A program made the translations under genes and the position numbers. Below are positions 1-64,000 of a stretch of DNA of 64,000 bases, piece by piece. Below the pieces are notes generated by a model, which did not search any database, was not told the origin of the DNA, and saw nothing but the letters and a program-made list of their open reading frames with translations. Source of the stretch: an uncultured Rhodospirillaceae bacterium (GTDB taxonomy: Bacteria > Pseudomonadota > Alphaproteobacteria > Rhodospirillales > UBA2165); contig CAZMHI010000011.1 of the NCBI GenBank assembly GCA_964566055.1, positions 25,851 through 89,850 of the forward strand, in the 5' to 3' direction. Every line of letters starts with the position of its first letter. Within the stretch, counting starts at the first letter, position 1.

Positions 1-20
1 AGTGACTGTCACTTAATTAA

Positions 21-488
21 CTATTTGGGATGGCGGCAGTAGATAACGTTGACGTTTTTTGTGCTCATGACCACGACCTCATCCTGATTTAGAATTTCGG
101 TAAAGGTTTTGACAATTCCCCGGTCAGGTTTGGTTTGTGAGCGGCGGGTATCCGTCGTCGTAACGCGAAAGGTTAACGTATCTCCAGGGCGAACCGGCGC
201 CAACCAGCGCACTTCGTCTAATCCCGGTGAGGCAATACTTGAAACTTCAGATAAAAAATTCTGGGCAAAAAATCGCATCATCAAGCTGCCGGTGAGCCAG
301 CCACTGGCAATAAGGCCATTGAACGGCCCATTTTTCGCTTTTTCCCGATCGATATGAATGCTTTGCGGATCGTAAGACTGCGCGAAGCTGATCATTTCCT
401 CTTCATCAACTTCAACACTGCCTATAATTTTAACATCACCGGCCTCGTAATCTTCGAAATATCGCTCATCATCTTTATTTTCCGCCAT
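21..488 (-). CDS. MaoC-like hotdog-fold (R)-hydratase/dehydratase
   Basis: 155-aa ORF. Segment ...SYDPQSIHIDREKAKNGPFNGLIASGW... matches the MaoC dehydratase signature region. Confidence 0.7.
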   Translation of the reverse strand: MAENKDDERYFEDYEAGDVKIIGSVEVDEEEMISFAQSYDPQSIHIDREKAKNGPFNGLIASGWLTGSLMMRFFAQNFLSEVSSIASPGLDEVRWLAPVRPGDTLTFRVTTTDTRRSQTKPDRGIVKTFTEILNQDEVVVMSTKNVNVIYCRHPK

Positions 489-512
489 ACTCTATCCAAT
501 ACTTCGAAATTT

Positions 513-1385
513 TTAATTAAATACAATGGTGCGATGGCCGTTGAGTAATACCCGGTCTTCAAGCGCTGCCCGCAACCCCCGCGATAGCACCTGGCTTTCA
601 ACATCGCGGCCCACCGCAGCCAAGTCATCCGGTGTCTGGGTGTGATCTACCCGCTCGACCGCTTGGGCAATAATCGGCCCTTCATCCAAATCTTCCGTAA
701 CAAAATGAGCCGTCGCGCCAATGATTTTAACACCTCTCGCATGGGCTTGATGGTAGGGCTTGGCGCCCTTGAAGCCGGGCAGGAAAGAATGGTGAATATT
801 GATCACACGGGGGTACAATTTGGCAATAAACTCAGGTGTCAAAATCTGCATATAGCGCGCCAGCACAATCAAATCCGTGCCCGTGTCCTCGATGATCTTC
901 AGCAAGGCGGCTTCCTGATCCTGCTTGGTTTCTGGAGAGATCGGTAAATGATGATAAGGAATGTCATGCCAATCAGCGAGCGGCTTCAAATCCGGATGAT
1001 TGGAGACAATTGCCGTTATTTCCATCGGCATGGCGCCGATGCGATAACGGTAGAGGATGTCGTTGAGACAGTGCTCCGGCTTAGAGACCATAATCAAGAC
1101 ACGCTTTTGCTTGGCCTTATTACGCAACTGCCATTCCATCTCAAAACGATCAGCAATTGCCTGAAAGGCCGAGCGCACATCATCAGCGGACAGCCCCTGC
1201 CGATCAATGCGGAATACCATCCGGCCAAAAAAACGCGCTGTTTCACTATCGGCAAAATGCGCGGTCTTGGTGATAAAACAATCAAGCTCGGCCAAACAGC
1301 CGGTCGTCGCAGCGACGATCCCAGCTTTATCGGGACAGCTCATGGTCAAAACGTATTCAGGTGTCACGGCAACCTCAAAGCTCAA
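513..1385 (-). CDS. purU: Formyltetrahydrofolate deformylase
   Basis: 290 aa. N-terminal ACT-like regulatory domain followed by a formyltransferase core (VLARYMQIL, INIHHSFLPGFKGAKPY, HFVTEDLDEGPII), as in PurU. Confidence 0.9.
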   Translation of the reverse strand: MSFEVAVTPEYVLTMSCPDKAGIVAATTGCLAELDCFITKTAHFADSETARFFGRMVFRIDRQGLSADDVRSAFQAIADRFEMEWQLRNKAKQKRVLIMVSKPEHCLNDILYRYRIGAMPMEITAIVSNHPDLKPLADWHDIPYHHLPISPETKQDQEAALLKIIEDTGTDLIVLARYMQILTPEFIAKLYPRVINIHHSFLPGFKGAKPYHQAHARGVKIIGATAHFVTEDLDEGPIIAQAVERVDHTQTPDDLAAVGRDVESQVLSRGLRAALEDRVLLNGHRTIVFN

Positions 1386-1528
1386 AAACTAAAACTATGC
1401 GCCTTATTGAGGTTGAGCCGAGCCACTTTTCATACGGCTCGAGCGGGACCCCACGGCGGCGGGCATCATGGCAAAACTTTCGCTTAGGTCAATAGCCGTT
1501 TTGCCACAAGGTCTTTTAGGTCAGGCAG

Positions 1529-2251
1529 TTAAGCCGCCTCACGTTTTTCGACCGGTTTGATCGCAGGTACATTTTGCCCGGATGAGGCTTTGGGCGAGGC
1601 TTTCCAATATCCGAAGCCCATGAACATGGCACCGGCCACTGCATTGCCAAGCGTTACCCAGAGCAAGTTATGGCCCATACCGGCCAGCGACACGGATTCA
1701 GGATGCTCGCCAAGCAAAGCAATGACGAAGATCGTCATATTGGCGATCGAGTGTTCATACCCACTGGCAATAAAGGCGAGCAGACACCAGAAAATGACAA
1801 TACATTTCGCCACATCGTTCTCGGTTCTGGCCGCCATCCACAAGGCGAGACATACCAGCCAATTACAAAGGATCCCTAGAGCGAACAACTGCAGGGCAGG
1901 TTTGCCCATCTTGGCGGCAGCGATAGTGTTAAGCAGATCAGCGCCGGTTCCTAATAGAGGTCCGTGGCCGACAAAGTAAACCGCACTCAGCACCACCACA
2001 CCGGCAAGATTACCCAGCCAGGACATTGACCATGACCGGGCCAGATCTTTGCCACCGGTCTTACCGCGCAGCCAGCCGATGGTCATGAACATGGTGTGGC
2101 CAGTGAACAATTCCGAGCCGGCGAAGACCACCAGGGTCAAGGCGATACCGAACGTGCCACCCATGACGAGCTTGCGGATCGACGGATCGACGAAGGCGCC
2201 AAGGGTGAAAATCAGGATAATTCCGAGACCAACATAGGCACCCGCCATCAT
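1529..2251 (-). CDS. nirC: Formate/nitrite transporter family, nitrite channel NirC
   Basis: Near-colinear by eye with E. coli NirC (AGAYVGLGIILIFTLG, FIASGYEHSIANMT, GHNLLWVTLGN) and lies directly downstream of nirBD. Coordinates are the ATG-supported ORF; the conserved N-terminus continues upstream without a canonical start (see findings). Confidence 0.85.
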   Translation of the reverse strand: MMAGAYVGLGIILIFTLGAFVDPSIRKLVMGGTFGIALTLVVFAGSELFTGHTMFMTIGWLRGKTGGKDLARSWSMSWLGNLAGVVVLSAVYFVGHGPLLGTGADLLNTIAAAKMGKPALQLFALGILCNWLVCLALWMAARTENDVAKCIVIFWCLLAFIASGYEHSIANMTIFVIALLGEHPESVSLAGMGHNLLWVTLGNAVAGAMFMGFGYWKASPKASSGQNVPAIKPVEKREAA

Positions 2252-2395
2252 CGCTCCGATAAAGAATGAAGTCGGGTTGTGCTTTAAGATATCGGCTTTT
2301 TTTCTGGCGACATCAGCAAAATGATCAAGTGTATCAATATAAATTTGAGTAATCCCGTCATTGAAGCTGATCCTATATGTCTAGATCAGCAAAGC

Positions 2396-2755
2396 TTAGG
2401 CGGAAACTACTTTTAAAAACGGAGTGGCGTAATGACTTTGGTCAAGTTGCAGGGAAATCACCCCATCCTTGATGCGCGCCGGATATTTAGTGGCACAGCC
2501 TTTGTCCGGGGCCACAGCTGTGCCGTTGGCCAGTTCAATAGCCCAATTGTGCAGGGGACACGTAACTTTCCAGCCATGAACAATGCCTTGTGACAGCGGG
2601 CCGCCGCGGTGCGGGCATTTATCTTCGATGGCAAATATCCGGTCATCGGCGCTGCGAAATACTGCAATGTCGCAAACTTCTGTTTTAAGCACACGGGCAC
2701 CACGCCGGGGAATATCCTCAAGGCGGCCAATTTCTATCCATTCAGTCATAATCAC
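2396..2755 (-). CDS. nirD: Assimilatory NAD(P)H nitrite reductase small (Rieske-like) subunit
   Basis: 119 aa with CPHRGGPLSQG...CPLHNW. The GTG start overlaps the nirB stop (GTGA); an alternative ATG lies at 2749. Confidence 0.85.
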   Translation of the reverse strand: MIMTEWIEIGRLEDIPRRGARVLKTEVCDIAVFRSADDRIFAIEDKCPHRGGPLSQGIVHGWKVTCPLHNWAIELANGTAVAPDKGCATKYPARIKDGVISLQLDQSHYATPFLKVVSA

Positions 2756-5202
2756 ACTGCCATTTTTAAAGGCGTAAATTCATGAGCAGCCACTTGTTCT
2801 TCAGCCCGCTCTTTCCAGGGATCTTCTTGCGCAAAGCTCTGAGAATGCTGGAACCGTGCGGCGAGTTCCTTCCGCCCGGCCTCATCCTCAACGATCCGCT
2901 TTTTGACATAGGATAAGCCAACCCGCTCAATCCAATGGGCGGTGCGATTGAGATATTGAGCCTCTTCACGGTAGAGCTGGAGAAAGGCAAAACAATATTC
3001 GAGAACCTCTTCTTCGGTTTCGACTTTACACAACAGATCGGTAGCCCGGATTTTGACGCCGCCATTACCGCCAACGTGAAGTTCCCAGCCTGAATCCACA
3101 GCGACCACACCGAAATCCTTAATCGTTGCTTCCGCGCAGTTGCGGGGGCACCCGGAGACCGCCATTTTAAACTTGTGCGGGGTTCCTGATCCCCAGCAGG
3201 CTTTCTCAATCTTGATTCCCATCTCCATCGCGGCTTGCGTGCCGAAACGGCACCATTCGGAGCCGACACAAGTCTTTACCGTGCGCACACCTTTTGCGTA
3301 GGCGTGACCGGAAACCATGCCGGCTTTGTTCAAATCATGCCAAACTGCCGGCAAATCCTCTTTCTCAATACCCAGCAGATCTATCCGCTGCCCCCCTGTG
3401 ACATGAACGGTGGGAACGGCAAATTTTTCAGCCACGTCAGCAATGGCGCGAAGTTCCGTTGGATTGGTTAGCCCACCCCACATCCTGGGCACCACCGAAT
3501 AGGTGCCGTCTTTTTGAATATTGGCGTGCACCCGTTCATTGATGAAGCGGGATTGGCTGTCATCTTCATACTCACCTGGCCAAGCGCAAAGCAGGTAATA
3601 GTTAAGCGCTGGGCGGCAACTCGCACAGCCATCCTGGGAGAGCCACTCCAAAAAGCCCATTACTTCAGGAATGGTTTTAAGTTCGTTATCGGCAATCGCT
3701 TGCCGGACTTCGTCATGACTGAACTCGGTGCAAGTGCAGAGAGGCTTTTTGGCCGGAGTTTTGGAATAATCTCCTCCCAAGGTGAAAGCCAGAATTTGCT
3801 CAACCTGCCCGGTACAGGAACCGCAAGAGGAAGAGGCTTTGGTGTGGGCGCGCACATCATCCAGAGTAAATAGTTTCTGGTCGGTAATTGCGCTGGTGAT
3901 GTCGCCTTTGCAAACCCCGTTACAGCCACAAACTTCGGTGGCATCACTCATGGCGAGAATGGCATTTTCTGAACTGTTCCCGGAATCACCAGGCATTGAT
4001 TGCCCCATTAACAGCCGGTCACGGTCATCTGAAACATCAACCTGATCACGCATCAACTGAAAATGCCGGGCAGCGTCTACAGTATCACCGAGGGAAACAG
4101 CGCCTTGGATTTTATTGTCTTTGAGCACCAGTTTTTTATAGATATTCCGGCCGGCATCCTGGAACAGTAAGGTCTCTGTGCCCTCACAATCTTCAAAATC
4201 TCCCGCCGAAAACAAATCAATCCCGGTGACTTTGAGGCGTGTGGAAAGCACAGTGCCTTTGTAGGATTTGTGGCCGTAATCAGCCAGATGATTGGCGCAG
4301 ACCTTGGCCTGCTCGTAAAGCGGGGCGACCAGACCGTAAGTCTGACCCCGGTGCTGGACACATTCGCCAACAGCGAAAACAGCCGGATCATATGTCAGCA
4401 TGGAATCATTGACGACGATGCCTCGTTCGCAGTAAATGCCAACATCGCTGGCCAAAGATTTGCGCGGGCGAATTCCAACAGCCATAACGACAATATCCGC
4501 CGGCAACTCGGTGCCGTCTTTTAGTTTTACACCGGTGACCCGCTTGGTTTCGCTATTCTCACCGAGGATGGCTTCAGTTTCCGCCGACAAGAGAAAGTTC
4601 ATACCGGCTTTCTCCAGGGAGCGGCGCAGCATGCCTGCCGCCACATCGTCTAATTGACGTTCCATCAGCCGGTCCATTAAATGGACCACGGTCACTTTCA
4701 TGCCCTGCTTCATCAGGCCATGGGCAGCTTCCAGACCAAGCAAACCGCCACCGATAATAATCGCGTTTTTGTGTTCCTGAGCTGCCGCAAGCATCACTTC
4801 GACGTCCTGGATACCGCGAAAGCCGACCACACCATCGAGATCATGACCGGGGACCGGCAAAATAATAGGTTCGGACCCCGTTGCCAAAAGCAGGCGGTCA
4901 TAAGGCGTGGCTTCACCGTCTTCGGTTTTTACCAGTTTGTTTTTACGGTCTATGCCAATGATTTTTTCGCCTTTCCGCAGGGTGATATCATTGTCGGCAT
5001 ACCATTGCTCATCGTTGAGCATAATCTCGTCAAGGGTCTGCTCACCGGCGAGAACTGGTGACAGCATTATCCGGTTATAATTACCGTGAGGCTCGGCGCC
5101 AAAAACAGTGATGTCGTAAAGGTCGGGTGCGAGTTCGAGCAATTCCTCGACTGTGCGCATGCCTGCCATGCCATTTCCAACGACAACCAGTCTCTTTTTC
5201 AT
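2752..5202 (-). CDS. nirB: Assimilatory NAD(P)H nitrite reductase large subunit
   Basis: 816 aa. N-terminal FAD/NAD Rossmann fold (VVVGNGMAG), central BFD-like Cys pairs, and a C-terminal sirohaem/4Fe-4S nitrite-sulfite reductase half (CVGSEWCRFG, SGCPRNCAEA). Confidence 0.92.
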   Translation of the reverse strand: MKKRLVVVGNGMAGMRTVEELLELAPDLYDITVFGAEPHGNYNRIMLSPVLAGEQTLDEIMLNDEQWYADNDITLRKGEKIIGIDRKNKLVKTEDGEATPYDRLLLATGSEPIILPVPGHDLDGVVGFRGIQDVEVMLAAAQEHKNAIIIGGGLLGLEAAHGLMKQGMKVTVVHLMDRLMERQLDDVAAGMLRRSLEKAGMNFLLSAETEAILGENSETKRVTGVKLKDGTELPADIVVMAVGIRPRKSLASDVGIYCERGIVVNDSMLTYDPAVFAVGECVQHRGQTYGLVAPLYEQAKVCANHLADYGHKSYKGTVLSTRLKVTGIDLFSAGDFEDCEGTETLLFQDAGRNIYKKLVLKDNKIQGAVSLGDTVDAARHFQLMRDQVDVSDDRDRLLMGQSMPGDSGNSSENAILAMSDATEVCGCNGVCKGDITSAITDQKLFTLDDVRAHTKASSSCGSCTGQVEQILAFTLGGDYSKTPAKKPLCTCTEFSHDEVRQAIADNELKTIPEVMGFLEWLSQDGCASCRPALNYYLLCAWPGEYEDDSQSRFINERVHANIQKDGTYSVVPRMWGGLTNPTELRAIADVAEKFAVPTVHVTGGQRIDLLGIEKEDLPAVWHDLNKAGMVSGHAYAKGVRTVKTCVGSEWCRFGTQAAMEMGIKIEKACWGSGTPHKFKMAVSGCPRNCAEATIKDFGVVAVDSGWELHVGGNGGVKIRATDLLCKVETEEEVLEYCFAFLQLYREEAQYLNRTAHWIERVGLSYVKKRIVEDEAGRKELAARFQHSQSFAQEDPWKERAEEQVAAHEFTPLKMAV

Positions 5203-5448
5203 GGGTCAAATTCCTTTTATTACTCAGGGGCTAAACGGAATGATCGCCGGAATGCCGCCCCAGGGGCCTTCCCTAACAACCCACAACGCAATCGGCGTGC
5301 CAAACAGAGAATTCTGATGGATTTCTAAAATTATTCTATTAGTTACAGTACGTTATGAGATTTTATATGAAATGCAGCGCAGTGCCCTTGAACAAGGCCT
5401 TGACATAATATGCCTAATTTATAATCATTAAATATATGTGACTATTTT

Positions 5449-10048
<4,600 letters not shown>

Positions 10049-10975
10049 CTAATTCTTTATACCGAGCCAAAGAGCAACCGTCAGCTGCCCTCCCGGCAGA
10101 TGCACCGGCGACTTAAACTGCAGCCCATTTCTTTGAAACCAGTGGACTATTTCTCCATCAGAGAAGCCAAGCCGGCGGTGATGATATTTTTGTCTAAGCT
10201 CTTCTAAATTATGTGGCGCCAAATCAATAACGAGCAATTTGCCACCTGGCCTGAGGACCCGCGCCGCGTCGGCGATTACTTTAGCTGGCTCATCGGCAAA
10301 ATGCAGAACCATATGCAGACTCGCCGCATCGTAACTTTGATCCGGAAATGGCAATTGATACATATCACCCTGACGCAGCTGGCAATTTCTGATCTTTGCC
10401 CGGTCCAAATTATCGCGGGCGATGGCCAGCATCTCATGCGATTGGTCAATACCTGCAGCCGCTTTAAATTGCGGTGCAATCAGCTCCAGCATGCGCCCGG
10501 TTCCGGTACCAATATCGAGAAATTTTTCACCTGGGTTTTTGAGCAATATTGCTGCGACGGCTTGCTCAACCTCTTTGGCATCAACATGGAGCGCTCTGAT
10601 TTTATCCCAGTGTTGCGCATTCCGGCGAAAATAGTCTGTGGCGGCTTTGCTTCTCTCCGCCTTTACTTCTTCCAGGCGAGATTGATCTAATTTGATCATC
10701 GCATCATCTTCGGGAATGAGTGACAGCAACTGATCGGCCAGAGTTGCCGCCTTTTCATCCGGGGCAAAGCGATAGAACATCCAGCTCCCTTCACGCAATT
10801 TTTGCAGCAAGCCGGCATCACACAATAATTTTAAATGGCGGGAGACTCGAGGCTGGGACTGACCGAGAATTTGCACAAGTTCACTCACCGTAAACTCGCC
10901 TTGCGAACACAACGCCAATAACCTGAGCCGCGTCGGCTCAGCCACCGCTTTCAAAGTTGAAATCAATTCGTCCAT
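10049..10975 (-). CDS. ArsR/SmtB-family HTH fused to a class I SAM-dependent methyltransferase
   Basis: The ArsR wHTH (LKAVAEPTRLRLLALC...VSELV...QPRVSRHLKLL) begins at the ATG at 10975, followed by a methyltransferase motif I (FLDIGTGTG). The 76-codon upstream extension of the track ORF (to 11203) looks non-coding. Confidence 0.75.
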   Translation of the reverse strand: MDELISTLKAVAEPTRLRLLALCSQGEFTVSELVQILGQSQPRVSRHLKLLCDAGLLQKLREGSWMFYRFAPDEKAATLADQLLSLIPEDDAMIKLDQSRLEEVKAERSKAATDYFRRNAQHWDKIRALHVDAKEVEQAVAAILLKNPGEKFLDIGTGTGRMLELIAPQFKAAAGIDQSHEMLAIARDNLDRAKIRNCQLRQGDMYQLPFPDQSYDAASLHMVLHFADEPAKVIADAARVLRPGGKLLVIDLAPHNLEELRQKYHHRRLGFSDGEIVHWFQRNGLQFKSPVHLPGGQLTVALWLGIKN

Positions 10976-11003
10976 AATCGACCCATTCACAAAATACAGG
11001 ACA

Positions 11004-11031
11004 ATATAAGGATATAATGATTTCTTTATAT
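11004..11031 (-). promoter_or_regulatory. Imperfect inverted repeat (ATATAAGGA-N10-TCTTTATAT), candidate ArsR-type operator
   Basis: 8/9 complementary arms, 29-56 nt upstream of the ArsR-methyltransferase ATG in an AT-rich leader. Confidence 0.25.
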
Positions 11032-11446
11032 GAAAACAAGCTTTAAAACTGACGCCACAATTCCCATGTATAGAGGGTAACAATTCAACATGAGAGGCAA
11101 TTTCAAAGGCAGGGAAAGATCTAATCTTAAAATTGAATACTCTAGGTGATTGACTGAAAGTTAGCTGAGAGTGTTGCGGAAATACAACATACTCCCCAAA
11201 CACTCGATTAAATTGGCTTTTTAGAAGTGTTTTTTTAACTTGAACGCTGTAATTTCTGTTTAGAGTGTTTAAGATTAGCCGAAATAGGGTGGAAAGATGT
11301 AATCCGTTGTTAAGACTATTTCCTCTATATGTTGGGTATTAAATTATTTTTGCACTAGGTTTAGTGTATAAGCTTGGTGGAATGAAAATTTGGTTTTTAA
11401 GTTGCTCGGCTCTTGGAAGCAACAAATAACAGGATGAAAAAAAACG

Positions 11447-12301
11447 GTGCGCGGAAACATAAAATCATTCCTACGGATTTCAGTGCTTTTGTTAGCAGTT
11501 ATCACTTTGGCAAGCTGTGCCTCGGCGCCGAGGGATGATGCTGAAGCTTTAGCGGAATACAACAAGATTAACGACCCTATTGAGCCGACCAACCGCTTCA
11601 TTTTCAGCTTTAACCAGGGGTTGGATAAAGGCATCATCAAACCGGTCACTTCAGTTTATCGTGCACTCTTCCCGGATGTTGTTCGTAATGGTGTACATAA
11701 TTTTCTCAGCAATTTGAAAACGCCGGTCGTGTTAATCAACGATATTCTGCAAGGTGAATCCGAGCGCGCCGGCGATACGATCATAAGATTTGCTATTAAT
11801 TCAACAGTCGGCATCGCCGGCTTCCGGGATCAGGCGGCTGATTGGGGCTGGGAGCCCCATGATGAAGACTTTGGTCAAACCCTGGCAGTCTGGGGCGTTG
11901 GTGAGGGCCCTTATATCATGCTGCCGCTCTTTGGACCGTCCAATCCGCGTGATGCCATTGGCAAAGTGGTCGACTTTTTCTTAGATCCAATAAATTGGTG
12001 GGCCGAGAATTCTGATAATGATTGGGTTCCTTTAACCCGCACGATCATCAGCGGCATTGATACCCGCGACCAGCTTTGGGATGTTCTCGACGACCTCGAA
12101 AAATCTTCGATCGATTTCTATGCCGCCATTCGAAGCCTCTACCGTCAACGCCGCAATGAGGATATTTCCAACGGCGCCGGTTCAAAAAATAACGAGACAC
12201 CGAATTTCTCCGATAATTTTGAGTTGGATGATCCTAACGATCAACCCGCTGACAACAGTACTAAAAATAGTTCTGGGAAAAAATCCGGTACTGAAAAATG
12301 A
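11447..12301 (+). CDS. mlaA: MlaA/VacJ family outer-membrane lipoprotein
   Basis: GTG start. Lipobox LASC. Conserved VacJ core (NDPIEPTNRFIFSFNQGLDKGIIKP..., LPLFGPSNPRD). Confidence 0.8.
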   Translation: MRGNIKSFLRISVLLLAVITLASCASAPRDDAEALAEYNKINDPIEPTNRFIFSFNQGLDKGIIKPVTSVYRALFPDVVRNGVHNFLSNLKTPVVLINDILQGESERAGDTIIRFAINSTVGIAGFRDQAADWGWEPHDEDFGQTLAVWGVGEGPYIMLPLFGPSNPRDAIGKVVDFFLDPINWWAENSDNDWVPLTRTIISGIDTRDQLWDVLDDLEKSSIDFYAAIRSLYRQRRNEDISNGAGSKNNETPNFSDNFELDDPNDQPADNSTKNSSGKKSGTEK

Positions 12302-12930
12302 GCACCAGACGTCGCGGTTTTATTGCCGCTGCAATTGGGTTTTGGGTGTGCGTTACCCTGCAAACCCCACCTGTCCAAGCTGATGAATTTACCGAAGGTG
12401 CTCAAAAATTTATCAGTGGCCTCGCTGATCGGGCACAAACATCTCTGCTTGTTGAGAATTTACCGCTCAAAGAGCGGCAAAACCGCTTTCGCGCTTTGAT
12501 GCTCGAGACCTTCGATCTAAATGGCGTCGGCAAGTGGGTCTTAGGGCGATATTGGCGCCGCGCTTCCCGTCAAGAGCGCCAACAATATCTGCAATTGTTC
12601 GAAGAGTTTATAATCGCGACTTTCACCAAACGCTTTAAAGCCTACACCAATGCCAAATTACAGATTAGCGAAACAACCAGCCGTAAAAGTTCAGCCTTTG
12701 TAAAAACCCGGATCAACCGAACCAGCGCCAAGCCAATACGTATTATCTGGCGGGTTAAATTTACCGACGGCAAATATCGGATCATTGATATTGTCGTTGA
12801 AGGTGTGAGCTGGATTCAGACCCAACGCTCTGAATTTGTATCCGTTATTCGTAATAGCGGTGGCAAAGTTTCCGGCTTAATCGACGCGCTAAATAAAAAG
12901 ATCAACTTTTTAAAATCTTCTGCCAGCTAG
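12298..12930 (+). CDS. MlaC/Ttg2D-like periplasmic phospholipid-binding protein
   Basis: 210 aa with a signal peptide. ATGA overlap with mlaA. Family-typical motifs (LGRYWR..., [10 protein letters not shown]). Confidence 0.6.
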
Positions 12931-14609
12931 TCTCTCGTCAGCGGTCGATATTTAATTCGATGAGGCTGATCCGCCAGAGCGCCGAGCCGATTATGGCGAT
13001 CGGCTTCATAATCATCATAATTACCTTCAAACCAAACGACCTGGCTATCACCTTCAAAGGCAATGATATGGGTGGCGATACGATCCAGGAACCAGCGATC
13101 ATGGCTGGTGATAAGCACGCAGCCTGGAAAAGCCAACAAGGCTTCTTCAAGGGCACGCAAGGTATCGACATCAAGATCATTGGTCGGCTCATCGAGCATA
13201 ATGACATTGGCGCCGGACTTCATTACCTTGGCAAGATGGACCCGGTTGCGCTCACCGCCGGAAAGCTGCCCAACCTTTTTTTGCTGGTCAGGGCCCTTGA
13301 AATTAAACTGCGATACATAGGCCCGGCTTTGCATCGTCCGGTGACCAAGCTCAACTTCATCCAAGCCTTCGGAGATTTCCTCCCAAACGGTTTTACCCGC
13401 GTCCAGCTCTTCGCGGGATTGATCAACGTAGCCAAGCTTGACCGTATCGCCGAGACGAATAGAGCCGCTGTCTTTGTCCTCATCACCTGAGAGCATCTTA
13501 AACAACGTCGTTTTACCGGCACCGTTGGCGCCAATGATACCGACAATCGCGCCGGGTGGGATTTTGAAACTCAAATCTTCAAATAACAGACGTTCTTCAA
13601 AGCCTTTGGCGAGGTCCGCTGCTTCGATCACCAAATCACCAAGACGAGGCCCCTGCGGAATAATAATTTGCGCGGTATCCGGCGTCTTTTCGTCAGCTTC
13701 GGATTTGAGTTTTTCGTAAGCTGTAATACGAGCTTTGCTTTTGGCCTGACGCGCCCGCGGTGATTGCCTGATCCATTCCAATTCGTTTGAAAGCGTTCGT
13801 TGACGCGCCTGTTCGGTTTTTTCTTCCTGGGCAAGGCGTTTCTGTTTTTGCTCCAGCCAGGCGGAATAATTGCCCTCATAAGGAATGCCCCGGCCGCGGT
13901 CGAGCTCTAGAATCCAGCCGGCGACATTATCCAGGAAATAGCGGTCGTGAGTAATCGCCACCACGGTGCCCGGATATTCCTGCAGATGCAGCTCCAGCCA
14001 AGCAACGGATTCCGCATCCAAATGGTTGGTCGGTTCATCAAGCAACAGTAAATCCGGCTTTTGCAACAGTAACCGACAGAGTGCCACCCGGCGCTTTTCA
14101 CCACCTGACAACGTCGACACGTCCGCATCACCGGGCGGGCAGCGCAGTGCATCCATCGCCATCTCGACGGTGCGCTCAATCTCCCAGCCATTGACCGCAT
14201 CAATCTGCTCTTGCAAGGCCCCCTGCTCTTCCAACAGCGTGTTCATTTCGTCATCATCCATCGGCTCAGCGAATTTGGCGCTGACGTCGTTGAAGCGATC
14301 GATTAAATCCTTGATCTCACCGACACCTTCCATGGCATTGCCTTCGACGTCCTTGGAGGGATCAAGCTCCGGCTCCTGCGGCAAAAAACCGACCCGCGCA
14401 CCTTCGGCTGCCCAAGCCTCACCATTATATTCAGTTTCAATCCCCGCCATTATTTTAAGCAAAGTTGATTTACCAGCACCGTTAGCACCGAGCACACCGA
14501 TTTTCGCACCGGGCAGAAACGACAAGGAAATATCCTTCATCAACTCGCGCCCACCCTGGAACGTTTTACTGAGTTGTTTCATTACGTAAATATATTGGTA
14601 GGACGCCAT
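12927..14609 (-). CDS. ettA: ABC-F translational throttle ATPase EttA
   Basis: 560 aa. Two ABC cassettes (GANGAGKST twice, LSGGE twice). N-terminus closely resembles E. coli EttA. Confidence 0.9.
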
Positions 14610-14694
14610 TAGGTGCTCCGGTTCGATTAATTTTCAATTTGTGTTGGCGGTTTATGTAGCCCAGCGGAGGCTCCGATGCAATCTGCATCCACTA

Positions 14695-15792
14695 TCATTT
14701 TGACGGCTCAGAAAATCGCGGATCACTGAGGAAAGTTTTATCGGTTAGTGACGATAAAAAAGAAATGAGATCACCCTTTTCTATTGGGGTTAAAGTGAAG
14801 CCTCTAACAAATACGCTTTTATGCCGATTAGTTCGTCCCGGTCCGCGCCCGCCGGCGGCATAGATATCAATAACGCCGCCAAGAGTTGGCACGCTGCCGT
14901 CATGCATATAGGGAGCCGTCACAGCGACATTTCGTAAGCTCGGTGTGCGGAACCGCCCCATATCTTCCGGCTGTCCTGTATGGCCATAAAGCCCAGTATT
15001 TCCAAGCGGATAGGCGCCTTTGCCGTCCAAATTGTAAAGGCCAGTATTATGAAAGGCGATTTCCTTGAAACCGAGCCCGGCATAAGTGAGCGAATCGGTA
15101 AAAAACGGCGCCGGATGGCAGCGAAAGCAATTTAACCGCGTACCAAAAAATAGCTTTGAGCCACGTTTGGCTGGCGGTGAAAGATTATCCCGGTCATAAG
15201 CTGAATTAGCCGTCACCAAACTACGCTGGAAACTCGCCAAAGCCTTGGCCATATTTTCAAGCGATACCGCTCTACTATCGCCAAAGGCTGTTTGGAACAT
15301 TGAGCGATAGGCCGGATCTCCCTGCAGGTATTTGATAATTTCCTGCTCTTTACCAGCCATGCCCATTTCAACCGGCTCTGTTCCCAACAGCGGAATAAGC
15401 AATTGCTTTTCCAAACGGGTCAGTTGCGGCTGCGCCCAGGTTAGGACTGACAGGTAGGCGACGTTACCGAGGCTTGGCGTGTTGCGAAAATGAAGCTCGC
15501 CCGTGGCACCTTGAGCGGTAACACGGCCATCAGTAAAGGCACGCGCTTGTTGATGGCAGGTCGCACAGGCCATATTGCCGTTAAACGAGAGCTTTTTATC
15601 GTAAAATAAATACCGGCCAAGCTCAACTTTGGCCACTGTTAGCGGATTGCTGGCAGGAATTACGGGTTCAGGCAGCCAGGGCGGCAGATTCCATTTATAG
15701 TCTGCATAAAGATTACGCGCCGATAAAAGAACAATGAGGATAAACAGCGAAAATAGGCTGGCTCTAAAGCATACCTGTGCATTCGACGACAT
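14695..15792 (-). CDS. Di-haem cytochrome c peroxidase-family protein (MbnH/CCP-like)
   Basis: Two CxxCH motifs (CATCH, CFRCH) in CCP-like spacing, with a signal peptide after the ATG at 15792. The track ORF extends to 15873, but that part overlaps the upstream gene. Confidence 0.7.
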   Translation of the reverse strand: MSSNAQVCFRASLFSLFILIVLLSARNLYADYKWNLPPWLPEPVIPASNPLTVAKVELGRYLFYDKKLSFNGNMACATCHQQARAFTDGRVTAQGATGELHFRNTPSLGNVAYLSVLTWAQPQLTRLEKQLLIPLLGTEPVEMGMAGKEQEIIKYLQGDPAYRSMFQTAFGDSRAVSLENMAKALASFQRSLVTANSAYDRDNLSPPAKRGSKLFFGTRLNCFRCHPAPFFTDSLTYAGLGFKEIAFHNTGLYNLDGKGAYPLGNTGLYGHTGQPEDMGRFRTPSLRNVAVTAPYMHDGSVPTLGGVIDIYAAGGRGPGRTNRHKSVFVRGFTLTPIEKGDLISFLSSLTDKTFLSDPRFSEPSK

Positions 15793-16813
15793 CAATTTCG
15801 CCTTTGCCTTTGATTTCCATCTTACCAAGCATCTTACCTTGGCATTCACTTTCGATCTCCAGCCAAGAATCATGGGTCATGGTGACCGCTCCCGGATTGC
15901 CGGCGCCAGCCATGCGGGCGGCGACATTGACCGTATCACCCCAGACATCAAATTGATATTTCTGATCACCAACAATACCGGCAACCAGTGGGCCGGCATG
16001 AACGCCGACACGGACTTTCCAGTCGGCGCTAACTTCAGGGGCGGCGGCGGCCATTTCCAAACCGCATTTTACCACAGTCAATAGAGGCTCATAGTCCGGA
16101 TTGGTCAGACCCGCAGCTGCCATATATTCATCACCGATGGTTTTAATTTTTTCCATTTTGTATTTGCTGGTAATTTCTTCAAACTTAATAAATAGCGCCT
16201 GCAGGCCAGTGACGACTTCTTCGGCTGACCTGCCACTGCAATAATTGGTAAAACCAACAATGTCGCAAAACAACATGCCGATCTTATCATAACCGCGCGG
16301 TTGCACTTTACCGGTGGCTTTAAGTTCACTGGCAATACCCGAAGGTAAAATCACAGTTAGTAATTCATCCGCCTTTTTCTTTTCGGTACGGATTTGCTCG
16401 AGATGAGATTTTTCCTGGTCACGCAATCTCTTTTTTTCAACACAGGCGCCAAGCCGCGCACGCAGGATAGTCGCATTGAAGGGTTTGGCTAGATAATCCT
16501 CGGCTCCTAGCTCGATACATTTTGCAATGCTTTCTGAATCTTCAACGCCCGAAATCATAATCACTGGTATGTGGCGGTGGTTAAGATCAGCCTTGATCGA
16601 ACCCAGGACTTCAAAGCCGTCCAATTCCGGCATTTCAATATCCAGCAACACGATATCGAATTCATTCTCCTGCATCATATCCAGAGCCTGGCGCCCGTTT
16701 TCTGCAAAGGACACGTTGGTATAGCCTTCGGCATCAAGCAGCCGCTTGATTAAGGTGTGATTGAAGGGCTCATCATCGACGACAAGCAGGGAGGATTGAT
16801 CACCTTCGGACAT
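15764..16813 (-). CDS. Response-regulator receiver fused to a class III adenylate/guanylate cyclase
   Basis: REC domain (LLVVDDEPFN...DIVLLDIEMPELDG...KP) plus a cyclase domain (FCDIVGFT, GDEYMAAAG, RVGVHAGPLVAGIVG, WGDTVNVAARM). Confidence 0.85.
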   Translation of the reverse strand: MSEGDQSSLLVVDDEPFNHTLIKRLLDAEGYTNVSFAENGRQALDMMQENEFDIVLLDIEMPELDGFEVLGSIKADLNHRHIPVIMISGVEDSESIAKCIELGAEDYLAKPFNATILRARLGACVEKKRLRDQEKSHLEQIRTEKKKADELLTVILPSGIASELKATGKVQPRGYDKIGMLFCDIVGFTNYCSGRSAEEVVTGLQALFIKFEEITSKYKMEKIKTIGDEYMAAAGLTNPDYEPLLTVVKCGLEMAAAAPEVSADWKVRVGVHAGPLVAGIVGDQKYQFDVWGDTVNVAARMAGAGNPGAVTMTHDSWLEIESECQGKMLGKMEIKGKGEIDVVECTGML

Positions 16814-16853
16814 TCAAATTTCCTGGTATCGGGTTATATATATATGGTTCGGT

Positions 16854-17276
16854 CTAATTGCTTTTCATTGCGGGTGATTTAATTGATTTTAATATTCTGC
16901 CTTCCAGTGACTTTCGCGAAATCGGTTTTATGAGGTAGCCGTTTATACCTAGATTCGCCGCCCCCCGCACAGTTTCTTCATCAGCGTGACCAGTGAGAAT
17001 AAGAATAGGAACGGAGGGATCTAGGCGTTCATCCGTTGAATTTCGAACCTGTTTAACAAATTCAAATCCATTCATCTCAGGCATTTCCAAATCACAGATT
17101 ACCAGATCAACTTTACTTTTAGCTGATAACAATAGGCTCATTCCTTCACGGCCATTGGCGGATTGAGACACCACCCCGACACCAATATCGCTTAAAGTCC
17201 GTTCTATCAATTTACGCATAAAGGCTTCGTCATCAATGATTAGGATATGTAAATATTTAAAATCTTCTTGGTTCAT
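16854..17276 (-). CDS. Single-domain CheY-like response regulator
   Basis: 140 aa. REC signature (ILIIDDEAFMR, DLVICDLEMPEMNG, KP). Confidence 0.85.
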   Translation of the reverse strand: MNQEDFKYLHILIIDDEAFMRKLIERTLSDIGVGVVSQSANGREGMSLLLSAKSKVDLVICDLEMPEMNGFEFVKQVRNSTDERLDPSVPILILTGHADEETVRGAANLGINGYLIKPISRKSLEGRILKSIKSPAMKSN

Positions 17277-17314
17277 AACAATCTCACCCTAAATTCTTTT
17301 GGAGCATTTTATAT

Positions 17315-20245
17315 TTATAAGGCATTTATATATTCGATTACATCGCTGATCGCTGTATCAAGTTTGGGTGCCTCCAGGTCAATGGCATCCCAGTCATCAG
17401 CTTTACCGGCAGTTTCGAGACTTAAGCATAAATCAGCCAGATAGTTGGCACCAATTGCCCGTGACGACGATTTTAATTTATGCGCCGCCGCCGCGACCTG
17501 TTGGGCTGAACGCTCTTCGTAGGCAGCCTTAATTTCTTCGACATTGGAAGATCCCGGCTCGATAAACTCGTTCAATATTTCCTTGAACGTCTCATCATCA
17601 TCTCCGAAAACATCTCTGAGTGCAGCCGGATCAATGGGGCCACCATTGGTCTTGACGTCAACTTCATCCGCTACAGTCTCTGCCGCAGGTTCATCAACAT
17701 CTTCAATTTCCTGGTCCTCTAATGACGGTGGTTCATATTCAATAGGCTGGGCTGTTGCCGAAACTGGCATCCATTTGCTGAGCGCCTGTTTAAGCTTCGG
17801 CATTTCCAGGGGCTTGGACAGATAGTCATCCATACCTGCTTCCAGGCATCTTTCTGCTTCACCTTGCAAGGCATTTGCGGTGATGGCGATGATGGGAAAG
17901 CGTTCATCCAAATCATCTTCCCGATTGCGGATTTCACCGGTCAATTCGTAGCCGTCCATTTCCGGCATGTGACAATCAGTTAGCAAAATTGCATAGTTCT
18001 TTTTTTGCCACGCTTCTAATGCCAGTTGGCCGTTATCATACATCTCAACTGCATAGCCGAGCATATTCAACTGCCGTTGAATAACATCCTGGTTGGTAAG
18101 ATTGTCTTCGGCGACCAAAATAAGCTGGCCCATTTCTTCTGCTTGTTCCACGGTCGGCGCCACTTTTTTTGCCGTATCGGTTTTTTCCTCTTCTTTTTTG
18201 ACTTCGGGACTGGCCCGTCCCGCGGCCACTGCCACTGCCGAAATAAAAGAAGGGCGGCGAATGGGCAGGGCATCCAGGGTAACGGTACCCGGATCATCAA
18301 TGCGGGCGCCACGCCGCCAATAGGGCCGCATCATGACAAATTTACTATTTGCATTAGCCTCATATTTTTCGAACATCTGTTTTATTTCAGTTTGCTCGGT
18401 TTCCTCAAAATCGATACCCAGTACAACGACGTCATAGGTTTCATTATTGAACGTCGCTTCGGTAATCTGTGAAGAAATAGTTTCCCGTTCCTCCCAAATT
18501 TCAACATCAGCCTGCCAAAATCTTAGATAATCGGATAGAAATTCGGCATATTCCTCAATTTCAGTAACCAACAATATGGTCAGACCATCGAGATTTTTAT
18601 CTTCGCTATCGGCAGTGTCGCGGTCGCTGGGATCATGGGGAATTACGGTATAAAATTCGGAACCTTCACCAATAGTGCTATTTACCGCCACATCGCCGCC
18701 CATCAAATTGGTCAGGCGCACACAAATGGAAAGACCTAACCCAGTACCGCCATATTTCCGCGTGGTCGAACTTTCCGCTTGGGTAAAGGCTTCGAACAGT
18801 TTTTCCTGGGCTTCCTCAGTAATACCGATACCGTTGTCACCAACCGAATAGCGAATGTAAATCTTACCGTCGTCATCATCGGCGTCATTTTCAACCCGAT
18901 CCGCCCGGATAATCACTTTGCCACGCTTTTCATCCGTGCTTTCGGTAAATTTTATTGCATTACCGGCGATGTTAAACAAAATCTGGCGCAATCTGACCTG
19001 ATCAGCCATGACGAATTCCGGAATATTGGGATCTATATAGGGAATAACCAGTAAATCTTTTTTGCTGGCATTCGGCACGAGCGTATCGACAACACCTTGC
19101 ATCATATCGCGGATAGAAACCGGGATTATATCCAGTTCCATTTTGCCTGCTTCAATTTTAGAGAAATCAAGAATATCGTTGATAATCTGTAGCAACGAGA
19201 AAGCTGAATCTCGGACGGTCTGCATCATTTGACTTTGATCGGTGTTGAGCTTGGTTTCGCGCAGCAGATCGATCATGCCGACAATGCCGTTCATCGGCGT
19301 CCGTATCTCGTGGCTCATGGCTGCCAGGAAGGAAGATTTGGCATTGGTGGCGGCTTCAGCTTCTTCTCTTAGTTCCTCTGCTTTCTTTCGGGAATCTTCA
19401 GCATCCGCCATCATGTTAAGAGTGGCGCGGCGGGCTTCCGCCAAATCATCTACCCGGCTGGCTAACTCGGCACTGGCGTTTTCGGCGACGTCTTTTGATT
19501 TTTCCAATTCCTGGGTGCGCTCAGCAATCGAATCTTCCAGGTGATCCTGATGGCGTTTGAGCTCATCTTCGGCAATCGCCTGACTCATTTGCATTTCGTT
19601 ATAAGCCTGAACAACTTCGCCAAGCTCGTCGGAGCTTTCCCAATTCACCTGTTCACGGATATTATCATTGCGTAGTTTTTCAATCGATTCCCGCAATCGT
19701 CCAACCGGTCGGCCAATCACTATTCGCGTGGTAAAAACTGTCACGCCAGCCAAGGTAACCGCCATGACGATTAAGATTAGAAAATCCAACAACAGCCGGT
19801 CTGCAACTTCTTCCTTAATGCGTTTGCTGTGAACCGTTAGAACCAATTTACCGACAGCTTCGGTAACTTTGCTGGTTTTATAGACCAAGGGACGATCGAC
19901 CCGGAACTCTTTGACCTCCGGCGGCGCCTTGGTATCACCAACGCTGCCAAGCTTTTCTCCAGAAGTATCAAACACCTCGGCACTTTGAATATTAGGCAGA
20001 CGGCCAATCTCAGCCAACAAGGCATTAATTTGATCGGTGTCGATTTCCCAAACGGCCGAAGCAAAGGCAGAGTCCTGGACCGATACCAGCTGCTTTAATT
20101 CATCAATAAGTTCGGACCGGCTGGACAGATAAAAACGCGCCTCAAGCACACCAAAGAGAATGACCACGCTCAAGCTGACCAACGGCAAATAAATCGCCAG
20201 CAACTTAGCAATTAGTGAATTTGGCTTGAAAAATAATGTTTTCAA
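17315..20245 (-). CDS. Hybrid sensor histidine kinase (periplasmic sensor-HAMP-HisKA-HATPase-REC-Hpt)
   Basis: 976 aa. Two N-terminal TM segments, H-box (FLAAMSHEIRTPMNG), G-boxes (GTGLGLSI), a receiver (LVAEDNLTNQ...DCHMPEMDG...KP) and a C-terminal Hpt (AAHKLKSSS). Confidence 0.9.
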   Translation of the reverse strand: MKTLFFKPNSLIAKLLAIYLPLVSLSVVILFGVLEARFYLSSRSELIDELKQLVSVQDSAFASAVWEIDTDQINALLAEIGRLPNIQSAEVFDTSGEKLGSVGDTKAPPEVKEFRVDRPLVYKTSKVTEAVGKLVLTVHSKRIKEEVADRLLLDFLILIVMAVTLAGVTVFTTRIVIGRPVGRLRESIEKLRNDNIREQVNWESSDELGEVVQAYNEMQMSQAIAEDELKRHQDHLEDSIAERTQELEKSKDVAENASAELASRVDDLAEARRATLNMMADAEDSRKKAEELREEAEAATNAKSSFLAAMSHEIRTPMNGIVGMIDLLRETKLNTDQSQMMQTVRDSAFSLLQIINDILDFSKIEAGKMELDIIPVSIRDMMQGVVDTLVPNASKKDLLVIPYIDPNIPEFVMADQVRLRQILFNIAGNAIKFTESTDEKRGKVIIRADRVENDADDDDGKIYIRYSVGDNGIGITEEAQEKLFEAFTQAESSTTRKYGGTGLGLSICVRLTNLMGGDVAVNSTIGEGSEFYTVIPHDPSDRDTADSEDKNLDGLTILLVTEIEEYAEFLSDYLRFWQADVEIWEERETISSQITEATFNNETYDVVVLGIDFEETEQTEIKQMFEKYEANANSKFVMMRPYWRRGARIDDPGTVTLDALPIRRPSFISAVAVAAGRASPEVKKEEEKTDTAKKVAPTVEQAEEMGQLILVAEDNLTNQDVIQRQLNMLGYAVEMYDNGQLALEAWQKKNYAILLTDCHMPEMDGYELTGEIRNREDDLDERFPIIAITANALQGEAERCLEAGMDDYLSKPLEMPKLKQALSKWMPVSATAQPIEYEPPSLEDQEIEDVDEPAAETVADEVDVKTNGGPIDPAALRDVFGDDDETFKEILNEFIEPGSSNVEEIKAAYEERSAQQVAAAAHKLKSSSRAIGANYLADLCLSLETAGKADDWDAIDLEAPKLDTAISDVIEYINAL

Positions 20246-20389
20246 ATTCTTACCCGAATCTACTTATCGACCGACGTGTTAATTTTACCCGTAATCCCTA
20301 TTTTATAGATTGGTATTATTTCCGTTTAACAAAGAAATTACCATTATTTTTGATAGGTTAGCCCGAATCGGCTAATAATTCAAAGCAGC

Positions 20390-21082
20390 TTAATCTTTGC
20401 CGATATCAATAGCATAGCCACCCCGGCGCACGGTTCTAATTAAATCAGCCTCGCCATCCGCATTGAGTGTCTTACGCAAACGGCGGATATGCACATCGAC
20501 TGTTCGTTCTTCAACATATATTTCGCGCCCCCAAACCAGATCCAATAACTGTTCGCGGGAAAAAACGCGGGTCGGCCGCTCCATTAAAACCTGTAACAGG
20601 CGATACTCGGTTGGGCCGAGATGAACAGCGCGGCCATTTCTTGAAGCTTTATGGGCAACCAAATCCAGAGAGATATCTGCATATTCGATTTTTTCTTCAC
20701 CAAACTCAGGATCGGCCCGGCGCAGCACTGCACGCACCCGGGCAATTAACTCCGAAGGTGAAAATGGCTTAACAACGTAATCATCAGCGCCGGCATCAAG
20801 ACCAGAAATTTTGTCGCTCTCTTCACCACGAGCGGTCAGCATGATAATCGGAATTGTTTTAAATTTCTTGGTTTCTCGCAAACGCCGGCAGACGTCGATG
20901 CCGGATAGTTCAGGCAGCATCCAATCAAGTATAATCAAGTCCGGGTCCTCTTCTTCGACCAGCAGAAGGGCTTCCTCACCATCGGTCGCCACCAAGGTCA
21001 AAAATCCTTCGCTTTCCAGATTATAGCGCAGCACTTCAATCAGAGGCGGTTCATCTTCAACAATGAGAATTCGTGTGCTCAA
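20390..21082 (-). CDS. phoB: Phosphate regulon response regulator PhoB (OmpR family)
   Basis: 230 aa with a TTG start. ILDWMLP...MLTARGEE...GADDYVVKPFSP closely matches E. coli PhoB. Winged-helix C-terminal domain. Confidence 0.85.
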   Translation of the reverse strand: MSTRILIVEDEPPLIEVLRYNLESEGFLTLVATDGEEALLLVEEEDPDLIILDWMLPELSGIDVCRRLRETKKFKTIPIIMLTARGEESDKISGLDAGADDYVVKPFSPSELIARVRAVLRRADPEFGEEKIEYADISLDLVAHKASRNGRAVHLGPTEYRLLQVLMERPTRVFSREQLLDLVWGREIYVEERTVDVHIRRLRKTLNADGEADLIRTVRRGGYAIDIGKD

Positions 21083-21132
21083 TAGCTTTAACTTTCTTTT
21101 TCATCAACGCCAATTAATTTAGGTTACTACTT

Positions 21133-22188
21133 TCAAAGCGGTAAATAGACCGTGAAAGTGGCGCCCTCGCCGACCGTACTATCAATACTTAGATGACCAC
21201 GATGGTGGCTGACAATGTGCTTTACAATCGCCAGACCGAGACCGGTACCACCAAGTTTACGCGAGCGGCCTTTATCAACCCGGTAAAAACGCTCGGTCAG
21301 CCGGGGCAATTGGTCAGGTGCAATCCCATCGCCTCTATTCTCGATCGCCACAGCGATACCGGCACCACCGATTTCCGGGATGCGCTCAACCGTTCCGGTG
21401 GTAATACGAACGGCTGAGGCTTCACGGCCATATTTAATAGCGTTGTCGATAAGATTCTGGAAAACCTCCATTAACTCGTCACGATCACCGGCCAAAATCG
21501 GAATGGTGGCAGCAAAATCAAACACCAGTTCCATTTTTCGTTCTTCCGCCCGGCCAATTAAAAGTTCCCTGGTCATTTCAAGCAAATCGATAACATTGAC
21601 CTGTTCTTGAGGACGCAATCTTTCACTGGACTCGACGCGGGAAAGTGACAATAGATCATCAATCATCCGCGCCATCCGCTGGGATTCATCTCCCATGATT
21701 GATAGAAATCTCTCGCGCCCTTCCGGATCATCTTTGGCTGGACCCTGCAAGGTTTCGATTATGCCAATGAGCGAGGCTATGGGCGAGCGCAGTTCATGGC
21801 TGACATTGGCAACAAAATCCTGGCGCATTTGTTCGGCCAAGGTCTCAGAGCTGACATCTTGAAAAACCATCAGAGCAACAGTTCCTTCTGCCGTAGCGGC
21901 GGCATCCGCAATACGAACAATGCGAATTTTTAAATTGCGCGGTACCGGAACAGAAAGGGAAATATCGACTTCCCGCATAGCTTCACCGTCCACCACTGCT
22001 TTGGCAGCCGCCAGCACATCAGGCACTTGAAAAGACAGCGCCAAATCTCGGCCATCATAATTTGCCTCGAGAACTTCTAGTGCGGCCTGATTGGCAAACA
22101 CCACTTCCCGTGCCCGGTTCAATAAAATGACCGGGTCGGGAAAAGCTTCAAGCAGATGGGCATTTAAATTGTCAATTGCTGTTGCCAA
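21133..22188 (-). CDS. PAS-containing histidine kinase, PhoR-like, without TM segments
   Basis: 351 aa. N-terminal PAS, H-box (SHELRSPI), HATPase (GGTGLGLAIVKHIV). Adjacent to phoB. Confidence 0.6.
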   Translation of the reverse strand: MATAIDNLNAHLLEAFPDPVILLNRAREVVFANQAALEVLEANYDGRDLALSFQVPDVLAAAKAVVDGEAMREVDISLSVPVPRNLKIRIVRIADAAATAEGTVALMVFQDVSSETLAEQMRQDFVANVSHELRSPIASLIGIIETLQGPAKDDPEGRERFLSIMGDESQRMARMIDDLLSLSRVESSERLRPQEQVNVIDLLEMTRELLIGRAEERKMELVFDFAATIPILAGDRDELMEVFQNLIDNAIKYGREASAVRITTGTVERIPEIGGAGIAVAIENRGDGIAPDQLPRLTERFYRVDKGRSRKLGGTGLGLAIVKHIVSHHRGHLSIDSTVGEGATFTVYLPL

Positions 22189-22281
22189 TTTCGGCCAACT
22201 CCCGATTAGTGTTCTATATCAATCCTCTACGGACTGTCCTACTCTGCCGACGGGGTGTCTGTCAAAACCTACCAGCACATG

Positions 22282-22313
22282 AAAAAACCCCCGGATCGAA
22301 AGATCCAGGGGTG
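22282..22313 (-). terminator. Rho-independent terminator downstream of the DUF1127 gene
   Basis: Minus strand reads CCCCTGGATC-TTTC-GATCCGGGGG followed by TTTTTT. Confidence 0.55.
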
Positions 22314-22378
22314 TGAAAATTAATTGGTTATTTAAATGGGTATTTAACAGGGTATTTAGGGAGGTATTCTAAGGCAGA

Positions 22379-22801
22379 TTAGGCTGCGATGTGATCAACC
22401 CAATCATTAGTTGGCCGGGCGACTTTCATGCCACCGCGATAAACCGGAAAGGTTGTTTCAGTGGAACGCACTGCCATATCGTCAAAGGCGACGCGGGCAA
22501 TTTGATCACGATTGATACCGATATCGGCAAGTTCACGGTCAGACAAACGGGCGAGTTCATCATAAGTCGTAGCGGCACTCATGCCTTGGCTGATACTGGA
22601 AAAAATTTTTCCAACAAATTTGCCAATAAAATTAAATGCGGCTTTAAACATTTGACCAAATACTTGAGCCTGAGCGAGCCGTGCATTTCGCACCAGCTGA
22701 TCAATTTCTTCCATGGTCAAACGTTCGGCTTCGTCAAAATTGACAAGCGAAACATATTCTTGAGTAGCCAGTTCAATTTGTTCTTTAGAAAGCTTATTCA
22801 T
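22379..22801 (-). CDS. DUF1127-domain protein (extended form)
   Basis: 140 aa with good SD (GGAGAA). Internal LARLSDRELADIGINRDQI matches the DUF1127 signature. Confidence 0.55.
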   Translation of the reverse strand: MNKLSKEQIELATQEYVSLVNFDEAERLTMEEIDQLVRNARLAQAQVFGQMFKAAFNFIGKFVGKIFSSISQGMSAATTYDELARLSDRELADIGINRDQIARVAFDDMAVRSTETTFPVYRGGMKVARPTNDWVDHIAA

Positions 22802-23016
22802 ATTATTCTCCTACTTTCTTGTACCCGGCTCTGATGGCCGGATCGTTGTTGCTTAGATGAGGAGTATATAGGCCTTTTAATCAGGCTCAGTTAGGGGGTA
22901 TACCGCAAAACAGCCATGCGTTAATTGCATAAGTTTAATTTTAATGTAGCAAAATCAATATGTTACAAATTTTTATAGAGCTATAATAAAATTAATAATT
23001 TTAGATTTGTATCCAA

Positions 23017-25275
23017 TTAAACCCAACGCGGCGTGTAGTCTTCAACCGCTTTATATTGCACGGGCATGGCTAAATCGTAGTCCAGTTCCTTGGCAGCATG
23101 GCGTGTCCAATAGGGGTCAAACAGATGCATACGCGCGATCACGCAGATATCGCCTCGACCGCTGGCGATAATCGAATTTGCATCGGCATAGGATTGAATA
23201 TTTCCGACAGTCATGGTCGGCATATCGGCTTCCAGTCTGATCCGATCAGAGAAAGGCAGCTGGAATAAACGGCCATATTCCGGCTCTTCCTCAGATACTA
23301 CCTGCCCCGAAGACACATCCAGAATGTCGCAGCCCGCCTTTTTGAATGCTTTAGCGATTTCAACGGCATCTTCCGCCGTAATACCGTTTTCGATCCAATC
23401 AGTCGCGGAAATACGAACCGAGATCGGTTTTTCATCCGGCCAGATAGCACGAATGGCGGCAAACACTTCCAGCGGATAGCGCAAGCGGTTTTCCACTGAG
23501 CCGCCATACTCATCTTCCCGGATATTGGTTTTAGGGGAAATAAAGGTGTTCAGCAGATAGCCATGCGCACAATGCAACTCAAGCATATCAAAACCGGCTT
23601 CCTGAGCGCGCCCGGCGGCAGTGACAAAATCATCCCGCACCTGATCCATATCATCTCGCGTCATTTCCCTGGGTGTCGGATTGTCGGCCGAGTAAGCAAT
23701 CGGTGAGGCTGCCATAATGGGCCAATCCCCCTTGGTTAAAGGCGCCATATCGCCACCTTCCCATTGCACATGGGTCGAAGCCTTGCGGCCGGCATGGCTG
23801 AGTTGCATGCCAATTTTGGTGTAAGAGTTCTGATGGATGTAATCAACAACGCGCTTCCAGGCCGCGACATGCTCATCCTTATAAATACCGGCACAACCGG
23901 GCGAAATCCGGCCTTCGGCACTGATCGCCGTACTCTCGGACATAATTAATCCGGCGCCACCCATGGCCCGGCTGCCGAGATGAACGAGATGAAAATCACC
24001 GATTAAGCCGTCTTCGGCTGAATACATGCACATCGGCGAGACCGCGATGCGGTTCTGCAACACCATTTCACGCAGTTTATAAGGTGTGAACATTGGTGGC
24101 GGCGCCTCTTTTTCACGCGCTACACCTGACTGTTCAGCCGCTTTATCAGCTACCCAGTTGTCAACTTGATCGACCAGCCCCTGATCCCGCAGACGGAGGT
24201 TCTCATGATTGATACGCAAGCTGCGGGTCAGCAATGAATAAGAAAACTGCAGCGGCTCCATATCATCGTGATAACGCTCAACGTTTTCAAACCACTCCAT
24301 ACTCACCTGGGCGGCACGTTGCAGCGAATCCACATCGGGCTCACGTTTTTCCTGAAAGGCCGGCAATGCCTTCGCAAAATCACCCGGATTTTCCTGGATG
24401 CTTTCATGCAGCGCCACAGCGTCTTCCATTGCCAGTTTGGTACCGGAGCCAATGGAGAAATGCGCGGTATGGAGCGCATCACCGAGCAGCACAATATTAT
24501 TATGATAATATTTGCCGTTTTTAACCCGGGGAAATGTGCGCCACACTGAGTTATTGGTGATCAGCTGGTCATCGCCCAATTCTTTTTCAAAAACCTTGGA
24601 GCAGTATGCAACGGTTTCCGGCTCAGTGGCATTTTCAAGACCGGCACGGCGCCAGGTATCTTCGGTCGTTTCAATAATAAAAGTCGAATTGCCGGGCATA
24701 TATTGATAGCAATGCGCCCGCCACAAACCATGCTCATTTTGATTAAAATAGAATGTGAACGTATCAAATGCCTTGGTTGAGCCGAGCCAGGTAAATTTAT
24801 TTGGCCGCATGACAACGTCAGCGGCAAATTCATCTACATGCTGGTCGCGAATAAACGAGGCGATGCCATCACCGGCGACAATTAAATCAGCATCCTGGTG
24901 GTCCTCAAGACTATCAACAATCACATCATGGATCATGGTGACGCCAAGCTCTTTCGCGCGCGCCTCTAAAATCTGCAGCAGCTTGAGGCGTTGCATACCC
25001 GCAAAGCCATGGCCGCCGGAAACTATTTTGTGGCCTTTGTGAAAAATATCGATTTCATCCCAATGGACAAAACTGTCGGTAATGGCTTTATAGGTCTCGA
25101 AATCGGCATCTTTAAAATTGTCCATCGTTTCATCTGAAAAGACGACGCCAAAACCCCAGGTGACATTATCCGGGTTCTGTTCGTAAACCGTAATATCCCA
25201 ATCCGGATTGGTCTTTTTAGCCAACAACGAAAAATAAAGCGACGCTGGACCGCCGCCAATACACGCGATTTTCAT
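23017..25275 (-). CDS. FAD-monooxygenase fused to an Old-Yellow-Enzyme-type FMN oxidoreductase (salicylyl-CoA 5-hydroxylase-like)
   Basis: 752 aa. N-terminal half has GxGxxG (IACIGGGPAS) and a GD motif (LLGDALHTAHFSIGSGT). C-terminal half is an OYE TIM barrel (VSPMCMY, ELHCAHGYLL). Confidence 0.75.
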   Translation of the reverse strand: MKIACIGGGPASLYFSLLAKKTNPDWDITVYEQNPDNVTWGFGVVFSDETMDNFKDADFETYKAITDSFVHWDEIDIFHKGHKIVSGGHGFAGMQRLKLLQILEARAKELGVTMIHDVIVDSLEDHQDADLIVAGDGIASFIRDQHVDEFAADVVMRPNKFTWLGSTKAFDTFTFYFNQNEHGLWRAHCYQYMPGNSTFIIETTEDTWRRAGLENATEPETVAYCSKVFEKELGDDQLITNNSVWRTFPRVKNGKYYHNNIVLLGDALHTAHFSIGSGTKLAMEDAVALHESIQENPGDFAKALPAFQEKREPDVDSLQRAAQVSMEWFENVERYHDDMEPLQFSYSLLTRSLRINHENLRLRDQGLVDQVDNWVADKAAEQSGVAREKEAPPPMFTPYKLREMVLQNRIAVSPMCMYSAEDGLIGDFHLVHLGSRAMGGAGLIMSESTAISAEGRISPGCAGIYKDEHVAAWKRVVDYIHQNSYTKIGMQLSHAGRKASTHVQWEGGDMAPLTKGDWPIMAASPIAYSADNPTPREMTRDDMDQVRDDFVTAAGRAQEAGFDMLELHCAHGYLLNTFISPKTNIREDEYGGSVENRLRYPLEVFAAIRAIWPDEKPISVRISATDWIENGITAEDAVEIAKAFKKAGCDILDVSSGQVVSEEEPEYGRLFQLPFSDRIRLEADMPTMTVGNIQSYADANSIIASGRGDICVIARMHLFDPYWTRHAAKELDYDLAMPVQYKAVEDYTPRWV

Positions 25276-25298
25276 CTACCGATTCCTATCTAAAACCA

Positions 25299-25316
25299 CT
25301 GGCAAAAGCTTGCCAG
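25299..25316. promoter_or_regulatory. Perfect 7-bp-arm palindrome CTGGCAA-AAGC-TTGCCAG in a divergent promoter region
   Basis: Read directly from the sequence. Lies 24 nt upstream of the 23017..25275 start codon. Confidence 0.3.
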
Positions 25317-25431
25317 AACAGTTCCCTTAGTTTAATAATTTTAATTAGTTTATCCTTAAACAGTTTAAGTCTAAACTAATTTTTAAAATCATTCAAGAGC
25401 GCAGTTTTTAAACACAGAGGAAGTCACGATC

Positions 25432-25824
25432 ATGGAAATTTTACAACCACCAGGCTGGCCCCGCCCCAAGGGATATAGCAACGGCATCAAAGTCACAGGC
25501 ACGATGGTTTTCATCGCCGGTCAAGTTGGCTGGAACGAGCAGGAAGAGTTTGAAACCGACAGTCTACCCGGCCAAGCGCGCCAAGCCTTGCAGAATATCC
25601 TGGCGATTATGACCGAAGGCGGCGCCAAGCCAGAACACATGACACGTATGACTTGGTATCTCGGTGACAAGGATGAATACAACGCCTCGCTCGGAGAATT
25701 GGGCAAAGTCTATCAGGAAGTCATGGGTAAAGTATTCCCTGTCATGACCGGCATTCAGGTCGCTGGATTTGTCGAAGAAGGCGCCAAGCTTGAGATTGAA
25801 GTAACCTGCGTTATTCCTGATTAA
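25432..25824 (+). CDS. RidA/YjgF family reactive-intermediate deaminase
   Basis: 130 aa. YjgF-family pattern (FIAGQVG..., ...EIEV). Confidence 0.8.
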   Translation: MEILQPPGWPRPKGYSNGIKVTGTMVFIAGQVGWNEQEEFETDSLPGQARQALQNILAIMTEGGAKPEHMTRMTWYLGDKDEYNASLGELGKVYQEVMGKVFPVMTGIQVAGFVEEGAKLEIEVTCVIPD

Positions 25825-25892
25825 GCAGTGTAACTAAACTTTTATCGTTCATTTACGCTGCCAAATTTGCAACACTGACTCCCAAATCATAA

Positions 25893-27086
<1,194 letters not shown>

Positions 27087-27109
27087 ATGTGTGATTATAG
27101 GAGACGACA

Positions 27110-27478
27110 ATGACTAAAATTCAACGGGGACCCGGCAATGTTCCGACCCGCCGCTGGGGCTCGGCCTATAAGGATTTGGTTTGGGCGATCGGCTTAAGCG
27201 ATGATTTCTCACTTTCCGCCGAAGATCAAGTTACCCGGGCCTACGACAACCTCGACAAAGTGCTGGCAGACCTAGGCACCGACAAAACCAAAATTTTGTC
27301 GGCGACCGTTATCCTTAACGATATCGAGAACAAGCCGATGGCCGATAAAGTCTGGGCGGATTGGATGAGCGATGATCCGGATCACTGGCCGGAACGCTCT
27401 TGTCATGGAGTTGACCTACATGCCGGTAATGAAATTGAGATCAGAGTTGTTGCCGTCAGAGACGATCCCGAGGCCTAA
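27110..27478 (+). CDS. RidA/YjgF-like family protein
   Basis: 122 aa. Size and C-terminal EIEIRVVA pattern fit the family, but similarity is weaker than for 25432..25824. Confidence 0.5.
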   Translation: MTKIQRGPGNVPTRRWGSAYKDLVWAIGLSDDFSLSAEDQVTRAYDNLDKVLADLGTDKTKILSATVILNDIENKPMADKVWADWMSDDPDHWPERSCHGVDLHAGNEIEIRVVAVRDDPEA

Positions 27479-27481
27479 TCT

Positions 27482-28606
27482 CTAAGTATTTCCCCAAACC
27501 TCACGAGCCGTCTCGACCACCAGTTCCAGCTTGGCCATTTGATCATCAAAAGCGATGATATTGCCGATGTCGAGGCTGGCAAAACCGCATTGCGGGCTCA
27601 AGCCCAGATGTTCCAAGGCGACATATTGCGCCGCTTCATCGATGCGCCGTTTGAGATCATCCTTGTTTTCGATCTCGCCAAATTTTGACGTCACCAAACC
27701 AAGAACAACGTTTTTATCATCCGGCATGACCTTCAACGGTTCAAAATCACCCGAACGGTCATCATCATATTCAAGAAACCAAGTATCAACATTCACCACC
27801 GGGAATATGGCTTCGGCCAAGCGCATATAACCACCGGACACAATCCAGGAACTTTGGGCATTGCCGCGGCAGAGGTGCATCGACAGATGAGTATCGGTGT
27901 GGCGATTTTCTATACACTGGTTCAGCACTTTGGCGTAGGTATGGATGAGCTGATCCGGGTCTTCACCGATATCACGCAAATTCTCCCGCGTGCGGCTATC
28001 GAGAAAATAAGTCAACACCGGATCATCAATCTGAATATAGCGGCAGCCCAACTCCTCCAAGGCGGCAATTTCAGCTTGATAAAAAGCCGCAATATCAGCC
28101 CAAAACTGATCCATATCGGGATAGGCCTCTTCGCTCACCTTGGGGCGGCCGCTGTGAAAATGAATGCGGGTCGGTGACGGGATGGTTATTTTCGGCGTTT
28201 TGGATGTGCAACCGGCAAGAAAAGTGTAATCCCGTTCCATAAGTGCGCGATCGTGATGGATTTTATCAACAGTTTCGACGATCAGGGGAATATAGCCTGA
28301 GCCTTCATCCTTACTGGTTTTAAATTCGGCATGAGTGTCAGGCTCGGAAATTTTGATGCCGTTGATCTGACTGATAAAATCGATCCACCAATTTTCCCGG
28401 CGGAATTCTCCATCCGTAATGGCCGGCAAGCCAACGTCTTCCTGGATACGAACAGCATCGCGAATGGCATCATCTTCCAAAGCCTGCAATTCGTCTCGGC
28501 TCAACTCGCCAGCCTTCCATTTCAGCCGGGCATCCAACAATTTTTTGGGGCGCAGCAGGCTGCCGACTTGGTCCGCATGATAGAAAGATTTGCCGCTGGT
28601 ACTCAT
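27482..28606 (-). CDS. Cobalamin-independent methionine synthase (MetE C-terminal domain)-like protein
   Basis: 374 aa. UROD/MetE-like barrel features (ITDGEFRR, IQIDDP, HLCRGN, SPQCGF). Confidence 0.7.
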   Translation of the reverse strand: MSTSGKSFYHADQVGSLLRPKKLLDARLKWKAGELSRDELQALEDDAIRDAVRIQEDVGLPAITDGEFRRENWWIDFISQINGIKISEPDTHAEFKTSKDEGSGYIPLIVETVDKIHHDRALMERDYTFLAGCTSKTPKITIPSPTRIHFHSGRPKVSEEAYPDMDQFWADIAAFYQAEIAALEELGCRYIQIDDPVLTYFLDSRTRENLRDIGEDPDQLIHTYAKVLNQCIENRHTDTHLSMHLCRGNAQSSWIVSGGYMRLAEAIFPVVNVDTWFLEYDDDRSGDFEPLKVMPDDKNVVLGLVTSKFGEIENKDDLKRRIDEAAQYVALEHLGLSPQCGFASLDIGNIIAFDDQMAKLELVVETAREVWGNT

Positions 28607-28639
28607 GTGATCCTACTCCTGATAGATTTAGTGCTGAGT

Positions 28640-29209
28640 TTAAATTTCTTCGACCCAATATTGAAACTGTAAACTCCGACTCAAAACTAGGTCTTCGATC
28701 TCAATTTGGAAATGATTGCCGGAAATGGCCTTAAGATCTGGCAGTCCGGTGCACAAGACTGCGCTGCCCACCGGGACATCATCGACCGGCAATTCAAGCC
28801 ATTCGCCGACAACTCCTTCTTGTATGATTGCCGCTGCACCCTCATTGACTGACGCCGCGCGCAGAATAAGCTGCCCTGCATGACCGGCAACATCGCTGAA
28901 CCGCCAGGCTTGGCGACACAGAGGTTTGACACATTCCAGCCGGCCAGGATTGCTCTCTGGATTGCCATTGTTCGAGGCGATGCTCAAAAGAGTTCCGGCC
29001 CCAGCCCCGATCATCGCCAGCGCGGCATCAGGCACAGAACTTGATCCTGCGACCTGAATTTCAACATCCGTGGTTAAGCGGTCAATCGGTACCGGAATAG
29101 AAGTGGTGCTTCCCTTTGCCGCAATCGTCAGATGATCGATCAAGACGTCAGGCGTAATGACATCATCCAAATTATGAACATGAGGCCGGTATATGAAGCT
29201 GCTTGCCAT
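28640..29209 (-). CDS. Hypothetical protein
   Basis: 189-aa ORF in an operon-like position between the isochorismatase and MetE-like genes. No motif I can name. Confidence 0.4.
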   Translation of the reverse strand: MASSFIYRPHVHNLDDVITPDVLIDHLTIAAKGSTTSIPVPIDRLTTDVEIQVAGSSSVPDAALAMIGAGAGTLLSIASNNGNPESNPGRLECVKPLCRQAWRFSDVAGHAGQLILRAASVNEGAAAIIQEGVVGEWLELPVDDVPVGSAVLCTGLPDLKAISGNHFQIEIEDLVLSRSLQFQYWVEEI

Positions 29210-29215
29210 TACATC

Positions 29216-29893
29216 TCAATCCGCCAGTAAATTTTCAATGCAATCATCAACACTGCGCACGTCGCCAAAGCTCTGCCAGATGGTCGTTAGGCCAACAATA
29301 TGATCCTCGTCATAACGAGCTGCATTGGCATCTGAGATCATGACCGTGCGATAGCCGATCATCATGGCATCGCGCGCTGTCGTTTCGCAGCAAAAATTCG
29401 TTGCCGTGCCGGCCACCAGGAGATTTTCAATTCCTTTCTCCTGCAAACGGTCATGCAGATCGGAAGAGCCTTGAACGAAGGCACTGAACCTGGATTTAAG
29501 CGAAATGATGTCTTCGTCTTTTATCACCAGATCGGAAAACATGGCATGACCCTCACTGCTTTTGGTTAAACCGTCCTTATGCGCTTTCATTTTTTCTGGC
29601 GTAAAAAAGTAGTCGTGATAGATCGGCCAAAGGCTGGGACCATCCATCTCATCGGCGACCGTCAATTGCACCCAGGCAACAACACCGCCTTTATCTCTCA
29701 CCGCATCAGCAAGTCTGTTGATATTGGGACAAATACTGATAGCGGTCTCAACCTCAGCGACAAAAAAGTTTTGCATATCGATGACCACCAACGCCGTCTT
29801 CTCCGGCTCAAAATGATCAAAGACATTTAATTTGCCGCGCTTTGCCATGATGCGTTCAATGACATAATCCGGCACCTCTACATTGTGTGGCAT
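29216..29893 (-). CDS. Isochorismatase-family cysteine hydrolase
   Basis: 225 aa. ALVVIDMQNFF and GTATNFCCETTARDA motifs. Confidence 0.8.
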   Translation of the reverse strand: MPHNVEVPDYVIERIMAKRGKLNVFDHFEPEKTALVVIDMQNFFVAEVETAISICPNINRLADAVRDKGGVVAWVQLTVADEMDGPSLWPIYHDYFFTPEKMKAHKDGLTKSSEGHAMFSDLVIKDEDIISLKSRFSAFVQGSSDLHDRLQEKGIENLLVAGTATNFCCETTARDAMMIGYRTVMISDANAARYDEDHIVGLTTIWQSFGDVRSVDDCIENLLAD

Positions 29894-29911
29894 TAAATAA
29901 TTCTCCCTAGG

Positions 29912-30913
29912 TCAATGCGCCGGCGTTTCCTGCCAGGCCATCATTCTAATTTCACCAAGCTCCCGCTGCATTTTTTGCCATGTCTCACCGCCATCTATTG
30001 AGCGATAAATCTGCCCCAAAATAGTATGACAAAATATGAGATTGGGATCAGACGGATTGGTGGCAATCCACCAGATCGTACTATTCACATGCCCAGGCAA
30101 TCCGGCGTCTTCCCAGGTTTCACCAAAATCCCGGCTCCGCAGCAGCAGCCCGGTTTCACCCGACGGCTTATCGCCAACCGATAAGAACATCACACCGGAA
30201 TCGTCAGCGCGCTTCTTGATACAGCGCATATAAAGCCAGGGTGCTTGGGGAATTTCATGGTGCTGCCAAGTGGCGCCATTATCAATACTGCGGTGAAGAC
30301 CCTCTTCGGTCGAACACCACATTTTACGGCCACCCTCGACATTATCGAAAAAGACCAGATTATGGGTATCGTCAGAAACCAGACCGTCGTTGCATTTTTC
30401 CCAGGTCTCACCGAGATCGGTGGTTTTAAACACACCATCGATTTCAATCGTTACCCAAACCGTTGCCTCTTCGACCGGATCAAATTGGATCGAGGTGATG
30501 CGCGGCGTATTGATGAACCAGCATTCTTTTGAATTACCGAGTTCGCATTTATTCCAGCTATCACCGCCATCGAGTGATCTAAATATTTCGGCTGGCCGGG
30601 TGCCGGCAAAAATAATGTCAGGATCGTTGGGGGCTTGAGTAATTTGCTGGATATGCAGCTCGTCCATCGGCGAGGCGACATAATTCCAGCGCGCATCTTG
30701 AGGCGCCCAGCGATAGACGCCTAGGTCTGTGCCGGATAATACTTCTCCCGGTCGGTCTGGGTGCACGGATACCGACCAGCACCTCGATTCGTTATAGATA
30801 CCCCCCGTTGGCGTAACCGCCCGGTTCCAGCTTTCGCCTAAATCATGACTGAACCAAACCGAGTGCCCTACCGTCGCGGCATAGGCAGTAATTTCCATAC
30901 TTTCCGATCCCAC
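29912..30913 (-). CDS. BNR/Asp-box repeat beta-propeller protein
   Basis: Six SxDxGxTW-type Asp-boxes (SHDLGESW, SLDGGDSW, TTDLGETW, SIDNGATW, SRDFGETW, SIDGGETW). Alternative ATG at 30898. Confidence 0.75.
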   Translation of the reverse strand: MGSESMEITAYAATVGHSVWFSHDLGESWNRAVTPTGGIYNESRCWSVSVHPDRPGEVLSGTDLGVYRWAPQDARWNYVASPMDELHIQQITQAPNDPDIIFAGTRPAEIFRSLDGGDSWNKCELGNSKECWFINTPRITSIQFDPVEEATVWVTIEIDGVFKTTDLGETWEKCNDGLVSDDTHNLVFFDNVEGGRKMWCSTEEGLHRSIDNGATWQHHEIPQAPWLYMRCIKKRADDSGVMFLSVGDKPSGETGLLLRSRDFGETWEDAGLPGHVNSTIWWIATNPSDPNLIFCHTILGQIYRSIDGGETWQKMQRELGEIRMMAWQETPAH

Positions 30914-31037
30914 ATTCCCTGTTGCCGTTAAATCTTAGCGTCAATCGGCGCTTAATCAATAGGGTGTGCAGAAATTGGTGCAAAGGCTCGCTACCACTAT
31001 TTAAGCAATTGAGCCCCACTGAGGGGATTAGTTTGGA

Positions 31038-31634
31038 TTACGGGGTGATGTATCGCTTGATGTCGGCGACGATATCTTTGGCGGTAATGCCGTGGGGGAA
31101 CAGGCTAAGGCCGCCGCCATTGGGTCCTATGAGCACAGTCGCCGCCGAATGATCGATAAGATATTCACCGGGCTCAGCATCTTGCGATACCGACCTACGG
31201 GACTGCATACGATATATTTTTGCCGCCGAAGCGACTTGTTGCTTGGTCCCGGTTAGGCCAATCAGCCGGGGATGAAAGTGTTTTACATACCTAGCCATGA
31301 CTTTGACCGTATCCCGCTTAGGATCAACGGTTACAAAAAGCGGCTGAATTTTGTCACCATCTTTGCCCAACATATCCACTGCCTCACTGACAATCTGCAA
31401 ATCAATTGGGCAGACGTCCGGACAATGGGTATAGCCGAAATAAACCAGCATATATTTGCCGAGAAAATCCCGGTCGGTCACAGTTTTGCCGGTGTGGGTG
31501 ACCAGCTCGAACGGGCCCCGATTACTGGCAAGCGAGGCGGTTTCTTTATTCTTTAATTTCGGCCCATGGGCGTCGGCATTGGTGCCGATAAAAAAGGCCG
31601 AGACCAAAAGTAGGAGGGCCGCCAGCTGTCTCAT
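31038..31634 (-). CDS. SCO1/SenC copper chaperone/thiol-disulfide oxidoreductase
   Basis: 198 aa with a signal/anchor and the CPDVCP motif in YFGYTHCPDVCP. The ATG overlaps the upstream stop (TAATG). Confidence 0.85.
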   Translation of the reverse strand: MRQLAALLLLVSAFFIGTNADAHGPKLKNKETASLASNRGPFELVTHTGKTVTDRDFLGKYMLVYFGYTHCPDVCPIDLQIVSEAVDMLGKDGDKIQPLFVTVDPKRDTVKVMARYVKHFHPRLIGLTGTKQQVASAAKIYRMQSRRSVSQDAEPGEYLIDHSAATVLIGPNGGGLSLFPHGITAKDIVADIKRYITP

Positions 31635-33031
31635 TACATCACCATTTCCTGGCGTTGATCTAACTCCGTCTCAAGGCGACCGTCAAGATAACGCCAAACG
31701 CCATCAGCTGTTTTGGCGGCCTGATCGACACAGACGGCGACTGACGGACCGCTGATGTAATTGCCGGTCAAAAATAGTCCTGGTACGCGATTATTTGCTT
31801 CCAACATTGTTTGAACCCGGTCATTGTGACCGATTTTGTATTGTGGTAATCCGCGGGGCCAATGGCGGACGCGGGTAACTACCGGCTCACCCGTTGCACC
31901 CACGAGATCTTTAAATTCAGCCCGCGCGATAGCCGTTAATTCATCAGCCGGCAATAGAGCAATTTCAGGGGCGCGGGCACCGCCAAAATAACCCGCCATT
32001 GAAACACAGTCTTCAGGTGCCCGGCCCGGGAACATGGTTGAATGAAACTGTGAGCCTGACATAGATAGTTTTTCACTTTCGGGCGCTAAGAACCCAAGTC
32101 CATCCAGTGGATGCTCGACATCTTTTCTTTTGTAGCCGAGATAAACCACAGCCAAAGGCGGTGCCTCGATCTCACTGGCGGCAAATGATGACCTGACATC
32201 AATATCTTCCAGTAAATCAGCGGCAACATGGGGTTGCGTTGCGACGACAATAGAGCGCGTTGAGATTTTGCCTTTATCTCCAGCATCGATACTGAAGCCT
32301 TGCGAGGATTTTGTAATACGTCTGACCGTAACACCTGTTTTGACACGATTACCAAGTGCCGCCGCCAGCGACTTTGGCAAAGAGCCAATGCCGTCTTTAA
32401 ATGAAAACAGCCGGCTTGAGGGCATGTTTTTAGCGCCTTGGCGGTGATGCTGAACCAAGCCTAAGGCAATCGAGCCATATTTTTGCTCTAACCCATGGAG
32501 TTTCGGAAAGCCCGCCTCAACCGACAATTCCCCTGCCCGGCCCGCATAAATTCCAGCAACCAGAGGATCGATAACTTTTTCAGCAAACTCTTTACCAAAG
32601 CGGCGGCCGGCAAATTCAGCAATGGTTTCTTCCGTCTCTTTCCGATTGCGGGGAATGGCGAATTCCGTCATCAGACGGAGGCGGCCTTTGAGGCTGAGAT
32701 AGTTCGAAAGCAAGAAACCAAGCGGGTGAACCGGGATGCCCTGCAGCGAACCTTTACCGACAAGATAACGGCTTTTAACTCCTTCACCGAGATCACACTT
32801 ATCCTCGCCAAGCTCGAGACGCCGCGTAATATCATTGGCGGCAATCGATTGAGCGTTAACAGTGCTCGGTCCATGCTCCATCAGGAATCCACCAATGCGT
32901 TCTGAGATTGCATTACCTCCGGCATGGACTTGACGTTCCAGCACCACAACATCCAAACCCCGCCCGGCAAGCTCATAAGCCGTGGCTAGGCCGGAAATAC
33001 CGCCGCCGATGATGGCTACATCATGCGTCAT
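31634..33031 (-). CDS. HemY-type protoporphyrinogen/coproporphyrinogen oxidase-like FAD oxidoreductase
   Basis: Starts at MTHDVAIIGGGISGLATAYEL (ATG 33031; the track ORF extends to 33154). GGNA...GFLMEHGPS and C-terminal FLTGNY..G.SV.. patterns resemble HemY. Confidence 0.6.
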   Translation of the reverse strand: MTHDVAIIGGGISGLATAYELAGRGLDVVVLERQVHAGGNAISERIGGFLMEHGPSTVNAQSIAANDITRRLELGEDKCDLGEGVKSRYLVGKGSLQGIPVHPLGFLLSNYLSLKGRLRLMTEFAIPRNRKETEETIAEFAGRRFGKEFAEKVIDPLVAGIYAGRAGELSVEAGFPKLHGLEQKYGSIALGLVQHHRQGAKNMPSSRLFSFKDGIGSLPKSLAAALGNRVKTGVTVRRITKSSQGFSIDAGDKGKISTRSIVVATQPHVAADLLEDIDVRSSFAASEIEAPPLAVVYLGYKRKDVEHPLDGLGFLAPESEKLSMSGSQFHSTMFPGRAPEDCVSMAGYFGGARAPEIALLPADELTAIARAEFKDLVGATGEPVVTRVRHWPRGLPQYKIGHNDRVQTMLEANNRVPGLFLTGNYISGPSVAVCVDQAAKTADGVWRYLDGRLETELDQRQEMVM

Positions 33032-34346
33032 CGCGTGCCGCCTCTTTGTTGGCCGTGAAATCAGGCTTGAACGGCATCGCGCCACCGAACTTTTTAGCCG
33101 CCAGGAAATGCAGATCATCAGCGGTGACTTGGCTGCGGCCTTCGCCCCGAACATAGTCTTCGGCCCGCCGGCGGATCATACGGCGCAAAAAGCCTGGAAT
33201 TCTGGTCAGCCGGGCTTCGGCGTCACCGGTCCACATCAGCGCCGATTGTTGTTCAGGCAAGGGCTGGATAACGGCTCCACCCACGGGCTCATAGCCGCAA
33301 AGGAAGTCTTCGCCCATCAAATTATCATCCCGTGCCAAAGGACGGGCGCGGCAACCGCCACACAGTTTGCTGTATTCGCACTCTCCACAGCGGCCTTCAA
33401 GTACAGGCTGGCGCAGCGCTTTAAACATCGGCGCATCCTGCCAAATCTCGGTAAATTTCCGATCGCGGATGGAGCCGACACTATCCTCGATATAGGGGCA
33501 GGCCGTGACCTCGCCTTCCGGTGTCACCCGGCAATAGCGGGAACCGGCAAGACAGCCGCCGGCTTCATAACCTTGCGCCAACGTAATCGGCCATTCGGGA
33601 TCAAGCTCCATCGCCATGCGTTTAAAGTGCGGTGCACATTTAGCCCGGATCAATAATTCAGGTTCGTCATGAGCCGCTTGAGTTACTTTACGCAAAACCT
33701 CTTCGTAAGTTTCTTGCGAGATATTGGTGACTTTTTCACCGCGTCCGGTACAGACCAAAAAGAATATGTTGAGCACCAAAGCACCTGAGGACCGAGCAAA
33801 AGCAATCATCTCATCCAGTTCTCCGGCATTGTCATCGGTGACCGAAAAATGCAGCTGGTGCGCGAGACCACCCTTACGGCAGGCATCAATACCGGCCATG
33901 GTTTTTTCCCAGGCTCCCAGAAATCCACGGAAATTGTCGTGATAAACAGGATCAAGCGAATCGAGGCTGATACCGACCCCGGCAACCCCGGCTTCTTTTA
34001 GCCGAGCCACGCGCTCTTCTGTCAGCATCATGCCGTTGGTGCCGATCACCGTCATCAGGCCGAGATTAACAGCGTGCTCGGCCAACTCGTCCAAATCTGG
34101 GCGGACCAGCGGCTCTCCACCGGTCAGCACAACCATGGTTTCGCCGCCGAGTGCATTGATCTCATCCAGACAGGCTTTAACTTCATCGGTGGTGAGTTCA
34201 CCCGCCTCGCCGGCCTGCCGGATACCGGCATCAAGATAACAATGGGCGCAGGCTTGATTACAGCGCCGCGTTAAGTTAAGCGCGACCAGAAACGGCTGCT
34301 CTGCCTTAACGTCTTTCACATTATCTTTGGTGCGGAGCAGGTTCAC
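33021..34346 (-). CDS. Radical SAM/SPASM protein (NirJ/AhbD-like) with a C-terminal PCP_red-like domain
   Basis: CNQACAHC radical-SAM cluster motif, GGEPL, and a SPASM Cys cluster (CGECEYSKLCGGCRARP). The tail WTGDAEARLTRIPGFLRRMIRRRAEDYV is PCP_red-like. Likely GTG start at 34346 with a GAGG SD; the track ORF runs to 34424. Confidence 0.8.
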   Translation of the reverse strand: MNLLRTKDNVKDVKAEQPFLVALNLTRRCNQACAHCYLDAGIRQAGEAGELTTDEVKACLDEINALGGETMVVLTGGEPLVRPDLDELAEHAVNLGLMTVIGTNGMMLTEERVARLKEAGVAGVGISLDSLDPVYHDNFRGFLGAWEKTMAGIDACRKGGLAHQLHFSVTDDNAGELDEMIAFARSSGALVLNIFFLVCTGRGEKVTNISQETYEEVLRKVTQAAHDEPELLIRAKCAPHFKRMAMELDPEWPITLAQGYEAGGCLAGSRYCRVTPEGEVTACPYIEDSVGSIRDRKFTEIWQDAPMFKALRQPVLEGRCGECEYSKLCGGCRARPLARDDNLMGEDFLCGYEPVGGAVIQPLPEQQSALMWTGDAEARLTRIPGFLRRMIRRRAEDYVRGEGRSQVTADDLHFLAAKKFGGAMPFKPDFTANKEAARDDA

Positions 34347-34356
34347 GGACGTCGCC

Positions 34357-36510
34357 TCAGTCTTTCTTATAGAGGTCTGGATTGCTGTCGGAGTGGAAAT
34401 CACCCATGCCTTCCCAGGCTTCACTGGCCATATCGACAGCTGCCGTGGTGACCCGGTCTAATTCCAGTTCACGGGCGCAGCGTTCGATCTCAAGCTCAAC
34501 CATGCCGCGGACAAAATCCGGAATGCGCTGGACGCGTTCGAGGGCGTCCTCATCCCAGTCCATCTTGCGTTTTTGCTTGGCGGAACCTTTGGCCCATTCG
34601 GCATATTTTTCTTCGACCAGGGCTTCAGTGATGGTTTCTATCTCGTGCTTTTCGGCATAGACCTCGACCCGCTGGCGGGTCATATCACGCATAAAGCCTG
34701 CCGGGATTTTAGCCATCCGCGCTTCAGCATCTTCGGCCCAGACCAAAGCTGGCTTATCTTCGGTTTCATCTTTGGCTTTAGATTTCGTCGCAAAAGGGCA
34801 AACAAAGCCTTGTTTTTCTTCAGCTTCTTCCGGCTCGTCATCTTTCGTCGCAATAGCCTCATTCATGGCAGCGCGCGCTTTTTCAAGCCCGGCTTCAACC
34901 ACTTCGAGGGTCACTTCCGTGGTGCCGCGTTCTTGCGCCACGCCTTCAATCCGGGTCCGCGTGGCGTCCCGCATGGCATCCGGCACTCGGGATAATCTCG
35001 CCAAAGCGGCGGCAGCCCAGACAAATTCACCTTCAACACCGGCTTCGACATTGACGTTGGTATCGATAAACGGCAGCACATGCTCATCCAGCACTTCTTT
35101 GGAGGAATTCCGGCGCGCTCGTTTTTCAGCCCGCAGCTTAATGTTAGCCGCCATCGGCAATTCGACATGGCGCTTGATCAATTCATTGGCAGAGTCGGAC
35201 CAGGTAACCGTTTGCTCTTTCTCAAGCTGTTCCTCTGACCGTCCGCCGCCCGGCATCATCTCATTGGCGACAATTTCAACGATGTCCTGAGTAATAAACG
35301 TGTGACCCTTTTCCTGGGCATAGCGGTTAACCGCTTTTCTGGCCATATCCTGAACAAAGCTCGGAGCGCGTTTCAAGAACTCTTCCGCTTCATTGCTCCA
35401 GGAAATGGTTTCTTCGGCCACGACTTCCATCGGCGGCACATGTTCTGTTTGACCGAGCCAGATGTGACAGGGTGACATGCGCAAAAGGTTTTCCGCATTA
35501 CCGCCAATATCGAGGCTGCGATCCGCATGCACACCGGTCATGCCGACCATTAACAGGCTGGCGTTTACTTCTTCCAGATAATCACAGATGACTTTGAAGG
35601 CTTTGCCTTCAAGCAGTTTGCTGACAACTTCGAAGCCTTCCTCATCGGCAATCTTATTAGCGATTTCGAGGTTGGATTGATAAATTTTAGCGATACCATC
35701 ATCGATCAGCTCTTCATGCAGGGCTTCTTGCTCGCGGAAGCGGAAGACCTTGCCGGCTTCATCACTGAGCACGCTGGCGATTTTATTAAAGGCTACATAG
35801 TGGTAATAGGGATCGTAGGACGAGACGATATGCACTTCCGCCTCAATTCGCCGGGCGATTTCAAAAGCTCGTTTTAAGACACCATATGATTTTGCCGAGC
35901 CATCAATCGCCACAACGATGGGGCCATCACCAATCTCTTTTTGAGTATCGCGGATGACCAGACAATCAATGGGGCTGCGCCGGACCACACGCTCACAAAC
36001 GGTGCCGATCAAACTGCCGGGCACTGCGCCCAGGCCAAGCGAGCCCAAAGCCAATACATCATGGTCACCGGTCTCAGCTGCTTCAATAATTTTAGTGTAG
36101 TTTTTACCTTCTGGGCTCAAGCGCTGAAACTTGAGGCCGCGCGCATCGCATTCGGCTTTGGCGACATCGTGATAGCTATCGGTAATGATCGAGAGCCCGT
36201 CGGTGATCAGATCGTCATGCACATCCCGCTGATACTGCATTTCCTCTTCATCGAGATAACGATCCGGCAGACCGCCTTCCATTTGGCGAAAGCGCGCATC
36301 GTGCAAACGGGCTGCATAAGCGTGAATACCGGTAATCTGGCCGTCCGCCGAGGGAACGAGTTTCAATATTTGAGCAAGTGCGTGATCAGCATATTCCGAG
36401 GCGTCAAGCGCCACTAAGAACCGTGAGAAAGTTTCTTGATTTTCCCCTGTAGATTCTGGCGTGGATACAGGGCTGGCGTCGGCCTGTTTGGCCGCTTGTG
36501 TCACATTCAT
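34357..36510 (-). CDS. Tandem universal-stress-protein domains fused to five PCP_red-like repeats
   Basis: 717 aa. Two USP modules (aa ~28-190 and ~195-345), then five copies of the pattern W..(D/E)A...L.R(I/V/A)P.F(V/M)(R/Q)...... spanning aa 369-700. Confidence 0.7.
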   Translation of the reverse strand: MNVTQAAKQADASPVSTPESTGENQETFSRFLVALDASEYADHALAQILKLVPSADGQITGIHAYAARLHDARFRQMEGGLPDRYLDEEEMQYQRDVHDDLITDGLSIITDSYHDVAKAECDARGLKFQRLSPEGKNYTKIIEAAETGDHDVLALGSLGLGAVPGSLIGTVCERVVRRSPIDCLVIRDTQKEIGDGPIVVAIDGSAKSYGVLKRAFEIARRIEAEVHIVSSYDPYYHYVAFNKIASVLSDEAGKVFRFREQEALHEELIDDGIAKIYQSNLEIANKIADEEGFEVVSKLLEGKAFKVICDYLEEVNASLLMVGMTGVHADRSLDIGGNAENLLRMSPCHIWLGQTEHVPPMEVVAEETISWSNEAEEFLKRAPSFVQDMARKAVNRYAQEKGHTFITQDIVEIVANEMMPGGGRSEEQLEKEQTVTWSDSANELIKRHVELPMAANIKLRAEKRARRNSSKEVLDEHVLPFIDTNVNVEAGVEGEFVWAAAALARLSRVPDAMRDATRTRIEGVAQERGTTEVTLEVVEAGLEKARAAMNEAIATKDDEPEEAEEKQGFVCPFATKSKAKDETEDKPALVWAEDAEARMAKIPAGFMRDMTRQRVEVYAEKHEIETITEALVEEKYAEWAKGSAKQKRKMDWDEDALERVQRIPDFVRGMVELEIERCARELELDRVTTAAVDMASEAWEGMGDFHSDSNPDLYKKD
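34411..35406 (-). repeat. Five tandem PCP_red-like (protochlorophyllide reductase B C-terminal-like) domain repeats at protein level
   Basis: ISWSNEAEEFLKRAPSFVQDMARK / VTWSDSANELIKRHVELPMAANIK / FVWAAAALARLSRVPDAMRDATR / LVWAEDAEARMAKIPAGFMRDMTR / MDWDEDALERVQRIPDFVRGMVE. Confidence 0.6.
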
Positions 36511-36564
36511 TTAATTAACTCCTACCTTAGAAGTTAAAATTAGCTGGATTTAATCAGGTTTGCC

Positions 36565-36578
36565 TTGATGTGGATCAA
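36565..36578 (-). promoter_or_regulatory. Perfect FNR/CRP-family box TTGAT-GTGG-ATCAA
   Basis: Read directly. Box centre is 61 nt upstream of the ATG at 36510, with a TAATTT hexamer 32 bp downstream of the centre (class II geometry). Confidence 0.6.
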
Positions 36579-36826
36579 ACCTGCAAATTAGAGCTATTCT
36601 GATCTTTGCTGATTTTGGGCCGGTTATTGGACCGAATTTGGCCGATGACCAGAAAGAACAGTCCTGTGGCAATTAAAAAAATGTAGAAATTGTCGATCGC
36701 GTTGCCGGCCCGCCAGGACAGCATGGCATCCAAAGCACCGACAAAGATTAGCGCCACGCCAAACATCCGCGGAATAACACCACGCCTTGGGGTAACTTCC
36801 TGTTCCGTGTTTGACGCTGCCTGCAT
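36575..36826 (-). CDS. Small two-TM membrane protein
   Basis: 83 aa. Two hydrophobic helices (MFGVALIFVGALDAML, FYIFLIATGLFFLVIG). Starts 3 nt after the upstream stop. Confidence 0.5.
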   Translation of the reverse strand: MQAASNTEQEVTPRRGVIPRMFGVALIFVGALDAMLSWRAGNAIDNFYIFLIATGLFFLVIGQIRSNNRPKISKDQNSSNLQV

Positions 36827-36829
36827 TTT

Positions 36830-38353
36830 CTAGCCCTCCCGCTTGGCCGCCGCGTTGCGCGCCCACCAGCCTAAAAGGCCGAGAAGCAGAAGTGCAACAA
36901 TCACGCCGGAAATAATCGGCTTGGTGCTGGTTGGCGGCTTGAGCAACAGCCAGTACCAGGTGGTCAGAGTGTAGCTCCGCGCTTTTTCAGAGTTGCTGCC
37001 ATCCCAGGCGGCAAAAGCGATGGGCGTGAAACGGCCTTCTTCAAATTGAATATCGCTGCCGGTTTCAGCCGTCTTAAGTGCACGCTTAACCACGACCCGC
37101 CAGGAGCCGTTTTTGTAAACGCCTTTTGCCGTCAGGCCGGCTGCTTTGCCATCGCGGGCCTCAAGATTTTCAAGCCCCTGGCCATCGGCGAGTTCAACTT
37201 TAGCCGGCGACTTGGTTGTACCGGCGCTCCATTTCCAGATATTGACCGGCTTGGCGCCGTCACCGGCAACAAAATAGGGTTTCTCTAGACCTTCCGGTGC
37301 TATGACCGGCAACTGAACAGCAACCGCATCTTCAGTCATATTTTCATCAGCGATTTTGGCCGCGGCTTCGTCACCCGGAATACTTTTGGTGCGGTCATCC
37401 CATTCGAGCAAAAAGGCGACTTCTTTGTCGCTATAAAGCGCCTGAGCTGTAATGGTGTCATTGGCCATTTTAAAGAAACGCGGCTTGAGAATGATTTGCG
37501 GCACCATGGCAAAGGTCGTTGGTTGCGCGACCTCCCAAGCTTTGTCATCGGGTCCTGTCGGCAAATCACCTTCTACTTTTTCGGCAATCACCACAGTATT
37601 TTCAGCGCGCACGGTACGTTTTGTTTTGGCCAAAGACTGCACATAGTTGGCAACATGCCAGCGTTCTTCGATCGAAAGTTTTTTGGCGCTTTTCTCATCG
37701 GCAAATGTCGGCATTTGTGTGCCGGGAATACCGACGGTCACACGGGCAAAGATGTCTTTTGGATCATTACTGCCTCTGAAAGTCCAAGGCTTGGTCAGAT
37801 TGCGCGGCCAGGTGCGCGCACCTGCATCGTCTTTTAAGCGCTTAACTGCATCACCTTTACCGTCCTCACCATGGCACTCGGAACAACGCTCCTTGTCATG
37901 GAATAGCTTTTTACCTTGAGCGATACTTTCCGGCGAGGTGGCAACTTGGGTGCCATAATCCAATTGTTCTTCCGGCTTTTCGTCTTCAAGCTCAGCAAAC
38001 ATTTTGAGATAGAGCACGAGGTCCCACATTTCCTGCTCTTTGAGGATATCGGCCCAGCCCGGCATGGCAGTGCCCGGCATACCATCTTTAATCATGCGGT
38101 AGATATCATCATCATTCGGTACCGGATCTTCTTCACCGGTGGTTTTGATCTTATAACCGGCTTCGGTGAAATCACGCGGTGGCGGGTTGAGACGCTCGGC
38201 GCCAGGGCCGTCACCATCACCTTCTTCGCCGTGACACATCAGACAGCGTTTTTCATAAATTTTCTTACCGTTCTCGGCATTACCCGGGGCGGCAATTACT
38301 GGTGAGCCCAGCAATATGGTCAGAAGCGCAGTTAAGGAAATTAACAATTTCAT
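36830..38353 (-). CDS. Di-haem cytochrome c fused to an EB_dh/DOMON-like domain and a C-terminal TM anchor (module 1)
   Basis: Signal peptide. CLMCH and CSECH. C-terminal half has EB_dh-like motifs (DAVAVQLP, VNIWKW, NGSWRVVVKRAL, FAAWDGSN). Terminal TM helix IISGVIVALLLLGLLGWW. Confidence 0.75.
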   Translation of the reverse strand: MKLLISLTALLTILLGSPVIAAPGNAENGKKIYEKRCLMCHGEEGDGDGPGAERLNPPPRDFTEAGYKIKTTGEEDPVPNDDDIYRMIKDGMPGTAMPGWADILKEQEMWDLVLYLKMFAELEDEKPEEQLDYGTQVATSPESIAQGKKLFHDKERCSECHGEDGKGDAVKRLKDDAGARTWPRNLTKPWTFRGSNDPKDIFARVTVGIPGTQMPTFADEKSAKKLSIEERWHVANYVQSLAKTKRTVRAENTVVIAEKVEGDLPTGPDDKAWEVAQPTTFAMVPQIILKPRFFKMANDTITAQALYSDKEVAFLLEWDDRTKSIPGDEAAAKIADENMTEDAVAVQLPVIAPEGLEKPYFVAGDGAKPVNIWKWSAGTTKSPAKVELADGQGLENLEARDGKAAGLTAKGVYKNGSWRVVVKRALKTAETGSDIQFEEGRFTPIAFAAWDGSNSEKARSYTLTTWYWLLLKPPTSTKPIISGVIVALLLLGLLGWWARNAAAKREG

Positions 38354-38365
38354 CAGTTCAGCCCC

Positions 38366-39133
38366 CTACTCGTGTCCAAAACTTCGGGGCTGATACCCGG
38401 TGTAGTCATAAAGAAATAAGATAACCTGCCAGATTTCCTCTTCGCTGAGAAAGTCCTGCCAGATCGGCATGGAAGAGATCCAAGGCGCGGCCTCTTTCGG
38501 CAGGCCCGGCCCGCCGGTAGCAATACGCCAGAACAGGTAAGATTCCTGGAGCTGTGCGATGGTGCCGACATCCTGGAAATTGGCCGGTGTCGGATTGAGC
38601 CCAGCCGCATAAGGGCCTTTGCCATCGAGCTTGTCACCGTGACAGAAATGACAGTTCTGGATATAGACCTTGGCGCCCTCGGCGACGTGTTCTTTGAATT
38701 TTTTGGGGTCTTCTTTCTCCAGCTTTCGCAGAGGATTCTCAAGCTTGATGACATCGTAGCGTTTACCATAGGCCTTCATCGAGGTTGGCGGCGCTGGATG
38801 AATGGTGCGGAGCTCAACCGGTGCTTCAAAGCTTAAGCTGGTTTTCTCGTACGTGTACCAGCCCGCCAAGACAGGCAGGATGATGAACACGACGTTGCGG
38901 ATCATCTTTTTATTGGGGTCTTCGACCAAGGCTTTGATCGGCCCGACAAGTTCGCGGGTACTTTCTTCGGTCGCGGTGAACACCATAAAGACGCCGGCCA
39001 CCACAAAGAACATATACATCGTCAGCAGGCTCGACGGGATAACGTGGTCAAGCATAACATCGAAGACCAGGACGAAGCCGTAATAGACAATGGCCAGAAC
39101 GAGAACGGCTTGAAGTAACTTAGGTATTTTCAT
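38366..39133 (-). CDS. Three-TM-anchored mono-haem cytochrome c (module 1)
   Basis: 255 aa with a strong SD (GGGAGGGG). Three N-terminal TM helices, then CHFCHGDKLDGKGP in a class I cytochrome c domain. Confidence 0.75.
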   Translation of the reverse strand: MKIPKLLQAVLVLAIVYYGFVLVFDVMLDHVIPSSLLTMYMFFVVAGVFMVFTATEESTRELVGPIKALVEDPNKKMIRNVVFIILPVLAGWYTYEKTSLSFEAPVELRTIHPAPPTSMKAYGKRYDVIKLENPLRKLEKEDPKKFKEHVAEGAKVYIQNCHFCHGDKLDGKGPYAAGLNPTPANFQDVGTIAQLQESYLFWRIATGGPGLPKEAAPWISSMPIWQDFLSEEEIWQVILFLYDYTGYQPRSFGHE

Positions 39134-39145
39134 CTCAGCCCCTCC

Positions 39146-39958
39146 CTATTTCAACTTGGCCAAATAATCGACCAGCATTTCAAGCTCGCTGGCATAGAGC
39201 TGAGTGCCGTAATCTTTCGGCATTAAGTCTTTTTCATAGCCTTTGGTCAGTTCTGCATTCGGATCAAGGATCGATATTCTGATATGAGCGGCGGAACGAA
39301 GTGCGCCGATTTTTGTCAGATCAGGTCCTTGCTCGCCTTCATCTTCACCGACTTTGTGACAAGCGCCGCAGCCGACCTCTGAAAGGATATCTTCAACGCT
39401 TTCATACGGTTTGCGTTGCTCCTCTTCCTCGTCATCCGCAGCATCACCGGCGTCTTCCGGAATTTCGACCGTAACCTCGACACCACCCAATTGTTGGAGG
39501 TAAGCGGTAACAGCGGCAAGCTCGACTTCGTTGAGACCGATACTGCCGGTTGAAGCATCCGGCATCGGGCTGACCGCATCATTGGTGCCTTTTTTACCGA
39601 AGCCAGCGACCACAAAAGCCGACGGTTTGACCATCGATTCCATGACGTAGCTTTCAACATCTGTTGCTTCGCCCTTATAGCGTGGGTCTTTGAGACGCGC
39701 TGCGGTGACGGCCGCTGTTTTTTCAAGCAATGGGGCACGGCCGCCAAGCGCATTGTGGCAGAGCGTACAGGTGCCCTTGCCTTTATATAATTTTTCACCG
39801 AGCGCCAGGAATTGATCCATGGTCAAAGAGCTGAGATCGACTTTCTCCTCGGTCGGCGGTGGCGCGGGCTCGATCCGGGGAATACCGAAATTAGCAAATC
39901 CGGCAAATAGGCCAACGACCAGCACGCTAAAGAAAGCGACTTTCAGGAAATTTTTCAT
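39146..39958 (-). CDS. Membrane-anchored di-haem cytochrome c (module 1)
   Basis: 270 aa with an N-terminal anchor and CTLCH and CGACH motifs. ATGA overlap with the upstream CydA-like gene. Confidence 0.75.
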   Translation of the reverse strand: MKNFLKVAFFSVLVVGLFAGFANFGIPRIEPAPPPTEEKVDLSSLTMDQFLALGEKLYKGKGTCTLCHNALGGRAPLLEKTAAVTAARLKDPRYKGEATDVESYVMESMVKPSAFVVAGFGKKGTNDAVSPMPDASTGSIGLNEVELAAVTAYLQQLGGVEVTVEIPEDAGDAADDEEEEQRKPYESVEDILSEVGCGACHKVGEDEGEQGPDLTKIGALRSAAHIRISILDPNAELTKGYEKDLMPKDYGTQLYASELEMLVDYLAKLK

Positions 39959-41850
39959 CCCTTACCTCCTGCCGCGGCGATATTGTCGACCGCTTCAGGC
40001 GCCCAGTAATTCTGAGGCTCGGTTTTCTTGGCGCTGATCTGGCTGAGCCAGAAAACAAAGATCACCATGGAGAGGAAAATAATCGTGCCGATGGAAACCA
40101 CATTGGCGGCAAAGCCCATGGTCGGCGTGAAGGCATCGGCGGAATTATCCCGCATGATATCGACGACATGCCAGTGTTGGCGGATACCGGAGCGGATATA
40201 CCCCATCAAACCCATCAGCCAGGTGAAGGAGACAGCCAGCAGGAACAGCGCATATTGCGAACGTTCGGGTACACGGCCCCATTTCAGCGGCGCCACTTCC
40301 TTGGCATTTTTATACATAAAGCTGTCGATGAGAATACTGATGACAATTATCACCAGGGTCGTACAAACTTGCGGGATTGAAGCGGCGATCTTATAGACCG
40401 TATTGGTGAAGTAGCCGTAATAGGTACCAAGAATGAAAATATTAATGACGCCGGTGACAAATAGCGCCACTTGCGCGGCATTACCGGCATTGACCCAGCT
40501 TACCGTCGCAACTTTATTGGCGCGCCGGTAGAACAGAAAGCTGACAAAGGTCGCGAGGATCATTAAATTCACAGCCGTGTTCTTGGCCGGCATAATACCA
40601 AAGGGTCCAAGATATTTGTGATAGGGCCCGCCAAGCGCTTTCAGCTCTTCGTTGGTCAACACCAGGGTATGCGGTGTGAACCAGACCAAGAAGGCACCGA
40701 CAATCACAATGGCGATATATTTAATATATTTGTAATAGCGCACCGCGCCATCGCTCCGGCCCATGCAGCACCAGAGATAATAGTTTGCTGACAGGAACAG
40801 TGCGCCGATCAGCACGGCCTGAATGATAAATAGCCAGGCGAAAATACCACCCATCAAAGTGATGCCCATTTGCTGGCTGAAAGCATAAATTTCTGTGGTC
40901 AGGTAATAGCCGGCAAAGGGTAGAGGCAGCAGCGCCGAAATAGCGATAAAGTTGGCGGTATAGCCCATCCAATCGTAATGCGCGCGGTCTTCGGCTCGGC
41001 TTGAGCTTAAGAACTTGAAAGCTGCATAGGCGCCGACGATGGAGCCGCCAAAGGCCACATTGGCCACCACCCGATGCAAATTGATCGGGTTCCAGAGATG
41101 GTTCTGAATGGCCGGCCAGATATCACCGGCAAAGACACCTGCCGCATCGACGCCTTCCGGGCTCATCATGAATGTCAGCCAGGAATTGGCGAGCAGCATC
41201 AGCATGGTGCCGACAGCATTGAGCAACAGGCCGATCGTCAGATGGACCCATTTGCGGTCGCCACCCTGCAGCCAGTGCCAGCCATAATAATAGAGATAGA
41301 GGCAGGCGCTTTCGGCGAAGAACAGTACGGCATACCAGAACATACTGTCTTTAAAGATGGTCGCGAGGTAGCTCCAGAGATCGGGATAGAACAGCATCAG
41401 GGAGAACGACAACAAGCCGCCCAAGATAGCCGTCAGGGAATAGGCCGTAATACTGACTTTAATAAACTCATAAGCCATATTGTCGTAGCGCCGGTCGCGC
41501 GTGCGCATACCAATAGCTTCAATAATGAAAACAAAAATCGGCACAGCAAGGACAAAGGCCGCAAACCAGAGATGCAATTGGGCCACCAGCCAGATAACAA
41601 CCCGGCTGTTGACGCCTTTGACGGTCGGATAGCTGGCGAGCGTGGTTTGAGGGGCTGGACCATATGGCGAGGTGGCTTCTGTATCACTGTCAGTGTTTTC
41701 AGCTGCCGGTTCTGCCGCTTGCTCAGCAGCCTGCACCGCTACATCAAAAAATTCACCGCTAAAATTTACCGGTGACAGAAATAACATCAAAGCCAGGAAA
41801 GCTATACCGGCTATTTTAAGTCCCCACCTGTTTTCATTTTTAAACTTCAT
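39955..41850 (-). CDS. Cytochrome bd subunit I (CydA)-like polytopic membrane protein lacking a Q-loop (module 1)
   Basis: CydA-like helix 1 (AQLHLWFAAFVLAVPIFVFIIEAIG), ANSWLTFMMSPEGVD, and NLHRVVANVAFGG. There is only a short loop where canonical CydA has the Q-loop. ATG at 41850; the track TTG start is at 41868. Confidence 0.7.
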   Translation of the reverse strand: MKFKNENRWGLKIAGIAFLALMLFLSPVNFSGEFFDVAVQAAEQAAEPAAENTDSDTEATSPYGPAPQTTLASYPTVKGVNSRVVIWLVAQLHLWFAAFVLAVPIFVFIIEAIGMRTRDRRYDNMAYEFIKVSITAYSLTAILGGLLSFSLMLFYPDLWSYLATIFKDSMFWYAVLFFAESACLYLYYYGWHWLQGGDRKWVHLTIGLLLNAVGTMLMLLANSWLTFMMSPEGVDAAGVFAGDIWPAIQNHLWNPINLHRVVANVAFGGSIVGAYAAFKFLSSSRAEDRAHYDWMGYTANFIAISALLPLPFAGYYLTTEIYAFSQQMGITLMGGIFAWLFIIQAVLIGALFLSANYYLWCCMGRSDGAVRYYKYIKYIAIVIVGAFLVWFTPHTLVLTNEELKALGGPYHKYLGPFGIMPAKNTAVNLMILATFVSFLFYRRANKVATVSWVNAGNAAQVALFVTGVINIFILGTYYGYFTNTVYKIAASIPQVCTTLVIIVISILIDSFMYKNAKEVAPLKWGRVPERSQYALFLLAVSFTWLMGLMGYIRSGIRQHWHVVDIMRDNSADAFTPTMGFAANVVSIGTIIFLSMVIFVFWLSQISAKKTEPQNYWAPEAVDNIAAAGGKG

Positions 41851-41872
41851 TCTGCTACGCGCCTTCAAATCT

Positions 41873-41989
41873 TTACTGGTGGTAGAACAGGGATATGCCC
41901 TGCAAATTCATGAGGCCCCAATCGAGCACGAAAAAGCCGACGCCGCAGATTGCGAGCGAAACAATAAATGGTACAAGATAGTCTTTCAC
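41873..41989 (-). CDS. Candidate 38-aa single-TM mini-protein
   Basis: My own translation: GTG start preceded by GGGAGAA, product (M)KDYLVPFIVSLAICGVGFFVLDWGLMNLQGISLFYHQ. Immediately upstream of the CydA-like gene. Confidence 0.4.
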   Translation of the reverse strand: MKDYLVPFIVSLAICGVGFFVLDWGLMNLQGISLFYHQ

Positions 41990-42014
41990 CGGTGGTTCTC
42001 CCTCTCTGCCCGGC

Positions 42015-42122
42015 CTAAAACAATACGACCCAAAAGGCCGCACAAGTGGCGATCAGCACGGCGATAAACAGCGCCGGGCCAAACCAGGTAGCTTCGTTAT
42101 TTTGTGGAGCCTCTGTATTCAT
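42015..42122 (-). CDS. Candidate 35-aa single-TM mini-protein
   Basis: My own translation: ATG at 42122, product MNTEAPQNNEATWFGPALFIAVLIATCAAFWVVLF. Weak SD. Confidence 0.35.
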   Translation of the reverse strand: MNTEAPQNNEATWFGPALFIAVLIATCAAFWVVLF

Positions 42123-42318
42123 GTTTTTAAACCGTCTCAATTACTTGTTTTTTTGCTGGCATTGAACAACCTGGATTCGAAGGATAAAATGGGGCCAGAA
42201 ACCAGTGAGAAAGAAGCATGATCAATTTTAAAAATTTACGGCCCATTGACTGGGTCATCTTTGTCGGCGCCGCCGTTAATTTCGTGGTGATCGTGCTGAT
42301 CCTCGCTTTTTTTGTTTT

Positions 42319-42708
42319 CTAGCCTGCCTTACCTTTACACTTACACAGACCACGCAAATACTTGATCAAGCCATTGGCATCGGCGTCTGAGATCGTCTTA
42401 CCCCAGGGCGGCATCAATGGTGATTTACTTTGCGACGGGCCGCCATCCATGACGATGCCGCGGATATAATTATCTGTGAGCTTGCTCATCTCTTTAGCAT
42501 TGGTGAAATCCCGCGGTGTAACCGGGAAATCCTTGGTCACATTGGGGCCCTTGCCTTTGCCTTCGAGGCCATGACATTGGGCGCAGTAGAATCTAAAAGT
42601 TTCTTCGGCTCCCGCTGCTTTTGCAGTTTCAGTGTTAATAAACCAGGCCAAGCCAAATACGGCGGCCAGGAGAGAAATTTTGCTTAGTTTTTTCATTGCT
42701 CTAGCCAT
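42319..42708 (-). CDS. Periplasmic mono-haem cytochrome c
   Basis: 129 aa. Signal peptide and CAQCHGLEGKGKGP. Alternative ATG at 42696 with better SD spacing. Confidence 0.8.
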   Translation of the reverse strand: MARAMKKLSKISLLAAVFGLAWFINTETAKAAGAEETFRFYCAQCHGLEGKGKGPNVTKDFPVTPRDFTNAKEMSKLTDNYIRGIVMDGGPSQSKSPLMPPWGKTISDADANGLIKYLRGLCKCKGKAG

Positions 42709-42710
42709 CC

Positions 42711-43373
42711 TTATTTGAGGTTGCTGACATGTTTAGCGACGTTTTTGAGATCCTTATCCTTCAAAATACCCGCGAAGGTCGGCATCGCTTTGAACGGTTT
42801 GAAGTGAGTGGGATTTTTCAAATAGGCGTAAATCCAATCGGGGTTGAGCCGTTTGCCGACGCCAACCAAGGTTGGGCCGCTGAAGCCACCGGTAATCTTG
42901 CCTTTTTTGCTGGCCGATTGATGACAGCCGGTGCAGGGCATTTTCTTGGTGAAAATCTTTTTACCTTTAAGACTTTTCTTTGGCTTAATAACACCCGCTT
43001 TAACTTCGCCGGTGGTTTTACTCATCAGGAAGTCAGCAACATTGGCGGCATCGCCACCGGATAATTTCGGATGGTCGCCCGCGTTCTTTTTGGTCAGCGA
43101 GTTATAAGCCAAATGGCGGATCGGTTTTGGGTCCTGGAGCCAGCCCTTGAGCCAGGCTGCCTGGAACTTAGATCCTGCATACCAGAGTTCAGGGCCTTTT
43201 TTGGCCATTTGGTCGGCAATGCTTTTTTCTTTAGCCGGACCCTCGGTATAGTGGCAACCGGTACATTTTTGAGCTTCGAAGGCAGCTTTACCAGCGCCTG
43301 CGTCAGCATGTGCCGCACCAGCGACAAAGCCGAAGAGGCTCATTGCTGCAATTGCAGATATGATAATTTTCAT
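42711..43373 (-). CDS. Periplasmic di-haem cytochrome c
   Basis: 220 aa. Signal peptide and two CTGCH motifs. Confidence 0.8.
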   Translation of the reverse strand: MKIIISAIAAMSLFGFVAGAAHADAGAGKAAFEAQKCTGCHYTEGPAKEKSIADQMAKKGPELWYAGSKFQAAWLKGWLQDPKPIRHLAYNSLTKKNAGDHPKLSGGDAANVADFLMSKTTGEVKAGVIKPKKSLKGKKIFTKKMPCTGCHQSASKKGKITGGFSGPTLVGVGKRLNPDWIYAYLKNPTHFKPFKAMPTFAGILKDKDLKNVAKHVSNLK

Positions 43374-43410
43374 TTTCCTACTCCTTTTTTTTGCTGGCCA
43401 AGCGGCTTAT

Positions 43411-45075
43411 TTATGCCGGTTTAGCCTGCGCCTTTTTCATCAGCCAGAACCCTAATCCGCCTGTGATCAGGAAGGCCAAAATCGCATAGACATAAACTTC
43501 CATCGGCGTCGGCGCTTCAAGAAAGACGAAATGCCACGTCGACAAACTCATAATTTTGCCATGCTCACCGTTCGAACCATCCCAGGCATTGATCGACATG
43601 GGAATGAACTTACCGGCACTAAATTGAATATCGTTACTGTCTTCGGTAACCAGCGGACGCTTCATGACAACGCGCCAGCGGCCGTCTTTCCACTCCGAAG
43701 TGGATGTAACCTGTTGCTGATCTTTGGCTTGCGCCCGGGCTGGTTGCTGGTAGCCGCGTGCGGTTGCTTCCTCAGCACCCGATTTAGCTTTTTCCGCCAG
43801 ATCAGCTTTCCAAACCCAGAGATTAACCGCATTGGAAGAACTGCCGCGGAGGAAATGGGGCTTCTTGGTGCCGGGCTTAAACTTGGCCGGGAATTGCAAA
43901 GCCACCGAATCCCGGAAGGTTTCAAGAGCACGCGGGATCATATCATTGGCGGCAACATAAGAATTATAGGCGCCAACTTTGCTGATATCCGCAGTCTTGA
44001 ACTCCTTGTCCTTTTTGTGAGTGATGTCCTTGAAGGGATCATCCCACTCCATCAGGAAAGAGATTTCTTTGTCGTTGAAGGCCGCCTTGATAGTGACCAG
44101 TTCAATGCCCGGATTCTGCCAGCGGGGAGCCGCAACAACCTGGCCGGCCAGACGCATATCCATCGGCTCGGCTGTCTGCCAGGCCTCATCATCCGGTTTA
44201 GCGGGTACGTCACCTTCAACTTTTTTGGCTTTGAGCACTTGATGAGAGGTCGGATTATGCTGCAGTGATTTGATGAAATTAGCCAACGCCCAGCGGTCTT
44301 CATTAGAGAGCGCCTTAGCGAAGGACGGCATCGGCGTGCCGTTAATACCGGTCGAGAAGCGCATATAAATATCTTCGACGTTGCTGCCGCCTTTAATCTT
44401 CCAGGGCAGCGTGACGTTACGAATACGGATCGGGAAACCCCAATCATCTTTACGGTCAAAAGCTTTCTGGCCATTACCCCGGCCTTGCTTGCCGTGACAT
44501 TCCCAGCATTTTGCTTTGAGGAAAATTTCTTTACCCTTGGCGACAAGCTCTTCGCTATAGGGCGGCAGATTTGATGGCAGCGTGACCAGCTTATTGGTCT
44601 TAATCGGATCAAGCTCTTCGTCATCAAATTCCTGAGCGAAAGTTTTGATATATGCAATAACCTGCCAGCGCTTCTCTTCGCTCAAGCCATTTTTAATAAT
44701 ATCGCTATCAAACGCCTGCATACCGGTGCCTTGGAGGCCACGGCTGACAGTGCGGAACAGATCAGCATCGGTCGGCAGTTCACCCGACTGGGTTTTCCGG
44801 AACTTAAAGGTACCGAGGGTGAAATCGCGGGGCCGTGGATCCATATAATCGGCAGCCGGTCCGTTGCCATCGCCCAACAGGCCGTGGCACATGACGCAGC
44901 GGCGGGAGTAGATTTCCCGGCCTTTTTCAACAAAAGCTTCTGTCGCTTCCGGCATTGGCTTGGCGGCAACATCGGCTGCTGAAACCGGCGTGGCAATAGA
45001 GGCCGATAAGGTAAGCACTGCAGCAGCGAAAGTGAATTTCAAAAATGTCACTATATTTCTTAAAGTTCCTCGCAT
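43411..45075 (-). CDS. Di-haem cytochrome c fused to an EB_dh/DOMON-like domain and a C-terminal TM anchor (module 2)
   Basis: 554 aa. CVMCH and CWECH. EB_dh-like motifs (DSVALQFP, VNLWVWKA, DGRWRVVMKRPL, INAWDGSNGEHGK). C-terminal TM. Paralogue of 36830..38353. Confidence 0.75.
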   Translation of the reverse strand: MRGTLRNIVTFLKFTFAAAVLTLSASIATPVSAADVAAKPMPEATEAFVEKGREIYSRRCVMCHGLLGDGNGPAADYMDPRPRDFTLGTFKFRKTQSGELPTDADLFRTVSRGLQGTGMQAFDSDIIKNGLSEEKRWQVIAYIKTFAQEFDDEELDPIKTNKLVTLPSNLPPYSEELVAKGKEIFLKAKCWECHGKQGRGNGQKAFDRKDDWGFPIRIRNVTLPWKIKGGSNVEDIYMRFSTGINGTPMPSFAKALSNEDRWALANFIKSLQHNPTSHQVLKAKKVEGDVPAKPDDEAWQTAEPMDMRLAGQVVAAPRWQNPGIELVTIKAAFNDKEISFLMEWDDPFKDITHKKDKEFKTADISKVGAYNSYVAANDMIPRALETFRDSVALQFPAKFKPGTKKPHFLRGSSSNAVNLWVWKADLAEKAKSGAEEATARGYQQPARAQAKDQQQVTSTSEWKDGRWRVVMKRPLVTEDSNDIQFSAGKFIPMSINAWDGSNGEHGKIMSLSTWHFVFLEAPTPMEVYVYAILAFLITGGLGFWLMKKAQAKPA

Positions 45076-46040
45076 TATTCAGACTCCGGAATTCGGGGAG
45101 TCTTTTCGGCGAGGTCGTATTCCGCCAAAATAATCTTCCACCGTTCTTCATCGGTGAGGTTTTTCTTCCATTCCGGCATGGCCGAATCCCAAGGCGTTGC
45201 CTCGGTTGGCAGGCCTGGGCCGCCATTCATAACCCGCCAGAAGGTGTAACCTTCGACGATGGTTTCAATGGTGCCGTTATCGGTGAAGTTGATCGGGCGC
45301 AGTTTAAAGCCGTCAGCCATCGGGCCGTCACCGGCAACGCTGTCGCCATGGCAGGGGCGGCAGTTCATGGCGTAGAGTGTGCGGCCTTCATAGAGATCGA
45401 TTTGATGCAGCACTTCCTTGGCAGACGCTTCGGTGATTTTTTCAGCTTTTAATTCAGCCAGCAGTTTCTTAACTGATTCACCCGGCAAAAAATCTAAGGT
45501 ATGATCCGGATCAGCCTCTTCTTTCCAGGCATCGATGTCTTTCTGCACTTGCGGAATGAAGGTGATTTCATCCTCCTTAACCTGTTCGATAAAGGCCTTA
45601 ACCCGGTCTGGGGTCGGCTCGTTGTAAGGATTTTTCATGCTTTCAAATTTCTTGGGAAAATTTGATGATGGATGCTGGATGCGGAGACTCGACGGCAATT
45701 GCACTTTCGGCACGGTAATGTCATAGACCTGCCAGCCGATGACGGCCGGCACCGCGACCAGAACTGCCAAGCGAAAGGCCTTGGTGTACTCGCCCCGCAG
45801 CATTTTCCGGATCGGACCCCAGAACTCTTCCATGAATTCATCAGAAAATGTGACCAAAGCAAACAGTGCCACGCACGTTAGGGTCATATAGATAAAGACC
45901 AAGGTGCCCGGCACGGTCAGCGGAAAGGGCAACGCGGTAATACTGCGGGAAACCGCCGGGATTACCCATTTAACAATGCCGTAGAACACCAAAATAGTCG
46001 CGACGACAGACCAAAAACGATTTATTTTAAATTTACTCAT
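45075..46040 (-). CDS. Three-TM-anchored mono-haem cytochrome c (module 2)
   Basis: 321 aa. N-terminal TM helices and CRPCHGDSVAGDGP. Paralogue of 38366..39133. 1-nt stop/start overlap with the downstream gene. Confidence 0.75.
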   Translation of the reverse strand: MSKFKINRFWSVVATILVFYGIVKWVIPAVSRSITALPFPLTVPGTLVFIYMTLTCVALFALVTFSDEFMEEFWGPIRKMLRGEYTKAFRLAVLVAVPAVIGWQVYDITVPKVQLPSSLRIQHPSSNFPKKFESMKNPYNEPTPDRVKAFIEQVKEDEITFIPQVQKDIDAWKEEADPDHTLDFLPGESVKKLLAELKAEKITEASAKEVLHQIDLYEGRTLYAMNCRPCHGDSVAGDGPMADGFKLRPINFTDNGTIETIVEGYTFWRVMNGGPGLPTEATPWDSAMPEWKKNLTDEERWKIILAEYDLAEKTPRIPESE

Positions 46041-46055
46041 CTTTGTTCATCCGCC

Positions 46056-47039
46056 CTATTTTTTCTTGCCTTTTTGCATCAACATGAAGGAAAGAACATC
46101 TTGATAGTCCTTCACCGTCATTTCTTCCGATAGATCATCCGGCATGATGCTTAAAAGTTTGTCTTGAGTGATTTCCTTGATGTCGGATTTCTTAATTGAA
46201 ACTTCGTCGCCATCTTTGGTAACGAGTTCAACGGCGCCGTCTTCTTCACCCGCTTTGAGGCCGACGACTTTGCGGCCATCTTTTTTAACTACGACAAACG
46301 TCTCAAAGCCTTTTGTGATACTTTTTGCCGGCTCAAGGATGGCTTCAGAAATAAACTTGAGCCCCTTAGTTCCAACTGTTGAGAGATCAGGTCCGACATC
46401 ACCCGGCTCACCTTCAAGCGAATGACAATCGCCGCAAGTTTCTTCATAGACTTCCTTGCCATGCGCCGGATCACCACCACCAGCCGCCGAGGCGACAGCG
46501 ATTTTACCGTAAAACCCTTGCGTGATTTCGCTCGGATTGTTGATCTCAGCGATATCAAATTCACCGCCTTGCGCTTGCATATAAGCGGCTGTCGCCTTGA
46601 TCTCATCCAGGCTCAGGGAGATCGGCGGGGCATAGACCACCGCCATTTCATTTTTGTATCCTTTGACGACGTAGGCACCGGGATCACTCAGGCTTTCAAC
46701 TATGTAATCAAGCGCCGTATACTTCTTGCCGGTTTTTTCCGAGCGTTCCTTAGCACGTTCAACCGCACGGGCACCCATCGGCAGCGGGAATTTTTCACCG
46801 AACTGACCGTGATTGGGACCACGCACCGCACTGCCCCGGTCACCAACTGAGTGGCAGGTGAAGCAGCGGCCTTTGCCCCAGTAAATCGCTTCGCCGCCTT
46901 CCGGTGTAACTTCAACTGCACCGGTCGCAGCAGCTTTTTTCTCGCCGCCCGTTAATTTGGTGACGGAATGGCCGACCCAGTTAAAGACGCCGAAAACCAC
47001 CAACAAGAAGATAAATACTTTTCCAACAGCTTTTGCCAT
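46056..47039 (-). CDS. Membrane-anchored di-haem cytochrome c with a Planctomycete/Verrucomicrobia-type haem-binding C-terminal domain (module 2)
   Basis: 327 aa. Anchor, CFTCH and CGDCH. The tail ILEPAKSITKGFETF...LSIMPDDL...DVLSFML resembles the PVC-type CxxCH domain. Confidence 0.7.
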   Translation of the reverse strand: MAKAVGKVFIFLLVVFGVFNWVGHSVTKLTGGEKKAAATGAVEVTPEGGEAIYWGKGRCFTCHSVGDRGSAVRGPNHGQFGEKFPLPMGARAVERAKERSEKTGKKYTALDYIVESLSDPGAYVVKGYKNEMAVVYAPPISLSLDEIKATAAYMQAQGGEFDIAEINNPSEITQGFYGKIAVASAAGGGDPAHGKEVYEETCGDCHSLEGEPGDVGPDLSTVGTKGLKFISEAILEPAKSITKGFETFVVVKKDGRKVVGLKAGEEDGAVELVTKDGDEVSIKKSDIKEITQDKLLSIMPDDLSEEMTVKDYQDVLSFMLMQKGKKK

Positions 47040-47050
47040 AGAGTTATTCC

Positions 47051-49243
47051 TTACTCGCCCGGCTGTTCGCTGGCGGTGGGTGATGGTTGGACTTCAAGTT
47101 CATCGTGATCACCCTCATGCTCATGGGCGACCAGGCTGCCGATCCAGAACATAAAGGCAATGCCGATCATAAAGACGACGAAACTCATGCCGACCATTTG
47201 GGTCATGGTGAAATTGCTTGGGGTAAAGGACCATTCCGAGGTATCGCGCATGATGCCAAAGATGTGCCAATCACCGCGGAGACCTGAGCGAATAAAGCCC
47301 ATCAGGCCCATATTCAGCGTGATCACAAAGGTCAGCAGCAAGAGTGCAAATTGGCTGCGGGTGGTCATCTTGCCCCATTCCATGGGACCGATTTCCTTGG
47401 CAGATCTAAAGAGGTAAAGATCAATCGCAGTGACCAGGATCAAGCAGGCAATCAATTGCAGGAACTGAGCAACAGCAACGTTCCTCAAGAACGGTGAAGC
47501 CTGTTCCATCACCACAAAGCCATAGACACCTAAGAATATCGTCACATTAAAGGCCGTTACCGCCATATAGAGGTATTGCGCAAATTTACCCCGGTCGCGT
47601 AGCGCCAGCAGCACCGATATCACGGCTACAACACAGTTAAAGATCAAGAGATAGCCGACGGTACGGAAAAACTCAGCCCGGTCAGCCGGCAGATCGAGAT
47701 GCGCCGGATCCATGGTGATCAACGTCACCGCATACTGGCCGACGATAAAGACCGCCAAGGCGCCAGCCAGGGAAATTACTACTGCCGGCGCGCGGCCTTG
47801 CTGTGAAATCGGCACAATGTCGCTTTTATTGCCACGCCGGTACAGCAGGAAACTGAAGAAGGTCGCCAGAATAATCAAATTGATCACGGCGTTCTTAGCC
47901 GGCATCAGGCCTAAGAATTTAAGTGTCGGATGATATTGCGAGCCGCCCATTTCACTCACTTCCTGACCGGTCAACGGCAGGTTGTGCGGAGTCAGCCAGA
48001 CGGCGAAGGAGACACAAAGCGCAAACAATATATATTTGATGTATTTGTAATAGCGATCAGAGCCCGGAATACGGGTCATACCACTCCAAAGATAGTAGTT
48101 GGTGATCAGGAAGATCGAGCCCACCAGCAGCGCCTGAATGATAAAGGTCCAGGAAAAGTCGCCGCCCATCATATTGTTACCCATGACGGCACTGTTGGAA
48201 TAAACCTCGCGACCGAGATAATAACCGGCAAAGGGCAGCGGGATCAGGGCGGCAATAGCAACCAGATTGGCGATATAGCCCATCCAGTCGTAATGGGCTT
48301 TGTCCGCCTGATTCTTGGAGCCGATAAATTTCACGGCGGCATAGGAGCCTGCGACCAACCCACCAAAGGCCAAATTGCCAAGCATGCGGTGGACGGCAAT
48401 CGGTGTCGCCAGGATATTTTCAAAAGCCACCCAAACATGACCGGTTAAGCGGCCGGCCTCATCAACACCAGCCGGGCTCATCATGAAACCAGCCATTGAG
48501 TTGGCGGCCATCATGATTGCCGTACCGACAACGTTCAACATGATACCGATGAAGATGTGCGTACTTTTGAGGTCCTTCATTATATAGAAACCGATGGACA
48601 TCGGCAGCAGATACAAGAGCGCCATAAACACCCGAGTATCACTGCGCATTTCCCAGCCGATAACATCGAAGAAGAACAGGACAGTTACAATAAACAGCGC
48701 CACGCCAATGGCTTTGAAAATCATCTGCAAACGCGCGCTATAGGGCGCACGGTTCTTCATGGCGTTCCAGCCATAGTAATAAATATAGAGCGCAAAAGTT
48801 TCAAAGAAGAACAGTATTGCGTAGACAAACATGACGTCTTTGAAAGTGCCCGCCATATAGCCCATGAATGTCGGGTAGAGCGAGAATAAGGCAAAAGCCA
48901 GCATACCGCCAAAGGCCGCCGTGGTTGCGTAAGCAACGCTTAGCAAGCTGGTAAATTCATACGCCAGCTTGTCGTAACGCTGGTCATTACTGCGCCAGCC
49001 GACAATTTCGATGATGACAGCGAACAACGGTACACCCAGCACGAAAGCACCGAAAAACAGATGCATTTGCGCCAGGAACCAGACAACTTTCCGGGAATCT
49101 AGTCCCAGAACCTGGCGGTAGACATTGGCTTCCTGCGCCAGGGCTGGAAAAGCGAAGAATACAATCGCAATGAGTGCGCCGGCTATGATGGCCCGGCGAC
49201 GCCTCGCATTGGTCAAGAAAATGGGTTCACGAGATGACTGCAA
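47051..49243 (-). CDS. Cytochrome bd subunit I (CydA)-like polytopic membrane protein lacking a Q-loop (module 2)
   Basis: 730 aa. TTG start with a GGAGTAGG SD. AQMHLFFGAFVLGVPLFAVIIEIVG, ANSMAGFMMSPAGVD, AVHRMLGNLAFGG. Paralogue of 39955..41850 with long shared stretches (YYKYIKYI, NL.ILATF.SFL.YRR.NK). Confidence 0.7.
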   Translation of the reverse strand: MQSSREPIFLTNARRRRAIIAGALIAIVFFAFPALAQEANVYRQVLGLDSRKVVWFLAQMHLFFGAFVLGVPLFAVIIEIVGWRSNDQRYDKLAYEFTSLLSVAYATTAAFGGMLAFALFSLYPTFMGYMAGTFKDVMFVYAILFFFETFALYIYYYGWNAMKNRAPYSARLQMIFKAIGVALFIVTVLFFFDVIGWEMRSDTRVFMALLYLLPMSIGFYIMKDLKSTHIFIGIMLNVVGTAIMMAANSMAGFMMSPAGVDEAGRLTGHVWVAFENILATPIAVHRMLGNLAFGGLVAGSYAAVKFIGSKNQADKAHYDWMGYIANLVAIAALIPLPFAGYYLGREVYSNSAVMGNNMMGGDFSWTFIIQALLVGSIFLITNYYLWSGMTRIPGSDRYYKYIKYILFALCVSFAVWLTPHNLPLTGQEVSEMGGSQYHPTLKFLGLMPAKNAVINLIILATFFSFLLYRRGNKSDIVPISQQGRAPAVVISLAGALAVFIVGQYAVTLITMDPAHLDLPADRAEFFRTVGYLLIFNCVVAVISVLLALRDRGKFAQYLYMAVTAFNVTIFLGVYGFVVMEQASPFLRNVAVAQFLQLIACLILVTAIDLYLFRSAKEIGPMEWGKMTTRSQFALLLLTFVITLNMGLMGFIRSGLRGDWHIFGIMRDTSEWSFTPSNFTMTQMVGMSFVVFMIGIAFMFWIGSLVAHEHEGDHDELEVQPSPTASEQPGE

Positions 49244-49286
49244 TTACCTACTCCGCTTTACGTATTGAATTAGCCGAAACTGATTG

Positions 49287-50069
49287 TTACTTGGCCTTAA
49301 AGGAGAAATTTGCAGCTGCTTTGCCGCCTCCCTTGACGGTGACTTTTGATTTAATGACACCGAGACGCGGATGCCATGCCTTGACCGTGTATTTGCCCGC
49401 TGGAACGTTATCCAATGAATACGATCCATCATCTTTAACAACAACAGCATAGGGATTTTTTGGAGCCATCATGTAACCGAACATGAAGTTGTGAGCTTCA
49501 CAGTTAATGGCAATGTAAGGAGAGCGGCGCGGTTTCAAATCTTGTTTGATGTCGCCTGGATCAGGCTGGCCAAAATTGAACATTGTGCGTTTGACGACGC
49601 GTTTCTTTTCAACGCCAATCATTTCGCGCGTGTTGATATTGTGCAGTACGCCTTTGTCACTGTTGCGGATAATTACCGGACCGGGCTGAATAACTTGCGC
49701 CCAGGGAGTGAAACGGCATTTTTCCTGATTGATCAGATAATTACCGCCTTTGGGCTTACCCCATTTTTTACCGGCTTTGATTTTATGAATAAAGACGAAA
49801 GTGCCGCGAAGGGCACCATCTTTAACATCAATCCAAACCACTTCCCGCTCACCTTTACCGCAGACTTCGGGGTTTTTAGTGATCAGGATTTTTTCGACAC
49901 CGTCAGCAGGCACGGCGCCACTGAAAGTAACTTTACCAGCGATGCTGCCGCCATTTGATACGGCACCTGCTTTATATTTGGATTTGGCCGCCAAGGCATC
50001 TGTGGCAAGAGCAGCAGTAATTAACGCGCCGGCTGCAGCTACAACTGCTATTTTCGATGAGAATTTCAT
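49287..50069 (-). CDS. Periplasmic cupredoxin-like (type-1 Cu ligand pattern) protein with a CarboxypepD_reg-like C-terminal domain
   Basis: Signal peptide. GVLHNIN ... INCEAHNFM gives the H...C-x2-H-x2-M ligand pattern seen in amicyanin. The C-terminal segment DDGSYSLDNVPAGKYTVKAWHP is CarboxypepD_reg-like. Confidence 0.55.
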   Translation of the reverse strand: MKFSSKIAVVAAAGALITAALATDALAAKSKYKAGAVSNGGSIAGKVTFSGAVPADGVEKILITKNPEVCGKGEREVVWIDVKDGALRGTFVFIHKIKAGKKWGKPKGGNYLINQEKCRFTPWAQVIQPGPVIIRNSDKGVLHNINTREMIGVEKKRVVKRTMFNFGQPDPGDIKQDLKPRRSPYIAINCEAHNFMFGYMMAPKNPYAVVVKDDGSYSLDNVPAGKYTVKAWHPRLGVIKSKVTVKGGGKAAANFSFKAK

Positions 50070-50140
50070 GTTTTCCTACCTCTTTTAAGAACTATTCAAA
50101 ATTCATAGGGCAAATTAGACGGTTTCAAATGAAACGGTCC

Positions 50141-50154
50141 TTGATCTAGATCAG
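50141..50154 (-). promoter_or_regulatory. Near-perfect FNR/CRP-family box TTGAT-CTAG-ATCAG
   Basis: 9/10 match to TTGAT-N4-ATCAA. Lies in the 120-nt gap upstream of the cupredoxin gene, with a TAATTT hexamer 33 bp downstream of the centre. Confidence 0.5.
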
Positions 50155-50189
50155 ATTTGATTTAAGAAATTGACGTTTTCACGATTATG

Positions 50190-52520
50190 TTACTGCGCAA
50201 TATTCCCTGAATTTATGACCCCGAGAATTTCAATCGCGACCTGCCATTCACGGCGGCGGTTTTCATCTTCAATCACGGCAATAAGCGGGGGATTTGCTTT
50301 CTCAGCACCAATTTTGCGCATTAATTGAGCCGCCTCCAGCCGGTTATAACCTTCCTTGGCGAAAGCAAAGTTGAGAATTTGCTCTAACGCGGCATCACCT
50401 TTTAAAGCAACGAGCGCTTCGGCGGCGGCGAGGCGAACAGAACGTTCGTCATCGTTAATCAATTGGTCGAGCTGCTTAATTTCAACGCCCATATTGCTAA
50501 GGGCATTGATAACTTCGGTTTTGACGAAACTGTCACCGTCTTCGAGACGATGCGCCAGAAATCCGGCACCATCTGCAGCTTTGGCAGCGCCGAGAGCCCG
50601 CACGGCCAACAACCGGCAATCGCGCTCTGAATTCGCCACGACCCGCATCAGAGCAGCAACTGCGTCTTTCGGCAATGCATCTAAGCTTTCACCGATTTGC
50701 ACCAGCGAATCAAGGGCTGCCAAACGAATTTGCTCACTGCCATCTTCGATATTTTGCGCCAGCGCGGAAGCGACGTCGTCGCCCGGCACTTCACCCAGCA
50801 CCCGGGCAGCAAATTGCGGTACATCCTTATACGCAGGTGTTTCTTCAGCCAGCCGGACCCGGCCTTTGCGCGGTGTTTGCGCCGACAGCGCCAGCATTTC
50901 CATATCTGTATCGGTCAGATGAATGCGGTTTTTCTTTGAGTCACTTAGCTCCGCCATGCGGCCTTCTTTGGGACCATCCTCGCCCATGATGGCGCCCCAG
51001 GTCGAGGTTGGAAACTCTTCGTCTTGTTCTTCAGCCAGCTCTTCGCCTAATTCTTCGCTTGGCTCTTCTTCAGTAATTTCTTCAGAATTTTCGGCATCGT
51101 CGTCGGTTTCGATTTCCTCGTCATAAGGCGCCAAAGAGTCTTTCTGATCAACCGGTTCTTCCGGCAGCGGGGTGATTTCGGCGTTTAACGCAGCGATCAA
51201 AATATCACGGGCTTGATCCGCAGTTTCTTTAGAAACAGCGAGTTCACCCAAAGCGGCTATAGCATCGAAGCGAATTTGGCGATCTGGCGCCGTTAGAGTC
51301 TGGCCGATTGCCGCAACAGCTTCTTCGGTAGCGATCATTTTGAGCCCTCGCAAGGCACCCAGGCGCACCGCTTCAGGCTGTTCTTGATTGGCAAGAATTT
51401 CCAGCAATGTCGCACCGGCAATGGCACCACCTAAAGCAGCATAGGCTTCCAAGGTGACAGCAACCACTGCTGGCTCATTGCTACCAATTATGGTTTGGAG
51501 TTTCGCGCTTAGATCATCATCAGTTTCAACGCCCTGGATCGTCATCAAGCGCTTGAGGACAGCAATTTTGACCTCACCCGCCGGATCATCCAGCCATGAT
51601 TTCAACTGATCCACATCGTTTTCATCGACCTGCGATATAGCGAGAGCGCGAAGCTCCGGTTCTTTGTCGTTGAGCAGAGTTTCGCAAATTTGATCATTGA
51701 AACTATTGCTGTTCAGCGCCTCGGCGATGGCCAGGCGAACGTCTTTTGCCGGGTCTTTGAGACCATGGAGCACGGCTTTCCGCGCCGCGTCATGATCAAT
51801 ACCGGCAAGCACAACAGCTGCCCGGCGGCGGCGGCGGGAATCTTTATCTCCTAAGTAATCAACCAAAGCGCCGGCACCTGCCGCACCCATGCGGGCAAAG
51901 GCAGCAAAAGCAAACTCGGTCAAATCTTGCGCATCTTCTTCATTGATAGCGGTTACAATTTCGGGCACGGCATCTTCGACACCGAATTCTGCCAGGGCCT
52001 TGATCGCCGCGACCTGCAGATCAACCCAGCTGTCCCAGCCGCCTTCATAAAATTCATCTTCGTCCCAGGCAATCTCTTCATCGTGCCATTTTAGCAGGCG
52101 CTTTAGCCAAGGGATAACTTCGGCGGATTTCATTTTGGTCAAAGCGTCGACCGCCGCCATTTTTACTTCGCTGCACGGATCGCCAATAAGATTTTCAAGC
52201 AGCTGTTGCGAAGCCCGCCTATCACCAATTACCGCAAGTGCTTCGGCAGCGTCGGTGCGTACGTCTTCATCTTCATCCAGCAGAGCTTCAATCAGCACTT
52301 TAGTGGCTTGATCAGATTTAATCTCACCCAGCGCGCGCGCTGCCCCGCAGCGATGCACATCGACACTGTCACGCAATAATGCAGATAAAGCGTCGATCAC
52401 ATCAGATATTTTTTCTTGTTGAATGTTACTCTCCATAATGCCGTCGCAATCAGCCGGTGAACTGTTGTTCACCGGCTGGTTTGACGAAGGTAACATTTCT
52501 TCCGCAGTAAGCGAAGACAT
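50190..52520 (-). CDS. Large HEAT/PBS-lyase-repeat protein with an acidic linker
   Basis: 776 aa and no signal peptide. Reiterated ...VR..AA.ALG.IGD..A...L...L.D... repeats. Acidic stretch EEIETDDDAENSEEITEEEPSEELGEELAEEQDEE. Starts 2 nt after the molybdoenzyme stop. Confidence 0.7.
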   Translation of the reverse strand: MSSLTAEEMLPSSNQPVNNSSPADCDGIMESNIQQEKISDVIDALSALLRDSVDVHRCGAARALGEIKSDQATKVLIEALLDEDEDVRTDAAEALAVIGDRRASQQLLENLIGDPCSEVKMAAVDALTKMKSAEVIPWLKRLLKWHDEEIAWDEDEFYEGGWDSWVDLQVAAIKALAEFGVEDAVPEIVTAINEEDAQDLTEFAFAAFARMGAAGAGALVDYLGDKDSRRRRRAAVVLAGIDHDAARKAVLHGLKDPAKDVRLAIAEALNSNSFNDQICETLLNDKEPELRALAISQVDENDVDQLKSWLDDPAGEVKIAVLKRLMTIQGVETDDDLSAKLQTIIGSNEPAVVAVTLEAYAALGGAIAGATLLEILANQEQPEAVRLGALRGLKMIATEEAVAAIGQTLTAPDRQIRFDAIAALGELAVSKETADQARDILIAALNAEITPLPEEPVDQKDSLAPYDEEIETDDDAENSEEITEEEPSEELGEELAEEQDEEFPTSTWGAIMGEDGPKEGRMAELSDSKKNRIHLTDTDMEMLALSAQTPRKGRVRLAEETPAYKDVPQFAARVLGEVPGDDVASALAQNIEDGSEQIRLAALDSLVQIGESLDALPKDAVAALMRVVANSERDCRLLAVRALGAAKAADGAGFLAHRLEDGDSFVKTEVINALSNMGVEIKQLDQLINDDERSVRLAAAEALVALKGDAALEQILNFAFAKEGYNRLEAAQLMRKIGAEKANPPLIAVIEDENRRREWQVAIEILGVINSGNIAQ

Positions 52521-52522
52521 CG

Positions 52523-55195
52523 TTAGATGATATCCCGCGGTGCGAAGGACATAGTCCGGAAGGTTTTCTTATATGGCGATTCGCCGATCTTCTTAACTTT
52601 TGCGGTACCCATTTTGTAATTGTAGTTACCACTAATCCAATCGACAATCCGTCCCTCCAAAGCATTCGCAGGTTGTTGCGTATGCAGGAAATCCATATAA
52701 AGCATGCCTTTTTTGATATGACGCGTGACCATGGCGACACCGGTAACGGCGGCACGGGTCAGCTCGATATTTCCGGCTTTCATCTGACCTGAGAAGGAAT
52801 AGTCAGAACCTTCAACGCCAAGTATCGTCTCTTTAAGACTTGGTACCCGGTCAGAGTAGACCATCAACATATCACCGTTTTCGATGCCGCGTTTCTTGGC
52901 ATCATCGGGATGGATTTCGACATAGTTGTCAGGCCAGCGTTGAACGATATAAGGCCGGCGGCGGTCATCAAAGCCGGATTGCCAACGTTCATTGGTCCGT
53001 CCTGAAGAACACCACATCTCATCACCGCGCGGTTTCATCCATTCCCAATAATCCGAGAACAGATTCCACGGCGACTTCTGAATGTTGCACTTACCGGTTT
53101 GGCTGTTGAAATGGGTCAACTTCTTGTTGAACACATTGCTGGCCTCCGGACCGGTTGCACTCAGCTTGCGAGTCGTATCATGCAGGCGCTTGGTACCGAC
53201 CAGTTTTCCTTCTTCGGTTAAGAATACAGGTCCCTGGATACCGTTAGTGCCAAACTCCCGCATTTTCTGATGCAAGGTTTTGCCTTCACGTTGGGCGACC
53301 ACTTTGATCTGATGGAAGTCTTTGCGGCTGCCCCGCGAGAAGCGTGACATTTCCTCAGCAACCTCATTGGAGTTTTTCCAATCAAAGCCTTCAAAGCCCA
53401 TCCGTTTGGACAATTGGGCAATGATCCACCAATCCGGTCTCGCTTCGCCCGGTGCATCATAAAATTTCTGATACAGGCGCAAACGGCGTTCGCCATTAGC
53501 CCGCATGAAATCTTCTTCGCCCCAGGTTGCTGCCGGGAAGATGATATCGGCATACCGGTTACCAATCGGATCGACCAGATAAATTTCCTGGTTGATTACG
53601 ACCATACCACCGGAATCAGCGCGTTTTTTCAAGGTATCAATGATATCCTGCTTATCGTAGGACCGAACCTGATTTGGATTGGCGACGGTTAGTTCATGGA
53701 ACCGCTTGGCCAATTGCTGCGAGCCGCACATGGATTGGATCCACGTCGTACCGATGACATGAGCCAAACGGGTGTGACCCGACATGGTGTAGGTATCAGT
53801 ATCCAAGGCGCGACGACGGCGACCTGGCAACTTCATTGGCGATTTGTTACGCGGATATTTACCGCCACGTTGACCACCACGCTGGTGTCCACCGGCCCGG
53901 CCAATAACCTGACCCGGACGGCCACCGGCACCAACGATGATACCAAGAGCGGAAATCGCCTGGGTGTTACCGGTATTGTTCGACCAGTAGAAACCTTTCT
54001 CGATCATGATCGAGGTTTTCGGGCGCTTATTGCCTTTAGGTTTCGCCATCCATTCAGCGGCTTTTTGGATTTTCTTGGCATCAACACCGGAAACTTTAGC
54101 TGCATTGGCAAGTTTGAACTCGTCCTGCTTGAGCAGCCATTTTTTCCAATCTTCATAGCCATTGGTCTGGAACTTGCCCCAGGTCGTCCGCCATTGCCAC
54201 GGTGTATTACGCGTGCCTTGGCCGAAGCCCGAAGATGAGCCCCACTTGTTGTTGACCCAGTTTTTGATCCACTCTTTATCCTGCCAATTATTTTCAGCAA
54301 TGATCCGAGCAATCGCATTAACCACCAAGAGGTCGGTGCCTGGATTTACGTCGAGCCAGAGACCGCCATTCTTTTCAGCATAAGCGACACCGGCAGTTCG
54401 GCGCGGCACCATAAAGATGGCTTTCTGGCCGTTTTGGATACCTTGCATGATCCATTGAGTGAACAAGATGGTCTTGGTCTCATAGGGATCAGTACCGCAA
54501 ATCAGCAATGTTTCGGCGTTCATCCAATCTTCGTAGGCCGGACCGAAGTTATCAAAGCCCGCATCCCGGAAACCAGGTGTAGAGCTCACATCTGATGGCG
54601 TATCATGGAAGGTAAAGTTCGCGGTGTTGACGTGACGCAGCGCGTATTTGGTAATCGCGTAGGTGTTTTCCAGATACTGATAGGAATAGGTTTTAACACC
54701 ATAAGCATTAGCGCCGTGATTATCGATGACATGCTTGCCAACCTCGGCAGCGATATCGAGAGCGAAATCCCACGGTACCGGTTGCAAGATACCGAAAATC
54801 CGCACCATCGGTGATTTCAAACGATCACGTGTCGGTGTCTGCGGATTGTAGACCTTCTGCGCAATACAGCCGCCACGAAGACTTGAATCACCGCCTTTAT
54901 TAACGAACTTTGCGTCTTTATCCGGGATCACTACGACGTGGTGCGGCTTATCATTATGCAGCACGATATTGTGCTGGTTCGGTGCCACCCAAGGACCCAG
55001 CGGATTGACCGGGAAGTCTTCACCAAAAGCGTTTTCGCTCGCCTTGGCGCCGCCTTTGCCATTGCCGGCTACCGGCCAGCGGTAAACTTTAAGACCGCAA
55101 GCGACAATACAATAGTCGCAAGCCGTGGTAATGACCTCAGCTCCCTTAGGAGGAAGAGGGACATTGGTTTCTGGAATGTAATATGGAGTAGCCAT
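52523..55195 (-). CDS. Molybdopterin (bis-PGD) catalytic subunit of the arsenite oxidase AioA / iodate reductase IdrA clade
   Basis: 890 aa. N-terminal C-x2-C-x3-C (TTACDYCIVACGLKVYRWP) as in the AioA 3Fe-4S site, with no own Tat signal. AioA-like segments (VVIPDK, SSLRGG, AYEDW...CGTDPYETKT). Confidence 0.8.
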   Translation of the reverse strand: MATPYYIPETNVPLPPKGAEVITTACDYCIVACGLKVYRWPVAGNGKGGAKASENAFGEDFPVNPLGPWVAPNQHNIVLHNDKPHHVVVIPDKDAKFVNKGGDSSLRGGCIAQKVYNPQTPTRDRLKSPMVRIFGILQPVPWDFALDIAAEVGKHVIDNHGANAYGVKTYSYQYLENTYAITKYALRHVNTANFTFHDTPSDVSSTPGFRDAGFDNFGPAYEDWMNAETLLICGTDPYETKTILFTQWIMQGIQNGQKAIFMVPRRTAGVAYAEKNGGLWLDVNPGTDLLVVNAIARIIAENNWQDKEWIKNWVNNKWGSSSGFGQGTRNTPWQWRTTWGKFQTNGYEDWKKWLLKQDEFKLANAAKVSGVDAKKIQKAAEWMAKPKGNKRPKTSIMIEKGFYWSNNTGNTQAISALGIIVGAGGRPGQVIGRAGGHQRGGQRGGKYPRNKSPMKLPGRRRRALDTDTYTMSGHTRLAHVIGTTWIQSMCGSQQLAKRFHELTVANPNQVRSYDKQDIIDTLKKRADSGGMVVINQEIYLVDPIGNRYADIIFPAATWGEEDFMRANGERRLRLYQKFYDAPGEARPDWWIIAQLSKRMGFEGFDWKNSNEVAEEMSRFSRGSRKDFHQIKVVAQREGKTLHQKMREFGTNGIQGPVFLTEEGKLVGTKRLHDTTRKLSATGPEASNVFNKKLTHFNSQTGKCNIQKSPWNLFSDYWEWMKPRGDEMWCSSGRTNERWQSGFDDRRRPYIVQRWPDNYVEIHPDDAKKRGIENGDMLMVYSDRVPSLKETILGVEGSDYSFSGQMKAGNIELTRAAVTGVAMVTRHIKKGMLYMDFLHTQQPANALEGRIVDWISGNYNYKMGTAKVKKIGESPYKKTFRTMSFAPRDII

Positions 55196-55207
55196 TAGTC
55201 GTCTCTC

Positions 55208-55810
55208 CTAACCTTGTAGATTATCTAAACGGCCATAAATCAGGCCGAATATGGCGACAGCGTAGATATTGTCGCCTTGAATTTCGAGCAGCACCTGTGG
55301 CAGGCTTTGATAGGCCTGACCGGAAATCAGAATACCGTGTCGCGTCAGATCATAGGTCGACAGGTGCAAGTTGCAGGCACCAAGCGATTTGGTATCCCCC
55401 TTATAGGAGCCCGTCATGTCACCGCCCTGATGGGTACAGGTATAATTGAAGGCAACAATGTCCTTATTCGGTCCAATACCGCCACCGGCTTCAACACCAA
55501 GCTTGACGATCATCGATTCTGAATAGGCACCGCTATCGGGATAGCTGAAATCAATCGGCTTATCCGTTTTCAACTGGCTCAGTTTAGCCACCAGCTTGCG
55601 GGGATAAGTTGCGACCATCGCCGGTACCTTGGCCATGCCGGGACCGGCACTGACCATGGCGACTGTCGTAACACCCGAGGCAAACAGGAAGTCACGGCGG
55701 GACATCAGGCATTTGCCATGACCCTTTTCTTTTTTCACCACACTGCCTTTACTCTCAGGAGCCTCAGCGATCTCTGGGGTGATTAGTTCGGTTTTAGTTT
55801 CTTTATTCAT
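55208..55810 (-). CDS. Tat-exported Rieske 2Fe-2S small subunit (AioB/IdrB-like)
   Basis: 200 aa. Twin-arginine motif SRRDFLF. Rieske ligands CTH-(18 aa)-CNLH. Good SD (GGAGTGAGGA). Confidence 0.8.
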   Translation of the reverse strand: MNKETKTELITPEIAEAPESKGSVVKKEKGHGKCLMSRRDFLFASGVTTVAMVSAGPGMAKVPAMVATYPRKLVAKLSQLKTDKPIDFSYPDSGAYSESMIVKLGVEAGGGIGPNKDIVAFNYTCTHQGGDMTGSYKGDTKSLGACNLHLSTYDLTRHGILISGQAYQSLPQVLLEIQGDNIYAVAIFGLIYGRLDNLQG

Positions 55811-55834
55811 GATTTTATCCTCACTCCTAGCCCA

Positions 55835-56953
55835 TTAATCGAGGGGCGCATAAGGTGGAATTTTAGGCGTCGCCATTTTGATCTCATCACCGCTCAGAGA
55901 TTCGAGAAAAGCCACGAGGTCTTCCTTTTCTTCATCCGAGAGATTCAGAGGTTTCAAAAGCTTGGTCTTGGTTGCGAACTCGTTCTTGCCGCCACCATCG
56001 TTGTAGAAATCAACCAGCTCTTCCAAATCAAAAAACGATCCGTTGTGCATATAAGGCGCTGTGTAAGCGATATAGCGCAGCGGCGGTGTCCGGAATTTAC
56101 CCTTATCGGCTTTTTCTTTAGTCCGATAATAGAGGCCAGCATCATCCTTGATCGAACGATACATTTTTTCCGTCGTGCCTTTGCCATATTGCTGATAGCG
56201 GAAGGTAATTTGCGCCAAGCCGCGCGTCAGCCATTCTTCAGCCCGCGGCACACCGAGATTGTAATATTTCTGGTCGGTGAGTTGCGGTCCGTTATGACAT
56301 TCAATGCAATTGGCTTTGCCTTTGAACAATTTTAGGCCGCGTACCTGTTGTTCGGAGAGCGCTTTTTTGTCGCCACGCATATATTTGTCAAACGGCGTAT
56401 TGTTATGGATCAAAGTCCGTTCAAACGCCGCCATGGCACGCCAGACATTGTTTACCCGCGGCCAGCGGTCGCCGAAGATTTCACGGAAGGCTTTGACATA
56501 TTCCGGCACGAAAGCTAAGCGAGCTTCGATGACGTCGCGTTCACCGTTACCGGAAAGCGCGCCCAAGGCCGCAGATGGCGCTTGGTTTTCAAGCGATTTC
56601 GCCGAGCCCGTCCAGAACAACTTGCCGAGATAGGCGGAATTGACCACGGTTTGGCTGTTGCGCCAGTGGATGGCGCCGGGATAGCCGCGTGAAATCGGAT
56701 CATTAAAGCCCCAGCCTTGGGTCGGAGAATGACAATCGGCACAGGATACCGACGCATCGCCACCAATCCGGGGATCGAAGAACAGTAGTTTACCGAGAGC
56801 AGCTTTGGCGGCGGTCTGCGGGTTGTCCGCCGGGATCGGCGGTTTGCCTAAGGCAGCCAAAGGTGCGTTTTTATCAGCCATGGCGCTACCGGCGAAGCCG
56901 ATCAATGCCAAACCTACAATGAGTGCAAAAGTAATTTTTTTCATGGTTTTCAT
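55835..56953 (-). CDS. Di-haem bacterial cytochrome c peroxidase (IdrP-like)
   Basis: Signal peptide after the ATG at 56953 (AGGAG SD). CADCH and CIECH in CCP/MauG spacing. The track ORF extension to 57031 overlaps the upstream gene. Confidence 0.8.
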   Translation of the reverse strand: MKTMKKITFALIVGLALIGFAGSAMADKNAPLAALGKPPIPADNPQTAAKAALGKLLFFDPRIGGDASVSCADCHSPTQGWGFNDPISRGYPGAIHWRNSQTVVNSAYLGKLFWTGSAKSLENQAPSAALGALSGNGERDVIEARLAFVPEYVKAFREIFGDRWPRVNNVWRAMAAFERTLIHNNTPFDKYMRGDKKALSEQQVRGLKLFKGKANCIECHNGPQLTDQKYYNLGVPRAEEWLTRGLAQITFRYQQYGKGTTEKMYRSIKDDAGLYYRTKEKADKGKFRTPPLRYIAYTAPYMHNGSFFDLEELVDFYNDGGGKNEFATKTKLLKPLNLSDEEKEDLVAFLESLSGDEIKMATPKIPPYAPLD

Positions 56954-56963
56954 CTCACGGCTC

Positions 56964-58091
56964 CTAATTGCGCTGCTTGAGCCAATTTTTGATGGGTTTA
57001 TAATTGACGTCGATTTTATCTTTCCAGACATGCTGGGCGCCGGTTAACGGCTTACCAGACAGCGATTCGAGGAAAGCAACCAAATTGGAGCGCTCTTCTT
57101 TACTGAGGCCCAAAGGCTTGATCCGGGGATCTTTATTGACGTCGTTGCCACCGCCATTGTTGTAGAACTCAACAACACCTTTCAGAGTTTTGATCATGCC
57201 GTTATGCATGTAAGGTGCAGTTTGCTTAAGTTCCCTCAAGGTCGGGGTCATGAACTTGCCGATATCTGAGCCATCGGCTTTGTGCGTGCGCACATGAGCG
57301 CCAACGTCACGGCGGATATTCATGATATTTTCTATGCCCATAAAGAGGCCAAAAGCCACATAGGTCATATGACGCAAAGGTTTCCGCCAAATATCAGGAT
57401 TGTTCGGCACGCCGGTGTTGTACGGCTGATCATCGGTAAAGCGATTACCGGAATGACAAGAGACACAGCCGGCTTTGCCTTTAAACAATTCAAAGCCACG
57501 CTTAGCGGCATCGGTCATTTTACCTGCATCGAAAGCTGAACCACGGGAGGTTAAGGTTTTCAGATATTCCGGAATGGCTTTACGAATTGAACCGTTTGAG
57601 GGTTCGCCATAGCCGGCATCTTTAAACATCTTCACATAGATCGGATCTTGTTTGACGCGTTCCTGCATCAACCGCATATCCATGTTCATGTTATAAGTCT
57701 CGGTAATAGATTCACGCGTCACATCGTTCAGGTTGGTACCTAAACGGCCATCGTGAAACCATGCTGCCCGCTGCGCCGTATTGATAAGTGTCGGCGTATT
57801 ACGAAAGCCGGCACTGCCGGGATAGGCTTTTGATAACTCAAGCCCGTCAGCAAAACCTTTTGAGGGAATATGGCAGGTGGAACAGCTGATAGCAGCATCT
57901 CCAGAAAGGCGCGGATCAAAAAACAGCCGCTTACCCAAAGCTGCTTTTTTAGCGTCGACTTTCGGCGCCTTAACGGGGCCAAACCCGTTAGCCGAAGCAG
58001 ATGATGCATTAACAATAAGACCGAGCGTAAAAACGCTGGCCGCGAAAACACTTAGTAGTTTTCCAATTGAATGGATACGTCGATAGATCAT
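56964..58091 (-). CDS. Di-haem bacterial cytochrome c peroxidase (IdrP-like), paralogue of 55835..56953
   Basis: ATG at 58091 with a GGAGG SD. Signal peptide. CSTCH and CVSCH. First gene of the cluster. Confidence 0.8.
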   Translation of the reverse strand: MIYRRIHSIGKLLSVFAASVFTLGLIVNASSASANGFGPVKAPKVDAKKAALGKRLFFDPRLSGDAAISCSTCHIPSKGFADGLELSKAYPGSAGFRNTPTLINTAQRAAWFHDGRLGTNLNDVTRESITETYNMNMDMRLMQERVKQDPIYVKMFKDAGYGEPSNGSIRKAIPEYLKTLTSRGSAFDAGKMTDAAKRGFELFKGKAGCVSCHSGNRFTDDQPYNTGVPNNPDIWRKPLRHMTYVAFGLFMGIENIMNIRRDVGAHVRTHKADGSDIGKFMTPTLRELKQTAPYMHNGMIKTLKGVVEFYNNGGGNDVNKDPRIKPLGLSKEERSNLVAFLESLSGKPLTGAQHVWKDKIDVNYKPIKNWLKQRN

Positions 58092-58387
58092 AGACGGTTT
58101 CCTCCGTCGTGCGAAACACACTGAAGTTTTGTGGGAAATTTAAAAGTTTGAGAAATAGGGTTGGCAAACACAAAAAAACCGCCGGTTAATTTTCTTTTTT
58201 CACCAGCGATTGGAAAGAAATAGGAATCGGATATGGATATAGACTTATCCGTATAGCAGCCGCGATTATGGCAACTCTCTTCCACTTATTTATCCCTCCC
58301 CATAAATCAACTACCGGCCCGCAGAAATTTTCTACTAACGGTCCGGTATTCTTTGAATAGGTATAATTAAATTGTGGGAAATGGGCA

Positions 58388-58401
58388 TTGATCCAAATCA
58401 A
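58388..58401 (-). promoter_or_regulatory. Perfect FNR/CRP-family box TTGAT-CCAA-ATCAA
   Basis: Read directly. Located in the 377-nt intergenic region upstream of the first peroxidase gene, about 300 nt from its ATG. Confidence 0.5.
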
Positions 58402-58468
58402 ATTAGAAAAATATGGTATGTGTTTTGTGATAACAAAAGCGTGAGGTCAGAAATATTTGCAATATTTA

Positions 58469-59299
58469 TCACTTGGCTTCATGGGTGGGCTCAAACCCAG
58501 CTAGCTGATAAGCGCCTTCCGGATGAGACGACTCACCACCGGCGCCGCGCCGAACCATTTCGGTAATCCAAATTTCGTCCCATTCGACATTGGCTAAATT
58601 TACGTTGGTGCCCAACTCGGCGACCATCCAGCCGGTGACTTTGTGTTTAAATTCACGGTTAATGCCCGGCAGGATAACGACTGGCAGTTCAAAAATAACG
58701 TCTTCCATCGGAAATCGGTCAACAATTGCTGCAATGAGTTCTCCCCTGATTTTATCGCCTGAGAAAAGCTCATAAGCTTCGAGAAAAACTTTAGAAGAAC
58801 CCGCCTCAAAACAGGCTTCAAGGTCGGCTAGAAATTCATCATCATCCAAAACCCCTTCTTTTTTGCCCACTTCTCCCAATACCCGGAGACCAAACTCGTC
58901 AACCGCGCGTCTAATGGTCTTTTTCTTTTCGGTGAGGCTCCAGTTCAACAAATTGTCTGAAATCTCTACCGCCGAAAACCCAAGCGCCACCATCTCTTCA
59001 AAGAAGGGGTCAATGTTGCCCTGCATAAAGGCAAGCTCGGTAAAGAGCCCCCCTTGTGAGGTGCTGATATCGCGATCGCGATAAATTGCCAGTTTTTTCT
59101 CAATGGTTGTTTTGGGCATTAGACCAACAATCGAACCGGCAATCTTGGCCATATCGATATAGTGCCCTGCCGTTTCAACCACATCCGCCTGCAGACCAAC
59201 CGGCAACCCCCAATCGATCATCATGGTAATTCCCTTGCTGCGCGGTTTGGCTTCACGGTCCGGCAGTGGAATGGCTGAAAACGCTGTCTCGATACCCAT
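58469..59299 (-). CDS. Phosphosulfolactate synthase (ComA) family protein
   Basis: Starts MGIETAF (AGGAG SD). KPRSKGITMMIDWGLP..., YIDMAKIAGS and SQGGLFTE resemble the ComA family. Confidence 0.6.
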   Translation of the reverse strand: MGIETAFSAIPLPDREAKPRSKGITMMIDWGLPVGLQADVVETAGHYIDMAKIAGSIVGLMPKTTIEKKLAIYRDRDISTSQGGLFTELAFMQGNIDPFFEEMVALGFSAVEISDNLLNWSLTEKKKTIRRAVDEFGLRVLGEVGKKEGVLDDDEFLADLEACFEAGSSKVFLEAYELFSGDKIRGELIAAIVDRFPMEDVIFELPVVILPGINREFKHKVTGWMVAELGTNVNLANVEWDEIWITEMVRRGAGGESSHPEGAYQLAGFEPTHEAK

Positions 59300-59356
59300 A
59301 ACAATCTCCTTTAAAAAATAGGTTGTCAGAACAAGCATTTTTTGTCAAGCTCCACC

Positions 59357-59818
59357 ATGGCAAAAAAATTCGACATCAGGGACCGGCTGGGTTACCGCGT
59401 TCAAATCCTCGCCAACAAAATGATTTTGTGGTCAGCCCGGACTTATGCCCGCAAATTTAATGTCGGCGTCCAGGAATGGCGGGTGCTATCTATTCTAACT
59501 CGGGAAGGTAAAGGAACCGCCAAACTAATCTGCAATTTAAGTTTGATGGATAAAGGCAATGTAAGCCGCGCGGTGAAAAAACTCGTTAAGGATAACTGTC
59601 TTGAAGAACGGCCAGATGCCAATGACAAGCGCAGCACCCTGTTGTTTCTGACACCTAAGGGAGTTGAACTCTATAAACGCATAAAACAAGTGTCGGATGC
59701 ACGTGAAAAGAAATTTATGGCCGCACTTTCGGCTTCAGAACGAGTAGCGCTGCCCTCAATAATGACCAAGCTGGAAGGTGTGATCGAAGAACTTTTACAG
59801 GATTCGGAAAAGGTATAA
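59357..59818 (+). CDS. MarR-family transcriptional regulator
   Basis: Winged HTH (VQEWRVLSILTREG...TAKLICNLSLMDKGNVSRAVKKLV...DKRSTLLFLTPKG). Divergent from the comA-like gene with a 57-nt spacer. Confidence 0.8.
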   Translation: MAKKFDIRDRLGYRVQILANKMILWSARTYARKFNVGVQEWRVLSILTREGKGTAKLICNLSLMDKGNVSRAVKKLVKDNCLEERPDANDKRSTLLFLTPKGVELYKRIKQVSDAREKKFMAALSASERVALPSIMTKLEGVIEELLQDSEKV

Positions 59819-59824
59819 TCGGAG

Positions 59825-62122
59825 ATGTCAGGCGAAAATACAAATATCGTAGATTCGAAGCTTGTCGGTGAAGTTTGGCCGGCTGCCGCTCCGGCCGAAG
59901 ACCCGGTGTTGTACGGCCAGGCCGAGTTATCGCCGGAAGGTGCCTTTGAGGTGCGCTCGTATCAGACCTTTACACTTAAATATACCGTTGGGCGTTTCGG
60001 GCTTGATGACAATGGCAGCATTCGGGTGGTGTTCCGATTTTTCGGTGATTGGGGCGGCTTGCAAATGGATGACCCGGCTGCCCCCAACTATGTCACCGCT
60101 ATCACCAGTCTCGGCACCAAGCCGTCTTTGAACTTTCAACGAGTTGGCCATTCCCGGCCCTGGATGAAGGCTCTAACGGCCGGAATATCAGGCGGCTATT
60201 TATCCGAAGGTGATACCATCACTATTACTTTTGGCGATACCAGCAGCGGCTCGCCGGGCTTTAAGATGCAAACTTTTGTTGAGAGCGGATTTGAATTTAA
60301 AGTATTGGTCGATGCCTGTGCGGTTGGTCATTACGTGCCGATCCTGGATAAGCCGGCAATTTCGATTGTGCCGGGACCACCTGCCGAATGGCGGGCGGCA
60401 GTTTCGACCTTACGCCGCCCAGGTGAAACGTTTCAGCTTGGCATCAAGGCCGAAGACGAATGGGGCAATCCCTCAGATCAGGTTGAAGCCAAGCTGCGAA
60501 TTGAGCCCAGCCTGCCGGTCAAGAATTTACCTGAAACAGCCACCTTCAACAAAGGCCAGAAATCACTGGTGTTTGAAGACCTGTCCGCCACCGAAGAAAG
60601 TGAGCTGCGCATCAAAATCTTTGACGGCGACGAGCTGCTCTGTGAAGCGGGTCCGTTAATCATCGAAGACGGGCCATATGGCGGCTATTGGGGTGATCTC
60701 CATGGTCAAAGCGGTGAAACTATCGGAATCACCAATTCCCGGGAGTATTTTGATTTCGCCCGTGATCTGGCTTTTCTGGATGTCATCAGCCACCAAGCCA
60801 ACGACTTCCAAGTCAATAATGCCTTTTGGGAATTTCTCAACGAATTGACGGCCGCTTATAATAATGAGGGCCGGTTTGTCACTTTTCCGGGCTTTGAATG
60901 GTCGGGCAATACGTCGGTTGGTGGTGACCGCAATATCTATTTTCGCGAAGAAGGCCGCCAGATCAGACGCTCCTCCCACGCGCTCTTGCCGGATCAATCT
61001 GACATTCATACTGATGCCAATGATGCACGTATTTTATTTGATGCCCTCAAGGATGAAGATTGTCTGGCCTATGCTCATGTCGGCGGACGCTATGCGGATA
61101 TCGAATTTGCTCATGATGCCAAGATCGAAACCGCGATGGAAATCCACTCGGCCTGGGGCACCTTCGAGTGGCTGCTGACAGATGGTTTCCCGCTCGGCCA
61201 CCGCTCGGGCGTCGTCTGCAACAGTGATGGCCACAAGGGCCGGCCGGGCGCCAGCTATCCCGGAGCTTCGATGTTTGGGGCTTATGGCGGACTGACCTGT
61301 TTCTATACCGAAGAACTCACCCGCGACGGCATATTTGATTGCCTGAGAAAGCGCCACCATTATGGCACCACCGGCAACCGGCTGCATTTGACCGTAGACA
61401 CTGAATTTAAGGGCAGCGGCAAGCTGTTTAATCTTGATCCGAACGTCTATGACGACGCCAAATCGAGCGAAGTGAACTCAGCGATGATGGGCGATATTGT
61501 GCAGACCAGCGACACCAGCGTCACCCTTAAAGTCGTGGCGAATTCACCAACCCCGATTGAACGCATCGAAATACGCAATGGCATGGATGTCGTTGAAACT
61601 TTGCGCGGCTATAGCGAAGCCGATCTCGGAGATCGCTACAGGGTGATCTGGAGCGGCGCCGAGTATCGTGGCCGGGGCCGCAATACCAGCTGGATTGGCG
61701 AAGCAGTCTTTAAAAACGCCAAAATCACGCGGATGGAAAAAATCAATGCTTGGAACCATGAGAGATTGCTCGAAGTTGACGGTGACAACAAAGTCAAATG
61801 GGATGCCATCACCACCGGTAATTATGGCGGCTTTGATGTCTGGCTCGATAATAGTGAAAATGCCGAAATTGATATCGAGACCAATCATGGCTCACTCATA
61901 TGCGCGCTATCCGAAATGGGGATCGAAGATACGGTTCTTGATTGCGGTGGCTTGGAAAGAAGGCTTAGAATACTGCACTTGCCGGAAGTAAACCCACACC
62001 GGGAACTTAGCGGTGAAATTGAGATTAAATTATCAGGATCGGGCGATAACCCATTGTGGGTCTGTGTCACCACTGAAGATGGTTTCCAGGCCTGGAGCAG
62101 TCCGATTTTTGTCTTTAACTAA
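59825..62122 (+). CDS. Large hypothetical protein with a DUF3604/PHP-like metallohydrolase-type core
   Basis: 765 aa. YWGDLHGQSGE...FLDVISHQAND...FPGFEWSGN resembles the DUF3604 layout. The family assignment is uncertain. Confidence 0.4.
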   Translation: MSGENTNIVDSKLVGEVWPAAAPAEDPVLYGQAELSPEGAFEVRSYQTFTLKYTVGRFGLDDNGSIRVVFRFFGDWGGLQMDDPAAPNYVTAITSLGTKPSLNFQRVGHSRPWMKALTAGISGGYLSEGDTITITFGDTSSGSPGFKMQTFVESGFEFKVLVDACAVGHYVPILDKPAISIVPGPPAEWRAAVSTLRRPGETFQLGIKAEDEWGNPSDQVEAKLRIEPSLPVKNLPETATFNKGQKSLVFEDLSATEESELRIKIFDGDELLCEAGPLIIEDGPYGGYWGDLHGQSGETIGITNSREYFDFARDLAFLDVISHQANDFQVNNAFWEFLNELTAAYNNEGRFVTFPGFEWSGNTSVGGDRNIYFREEGRQIRRSSHALLPDQSDIHTDANDARILFDALKDEDCLAYAHVGGRYADIEFAHDAKIETAMEIHSAWGTFEWLLTDGFPLGHRSGVVCNSDGHKGRPGASYPGASMFGAYGGLTCFYTEELTRDGIFDCLRKRHHYGTTGNRLHLTVDTEFKGSGKLFNLDPNVYDDAKSSEVNSAMMGDIVQTSDTSVTLKVVANSPTPIERIEIRNGMDVVETLRGYSEADLGDRYRVIWSGAEYRGRGRNTSWIGEAVFKNAKITRMEKINAWNHERLLEVDGDNKVKWDAITTGNYGGFDVWLDNSENAEIDIETNHGSLICALSEMGIEDTVLDCGGLERRLRILHLPEVNPHRELSGEIEIKLSGSGDNPLWVCVTTEDGFQAWSSPIFVFN

Positions 62123-62194
62123 CTAACAAATTAATGATAAAGTTGTACCAACAACTAAATGAAATTAGCAAACGTCTAACAAGGGAGACTTATA

Positions 62195-63160
62195 ATGAAT
62201 GCACTAACTAAAACAACAACACGTCTGGCAGTGGCCGGTCTGGCTGCTGCGGCTTTTATGACCACAACCACGGCCCAGGCCGAATGGAAACCTAAGGGCC
62301 CAATCAGTGTCATGATCGGCTTTGCTGCCGGTGGCGGCACCGATACCCAGGCGCGGTTGATTGCCGCTGAGCTGGAAAAACGCAAAGGCTGGAAAATGAT
62401 CCCTTCCAATGTTTCCGGTCGTGGCGGCTCGGTAATGGCCCGCAAACTCAAAAACCTGCCTGCCGATGGTTTGAGCATTGGCATGGCGGTAACCGAACCT
62501 TTTGGCTATGGCATGATCGCCACCAAAAAACCCGGTTACAGTCTGAAAGATTTCACCTTTATTGCCACCACCACCAGCTCACAAATGGGCATCGTTGCCA
62601 AAACCGGCAAAGGCTGGAAATCTTTTAAAGATGTTATCGCTGCAGCCAAAAAAGGTAAGGTATTTAAATTTGCCGGTATGAGCCCCAAACATGCCGACAT
62701 CAACTTTCTGATCGAACAGAAATACGGCGTTAAATTTAATACCGTCATTTTACGCGGCGGCCGCAAAGTCATGAACGCGATTACCGCTGGTGATGTCGAT
62801 ATGGGCTACGGCGCCGGTATCCAAACCAAAGCTGTAAAGGCCGGGAAAATGGTCAATCTGGCCTCCGGTCTCGGCGTCCGGCTCAAAGTATCACCAAGCG
62901 CTCCGACCTTGATGGAACTCGGTATCCCGCATGATATCGGTGCTAAGTTTTTGTTTATTGCGCCGGCCGGTATTCCGGCGGATGCCCGCAAAGCCCTGGC
63001 TGATGCAATTGGCGGCGTTATCAACGACCCCAGCACCAAAGCGTCACAATTCGTCAGCAAGAACTATGGCGGCCCGGATGTCATTACCGGCGCCAAGCTG
63101 GATGCTTTGATGCAGGCTAATGTGGACGATTCCAAAGTCCTGATGAAAGTCATGAACTAA
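62195..63160 (+). CDS. tctC: Tripartite tricarboxylate transporter substrate-binding protein (Bug/TctC family)
   Basis: 321 aa. Signal peptide. Bug-family motifs (GFAAGGGTDTQAR, NVSGRGGS). Confidence 0.8.
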   Translation: MNALTKTTTRLAVAGLAAAAFMTTTTAQAEWKPKGPISVMIGFAAGGGTDTQARLIAAELEKRKGWKMIPSNVSGRGGSVMARKLKNLPADGLSIGMAVTEPFGYGMIATKKPGYSLKDFTFIATTTSSQMGIVAKTGKGWKSFKDVIAAAKKGKVFKFAGMSPKHADINFLIEQKYGVKFNTVILRGGRKVMNAITAGDVDMGYGAGIQTKAVKAGKMVNLASGLGVRLKVSPSAPTLMELGIPHDIGAKFLFIAPAGIPADARKALADAIGGVINDPSTKASQFVSKNYGGPDVITGAKLDALMQANVDDSKVLMKVMN

Positions 63161-63167
63161 ATCGACA

Positions 63168-63197
63168 AAAGGGCTGGGTTAAACTCAGCCCTTTTTT
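63168..63197 (+). terminator. Rho-independent terminator/attenuator between tctC and tctB
   Basis: AAAGGGCTG-(9-nt loop)-CAGCCCTTT followed by TTTCT. Confidence 0.55.
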
Positions 63198-63212
63198 CTA
63201 TTTCACTGGCCT

Positions 63213-63794
63213 ATGCAAAAAGCACCATGGACCGTCGGCCTCGCGATCTTTTTTATCGTGGCGTCGTCTCTTACCTTATTTATCTGGATACCTCTCGATA
63301 TTGAAACCGGTGTGATCGAAACCTTTCGCCGCCGGGTGAATATTGGCGATGCGATGGCGCCGACAGTAATGGCAGTCGCGATATTGGTTGTTTCCGTCTT
63401 TATGGGTGTGATGGCGATTGTCCGTCCCGGCGAAAAGGCCGGTGAGGATGCAGAAGGTCTCGACAAGCAAAGTTTTTTATTTTTGTTGCGTCTGATGGCT
63501 GTTCTGGTTGTCGGCCTCATCTTAATGGTCAACCTCGGTCCCCTGGTTGTTGATATGGTTAATACCTTGGGAGGGGAAATCGGCACTTATCGCAATTTGC
63601 GCGCGACTTATCCTTATAAAATAATTGGCTATGTCGTTGGTGGTTTTGTACTTATTTTCGGCATCATCAGCGCTGTCGAGAACCGCTTTACCTTGAACGC
63701 TGCTTTAATTTCCGTCGCCGCTGTTATCGTAATCACATTCCTCTATGACGTGCCCTTTGACAATCTGCTCTTGCCGCCCAATGGAGACAAATAA
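63213..63794 (+). CDS. tctB: Tripartite tricarboxylate transporter small membrane subunit TctB
   Basis: 193 aa with 4-5 hydrophobic helices. Position between tctC and tctA. Confidence 0.7.
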   Translation: MQKAPWTVGLAIFFIVASSLTLFIWIPLDIETGVIETFRRRVNIGDAMAPTVMAVAILVVSVFMGVMAIVRPGEKAGEDAEGLDKQSFLFLLRLMAVLVVGLILMVNLGPLVVDMVNTLGGEIGTYRNLRATYPYKIIGYVVGGFVLIFGIISAVENRFTLNAALISVAAVIVITFLYDVPFDNLLLPPNGDK

Positions 63795-64000
63795 TGGGGC
63801 TGCTTGATCACGTTTGGTTGGGGATCGTCACGGTATTTACCGTTGATCCGATGTTTTCAATTGCCGGCCTGCCGATTTCGACAACCATCGTTATGGTTTT
63901 TTTAGGCCTCATTTTTGGAATTTTCGTTGGCGCAGCTCCCGGCATCGGCGGCCCGGTAGCCATGGCAATTTCGCTGCCGATATTAATCTCTATTTTTGGC
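63794..64000 (+). CDS. tctA: Tripartite tricarboxylate transporter large permease TctA (5' partial, runs off the window)
   Basis: TAATG overlap with tctB. My translation MGLLDHVWLGIVTVF...GAAPGIGGPVAMAISLPIL is typical of a TctA N-terminus. Confidence 0.7.
   Translation, partial: MGLLDHVWLGIVTVFTVDPMFSIAGLPISTTIVMVFLGLIFGIFVGAAPGIGGPVAMAISLPILISIFG

What the first reader, a model, noticed from the sequence alone, without database searches (positions are those of the whole stretch)
36565..58401. Three FNR/CRP-family boxes partition the cluster into co-regulated units
Seen: TTGATCCAAATCAA (58388-58401, perfect), TTGATCTAGATCAG (50141-50154, 9/10) and TTGATGTGGATCAA (36565-36578, perfect). The first lies in the cluster's upstream region and the other two in internal minus-strand gaps of 64 and 120 nt; the 196-nt gap at 42123-42318 has no box. 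The second and third boxes have an identical TAATTT hexamer 32-33 bp downstream of the box centre, which is the class II FNR promoter geometry. The first box has only a weak TATACC at that spacing, and it would imply a leader of about 260 nt. The third box overlaps the stop codon of the preceding small membrane gene. Established: TTGAT-N4-ATCAA is the consensus for FNR/Anr/FnrL-type regulators that activate anaerobic or microoxic respiration genes. I found no such box upstream of nirB or the other operons I inspected. Inference: the whole system is induced by oxygen limitation.
Basis: partly seen in the sequence, partly recalled or inferred. Interest (0 to 1): 0.6.

Follow-up and report, generated by a model that had tools for sequence, protein, structure and literature searches.

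The report
Low-oxygen promoter boxes in respiratory cluster
Three short palindromes in a marine bacterium's 27-kb respiratory gene cluster are very probably real docking sites for an oxygen-sensing FNR-type activator; this is an ordinary kind of switch, but it gives a candidate mechanism for why iodate-reductase-like genes turn on when oxygen runs low.

Summary
All three boxes, their -10 hexamers, the gap sizes and the stop-codon overlap are at the stated coordinates.

**They are not chance.**
- The genome (an uncultured marine Rhodospirillaceae MAG) has 46 intergenic TTGAY-N4-RTCAA sites, against about 3 expected.
- A TAnnnT hexamer starts exactly 29.5 nt from the box centre at 16 of 52 box-gene pairs. 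This is class II geometry.
- A matrix trained without the window's own sites ranks the boxes 23rd, 35th and 80th genome-wide.
- All three boxes are kept in related genera while their flanks diverge.

**Regulators.** The genome encodes two FNR paralogues with FnrP-like cysteines (13, 16, 25, 115) and the E--SR recognition helix.

**What the promoters precede.**
- Box 1: an idr-like unit (two peroxidases, Rieske, Aio/Idr-clade molybdoenzyme, HEAT protein).
- Box 2: the first bd-like/cytochrome c module.
- Box 3: a USP-PCP_red/radical-SAM/SCO1 maturation unit.

- The second bd-like module has no box.
- The 196-nt "gap" holds a conserved antisense 34-aa gene.
- Box 1 is followed by a 262-nt leader with a terminator-like hairpin.

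Oxygen as the signal is inferred, not shown; no usable RNA data exist.

Verdict: new member of a known kind, moderate interest.

The parts
58388..58401 (-). Box 1, TTGATTTGGATCAA on the gene strand. Perfect FNR-type palindrome, 68 nt downstream of the ComA-like gene's stop.
   Evidence: The matrix trained on other sites gives 19.1 bits, rank 23 in the genome. Kept in G007, G003 (2 mismatches), G013 and G023.
58360..58365 (-). Candidate -10 hexamer of the box 1 promoter (TATACC). It starts 29.5 nt from the box centre. The predicted transcription start is near 58353.
   Evidence: The same position reads TATAGC in G007 and TATAGT in G003.
58092..58353 (-). Predicted 262-nt leader between the box 1 promoter and the first peroxidase gene.
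   Evidence: No Rfam family matches it. Its sequence is conserved only within the genus. Leaders of 150-260 nt also occur in other lineages.
58172..58211 (-). Terminator-like hairpin in the leader: 10-bp stem, 15-nt A-rich loop, then U7.
   Evidence: -13.3 kcal/mol. Hairpins with a U-run occupy the equivalent place in G007, G003, G013 and L047, with different sequences.
50190..58091 (-). Unit 1: two di-haem CCP/MauG-type peroxidases (56964-58091, 55835-57031), a TAT Rieske subunit (55208-55810), an Aio/Idr-clade molybdopterin subunit (52523-55195) and a 776-aa HEAT-repeat protein (50190-52520).
   Evidence: Pfam and NCBIfam. The same gene order is found in 80 alphaproteobacterial loci.
50141..50154 (-). 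Box 2, CTGATCTAGATCAA on the gene strand. One mismatch, at position 1.
   Evidence: 13.2 bits, rank 80. The pattern nTGAY-N4-ATCAA is kept in G005, G007, G003, G013, G033 and G023. It is absent from most of the wider loci.
50112..50117 (-). -10 hexamer TAATTT of the box 2 promoter. It starts 30.5 nt from the box centre. The predicted start is near 50105, giving a leader of about 36 nt.
   Evidence: The position is conserved in relatives.
42319..50069 (-). Unit 2: CarboxypepD_reg-like protein, bd-I-like 730-aa membrane protein, four c-type cytochrome genes and one cytochrome c + EB_dh protein.
   Evidence: Pfam.
42218..42322 (+). Conserved antisense 34-aa membrane-like ORF inside the '196-nt gap'. 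It has its own sigma-70-like promoter, TTGAAC-17-TAAAAT, at 42162-42190.
36575..42122 (-). Block without a box: two small membrane ORFs, a second bd-I-like protein (637 aa), two cytochromes c, a cytochrome c + EB_dh protein and an 83-aa membrane protein.
   Evidence: Pfam. The small ORFs are conserved. No site of 6 bits or more lies upstream.
36565..36578 (-). Box 3, TTGATCCACATCAA on the gene strand. Perfect, and it overlaps the TGA stop of the 83-aa ORF.
   Evidence: 17.7 bits, rank 35. TTGAY-N4-RTCAA is kept in G005, G007, G003, G013, G033 and G023.
36537..36542 (-). -10 hexamer TAATTT of the box 3 promoter. It starts 29.5 nt from the box centre. The predicted start is near 36530, giving a leader of about 20 nt.
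   Evidence: G033 and G023 have TAAAAC at the same 29.5-nt offset.
31038..36510 (-). Unit 3: USP x2 + PCP_red-repeat protein (34357-36510), radical SAM/SPASM/PCP_red protein (33021-34424), amine-oxidase-type FAD protein (31634-33154) and SCO1/SenC (31038-31634).
   Evidence: Pfam.

Best explanation
The three palindromes are binding sites for an FNR-type dimeric activator. The best candidate is one or both of the genome's two Cys-bearing FNR paralogues; a Cys-less FtrB/FixK-like paralogue may act further down the cascade.

Each box is centred about 41.5-42.5 bp upstream of a predicted transcription start, which is class II geometry. At such promoters the bound regulator contacts RNA polymerase and substitutes for a -35 element.

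When oxygen is low, the regulator's [4Fe-4S] cluster is intact and it dimerises and binds. Three promoters in series then fire:
- P1 sits in front of the idr-like peroxidase/Rieske/molybdoenzyme/HEAT genes.
- P2 sits in front of the first bd-like/cytochrome c module.
- P3 sits in front of the USP-PCP_red/radical-SAM/FAD/SCO1 maturation genes.

No intergenic terminators separate the units. P2 and P3 therefore most likely boost the distal parts of a long read-through transcript rather than isolate them.

Shown here: the sites exist, they belong to a strongly enriched and positionally constrained genomic motif, they are conserved, and matching regulators exist. Inferred: binding, activation, and oxygen as the signal.
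For: **1. Genome statistics.**
- 25 perfect boxes against 4.4 expected. 16 are intergenic against 2.7 expected from an order-3 Markov model of intergenic DNA.
- TTGAY-N4-RTCAA occurs 46 times in intergenic DNA and 20 times in coding DNA, although only 10.7% of the genome is intergenic.

**2. Geometry.**
- TAnnnT starts at +29.5 from the box centre in 16 of 52 box-gene pairs, and in 3 or fewer at every other offset.
- The same peak appears for perfect and for one-mismatch boxes.
- Box 3 sits at 29.5, box 2 at 30.5, and box 1 at 29.5 with a weak hexamer.

**3. Matrix trained without the window's sites.** Scores are 19.1, 17.7 and 13.2 bits, at ranks 23, 35 and 80.

**4. Phylogenetic footprints.** The boxes hold their position in three genera whose proteins are 65-90% identical, while spacers and flanks diverge.

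**5. Regulators.**
- Two paralogues, 63% identical to each other, carry Cys13/16/25/115 and the helix PE(S/T)(M/V)SR.
- They align to the Aliivibrio FNR cluster cysteines C20, C23 and C122 and to E-x-x-S-R.
- Paracoccus FnrP uses Cys14/17/25/113 (PMC4771820).
- The orthologue is present in all 10 relatives that have the cluster.

**6. Regulon content is hypoxia-like.** It includes two hemerythrins, Usp, Hsp20, a CBS-BON protein, multihaem cytochromes, a 2-oxoacid:ferredoxin oxidoreductase, four fumarate-reductase-like flavoproteins, and the FtrB-like regulator itself.

**7. Wider loci.**
- TTGA-N6-TCAA lies within 350 nt upstream of the first peroxidase gene in 21 of 65 loci, against a background of 0.025 per 350 nt.
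- TAnnnT follows at 29.5-30.5 in 15 of 32 boxes.
- Only 1 box falls in 889 kb of cluster coding sequence.

**8. Experiment in a relative.** idr genes of Roseovarius azorensis are induced 5.7-12-fold by static, O2-limited growth (PMC11445184).
Against: - There is no transcript evidence. A single 212-nt metatranscriptome contig maps inside the molybdoenzyme gene, and no start sites can be read.
- Box 1 has a poor -10 (TATACC). It is followed by a 262-nt leader with a terminator-like hairpin, so it may not by itself decide expression.
- Box 2 lacks the first T.
- In G013, G033 and G023 the left half of box 2 overlaps the last codons of the HEAT gene, so part of its conservation there could be a coding constraint.
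- Both FNR paralogues score far below the NCBIfam cut-offs for FnrL and Fnr (81 against 300 bits; 60-65 against 228 bits).
- Their third cysteine is spaced x8, not x5 (E. coli type) or x7 (FnrP).
- Three regulators share the E--SR helix, so the sites cannot be assigned to one of them.
- Gene calls used for the genome statistics were crude (longest ORFs).
Confidence: 0.72

Rival explanations
1. The boxes are real, but the regulator that occupies them is not a direct O2 sensor. It could be the Cys-less FtrB/FixK-like paralogue, or a paralogue that responds to NO, redox state or another cue. Oxygen would then act only indirectly, or not at all.
For: The genome has a third E--SR regulator without N-terminal cysteines. 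It matches FtrB at 141 bits, below the cut-off of 211. Its own promoter carries TTGACGTAGATCAA with TAAGAT at 29.5 nt, which is the layout of an FNR-to-FixK-type cascade. All three regulators would recognise the same palindrome.
Against: That regulator gene is itself behind an FNR-type box, so even this route would normally start from the Cys-bearing sensors. The regulon is hypoxia-flavoured. idr genes in a relative respond to O2 limitation (PMC11445184).
Confidence: 0.18
2. Box 1 mainly drives a short leader transcript that ends at the hairpin and U-run. Expression of the idr-like genes would then be decided by conditional read-through (attenuation, or a second signal such as iodate), with FNR only permissive.
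For: A hairpin plus U6-7 lies 75-130 nt upstream of the first gene in G000, G007, G003, G013 and L047. The stems differ in sequence but sit in the same place. I found no conserved alternative promoter downstream of it. In Roseovarius azorensis, iodate adds 8- to 100-fold induction on top of low O2 (PMC11445184).
Against: The G000 loop is 15 nt, and the simple terminator scan did not call the hairpin. No Rfam family matches the leader. The whole leader does not fold unusually well (z = -1.5). The leader is not conserved outside the genus at sequence level. Many other lineages have the box only 50-77 nt from the start codon, with no room for such an element.
Confidence: 0.15
3. The boxes are chance palindromes, or remnants without a regulatory role.
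For: Box 2 has a mismatch. About 47 one-mismatch intergenic boxes are expected by chance genome-wide. Box 1 has a weak -10.
Against: About 0.004 perfect boxes are expected in the roughly 730 nt of intergenic DNA in the cluster, and two are seen. All three have a -10-like hexamer at the genome's preferred offset. All three are conserved across genera. The same supercluster carries such boxes at gene junctions in dozens of other genomes and almost never inside genes.
Confidence: 0.03

Closest known systems
Class II FNR-dependent promoters of Escherichia coli (consensus TTGAT-N4-ATCAA centred near -41.5). The description of these promoters is from my own knowledge.
   Same: The palindrome is the same. 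The inferred centre-to-start distance is the same: the -10 hexamer starts 29.5 nt from the box centre. No -35 element is evident. The regulator has the E--SR recognition helix and four candidate cluster cysteines.
   Different: This genome's motif tolerates C at position 5 and G at position 10 (TTGAY-N4-RTCAA), as FixK/FnrL-type sites do. The regulators are distant: 54-57 bits to Aliivibrio FNR, and far below the NCBIfam Fnr cut-off. The third cysteine is spaced x8.
FnrP, FnrL and FixK regulons of Alphaproteobacteria (Paracoccus denitrificans FnrP, PMC4771820; Rhizobium FnrN-controlled small heat-shock protein, PMC11784457)
   Same: The Cys pattern 13/16/25/115 closely matches FnrP's 14/17/25/113. 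The regulon holds Hsp20, Usp, cytochromes and a second-tier Crp/Fnr regulator.
   Different: The targets here include an idr-like molybdoenzyme, bd-like/cytochrome c modules and anaerobic aromatic/acyl-CoA enzymes. I did not look for the classical ccoNOQP or hemN targets. No member of this regulon has been tested.
idrABP1P2 iodate-reductase cluster (Pseudomonas sp. SCT, Denitromonas sp. IR-12, PMC8692401) and its induction by O2 limitation and iodate in Roseovarius azorensis (PMC11445184)
   Same: An AioA-related molybdopterin subunit with the 3Fe-4S Rieske_3 domain, a TAT Rieske subunit and two adjacent di-haem peroxidases. Low-oxygen induction is what an FNR box would produce.
   Different: The gene order here is P-P-B-A, followed by a HEAT protein and fused to two bd-like modules and a maturation unit. 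Iodate reduction is untested for this clade member. The cited papers describe no FNR site in the passages searched: 'FNR' does not occur in PMC11445184 and occurs twice in PMC8692401, once in a passage about nitrate reductase and once in a reference title.

Membership tests
FNR/FixK-type operator (TTGAT-N4-ATCAA) | Sequence matches the 10 specified positions of the palindrome. | tested here: met
   Boxes 1 and 3 match 10 of 10 positions. Box 2 matches 9 of 10.
FNR/FixK-type operator (TTGAT-N4-ATCAA) | The motif is over-represented in non-coding DNA of the same genome, which indicates a regulon. | tested here: met
   16 perfect intergenic boxes against 2.7 expected. TTGAY-N4-RTCAA occurs 46 times in intergenic and 20 times in coding DNA. 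A matrix trained without the window's sites ranks the boxes 23rd, 35th and 80th.
FNR/FixK-type operator (TTGAT-N4-ATCAA) | Class II placement: box centre about 41.5 bp upstream of the start, so the -10 hexamer begins about 29.5 nt from the centre. | tested here: met
   The genome-wide TAnnnT peak is at +29.5 (16 of 52). Box 3 is at 29.5 and box 2 at 30.5. Box 1 is at 29.5 but with TATACC. The starts themselves are predicted, not mapped.
FNR/FixK-type operator (TTGAT-N4-ATCAA) | The site is conserved in orthologous regulatory regions. | tested here: met
   Box 3 is kept in 6 of 6 relatives and box 2 in 6 of 8. Box 1 is kept in 4 of 5 relatives whose upstream DNA is available.
FNR/FixK-type operator (TTGAT-N4-ATCAA) | The regulator binds, and transcription depends on the regulator and on O2. 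| not testable with these tools
   Only one 212-nt RNA contig maps to the cluster. No cultured strain is available.
FNR [4Fe-4S] oxygen-sensor subfamily of Crp/Fnr regulators | Three N-terminal cysteines plus one central cysteine that ligate the cluster. | tested here: met
   Both paralogues have Cys13, 16, 25 and 115. C13, C16 and C115 align with C20, C23 and C122 of Aliivibrio FNR. The spacing is C-x2-C-x8-C, against x7 in FnrP.
FNR [4Fe-4S] oxygen-sensor subfamily of Crp/Fnr regulators | E--SR DNA-recognition helix, as opposed to the RE---R helix of CRP. | tested here: met
   The helices read PESMSR and PETVSR, aligned to ETISR of FNR. A fourth paralogue has the CRP-like RETVAR.
FNR [4Fe-4S] oxygen-sensor subfamily of Crp/Fnr regulators | Score above the curated NCBIfam cut-off for FnrL or Fnr. 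| tested here: not met
   The paralogues score 81 and 71 bits against 300 for FnrL, and 60 and 65 bits against 228 for Fnr. They are distant members, so I call them FNR-type, not FnrL or Fnr orthologues.
idr (iodate reductase) gene cluster | Aio/Idr-clade molybdopterin subunit plus Rieske subunit. | tested here: met
   Pfam finds Rieske_3, Molybdopterin and Molydop_binding domains. TIGR02693 scores 408 bits (cut-off 359). TIGR02694 scores 118 bits (cut-off 96).
idr (iodate reductase) gene cluster | Two di-haem cytochrome c peroxidase genes adjacent to the AB genes. This is the criterion used in PMC8692401 to separate Idr from Aio. | tested here: met
   Two CCP_MauG genes lie directly upstream. 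The arrangement is conserved in 80 loci.
idr (iodate reductase) gene cluster | IdrA profile score of at least 640 (PMC8692401), and iodate-reducing activity. | not testable with these tools
   That profile is not available here, and no culture exists.

The most novel reading that the evidence does not exclude
The idr-like operon would be controlled by a two-input gate. An FNR-type class II promoter (box 1) reports low oxygen. The 262-nt leader, with its conserved hairpin and U-run, would be a previously undescribed attenuator that reports a second cue, most attractively iodate or a product of its reduction. Together these would reproduce the two separate inductions, by O2 limitation and by iodate, measured for idr genes in Roseovarius azorensis. 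Other lineages would meet the same need with a PAS-wHTH-BTAD regulator gene behind an FNR-type box, or with a sigma-54 promoter.
Probability: 0.1. Interest if true: 0.65.

Novelty: new member of a known kind. Interest (0 to 1): 0.4.

Why it matters
- **Candidate mechanism for idr induction.** Iodate-reductase-like clusters are abundant in oxygen-minimum-zone bacteria. In a cultured relative they are induced by low oxygen, but the idr papers I searched name no regulator or operator: 'FNR' is absent from PMC11445184 and appears only in passing in PMC8692401. These boxes supply a concrete, testable candidate.
- **A functional link.** The same switch sits on the bd-like/cytochrome c modules and on the cofactor-maturation genes. 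That argues these poorly understood parts work together with the molybdoenzyme under micro-oxic conditions.
- **A regulon for an uncultured lineage.** The motif defines a hypoxia regulon of roughly 45 promoters in an uncultured marine Rhodospirillaceae lineage. This can guide the reading of metatranscriptomes.
- **The switch itself is textbook.**

Tried and rejected
- **RNA evidence for start sites.** Two run searches and one lay of four metatranscriptomes gave a single 212-nt contig inside the molybdoenzyme gene. The two runs that hold it look like one data set filed twice. Nothing can be said about start sites.
- **Known RNA element in the leader.** Rfam at E <= 10 gave only noise. A profile search with the leader against 99 related loci found only the same-genus copy and a weak 3'-end match.
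- **Terminators between units.** I found no convincing intergenic terminators between the units, and no conserved sigma-70 promoter close to the first peroxidase gene.
- **A weak box in the 196-nt gap or ahead of the second bd-like module.** Nothing scores 6 bits or more. The conserved GATCAA there is the -35 element of the antisense small gene's promoter.
- **A CRP-type (TGTGA) reading.** Rejected. The half-sites are TTGAT, and three regulators carry E--SR. Only one paralogue is CRP-like.
- **Classical FNR targets (ccoN, hemN).** Not searched for.
- **The experimentally studied Roseovarius azorensis locus.** It could not be fetched, because the one scan of genome contigs was already used.

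Full report
**Observation**

- 58388-58401, perfect.
- 50141-50154, one mismatch at the outermost base.
- 36565-36578, perfect.

Two perfect boxes in 64 kb compare with 0.12 expected; none of 100 shuffles had two. All genes of the cluster lie on the minus strand. In gene orientation the boxes read:
- Box 1: TTGATTTGGATCAA
- Box 2: CTGATCTAGATCAA
- Box 3: TTGATCCACATCAA

The gaps of 64 and 120 nt are as described, and so are both TAATTT hexamers (36537-36542 and 50112-50117), the TATACC after box 1, and the TGA stop inside box 3. From box centre to the first base of the hexamer is 29.5 nt for box 3, 30.5 nt for box 2 and 29.5 nt for box 1.

The first peroxidase gene most likely starts at ATG 58091, which follows GGAGGA, and not at GTG 58121. 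The relative G007 has a stop codon between the two positions. This gives a leader of 262 nt.

**What the cluster is**

Pfam and NCBIfam give the following blocks.
- Block 1:
  - two di-haem CCP/MauG peroxidases;
  - a TAT Rieske protein;
  - a molybdopterin subunit with the 3Fe-4S Rieske_3 domain, which passes the arsenite-oxidase large-subunit cut-off;
  - a 776-aa HEAT protein.
- Block 2: a CarboxypepD_reg-like protein, a bd-I-like membrane protein, and five c-type cytochrome genes, one of them with an EB_dh domain.
- Block 3: a second, paralogous bd-like module.
- Block 4: a USP x2 + PCP_red protein, a radical SAM/SPASM protein, an amine-oxidase-type flavoprotein, and SCO1.

The molybdoenzyme/Rieske/two-peroxidase set meets the synteny criterion that Reyes-Umana et al. 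used to separate iodate reductase (Idr) from arsenite oxidase (PMC8692401). I therefore call it idr-like; its activity is untested.

The organism is an uncultured marine Rhodospirillaceae-type MAG. Its DNA is held by seawater metagenomes.

**Is the motif meaningful in this genome?**

- The 4.48-Mb assembly has 25 perfect boxes against 4.4 expected from base composition.
- With a crude longest-ORF gene call, 16 of the 25 lie in the 10.7% of the genome that is intergenic. An order-3 Markov model of intergenic DNA predicts 2.7.
- Allowing Y at position 5 and R at position 10 gives 46 intergenic and 20 coding sites, with about 3 intergenic expected.
- The promoter geometry is not special to this cluster. 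Over all box-gene pairs, a TAnnnT hexamer starts exactly 29.5 nt from the box centre in 16 of 52 cases, and in at most 3 at any other offset. The same peak appears separately for perfect and for one-mismatch boxes. That offset equals a box centre at -41.5, the class II arrangement.
- A position matrix built from the 44 other intergenic sites scores box 1 at 19.1 bits (rank 23 in the genome), box 3 at 17.7 (rank 35) and box 2 at 13.2 (rank 80).
- At 12 bits or more there are 65 intergenic and 53 coding sites, in spite of the 8-fold larger coding space.

**Regulators**

Four Crp/Fnr proteins are encoded.
- Two are 63% identical paralogues. Both have Cys13, 16, 25 and 115 and the helices PESMSR and PETVSR.
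  - Against Aliivibrio FNR, three of the four cluster cysteines and the E--SR helix align.
  - The pattern is almost that of Paracoccus FnrP, which uses Cys14, 17, 25 and 113 (PMC4771820).
  - They score far below the NCBIfam FnrL and Fnr cut-offs, so they are FNR-type but not orthologues of the named proteins.
- A third, Cys-less, FtrB-like protein also has E--SR. It sits behind its own box with a -10 at 29.5 nt, which suggests a cascade.
- The fourth is CRP-like (RETVAR).
- The first paralogue's orthologue is present in all ten relatives that carry the cluster.

**Regulon content**

Genes behind boxes with correct geometry include:
- two hemerythrins, one next to the fnr gene;
- Usp, Hsp20 and a CBS-BON protein;
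- multihaem cytochromes and a cupredoxin-like protein;
- a 2-oxoacid:ferredoxin oxidoreductase;
- four fumarate-reductase-like flavoproteins;
- an OYE-type enoyl reductase;
- two further molybdoenzymes;
- a nitrate/nitrite-sensing chemoreceptor.

This looks like the hypoxia stimulons known for FixK/FnrL-type regulators; that comparison rests on my own knowledge. A microaerobically induced Rhizobium small heat-shock protein turned up in an FNR search (PMC11784457).

**Conservation**

The supercluster is syntenic in relatives of the same genus (G003, G005, G007) and of other genera of the family (G013, G025, G023, G033, G015). The table gives each box in gene orientation.

| Genome | Box 1 | Box 2 | Box 3 |
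|---|---|---|---|
| G000 | TTGATTTGGATCAA | CTGATCTAGATCAA | TTGATCCACATCAA |
| G005 | contig ends | CTGATCTAGATCAA | TTGATCCACATCAA |
| G007 | TTGATTTAGGTCAA | CTGATCTAGATCAA | TTGATCCACGTCAA |
| G003 | TTGATCTGTGTTAA | ATGATCTAGATCAA | TTGATCCGCGTCAA |
| G013 | TTGACGCACGTCAA | ATGACATAGATCAA | TTGATCAAGATCAA |
| G033 | none (sigma-54 promoter) | ATGACCTAGATCAA | TTGACAGGGGTCAA |
| G023 | TTGATTTTGATCAA | ATGACCTAGATCAA | TTGACAGGGATCAA |

- **Box 3.** In G033 and G023 the surrounding sequence is unrelated to that of G000, but TAAAAC again starts 29.5 nt from the centre.
- **Box 2.** The right half-site and the following GG are invariant. A TA-rich hexamer stays at the same offset.
- **Box 2, caveat.** In the three more distant genomes the left half overlaps the last codons and the stop of the HEAT gene. 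That part of the conservation is therefore not independent of coding.
- **Box 1.** The -10 reads TATAGC in G007 and TATAGT in G003.
- **Box 1 in G033.** There it is replaced by TGGCACGGAACTTGCT, a sigma-54 promoter, behind an NtrC-type regulator gene.

**Wider view**

Eighty loci from many alphaproteobacterial groups encode the same molybdoenzyme at 77-97% identity with the same core gene order.
- A TTGA-N6-TCAA box lies within 350 nt upstream of the first peroxidase gene in 21 of 65 loci. The background is 0.025 per 350 nt.
- Several Ruegeria species carry TTAAY-N4-ATCAA about 57 nt upstream of the approximate start codon instead.
- TAnnnT follows at 29.5-30.5 nt in 15 of 32 such boxes, and almost nowhere else.
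- Box 2 and box 3 are confined to the window's own family.
- The other common architecture runs bd-like module, then idr genes, then HEAT, and onwards. It has its own set of boxes:
  - ahead of the bd-like module, 11 of 14 loci;
  - between that module and the peroxidases, 9 of 12 loci;
  - between the molybdoenzyme and HEAT genes, 18 of 75 loci.
- Only one TTGAY-N4-RTCAA falls inside 889 kb of cluster coding sequence.
- Several FNR-type promoters per supercluster is therefore a recurrent design whose positions move between lineages.
- Several loci without a box at the peroxidase gene have a core box about 1.7-2.6 kb upstream instead. In the two I examined, that box precedes a PAS-wHTH-BTAD regulator gene.

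**Corrections to the partition idea**

- **The 196-nt gap is not empty.**
  - It carries a 34-aa membrane-like ORF on the plus strand (42218-42322).
  - The ORF is conserved at 67-100% in eight relatives and always runs opposite to the cluster.
  - It has a conserved TTGAAC/TTGATC-17-TAnnnT promoter.
- **The second bd-like module has no FNR site.** It begins with two conserved small membrane ORFs and has no site of 6 bits or more upstream. Either it depends on read-through from P2 across the antisense gene, or it has an unrecognised promoter.
- **No convincing terminators lie between blocks**.
- **Box 1's leader contains a hairpin plus U-run.**
  - It has a 10-bp stem followed by U7 (58172-58211, -13.3 kcal/mol).
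  - Hairpins with a U-run sit at the equivalent place in G007, G003, G013 and L047, with different stem sequences.
  - No Rfam family matches the leader, and it is not conserved beyond the genus.
  - It may be an attenuator. I could not test this.

**Signal**

That oxygen limitation is the inducer rests on four things:
- the FnrP-like cysteines;
- the regulon content;
- the oxygen-minimum-zone origin suggested by the names of related MAGs (Saanich Inlet, Arabian Sea);
- published data that static growth induces idr genes 5.7-12-fold in Roseovarius azorensis, with iodate as a second inducer (PMC11445184).

PMC11445184 never mentions FNR. PMC8692401 mentions it only in a passage about nitrate reductase and in a reference title. 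No transcript data for this organism allow a direct test.

**Verdict**

This is a new, well-supported instance of a textbook regulatory device. Its value lies in giving a candidate regulator for idr-like clusters and in tying the bd-like and maturation modules to the same low-oxygen programme.

Noticed in passing
window 42218-42322 (+), promoter-like 42162-42190 (+): A 34-aa membrane-like ORF (MINFKNLRPIDWVIFVGAAVNFVVIVLILAFFVF) is encoded antisense to the otherwise co-directional cluster. It overlaps the stop of the cytochrome c gene 42319-42708. It is conserved at 67-100% in eight relatives, always in the opposite orientation, with a conserved -35/-10 pair. A weakly similar small ORF lies co-directionally after the CarboxypepD_reg-like gene in other cluster architectures.
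   Followed up: partly
window 58172-58211 (-), within leader 58092-58353: A terminator-like hairpin (10-bp stem, 15-nt A-rich loop, U7) lies between box 1 and the first gene. Hairpins with a U-run occupy the same position in G007, G003, G013 and L047, with different stem sequences. No Rfam family matches. It is a possible attenuator.
   Followed up: partly
L035/L049 (G033) about 130 nt upstream of the first peroxidase gene; also L064 and L106: In these loci the FNR-type box is replaced by a sigma-54 promoter (TGGCACGGAACTTGCT, TGGCATGGAAATTGCT, TGGCATGTCCATTGCA). In G033 it lies next to the 3' end of an NtrC-type regulator gene. The same operon has been rewired.
   Followed up: no
L065 5231 and 5504-6613; L053 5320 and 5406-6575; similar core boxes 1.7-2.6 kb upstream of the peroxidase gene in L048, L057, L063, L068, L104, L107: Several loci that lack a box directly at the peroxidase gene have an FNR-type box further upstream. 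In L065 and L053 that box precedes a regulator gene (Trans_reg_C plus BTAD; L053 also has a PAS domain) lying just upstream of the idr-like genes. This suggests an FNR-to-specific-activator cascade. The intervening genes in the other six loci were not checked.
   Followed up: partly
80 loci (e.g. L081, L083, L091, L098, L101, L103, L111, L121): In the architecture 'bd-like module, then idr genes, then HEAT...', three TTGAY-N4-RTCAA boxes recur. They lie ahead of the bd-like module, between the EB_dh protein and the first peroxidase, and in the gap between the molybdoenzyme and HEAT genes. The multi-box design is general, but the positions differ from this window.
   Followed up: partly
genome contig C47, 26.6-30.8 kb (boxes at 26669, 28661, 30375, 30791): Four boxes cluster around the fnr paralogue (29582-30316, minus strand). 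They flank a formate/nitrite transporter, an amino-acid permease, a hemerythrin and a CBS-BON protein. The fnr gene itself has TTGACGTTGGTCAA upstream, so it is probably autoregulated.
   Followed up: partly
window 50120-50133 (-): An inverted repeat, GTTTCA-TT-TGAAAC, lies between box 2 and its -10 hexamer. It is kept in the same-genus genomes (GTTTCA-AT-TGAAAC in G007). It could be a second operator, or just recent shared ancestry.
   Followed up: no
window 36575-36640 (-): The 83-aa membrane protein has a frame-shifted, longer C-terminus than its orthologues, which align only to about residue 65-76. This is why its stop codon falls inside box 3 in this genome only.
   Followed up: partly
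window 58088-58285 (-): A 65-aa ORF with a GTG start follows a strong GGGAGG in the leader. The GGGAGG...GTG is kept in G007 and G003, and the G000/G007 indels are multiples of three. The peptide is poorly conserved and the ORF runs through the hairpin, so it is probably not a gene.
   Followed up: partly

Follow-up and report, generated by a model that had tools for sequence, protein, structure and literature searches.

Iodate reductases of the Idr type are known from iodate-respiring isolates such as Azonexus hydrophilus NCP973, Denitromonas iodatirespirans IR-12 and Pseudomonas sp. SCT, the first being one of five isolated iodate-respiring bacteria (PMC13455634). The published genomic island comprises four genes, idrABP1P2, in poorly conserved surroundings, and Labrenzia alba and Ruegeria halocynthiae are among its carriers (Reyes-Umana et al.). 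Marine representatives have also been studied: Roseovarius azorensis and two further species reduce iodate at low oxygen, and in R. azorensis IdrA was identified in an active gel band and iodate induced the idr genes 59-102-fold (Kine et al. 2024). Activity in this species was below detection in crude extract and was seen only as the gel band. Induction occurred with 0.1 uM iodate and also at low oxygen. The tested marine aerobes failed to grow on iodate without oxygen; an electron-sink role was suggested by the authors. The idrABP1P2 genes of an alphaproteobacterial bin from an oxygen minimum zone (OMZ) and of a SAR324 bin brought about iodate-to-iodide reduction in E. coli, where about 28% of the iodate was also reduced in the empty-vector control; OMZs are also the peak of idrA genes and transcripts, and the site of iodide accumulation (Li et al. 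2026).

Two other systems are relevant for comparison. Arsenite oxidase, AioBA (Pseudorhizobium banfieldiae NT-26, Alcaligenes faecalis), shares with Idr its family, fold, 3Fe-4S motif and Tat-signal Rieske partner. The periplasmic nitrite oxidoreductase (NXR) of Nitrospira, Nitrospina and anammox bacteria such as Kuenenia is accompanied by an accessory gene set consisting of a bd-like oxidase, an alternative NxrC, mono- and di-haem cytochromes c, and cupredoxins.

The idr core gene cluster

The window (the whole stretch of 64,000 nucleotides analysed here) carries on its minus strand, at 52523-58091, two di-haem peroxidase genes followed by the genes of a Tat-signal Rieske protein and an 890-aa molybdenum subunit. 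The best explanation of their sequences is that the four genes very probably encode a periplasmic Idr-type iodate reductase. They are arranged as follows:

56964-58091, minus strand: first di-haem cytochrome c peroxidase (idrP type), 375 aa; ORF with Sec-type signal peptide and haem motifs CSTCH and CVSCH
55835-56953, minus strand: second di-haem cytochrome c peroxidase (idrP type), 372 aa; haem motifs CADCH and CIECH
55208-55810, minus strand: idrB, Rieske [2Fe-2S] small subunit, 200 aa; twin-arginine signal MSRRDFLF, ligands C-T-H, 18 aa, C-N-L-H
52523-55195, minus strand: idrA, molybdopterin catalytic subunit, 890 aa; 3Fe-4S motif TACDYCIVACG (C26-x2-C29-x3-C33)

The genes are separated by 10, 24 and 12 nt. 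The first peroxidase starts at an ATG at 58091, with GGAGG 9 nt upstream, and this 375-aa version was also picked by gene callers; the GTG that would give a longer ORF of 385 aa is probably not the real start. Pfam assigns CCP_MauG to both peroxidases (E 3e-38 and 6e-42, respectively), Rieske and TAT_signal to the small subunit, and Rieske_3 (3Fe-4S), Molybdopterin and Molydop_binding to the large subunit, the ORF translation of which has neither a twin-arginine signal nor a signal peptide. The sequence-only reading of this DNA had described the same layout, namely a C-x2-C-x3-C subunit lacking its own Tat signal, a partner with SRRDFLF and CTH-18aa-CNLH, and two peroxidases directly upstream, and each of these features was recovered.

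The order of the four genes is that of the idr cluster on the A. hydrophilus NCP973 plasmid, and each window protein finds its top match there in the gene of the corresponding position (44%, 55%, 54% and 49% identity, from the first peroxidase to IdrA). Cofactor motifs and the Tat/Sec export pattern are likewise those of the iodate-respiring isolates. The arrangement, with all four genes, is retained in every one of the 73 related loci that are intact at the upstream contig end. Three deeper relatives (37-40% identity) have the Rieske and molybdenum subunits and lack the peroxidase genes, which makes the peroxidase pair a marker of the Idr clade. The surroundings differ: the Azonexus locus has a sensor kinase and a sigma-54 regulator upstream and a small cytochrome c and moaA downstream, none of which accompany the window cluster; downstream of the latter lie instead the gene of a HEAT protein and a long run of electron-transport genes, probably an operon.

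In a neighbour-joining (distance-based) tree with 200 bootstraps, which included few validated sequences, window IdrA fell inside a marine alphaproteobacterial clade (100% support), which is joined first by Vibrio and a Mariprofundaceae bin (100%) and next by Azonexus and Thiothrix (80%). Its identity to marine alphaproteobacterial IdrA proteins is 77-96%, with values of 77-78% for L. alba and R. halocynthiae and of 75-86% in the comparison with Roseovarius sp., Thalassovita taeanensis, Ruegeria, Labrenzia and Arabian12_MAG_54 (Arabian Sea bin set), while IdrA of the respiring isolate Azonexus is only about 49% identical and lies outside this marine subclade. By taxonomy, the clade is that of R. 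azorensis, Notoacmeibacter marinus, Aliiroseovarius sediminilitoris and the OMZ bin Fu_MAG_99, and the marine low-oxygen setting is also the same. The clade has already been tested, and the four-gene core is therefore of a known kind. The earlier suggestion of a sister clade with an unknown oxyanion substrate holds in part: the marine clade is indeed distinct from the beta- and gammaproteobacterial isolates, but its substrate is no longer unknown, since iodate reduction has been published for its members (Kine et al. 2024, Li et al. 2026).

By analogy with characterised relatives, IdrA would carry the molybdenum cofactor and a 3Fe-4S cluster and would be exported in folded form, bound to the Tat-signal IdrB. 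IdrAB would then reduce iodate, according to published models to hypoiodous acid and subsequently to iodide, and the two di-haem peroxidases would remove hydrogen peroxide or another reactive oxidant formed en route.

Genes downstream of idrA

The idr core appears to continue into a longer operon, with an electron-transport module of a kind that is known elsewhere from nitrite oxidisers. We found no literature report of the gene set 3' of idrA (HEAT, blue-copper, bd-like, two membrane c-cytochromes and di-haem-c/haem-b proteins), which is listed here together with the genes that follow it:

50190-52520, minus strand: HEAT-repeat protein, 776 aa, no signal peptide (Pfam HEAT_2, E 2e-55)
49287-50069, minus strand: periplasmic 260-aa protein with a probable type-1 copper (cupredoxin-like) domain and a C-terminal beta-sandwich, from motif and AlphaFold2 model
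47051-49243, minus strand: cytochrome bd-like membrane protein, 730 aa, many transmembrane segments, CydA-like N-terminal part
46056-47039, minus strand: membrane-anchored di-haem cytochrome c, 327 aa, TIGR02603 domain, two CxxCH
45075-46040, minus strand: membrane-anchored mono-haem cytochrome c, 321 aa, one CxxCH
43411-45075, minus strand: 554-aa fusion of a di-haem cytochrome c with an EB_dh haem-b domain, alternative-NxrC-like (Pfam Cytochrom_C and EB_dh)
42319-43373, minus strand: two soluble c-type cytochromes, 220 aa (di-haem) and 129 aa (mono-haem), kept after the module in many related loci
36830-41868, minus strand: second, paralogous module: bd-like protein of 637 aa, cytochromes c of 270 and 255 aa, di-haem c plus EB_dh protein of 507 aa
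31038-36510, minus strand: possible maturation genes: USP plus 4x PCP_red, radical-SAM/SPASM NirJ/AhbD-like protein, HemY-like protoporphyrinogen oxidase, SCO1 copper chaperone

Of the 69 related loci with enough downstream DNA, 59 have a HEAT homologue linked to idr, and so does the Mariprofundaceae bin. The 260-aa protein is probably a blue-copper protein, as suggested by its motif and by weak structural matches: 44 homologues, with identities as low as 34%, all keep H143, C190, H193 and M196 (C-x2-H-x2-M), and Foldseek with the AlphaFold2 model (pLDDT 79.4) placed amicyanin 1MDA_A and auracyanin 6KOL at probability 0.99, though it returned nothing at E <= 0.001. Sequence-profile searches did not detect a cupredoxin in this protein. 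The CydA match of the 730-aa protein is confined to residues 51-202 (Pfam E 1e-11; 5DOQ_A E 5e-11), and both paralogue types keep seven His residues and E148 without exception. The 554-aa protein has its best PDB matches in Kuenenia, with the di-haem cytochrome 6H5L_B (E 5e-56) and NxrC 7B04_C (E 1.6e-10), and scores 97.7 bits, under the cut-off, against TIGR03477.

The second module is 45% identical to the first, and its type is located upstream of idr in other genomes. The USP/PCP_red and NirJ/AhbD-like genes are idr-linked in many other loci, and the genes at 31038-36510 may serve maturation as a putative part of the idr system. A terminator-like hairpin at 42043-42023, past the soluble cytochrome genes, is weak evidence for an operon end. 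Since the promoter and terminator scans were not above chance, the limits of the operon are tentative.

Likened by description, the module has the same component list as the NXR accessory set, including its duplication, which occurs in Nitrospira too, and a bd-like protein with a CydA match at its N-terminus only and many extra helices. The two differ in the partner enzyme, which is of the AioA/IdrA type in Alphaproteobacteria here and of the NarG/NxrA type in nitrite oxidisers, and in the HEAT protein, which stands in place of the TorD-like chaperone.

Linkage of the module to idr

Gene linkage suggests that the reductase of this lineage probably has an electron path to itself, in place of supply by the bc1 complex and a soluble cytochrome c. 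The quinol pool, or a different donor in the membrane, would deliver electrons to the bd-like protein, from which they would pass through the two membrane-anchored c cytochromes to the di-haem-c/haem-b protein, and from there via the blue-copper protein to the IdrB Rieske centre. This proposal derives from the tight same-strand spacing after idrA, the co-occurrence of copper protein and module beside idr, the invariant H/C/H/M residues of the 260-aa protein, the matches of the 554-aa protein to Kuenenia PDB entries, and the equal gene set described beside periplasmic NXR.

A possible, if somewhat doubtful, alternative is that only the four idr genes constitute the iodate reductase, and that the HEAT, copper-protein and bd-like/cytochrome genes form a separate low-oxygen respiratory island that merely adjoins them. 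The module is missing beside idr in half of the related genomes, including every cultured one; Vibrio and Azonexus lack it, and the cultured alphaproteobacterial carriers compared (Ruegeria, Roseibium/Labrenzia) share nothing of the set beyond the HEAT gene. The sufficiency of four-gene clusters in E. coli, the poorly conserved flanks of the published island and the uninformative promoter and terminator scans point the same way. Against a separate island, only 2 nt separate the idrA stop from the ATG of the HEAT gene, and in 45 long loci the copper protein and the module occur together in 20, the copper protein alone in two, neither in 23, and the module alone in none. Moreover, these genes adjoin idr in two gene orders, upstream or downstream, which favours selection on the linkage over shared ancestry of one arrangement, and in three unrelated lineages a different periplasmic molybdoenzyme has the same accessory genes linked to it.

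Physiological role

It is unlikely that the Idr-like enzyme has a role other than iodate respiration, be it the reduction of another oxyanion, service as an electron sink or detoxifier, or catalysis in the oxidising direction, in which electrons of iodide or another donor would reach the bd-like protein, acting as oxidase, by way of copper protein and cytochromes. Enzymes of this family are frequently reversible. The linked module accompanies an oxidising enzyme, NXR, in nitrite oxidisers, where it is discussed as a possible terminal oxidase or quinone-pool link, and the downstream genes include the SCO1 copper chaperone and others resembling haem-maturation genes. The separation of the marine clade from the respiring isolates, and the marine aerobes' lack of anaerobic growth on iodate with the electron-sink role suggested for them, also fit such a role. 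However, the OMZ alphaproteobacterial genes gave stoichiometric iodate-to-iodide conversion in E. coli, the R. azorensis genes respond to submicromolar iodate and low oxygen, and idrA genes and transcripts are highest where iodide builds up. In addition, with the iodate/iodide couple at about +0.72 V (pH 8.1), oxidation with scarce oxygen would yield little energy, and no sequence feature indicates another substrate.

Comparison with arsenite oxidase

Window IdrA is 49.8% identical to the validated IdrA of Azonexus and 28.5% identical to NT-26 AioA, and window IdrB is 54% identical to Azonexus IdrB and 39% to NT-26 AioB. In the alignment, AioA 'FDHGGAGGGYENTWG' corresponds to window 'YSY----QYLENTYA'; the 'DHGGxGGG' loop with the active-site His is replaced (His to Tyr172, with four residues deleted), as it is in Azonexus IdrA. 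The Glu of the loop (E176) and R433 and H437 of 'RAGGHQ' are retained, and E is changed to R after 'GGHQ'. The by-eye remark that YSYQYLENTYA aligns with the FENTWG region of AioA and that the preceding His-containing loop seems absent proved right.

That the genes encode a bona fide arsenite oxidase beside two peroxidase genes by chance is strongly disfavoured by sequence and highly improbable, for although both subunits pass the NCBIfam equivalog models (arsenite_ox_L, 407.9 bits, cut-off 359; arsenite_ox_S, TIGR02694, 117.8 bits, cut-off 95.65), the nearest solved structures are AioA, the cofactor layout and hitch-hiker export are alike, and homologues are publicly annotated as 'arsenate reductase (azurin) large subunit', AioA falls far outside the IdrA group in the tree (96-100% support at the intervening nodes), the identities and the loop oppose it, aio loci lack peroxidase genes, and aioXSR-type genes, present at the NT-26 locus, are absent near the window cluster. 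The IdrA of Azonexus, an iodate respirer, bears the same product name, which therefore cannot tell Idr from Aio. Gene order, orthology, tree and loop together support the original proposal of an IdrAB-type enzyme with two peroxidases.

The host is an uncultured marine alphaproteobacterium of low-oxygen waters, its nearest genome being a Rhodospirillaceae bin, and an identical protein occurs on 19 marine metagenome contigs.

The idr core and its products

The core of the locus comprises four genes on the minus strand at 52523-58091, with intergenic gaps of 10, 24 and 12 nt. Every detail of the four-gene arrangement described in the sequence-only reading was borne out: the domains were confirmed by Pfam and NCBIfam, and the first peroxidase gene starts with an ATG at 58091, in agreement with the coordinates originally proposed and with the choice of gene callers on identical metagenome contigs.

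Gene products of the idr core, in gene order
First di-haem peroxidase (CCP), minus strand, 375 aa; haem motifs CSTCH and CVSCH
Second di-haem peroxidase (CCP), minus strand, 372 aa; haem motifs CADCH and CIECH
idrB, minus strand, Rieske protein, 200 aa; SRRDFLF and CTH-18 aa-CNLH motifs; Pfam Rieske and TAT_signal
idrA, 52523-55195, minus strand, molybdopterin protein, 890 aa; C26-x2-C29-x3-C33; no RR motif or signal peptide

According to Pfam, IdrA is composed of Rieske_3, Molybdopterin and Molydop_binding domains. Nineteen marine metagenome contigs code for the identical 890-residue protein, and at least 477 relatives were detected when one genome per species was scanned. The best 80 of these all belong to marine Alphaproteobacteria (77-96% identity), the closest among them being that of the Rhodospirillaceae genome bin SI053_bin63 (96%). 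The marine clade carries a strongly basic insertion (RGGQRGGKYPRNKSPMKLPGRRRR) at IdrA residues about 439-462, following the 'GGHQ' motif, in place of the short acidic segment of AioA; this insertion may aid in attracting an anionic substrate.

Iodate reductase versus arsenite oxidase

The initial proposal that the core encodes an Idr-type iodate reductase is supported, at the level of sequence comparison, by gene order, position-wise orthology, tree placement and peroxidase synteny. The competing assignment, to the arsenite oxidase AioBA, derives from the family models: both subunits pass the NCBIfam arsenite oxidase models (407.9 vs 359.05 bits for the large subunit and 117.8 vs 95.65 bits for the small one), and the closest solved structure to IdrA is AioA. 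Neither the scores nor the structure match discriminates between the two enzymes: the IdrA of Azonexus hydrophilus NCP973, one of five isolated iodate respirers (PMC13455634), bears the same product name. The equivalog models TIGR02693 and TIGR02694 thus form an annotation trap, labelling Idr subunits, including this Azonexus IdrA, as arsenate reductase (azurin).

The idr cluster of Azonexus NCP973 and the aio locus of Pseudorhizobium banfieldiae NT-26 were retrieved by tblastn of the plasmid collection. As in the window, the order of the Azonexus plasmid cluster is CCP-CCP-small-large, and the best match of each window protein within that cluster is the protein in the same position (44%, 55%, 54% and 49% identity). 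The small subunit is 39% identical to the AioB of NT-26, compared to 54% for the Azonexus IdrB, and the large subunit is about 28.5% identical to AioA. In a neighbor-joining tree of IdrA and AioA sequences (200 bootstraps; one validated IdrA, that of Azonexus NCP973), the window IdrA falls within a marine alphaproteobacterial clade with 100% support. This clade is joined by Vibrio and a Mariprofundaceae genome bin (100%), and then by Azonexus and Thiothrix (80%); several uncharacterised groups (37-42% identity) follow, and AioA lies only beyond them. The placement thus sides with the Idr-type assignment, the window protein grouping with Azonexus at 80% and outside the AioA groups.

Examination of the active-site loop shows that the AioA sequence 'DHGGxGGG(Y/F)EN' is replaced by 'SY----QYLEN' in both the window and the Azonexus IdrA, and that the 'GGHQEG' of AioA is 'GGHQRG' in both. 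The active-site residues of A. faecalis AioA, which we take to be H195, E203, R419 and H423, are only partly kept: E176, R433 and H437 are retained, and the His is replaced by Tyr172 in a loop shorter by four residues. The impression, gained by eye, that the His-containing loop of AioA is absent was thus substantiated by the alignment. The deletion excludes AioA and does not prove Idr, because the intermediate groups share it. Taken with the 28.5% AioA identity and the tree position outside the AioA groups, the replaced His loop speaks strongly against arsenite oxidase, and this rival reading was rejected.

Each CCP of the window is the ortholog of the Azonexus CCP in the same position. The aio locus of NT-26 contains aioX, a kinase gene and aioR, with no CCP; aioXSR-type genes do not occur near the idr core. 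Three relatives at 37-40% identity possess the Rieske and Mo genes and lack the peroxidase genes. Reyes-Umana et al. delimited the Idr clade by two di-haem CCP genes in conserved synteny with idrBA, and in line with this the peroxidase pair is, among the sequences compared, a marker of the clade. The three relatives (loci L089, L090 and L091) lie between IdrA and AioA, combining the shortened active-site loop with the lack of peroxidase genes; next to the Acidimicrobiales locus L091 lie genes of the plastocyanin/azurin family.

For the core, the outcome is above all a corrected annotation: arsenite oxidase is the name given in public records and NCBI family models, whereas the evidence points to iodate reductase.

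Characterised members of the marine clade

Labrenzia alba and Ruegeria halocynthiae, whose IdrA proteins are 77-78% identical to that of the window, are listed carriers of the iodate-reduction island (Reyes-Umana et al.). Three aerobic marine Alphaproteobacteria with idr clusters reduce 2 mM iodate in static low-oxygen culture (Kine et al. 2024). In the same study, iodate at concentrations as low as 0.1 uM induced the four idr genes of R. azorensis. IdrA ranked first among the proteins of the active gel band of this species, whose activity was visible only as such a band and was below detection in crude extract, and the tested marine aerobes gave no anaerobic growth on iodate. In 41 ocean genome bins, mainly of SAR324 and Alphaproteobacteria, Li et al. 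(2026) detected idrABP1P2; these sequences group in a clade separate from the isolates. The clusters of one SAR324 and one alphaproteobacterial bin conferred iodate-to-iodide conversion on E. coli, where the empty-vector control itself reduced about 28% of the iodate (Li et al. 2026). The locus of Arabian12_MAG_54, from an Arabian Sea bin set, is 85% identical to that of the window. Cluster-dependent iodate reduction, demonstrated for members of the marine clade, would by extension be expected of the window protein. Since members of this clade have been described and tested, the idr core of the window is one more of a known kind.

Genes downstream of idrA

The run of same-strand genes continues past the idrA stop, the point at which the coordinates of the sequence-only reading end.

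Features following idrA
50190-52520, minus strand, HEAT-repeat protein, 776 aa, cytoplasmic; starts 2 nt past the idrA stop; no signal peptide
49287-50069, minus strand, 260-aa secreted protein; sole annotation 'carboxypeptidase regulatory-like'
47051-49243, minus strand, bd-like membrane protein, 730 aa; residues 51-202 alone resemble cytochrome bd subunit I
46056-47039, minus strand, membrane-anchored di-haem cytochrome c
45075-46040, minus strand, membrane-anchored mono-haem cytochrome c
43411-45075, minus strand, 554-aa protein with two haem-c sites and an EB_dh haem-b domain
42319-43373, minus strand, two soluble cytochromes c
36830-41868, minus strand, second, paralogous copy of the four-gene module (bd-like protein, two membrane cytochromes c, di-haem c/EB_dh protein)
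31038-36510, minus strand, USP/PCP_red protein, NirJ/AhbD-like radical-SAM protein, HemY-like oxidase and SCO1 copper chaperone

The HEAT gene holds the position occupied by a moaA or molybdotransferase gene in the Azonexus and NT-26 loci, and we would guess at a role of its product in IdrAB maturation. The genes at 31038-36510 together hint at special haem and copper maturation. Of their products, the universal-stress protein contains four PCP_red domains, the NirJ/AhbD-like radical-SAM/SPASM protein also ends in PCP_red, and the HemY-like protein is of the protoporphyrinogen oxidase type; the first two genes are idr-linked in many other genomes as well. No sigma-54 promoter was found upstream of the first CCP gene, and scans for sigma-70 promoters and terminators did not rise above shuffled controls; operon boundaries are therefore drawn from spacing only.

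A probable blue-copper protein

The 260-aa protein is probably a blue-copper protein of an unrecognised family, with 693 homologues at E <= 1e-5. Residues H143, C190, H193 and M196 do not vary among 44 homologues with identities as low as 34%, and the C-x2-H-x2-M spacing is presumably that of amicyanin. The AlphaFold2 model is mostly beta (pLDDT 79.4). A Foldseek search with the whole model returned nothing at E <= 0.001; the matches to amicyanin and auracyanin had a probability of 0.99, target TM-scores of 0.62 and 0.53, respectively, and a weak E of about 0.03. Single-sequence and profile searches of PDB and Pfam detected only the C-terminal beta-sandwich and no cupredoxin.

Resemblance to the accessory genes of nitrite oxidisers

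Lucker et al. (2013) listed the genes conserved beside the periplasmic nitrite oxidoreductase (NXR) in Nitrospina, Nitrospira and Kuenenia: an alternative NxrC, mono-haem and di-haem cytochromes c, cupredoxin-like proteins and a bd-like oxidase, the latter having 14 helices and a CydA alignment confined to the N-terminus. The window set matches this list item by item, and both paralogous modules resemble the accessory set. Here too, a bd-like protein (CydA-like at the N-terminus only, with many helices) is co-located with mono- and di-haem membrane cytochromes c and a haem-c/EB_dh protein. In PDB, the 554-aa protein is matched best by the Kuenenia di-haem cytochrome 6H5L_B (E 5e-56) and the Kuenenia NxrC 7B04_C (E 1.6e-10). 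By its architecture and these Kuenenia matches, the window module would correspond to the NXR accessory set, the bd-like proteins being compared by description only.

In Nitrospira the module is duplicated and highly transcribed, and possible roles for it are the anchoring of NXR and a link from NXR to the quinone pool (Mundinger et al. 2019); for a related bd-like paralogue, a terminal oxidase function has been put forward (discussed in the same work). Within the collection of papers searched, no published link of idrA with bd-like, cupredoxin, HEAT or NxrC proteins was found, which is not proof of absence. The linked nitrite-oxidiser-type module is an unexpected part of the idr locus.

Conservation of the linkage

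Linkage was counted across the best 80 related loci of the at least 477 relatives. The four idr genes occur in the same order in all 73 loci that are intact upstream, and the HEAT gene lies beside idr in 59 of the 69 loci with sufficient downstream DNA. It is present at the zetaproteobacterial Mariprofundaceae bin locus and absent at the Azonexus and Vibrio loci. Of the 45 loci with long flanks, 20 combine the 260-aa protein with a bd-like module, two have the protein without the module, no locus has the module without the protein, and 23 have neither; this last group includes all of the cultured strains (Ruegeria, Roseibium and Labrenzia). Two arrangements occur, with the module either downstream or upstream of idr, and both copies are found in the window. 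Preservation of the linkage through rearrangement argues for, and is not proof of, a functional tie of the module and copper protein to idr.

Proposed electron path and its implications

By analogy with characterised relatives, IdrAB would be exported by the Tat system and would then reduce iodate in the periplasm, and the two peroxidases would remove peroxide or a similar oxidant. The genetic linkage suggests that electrons in this lineage may pass to IdrB by way of the copper protein and the cytochrome/bd-like complex, in place of the route through bc1 and a soluble cytochrome c of the Denitromonas model; the supply to Idr has so far been modelled only.

Taken jointly, these observations raise the tentative possibility, to which we give somewhat less than an even chance, that in pelagic low-oxygen Alphaproteobacteria the iodate reductase is one arm of a dedicated respiratory chain, with IdrAB wired by its own blue-copper protein to the membrane complex of bd-like protein, alternative NxrC and cytochromes c found beside periplasmic NXR in Nitrospira, Nitrospina and anammox bacteria. 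If so, this complex would be a general membrane partner of soluble high-potential periplasmic molybdoenzymes. The occurrence of the module beside a second, unrelated periplasmic molybdoenzyme provides a separate setting for testing it. In the most radical version of the dedicated chain, electron flow may run from iodide to oxygen, so that marine iodate would have a biological source. The reduction of iodate in oxygen-minimum zones sets the supply of iodide to the sea surface, and hence the iodine entering the atmosphere.

Other genes in the window

Within the 64-kb window there is no sign of respiratory nitrate reduction. The minus-strand genes at 1529-5202, coding for the large subunit of a NirB-type NAD(P)H nitrite reductase and for a formate/nitrite transporter, belong to assimilatory nitrogen metabolism. 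A third di-haem peroxidase (CCP_MauG) gene, on the minus strand at 14695-16813, adjoins a response-regulator adenylate/guanylate cyclase gene, and a CHASE5 hybrid histidine kinase is encoded nearby at 17315-20245.
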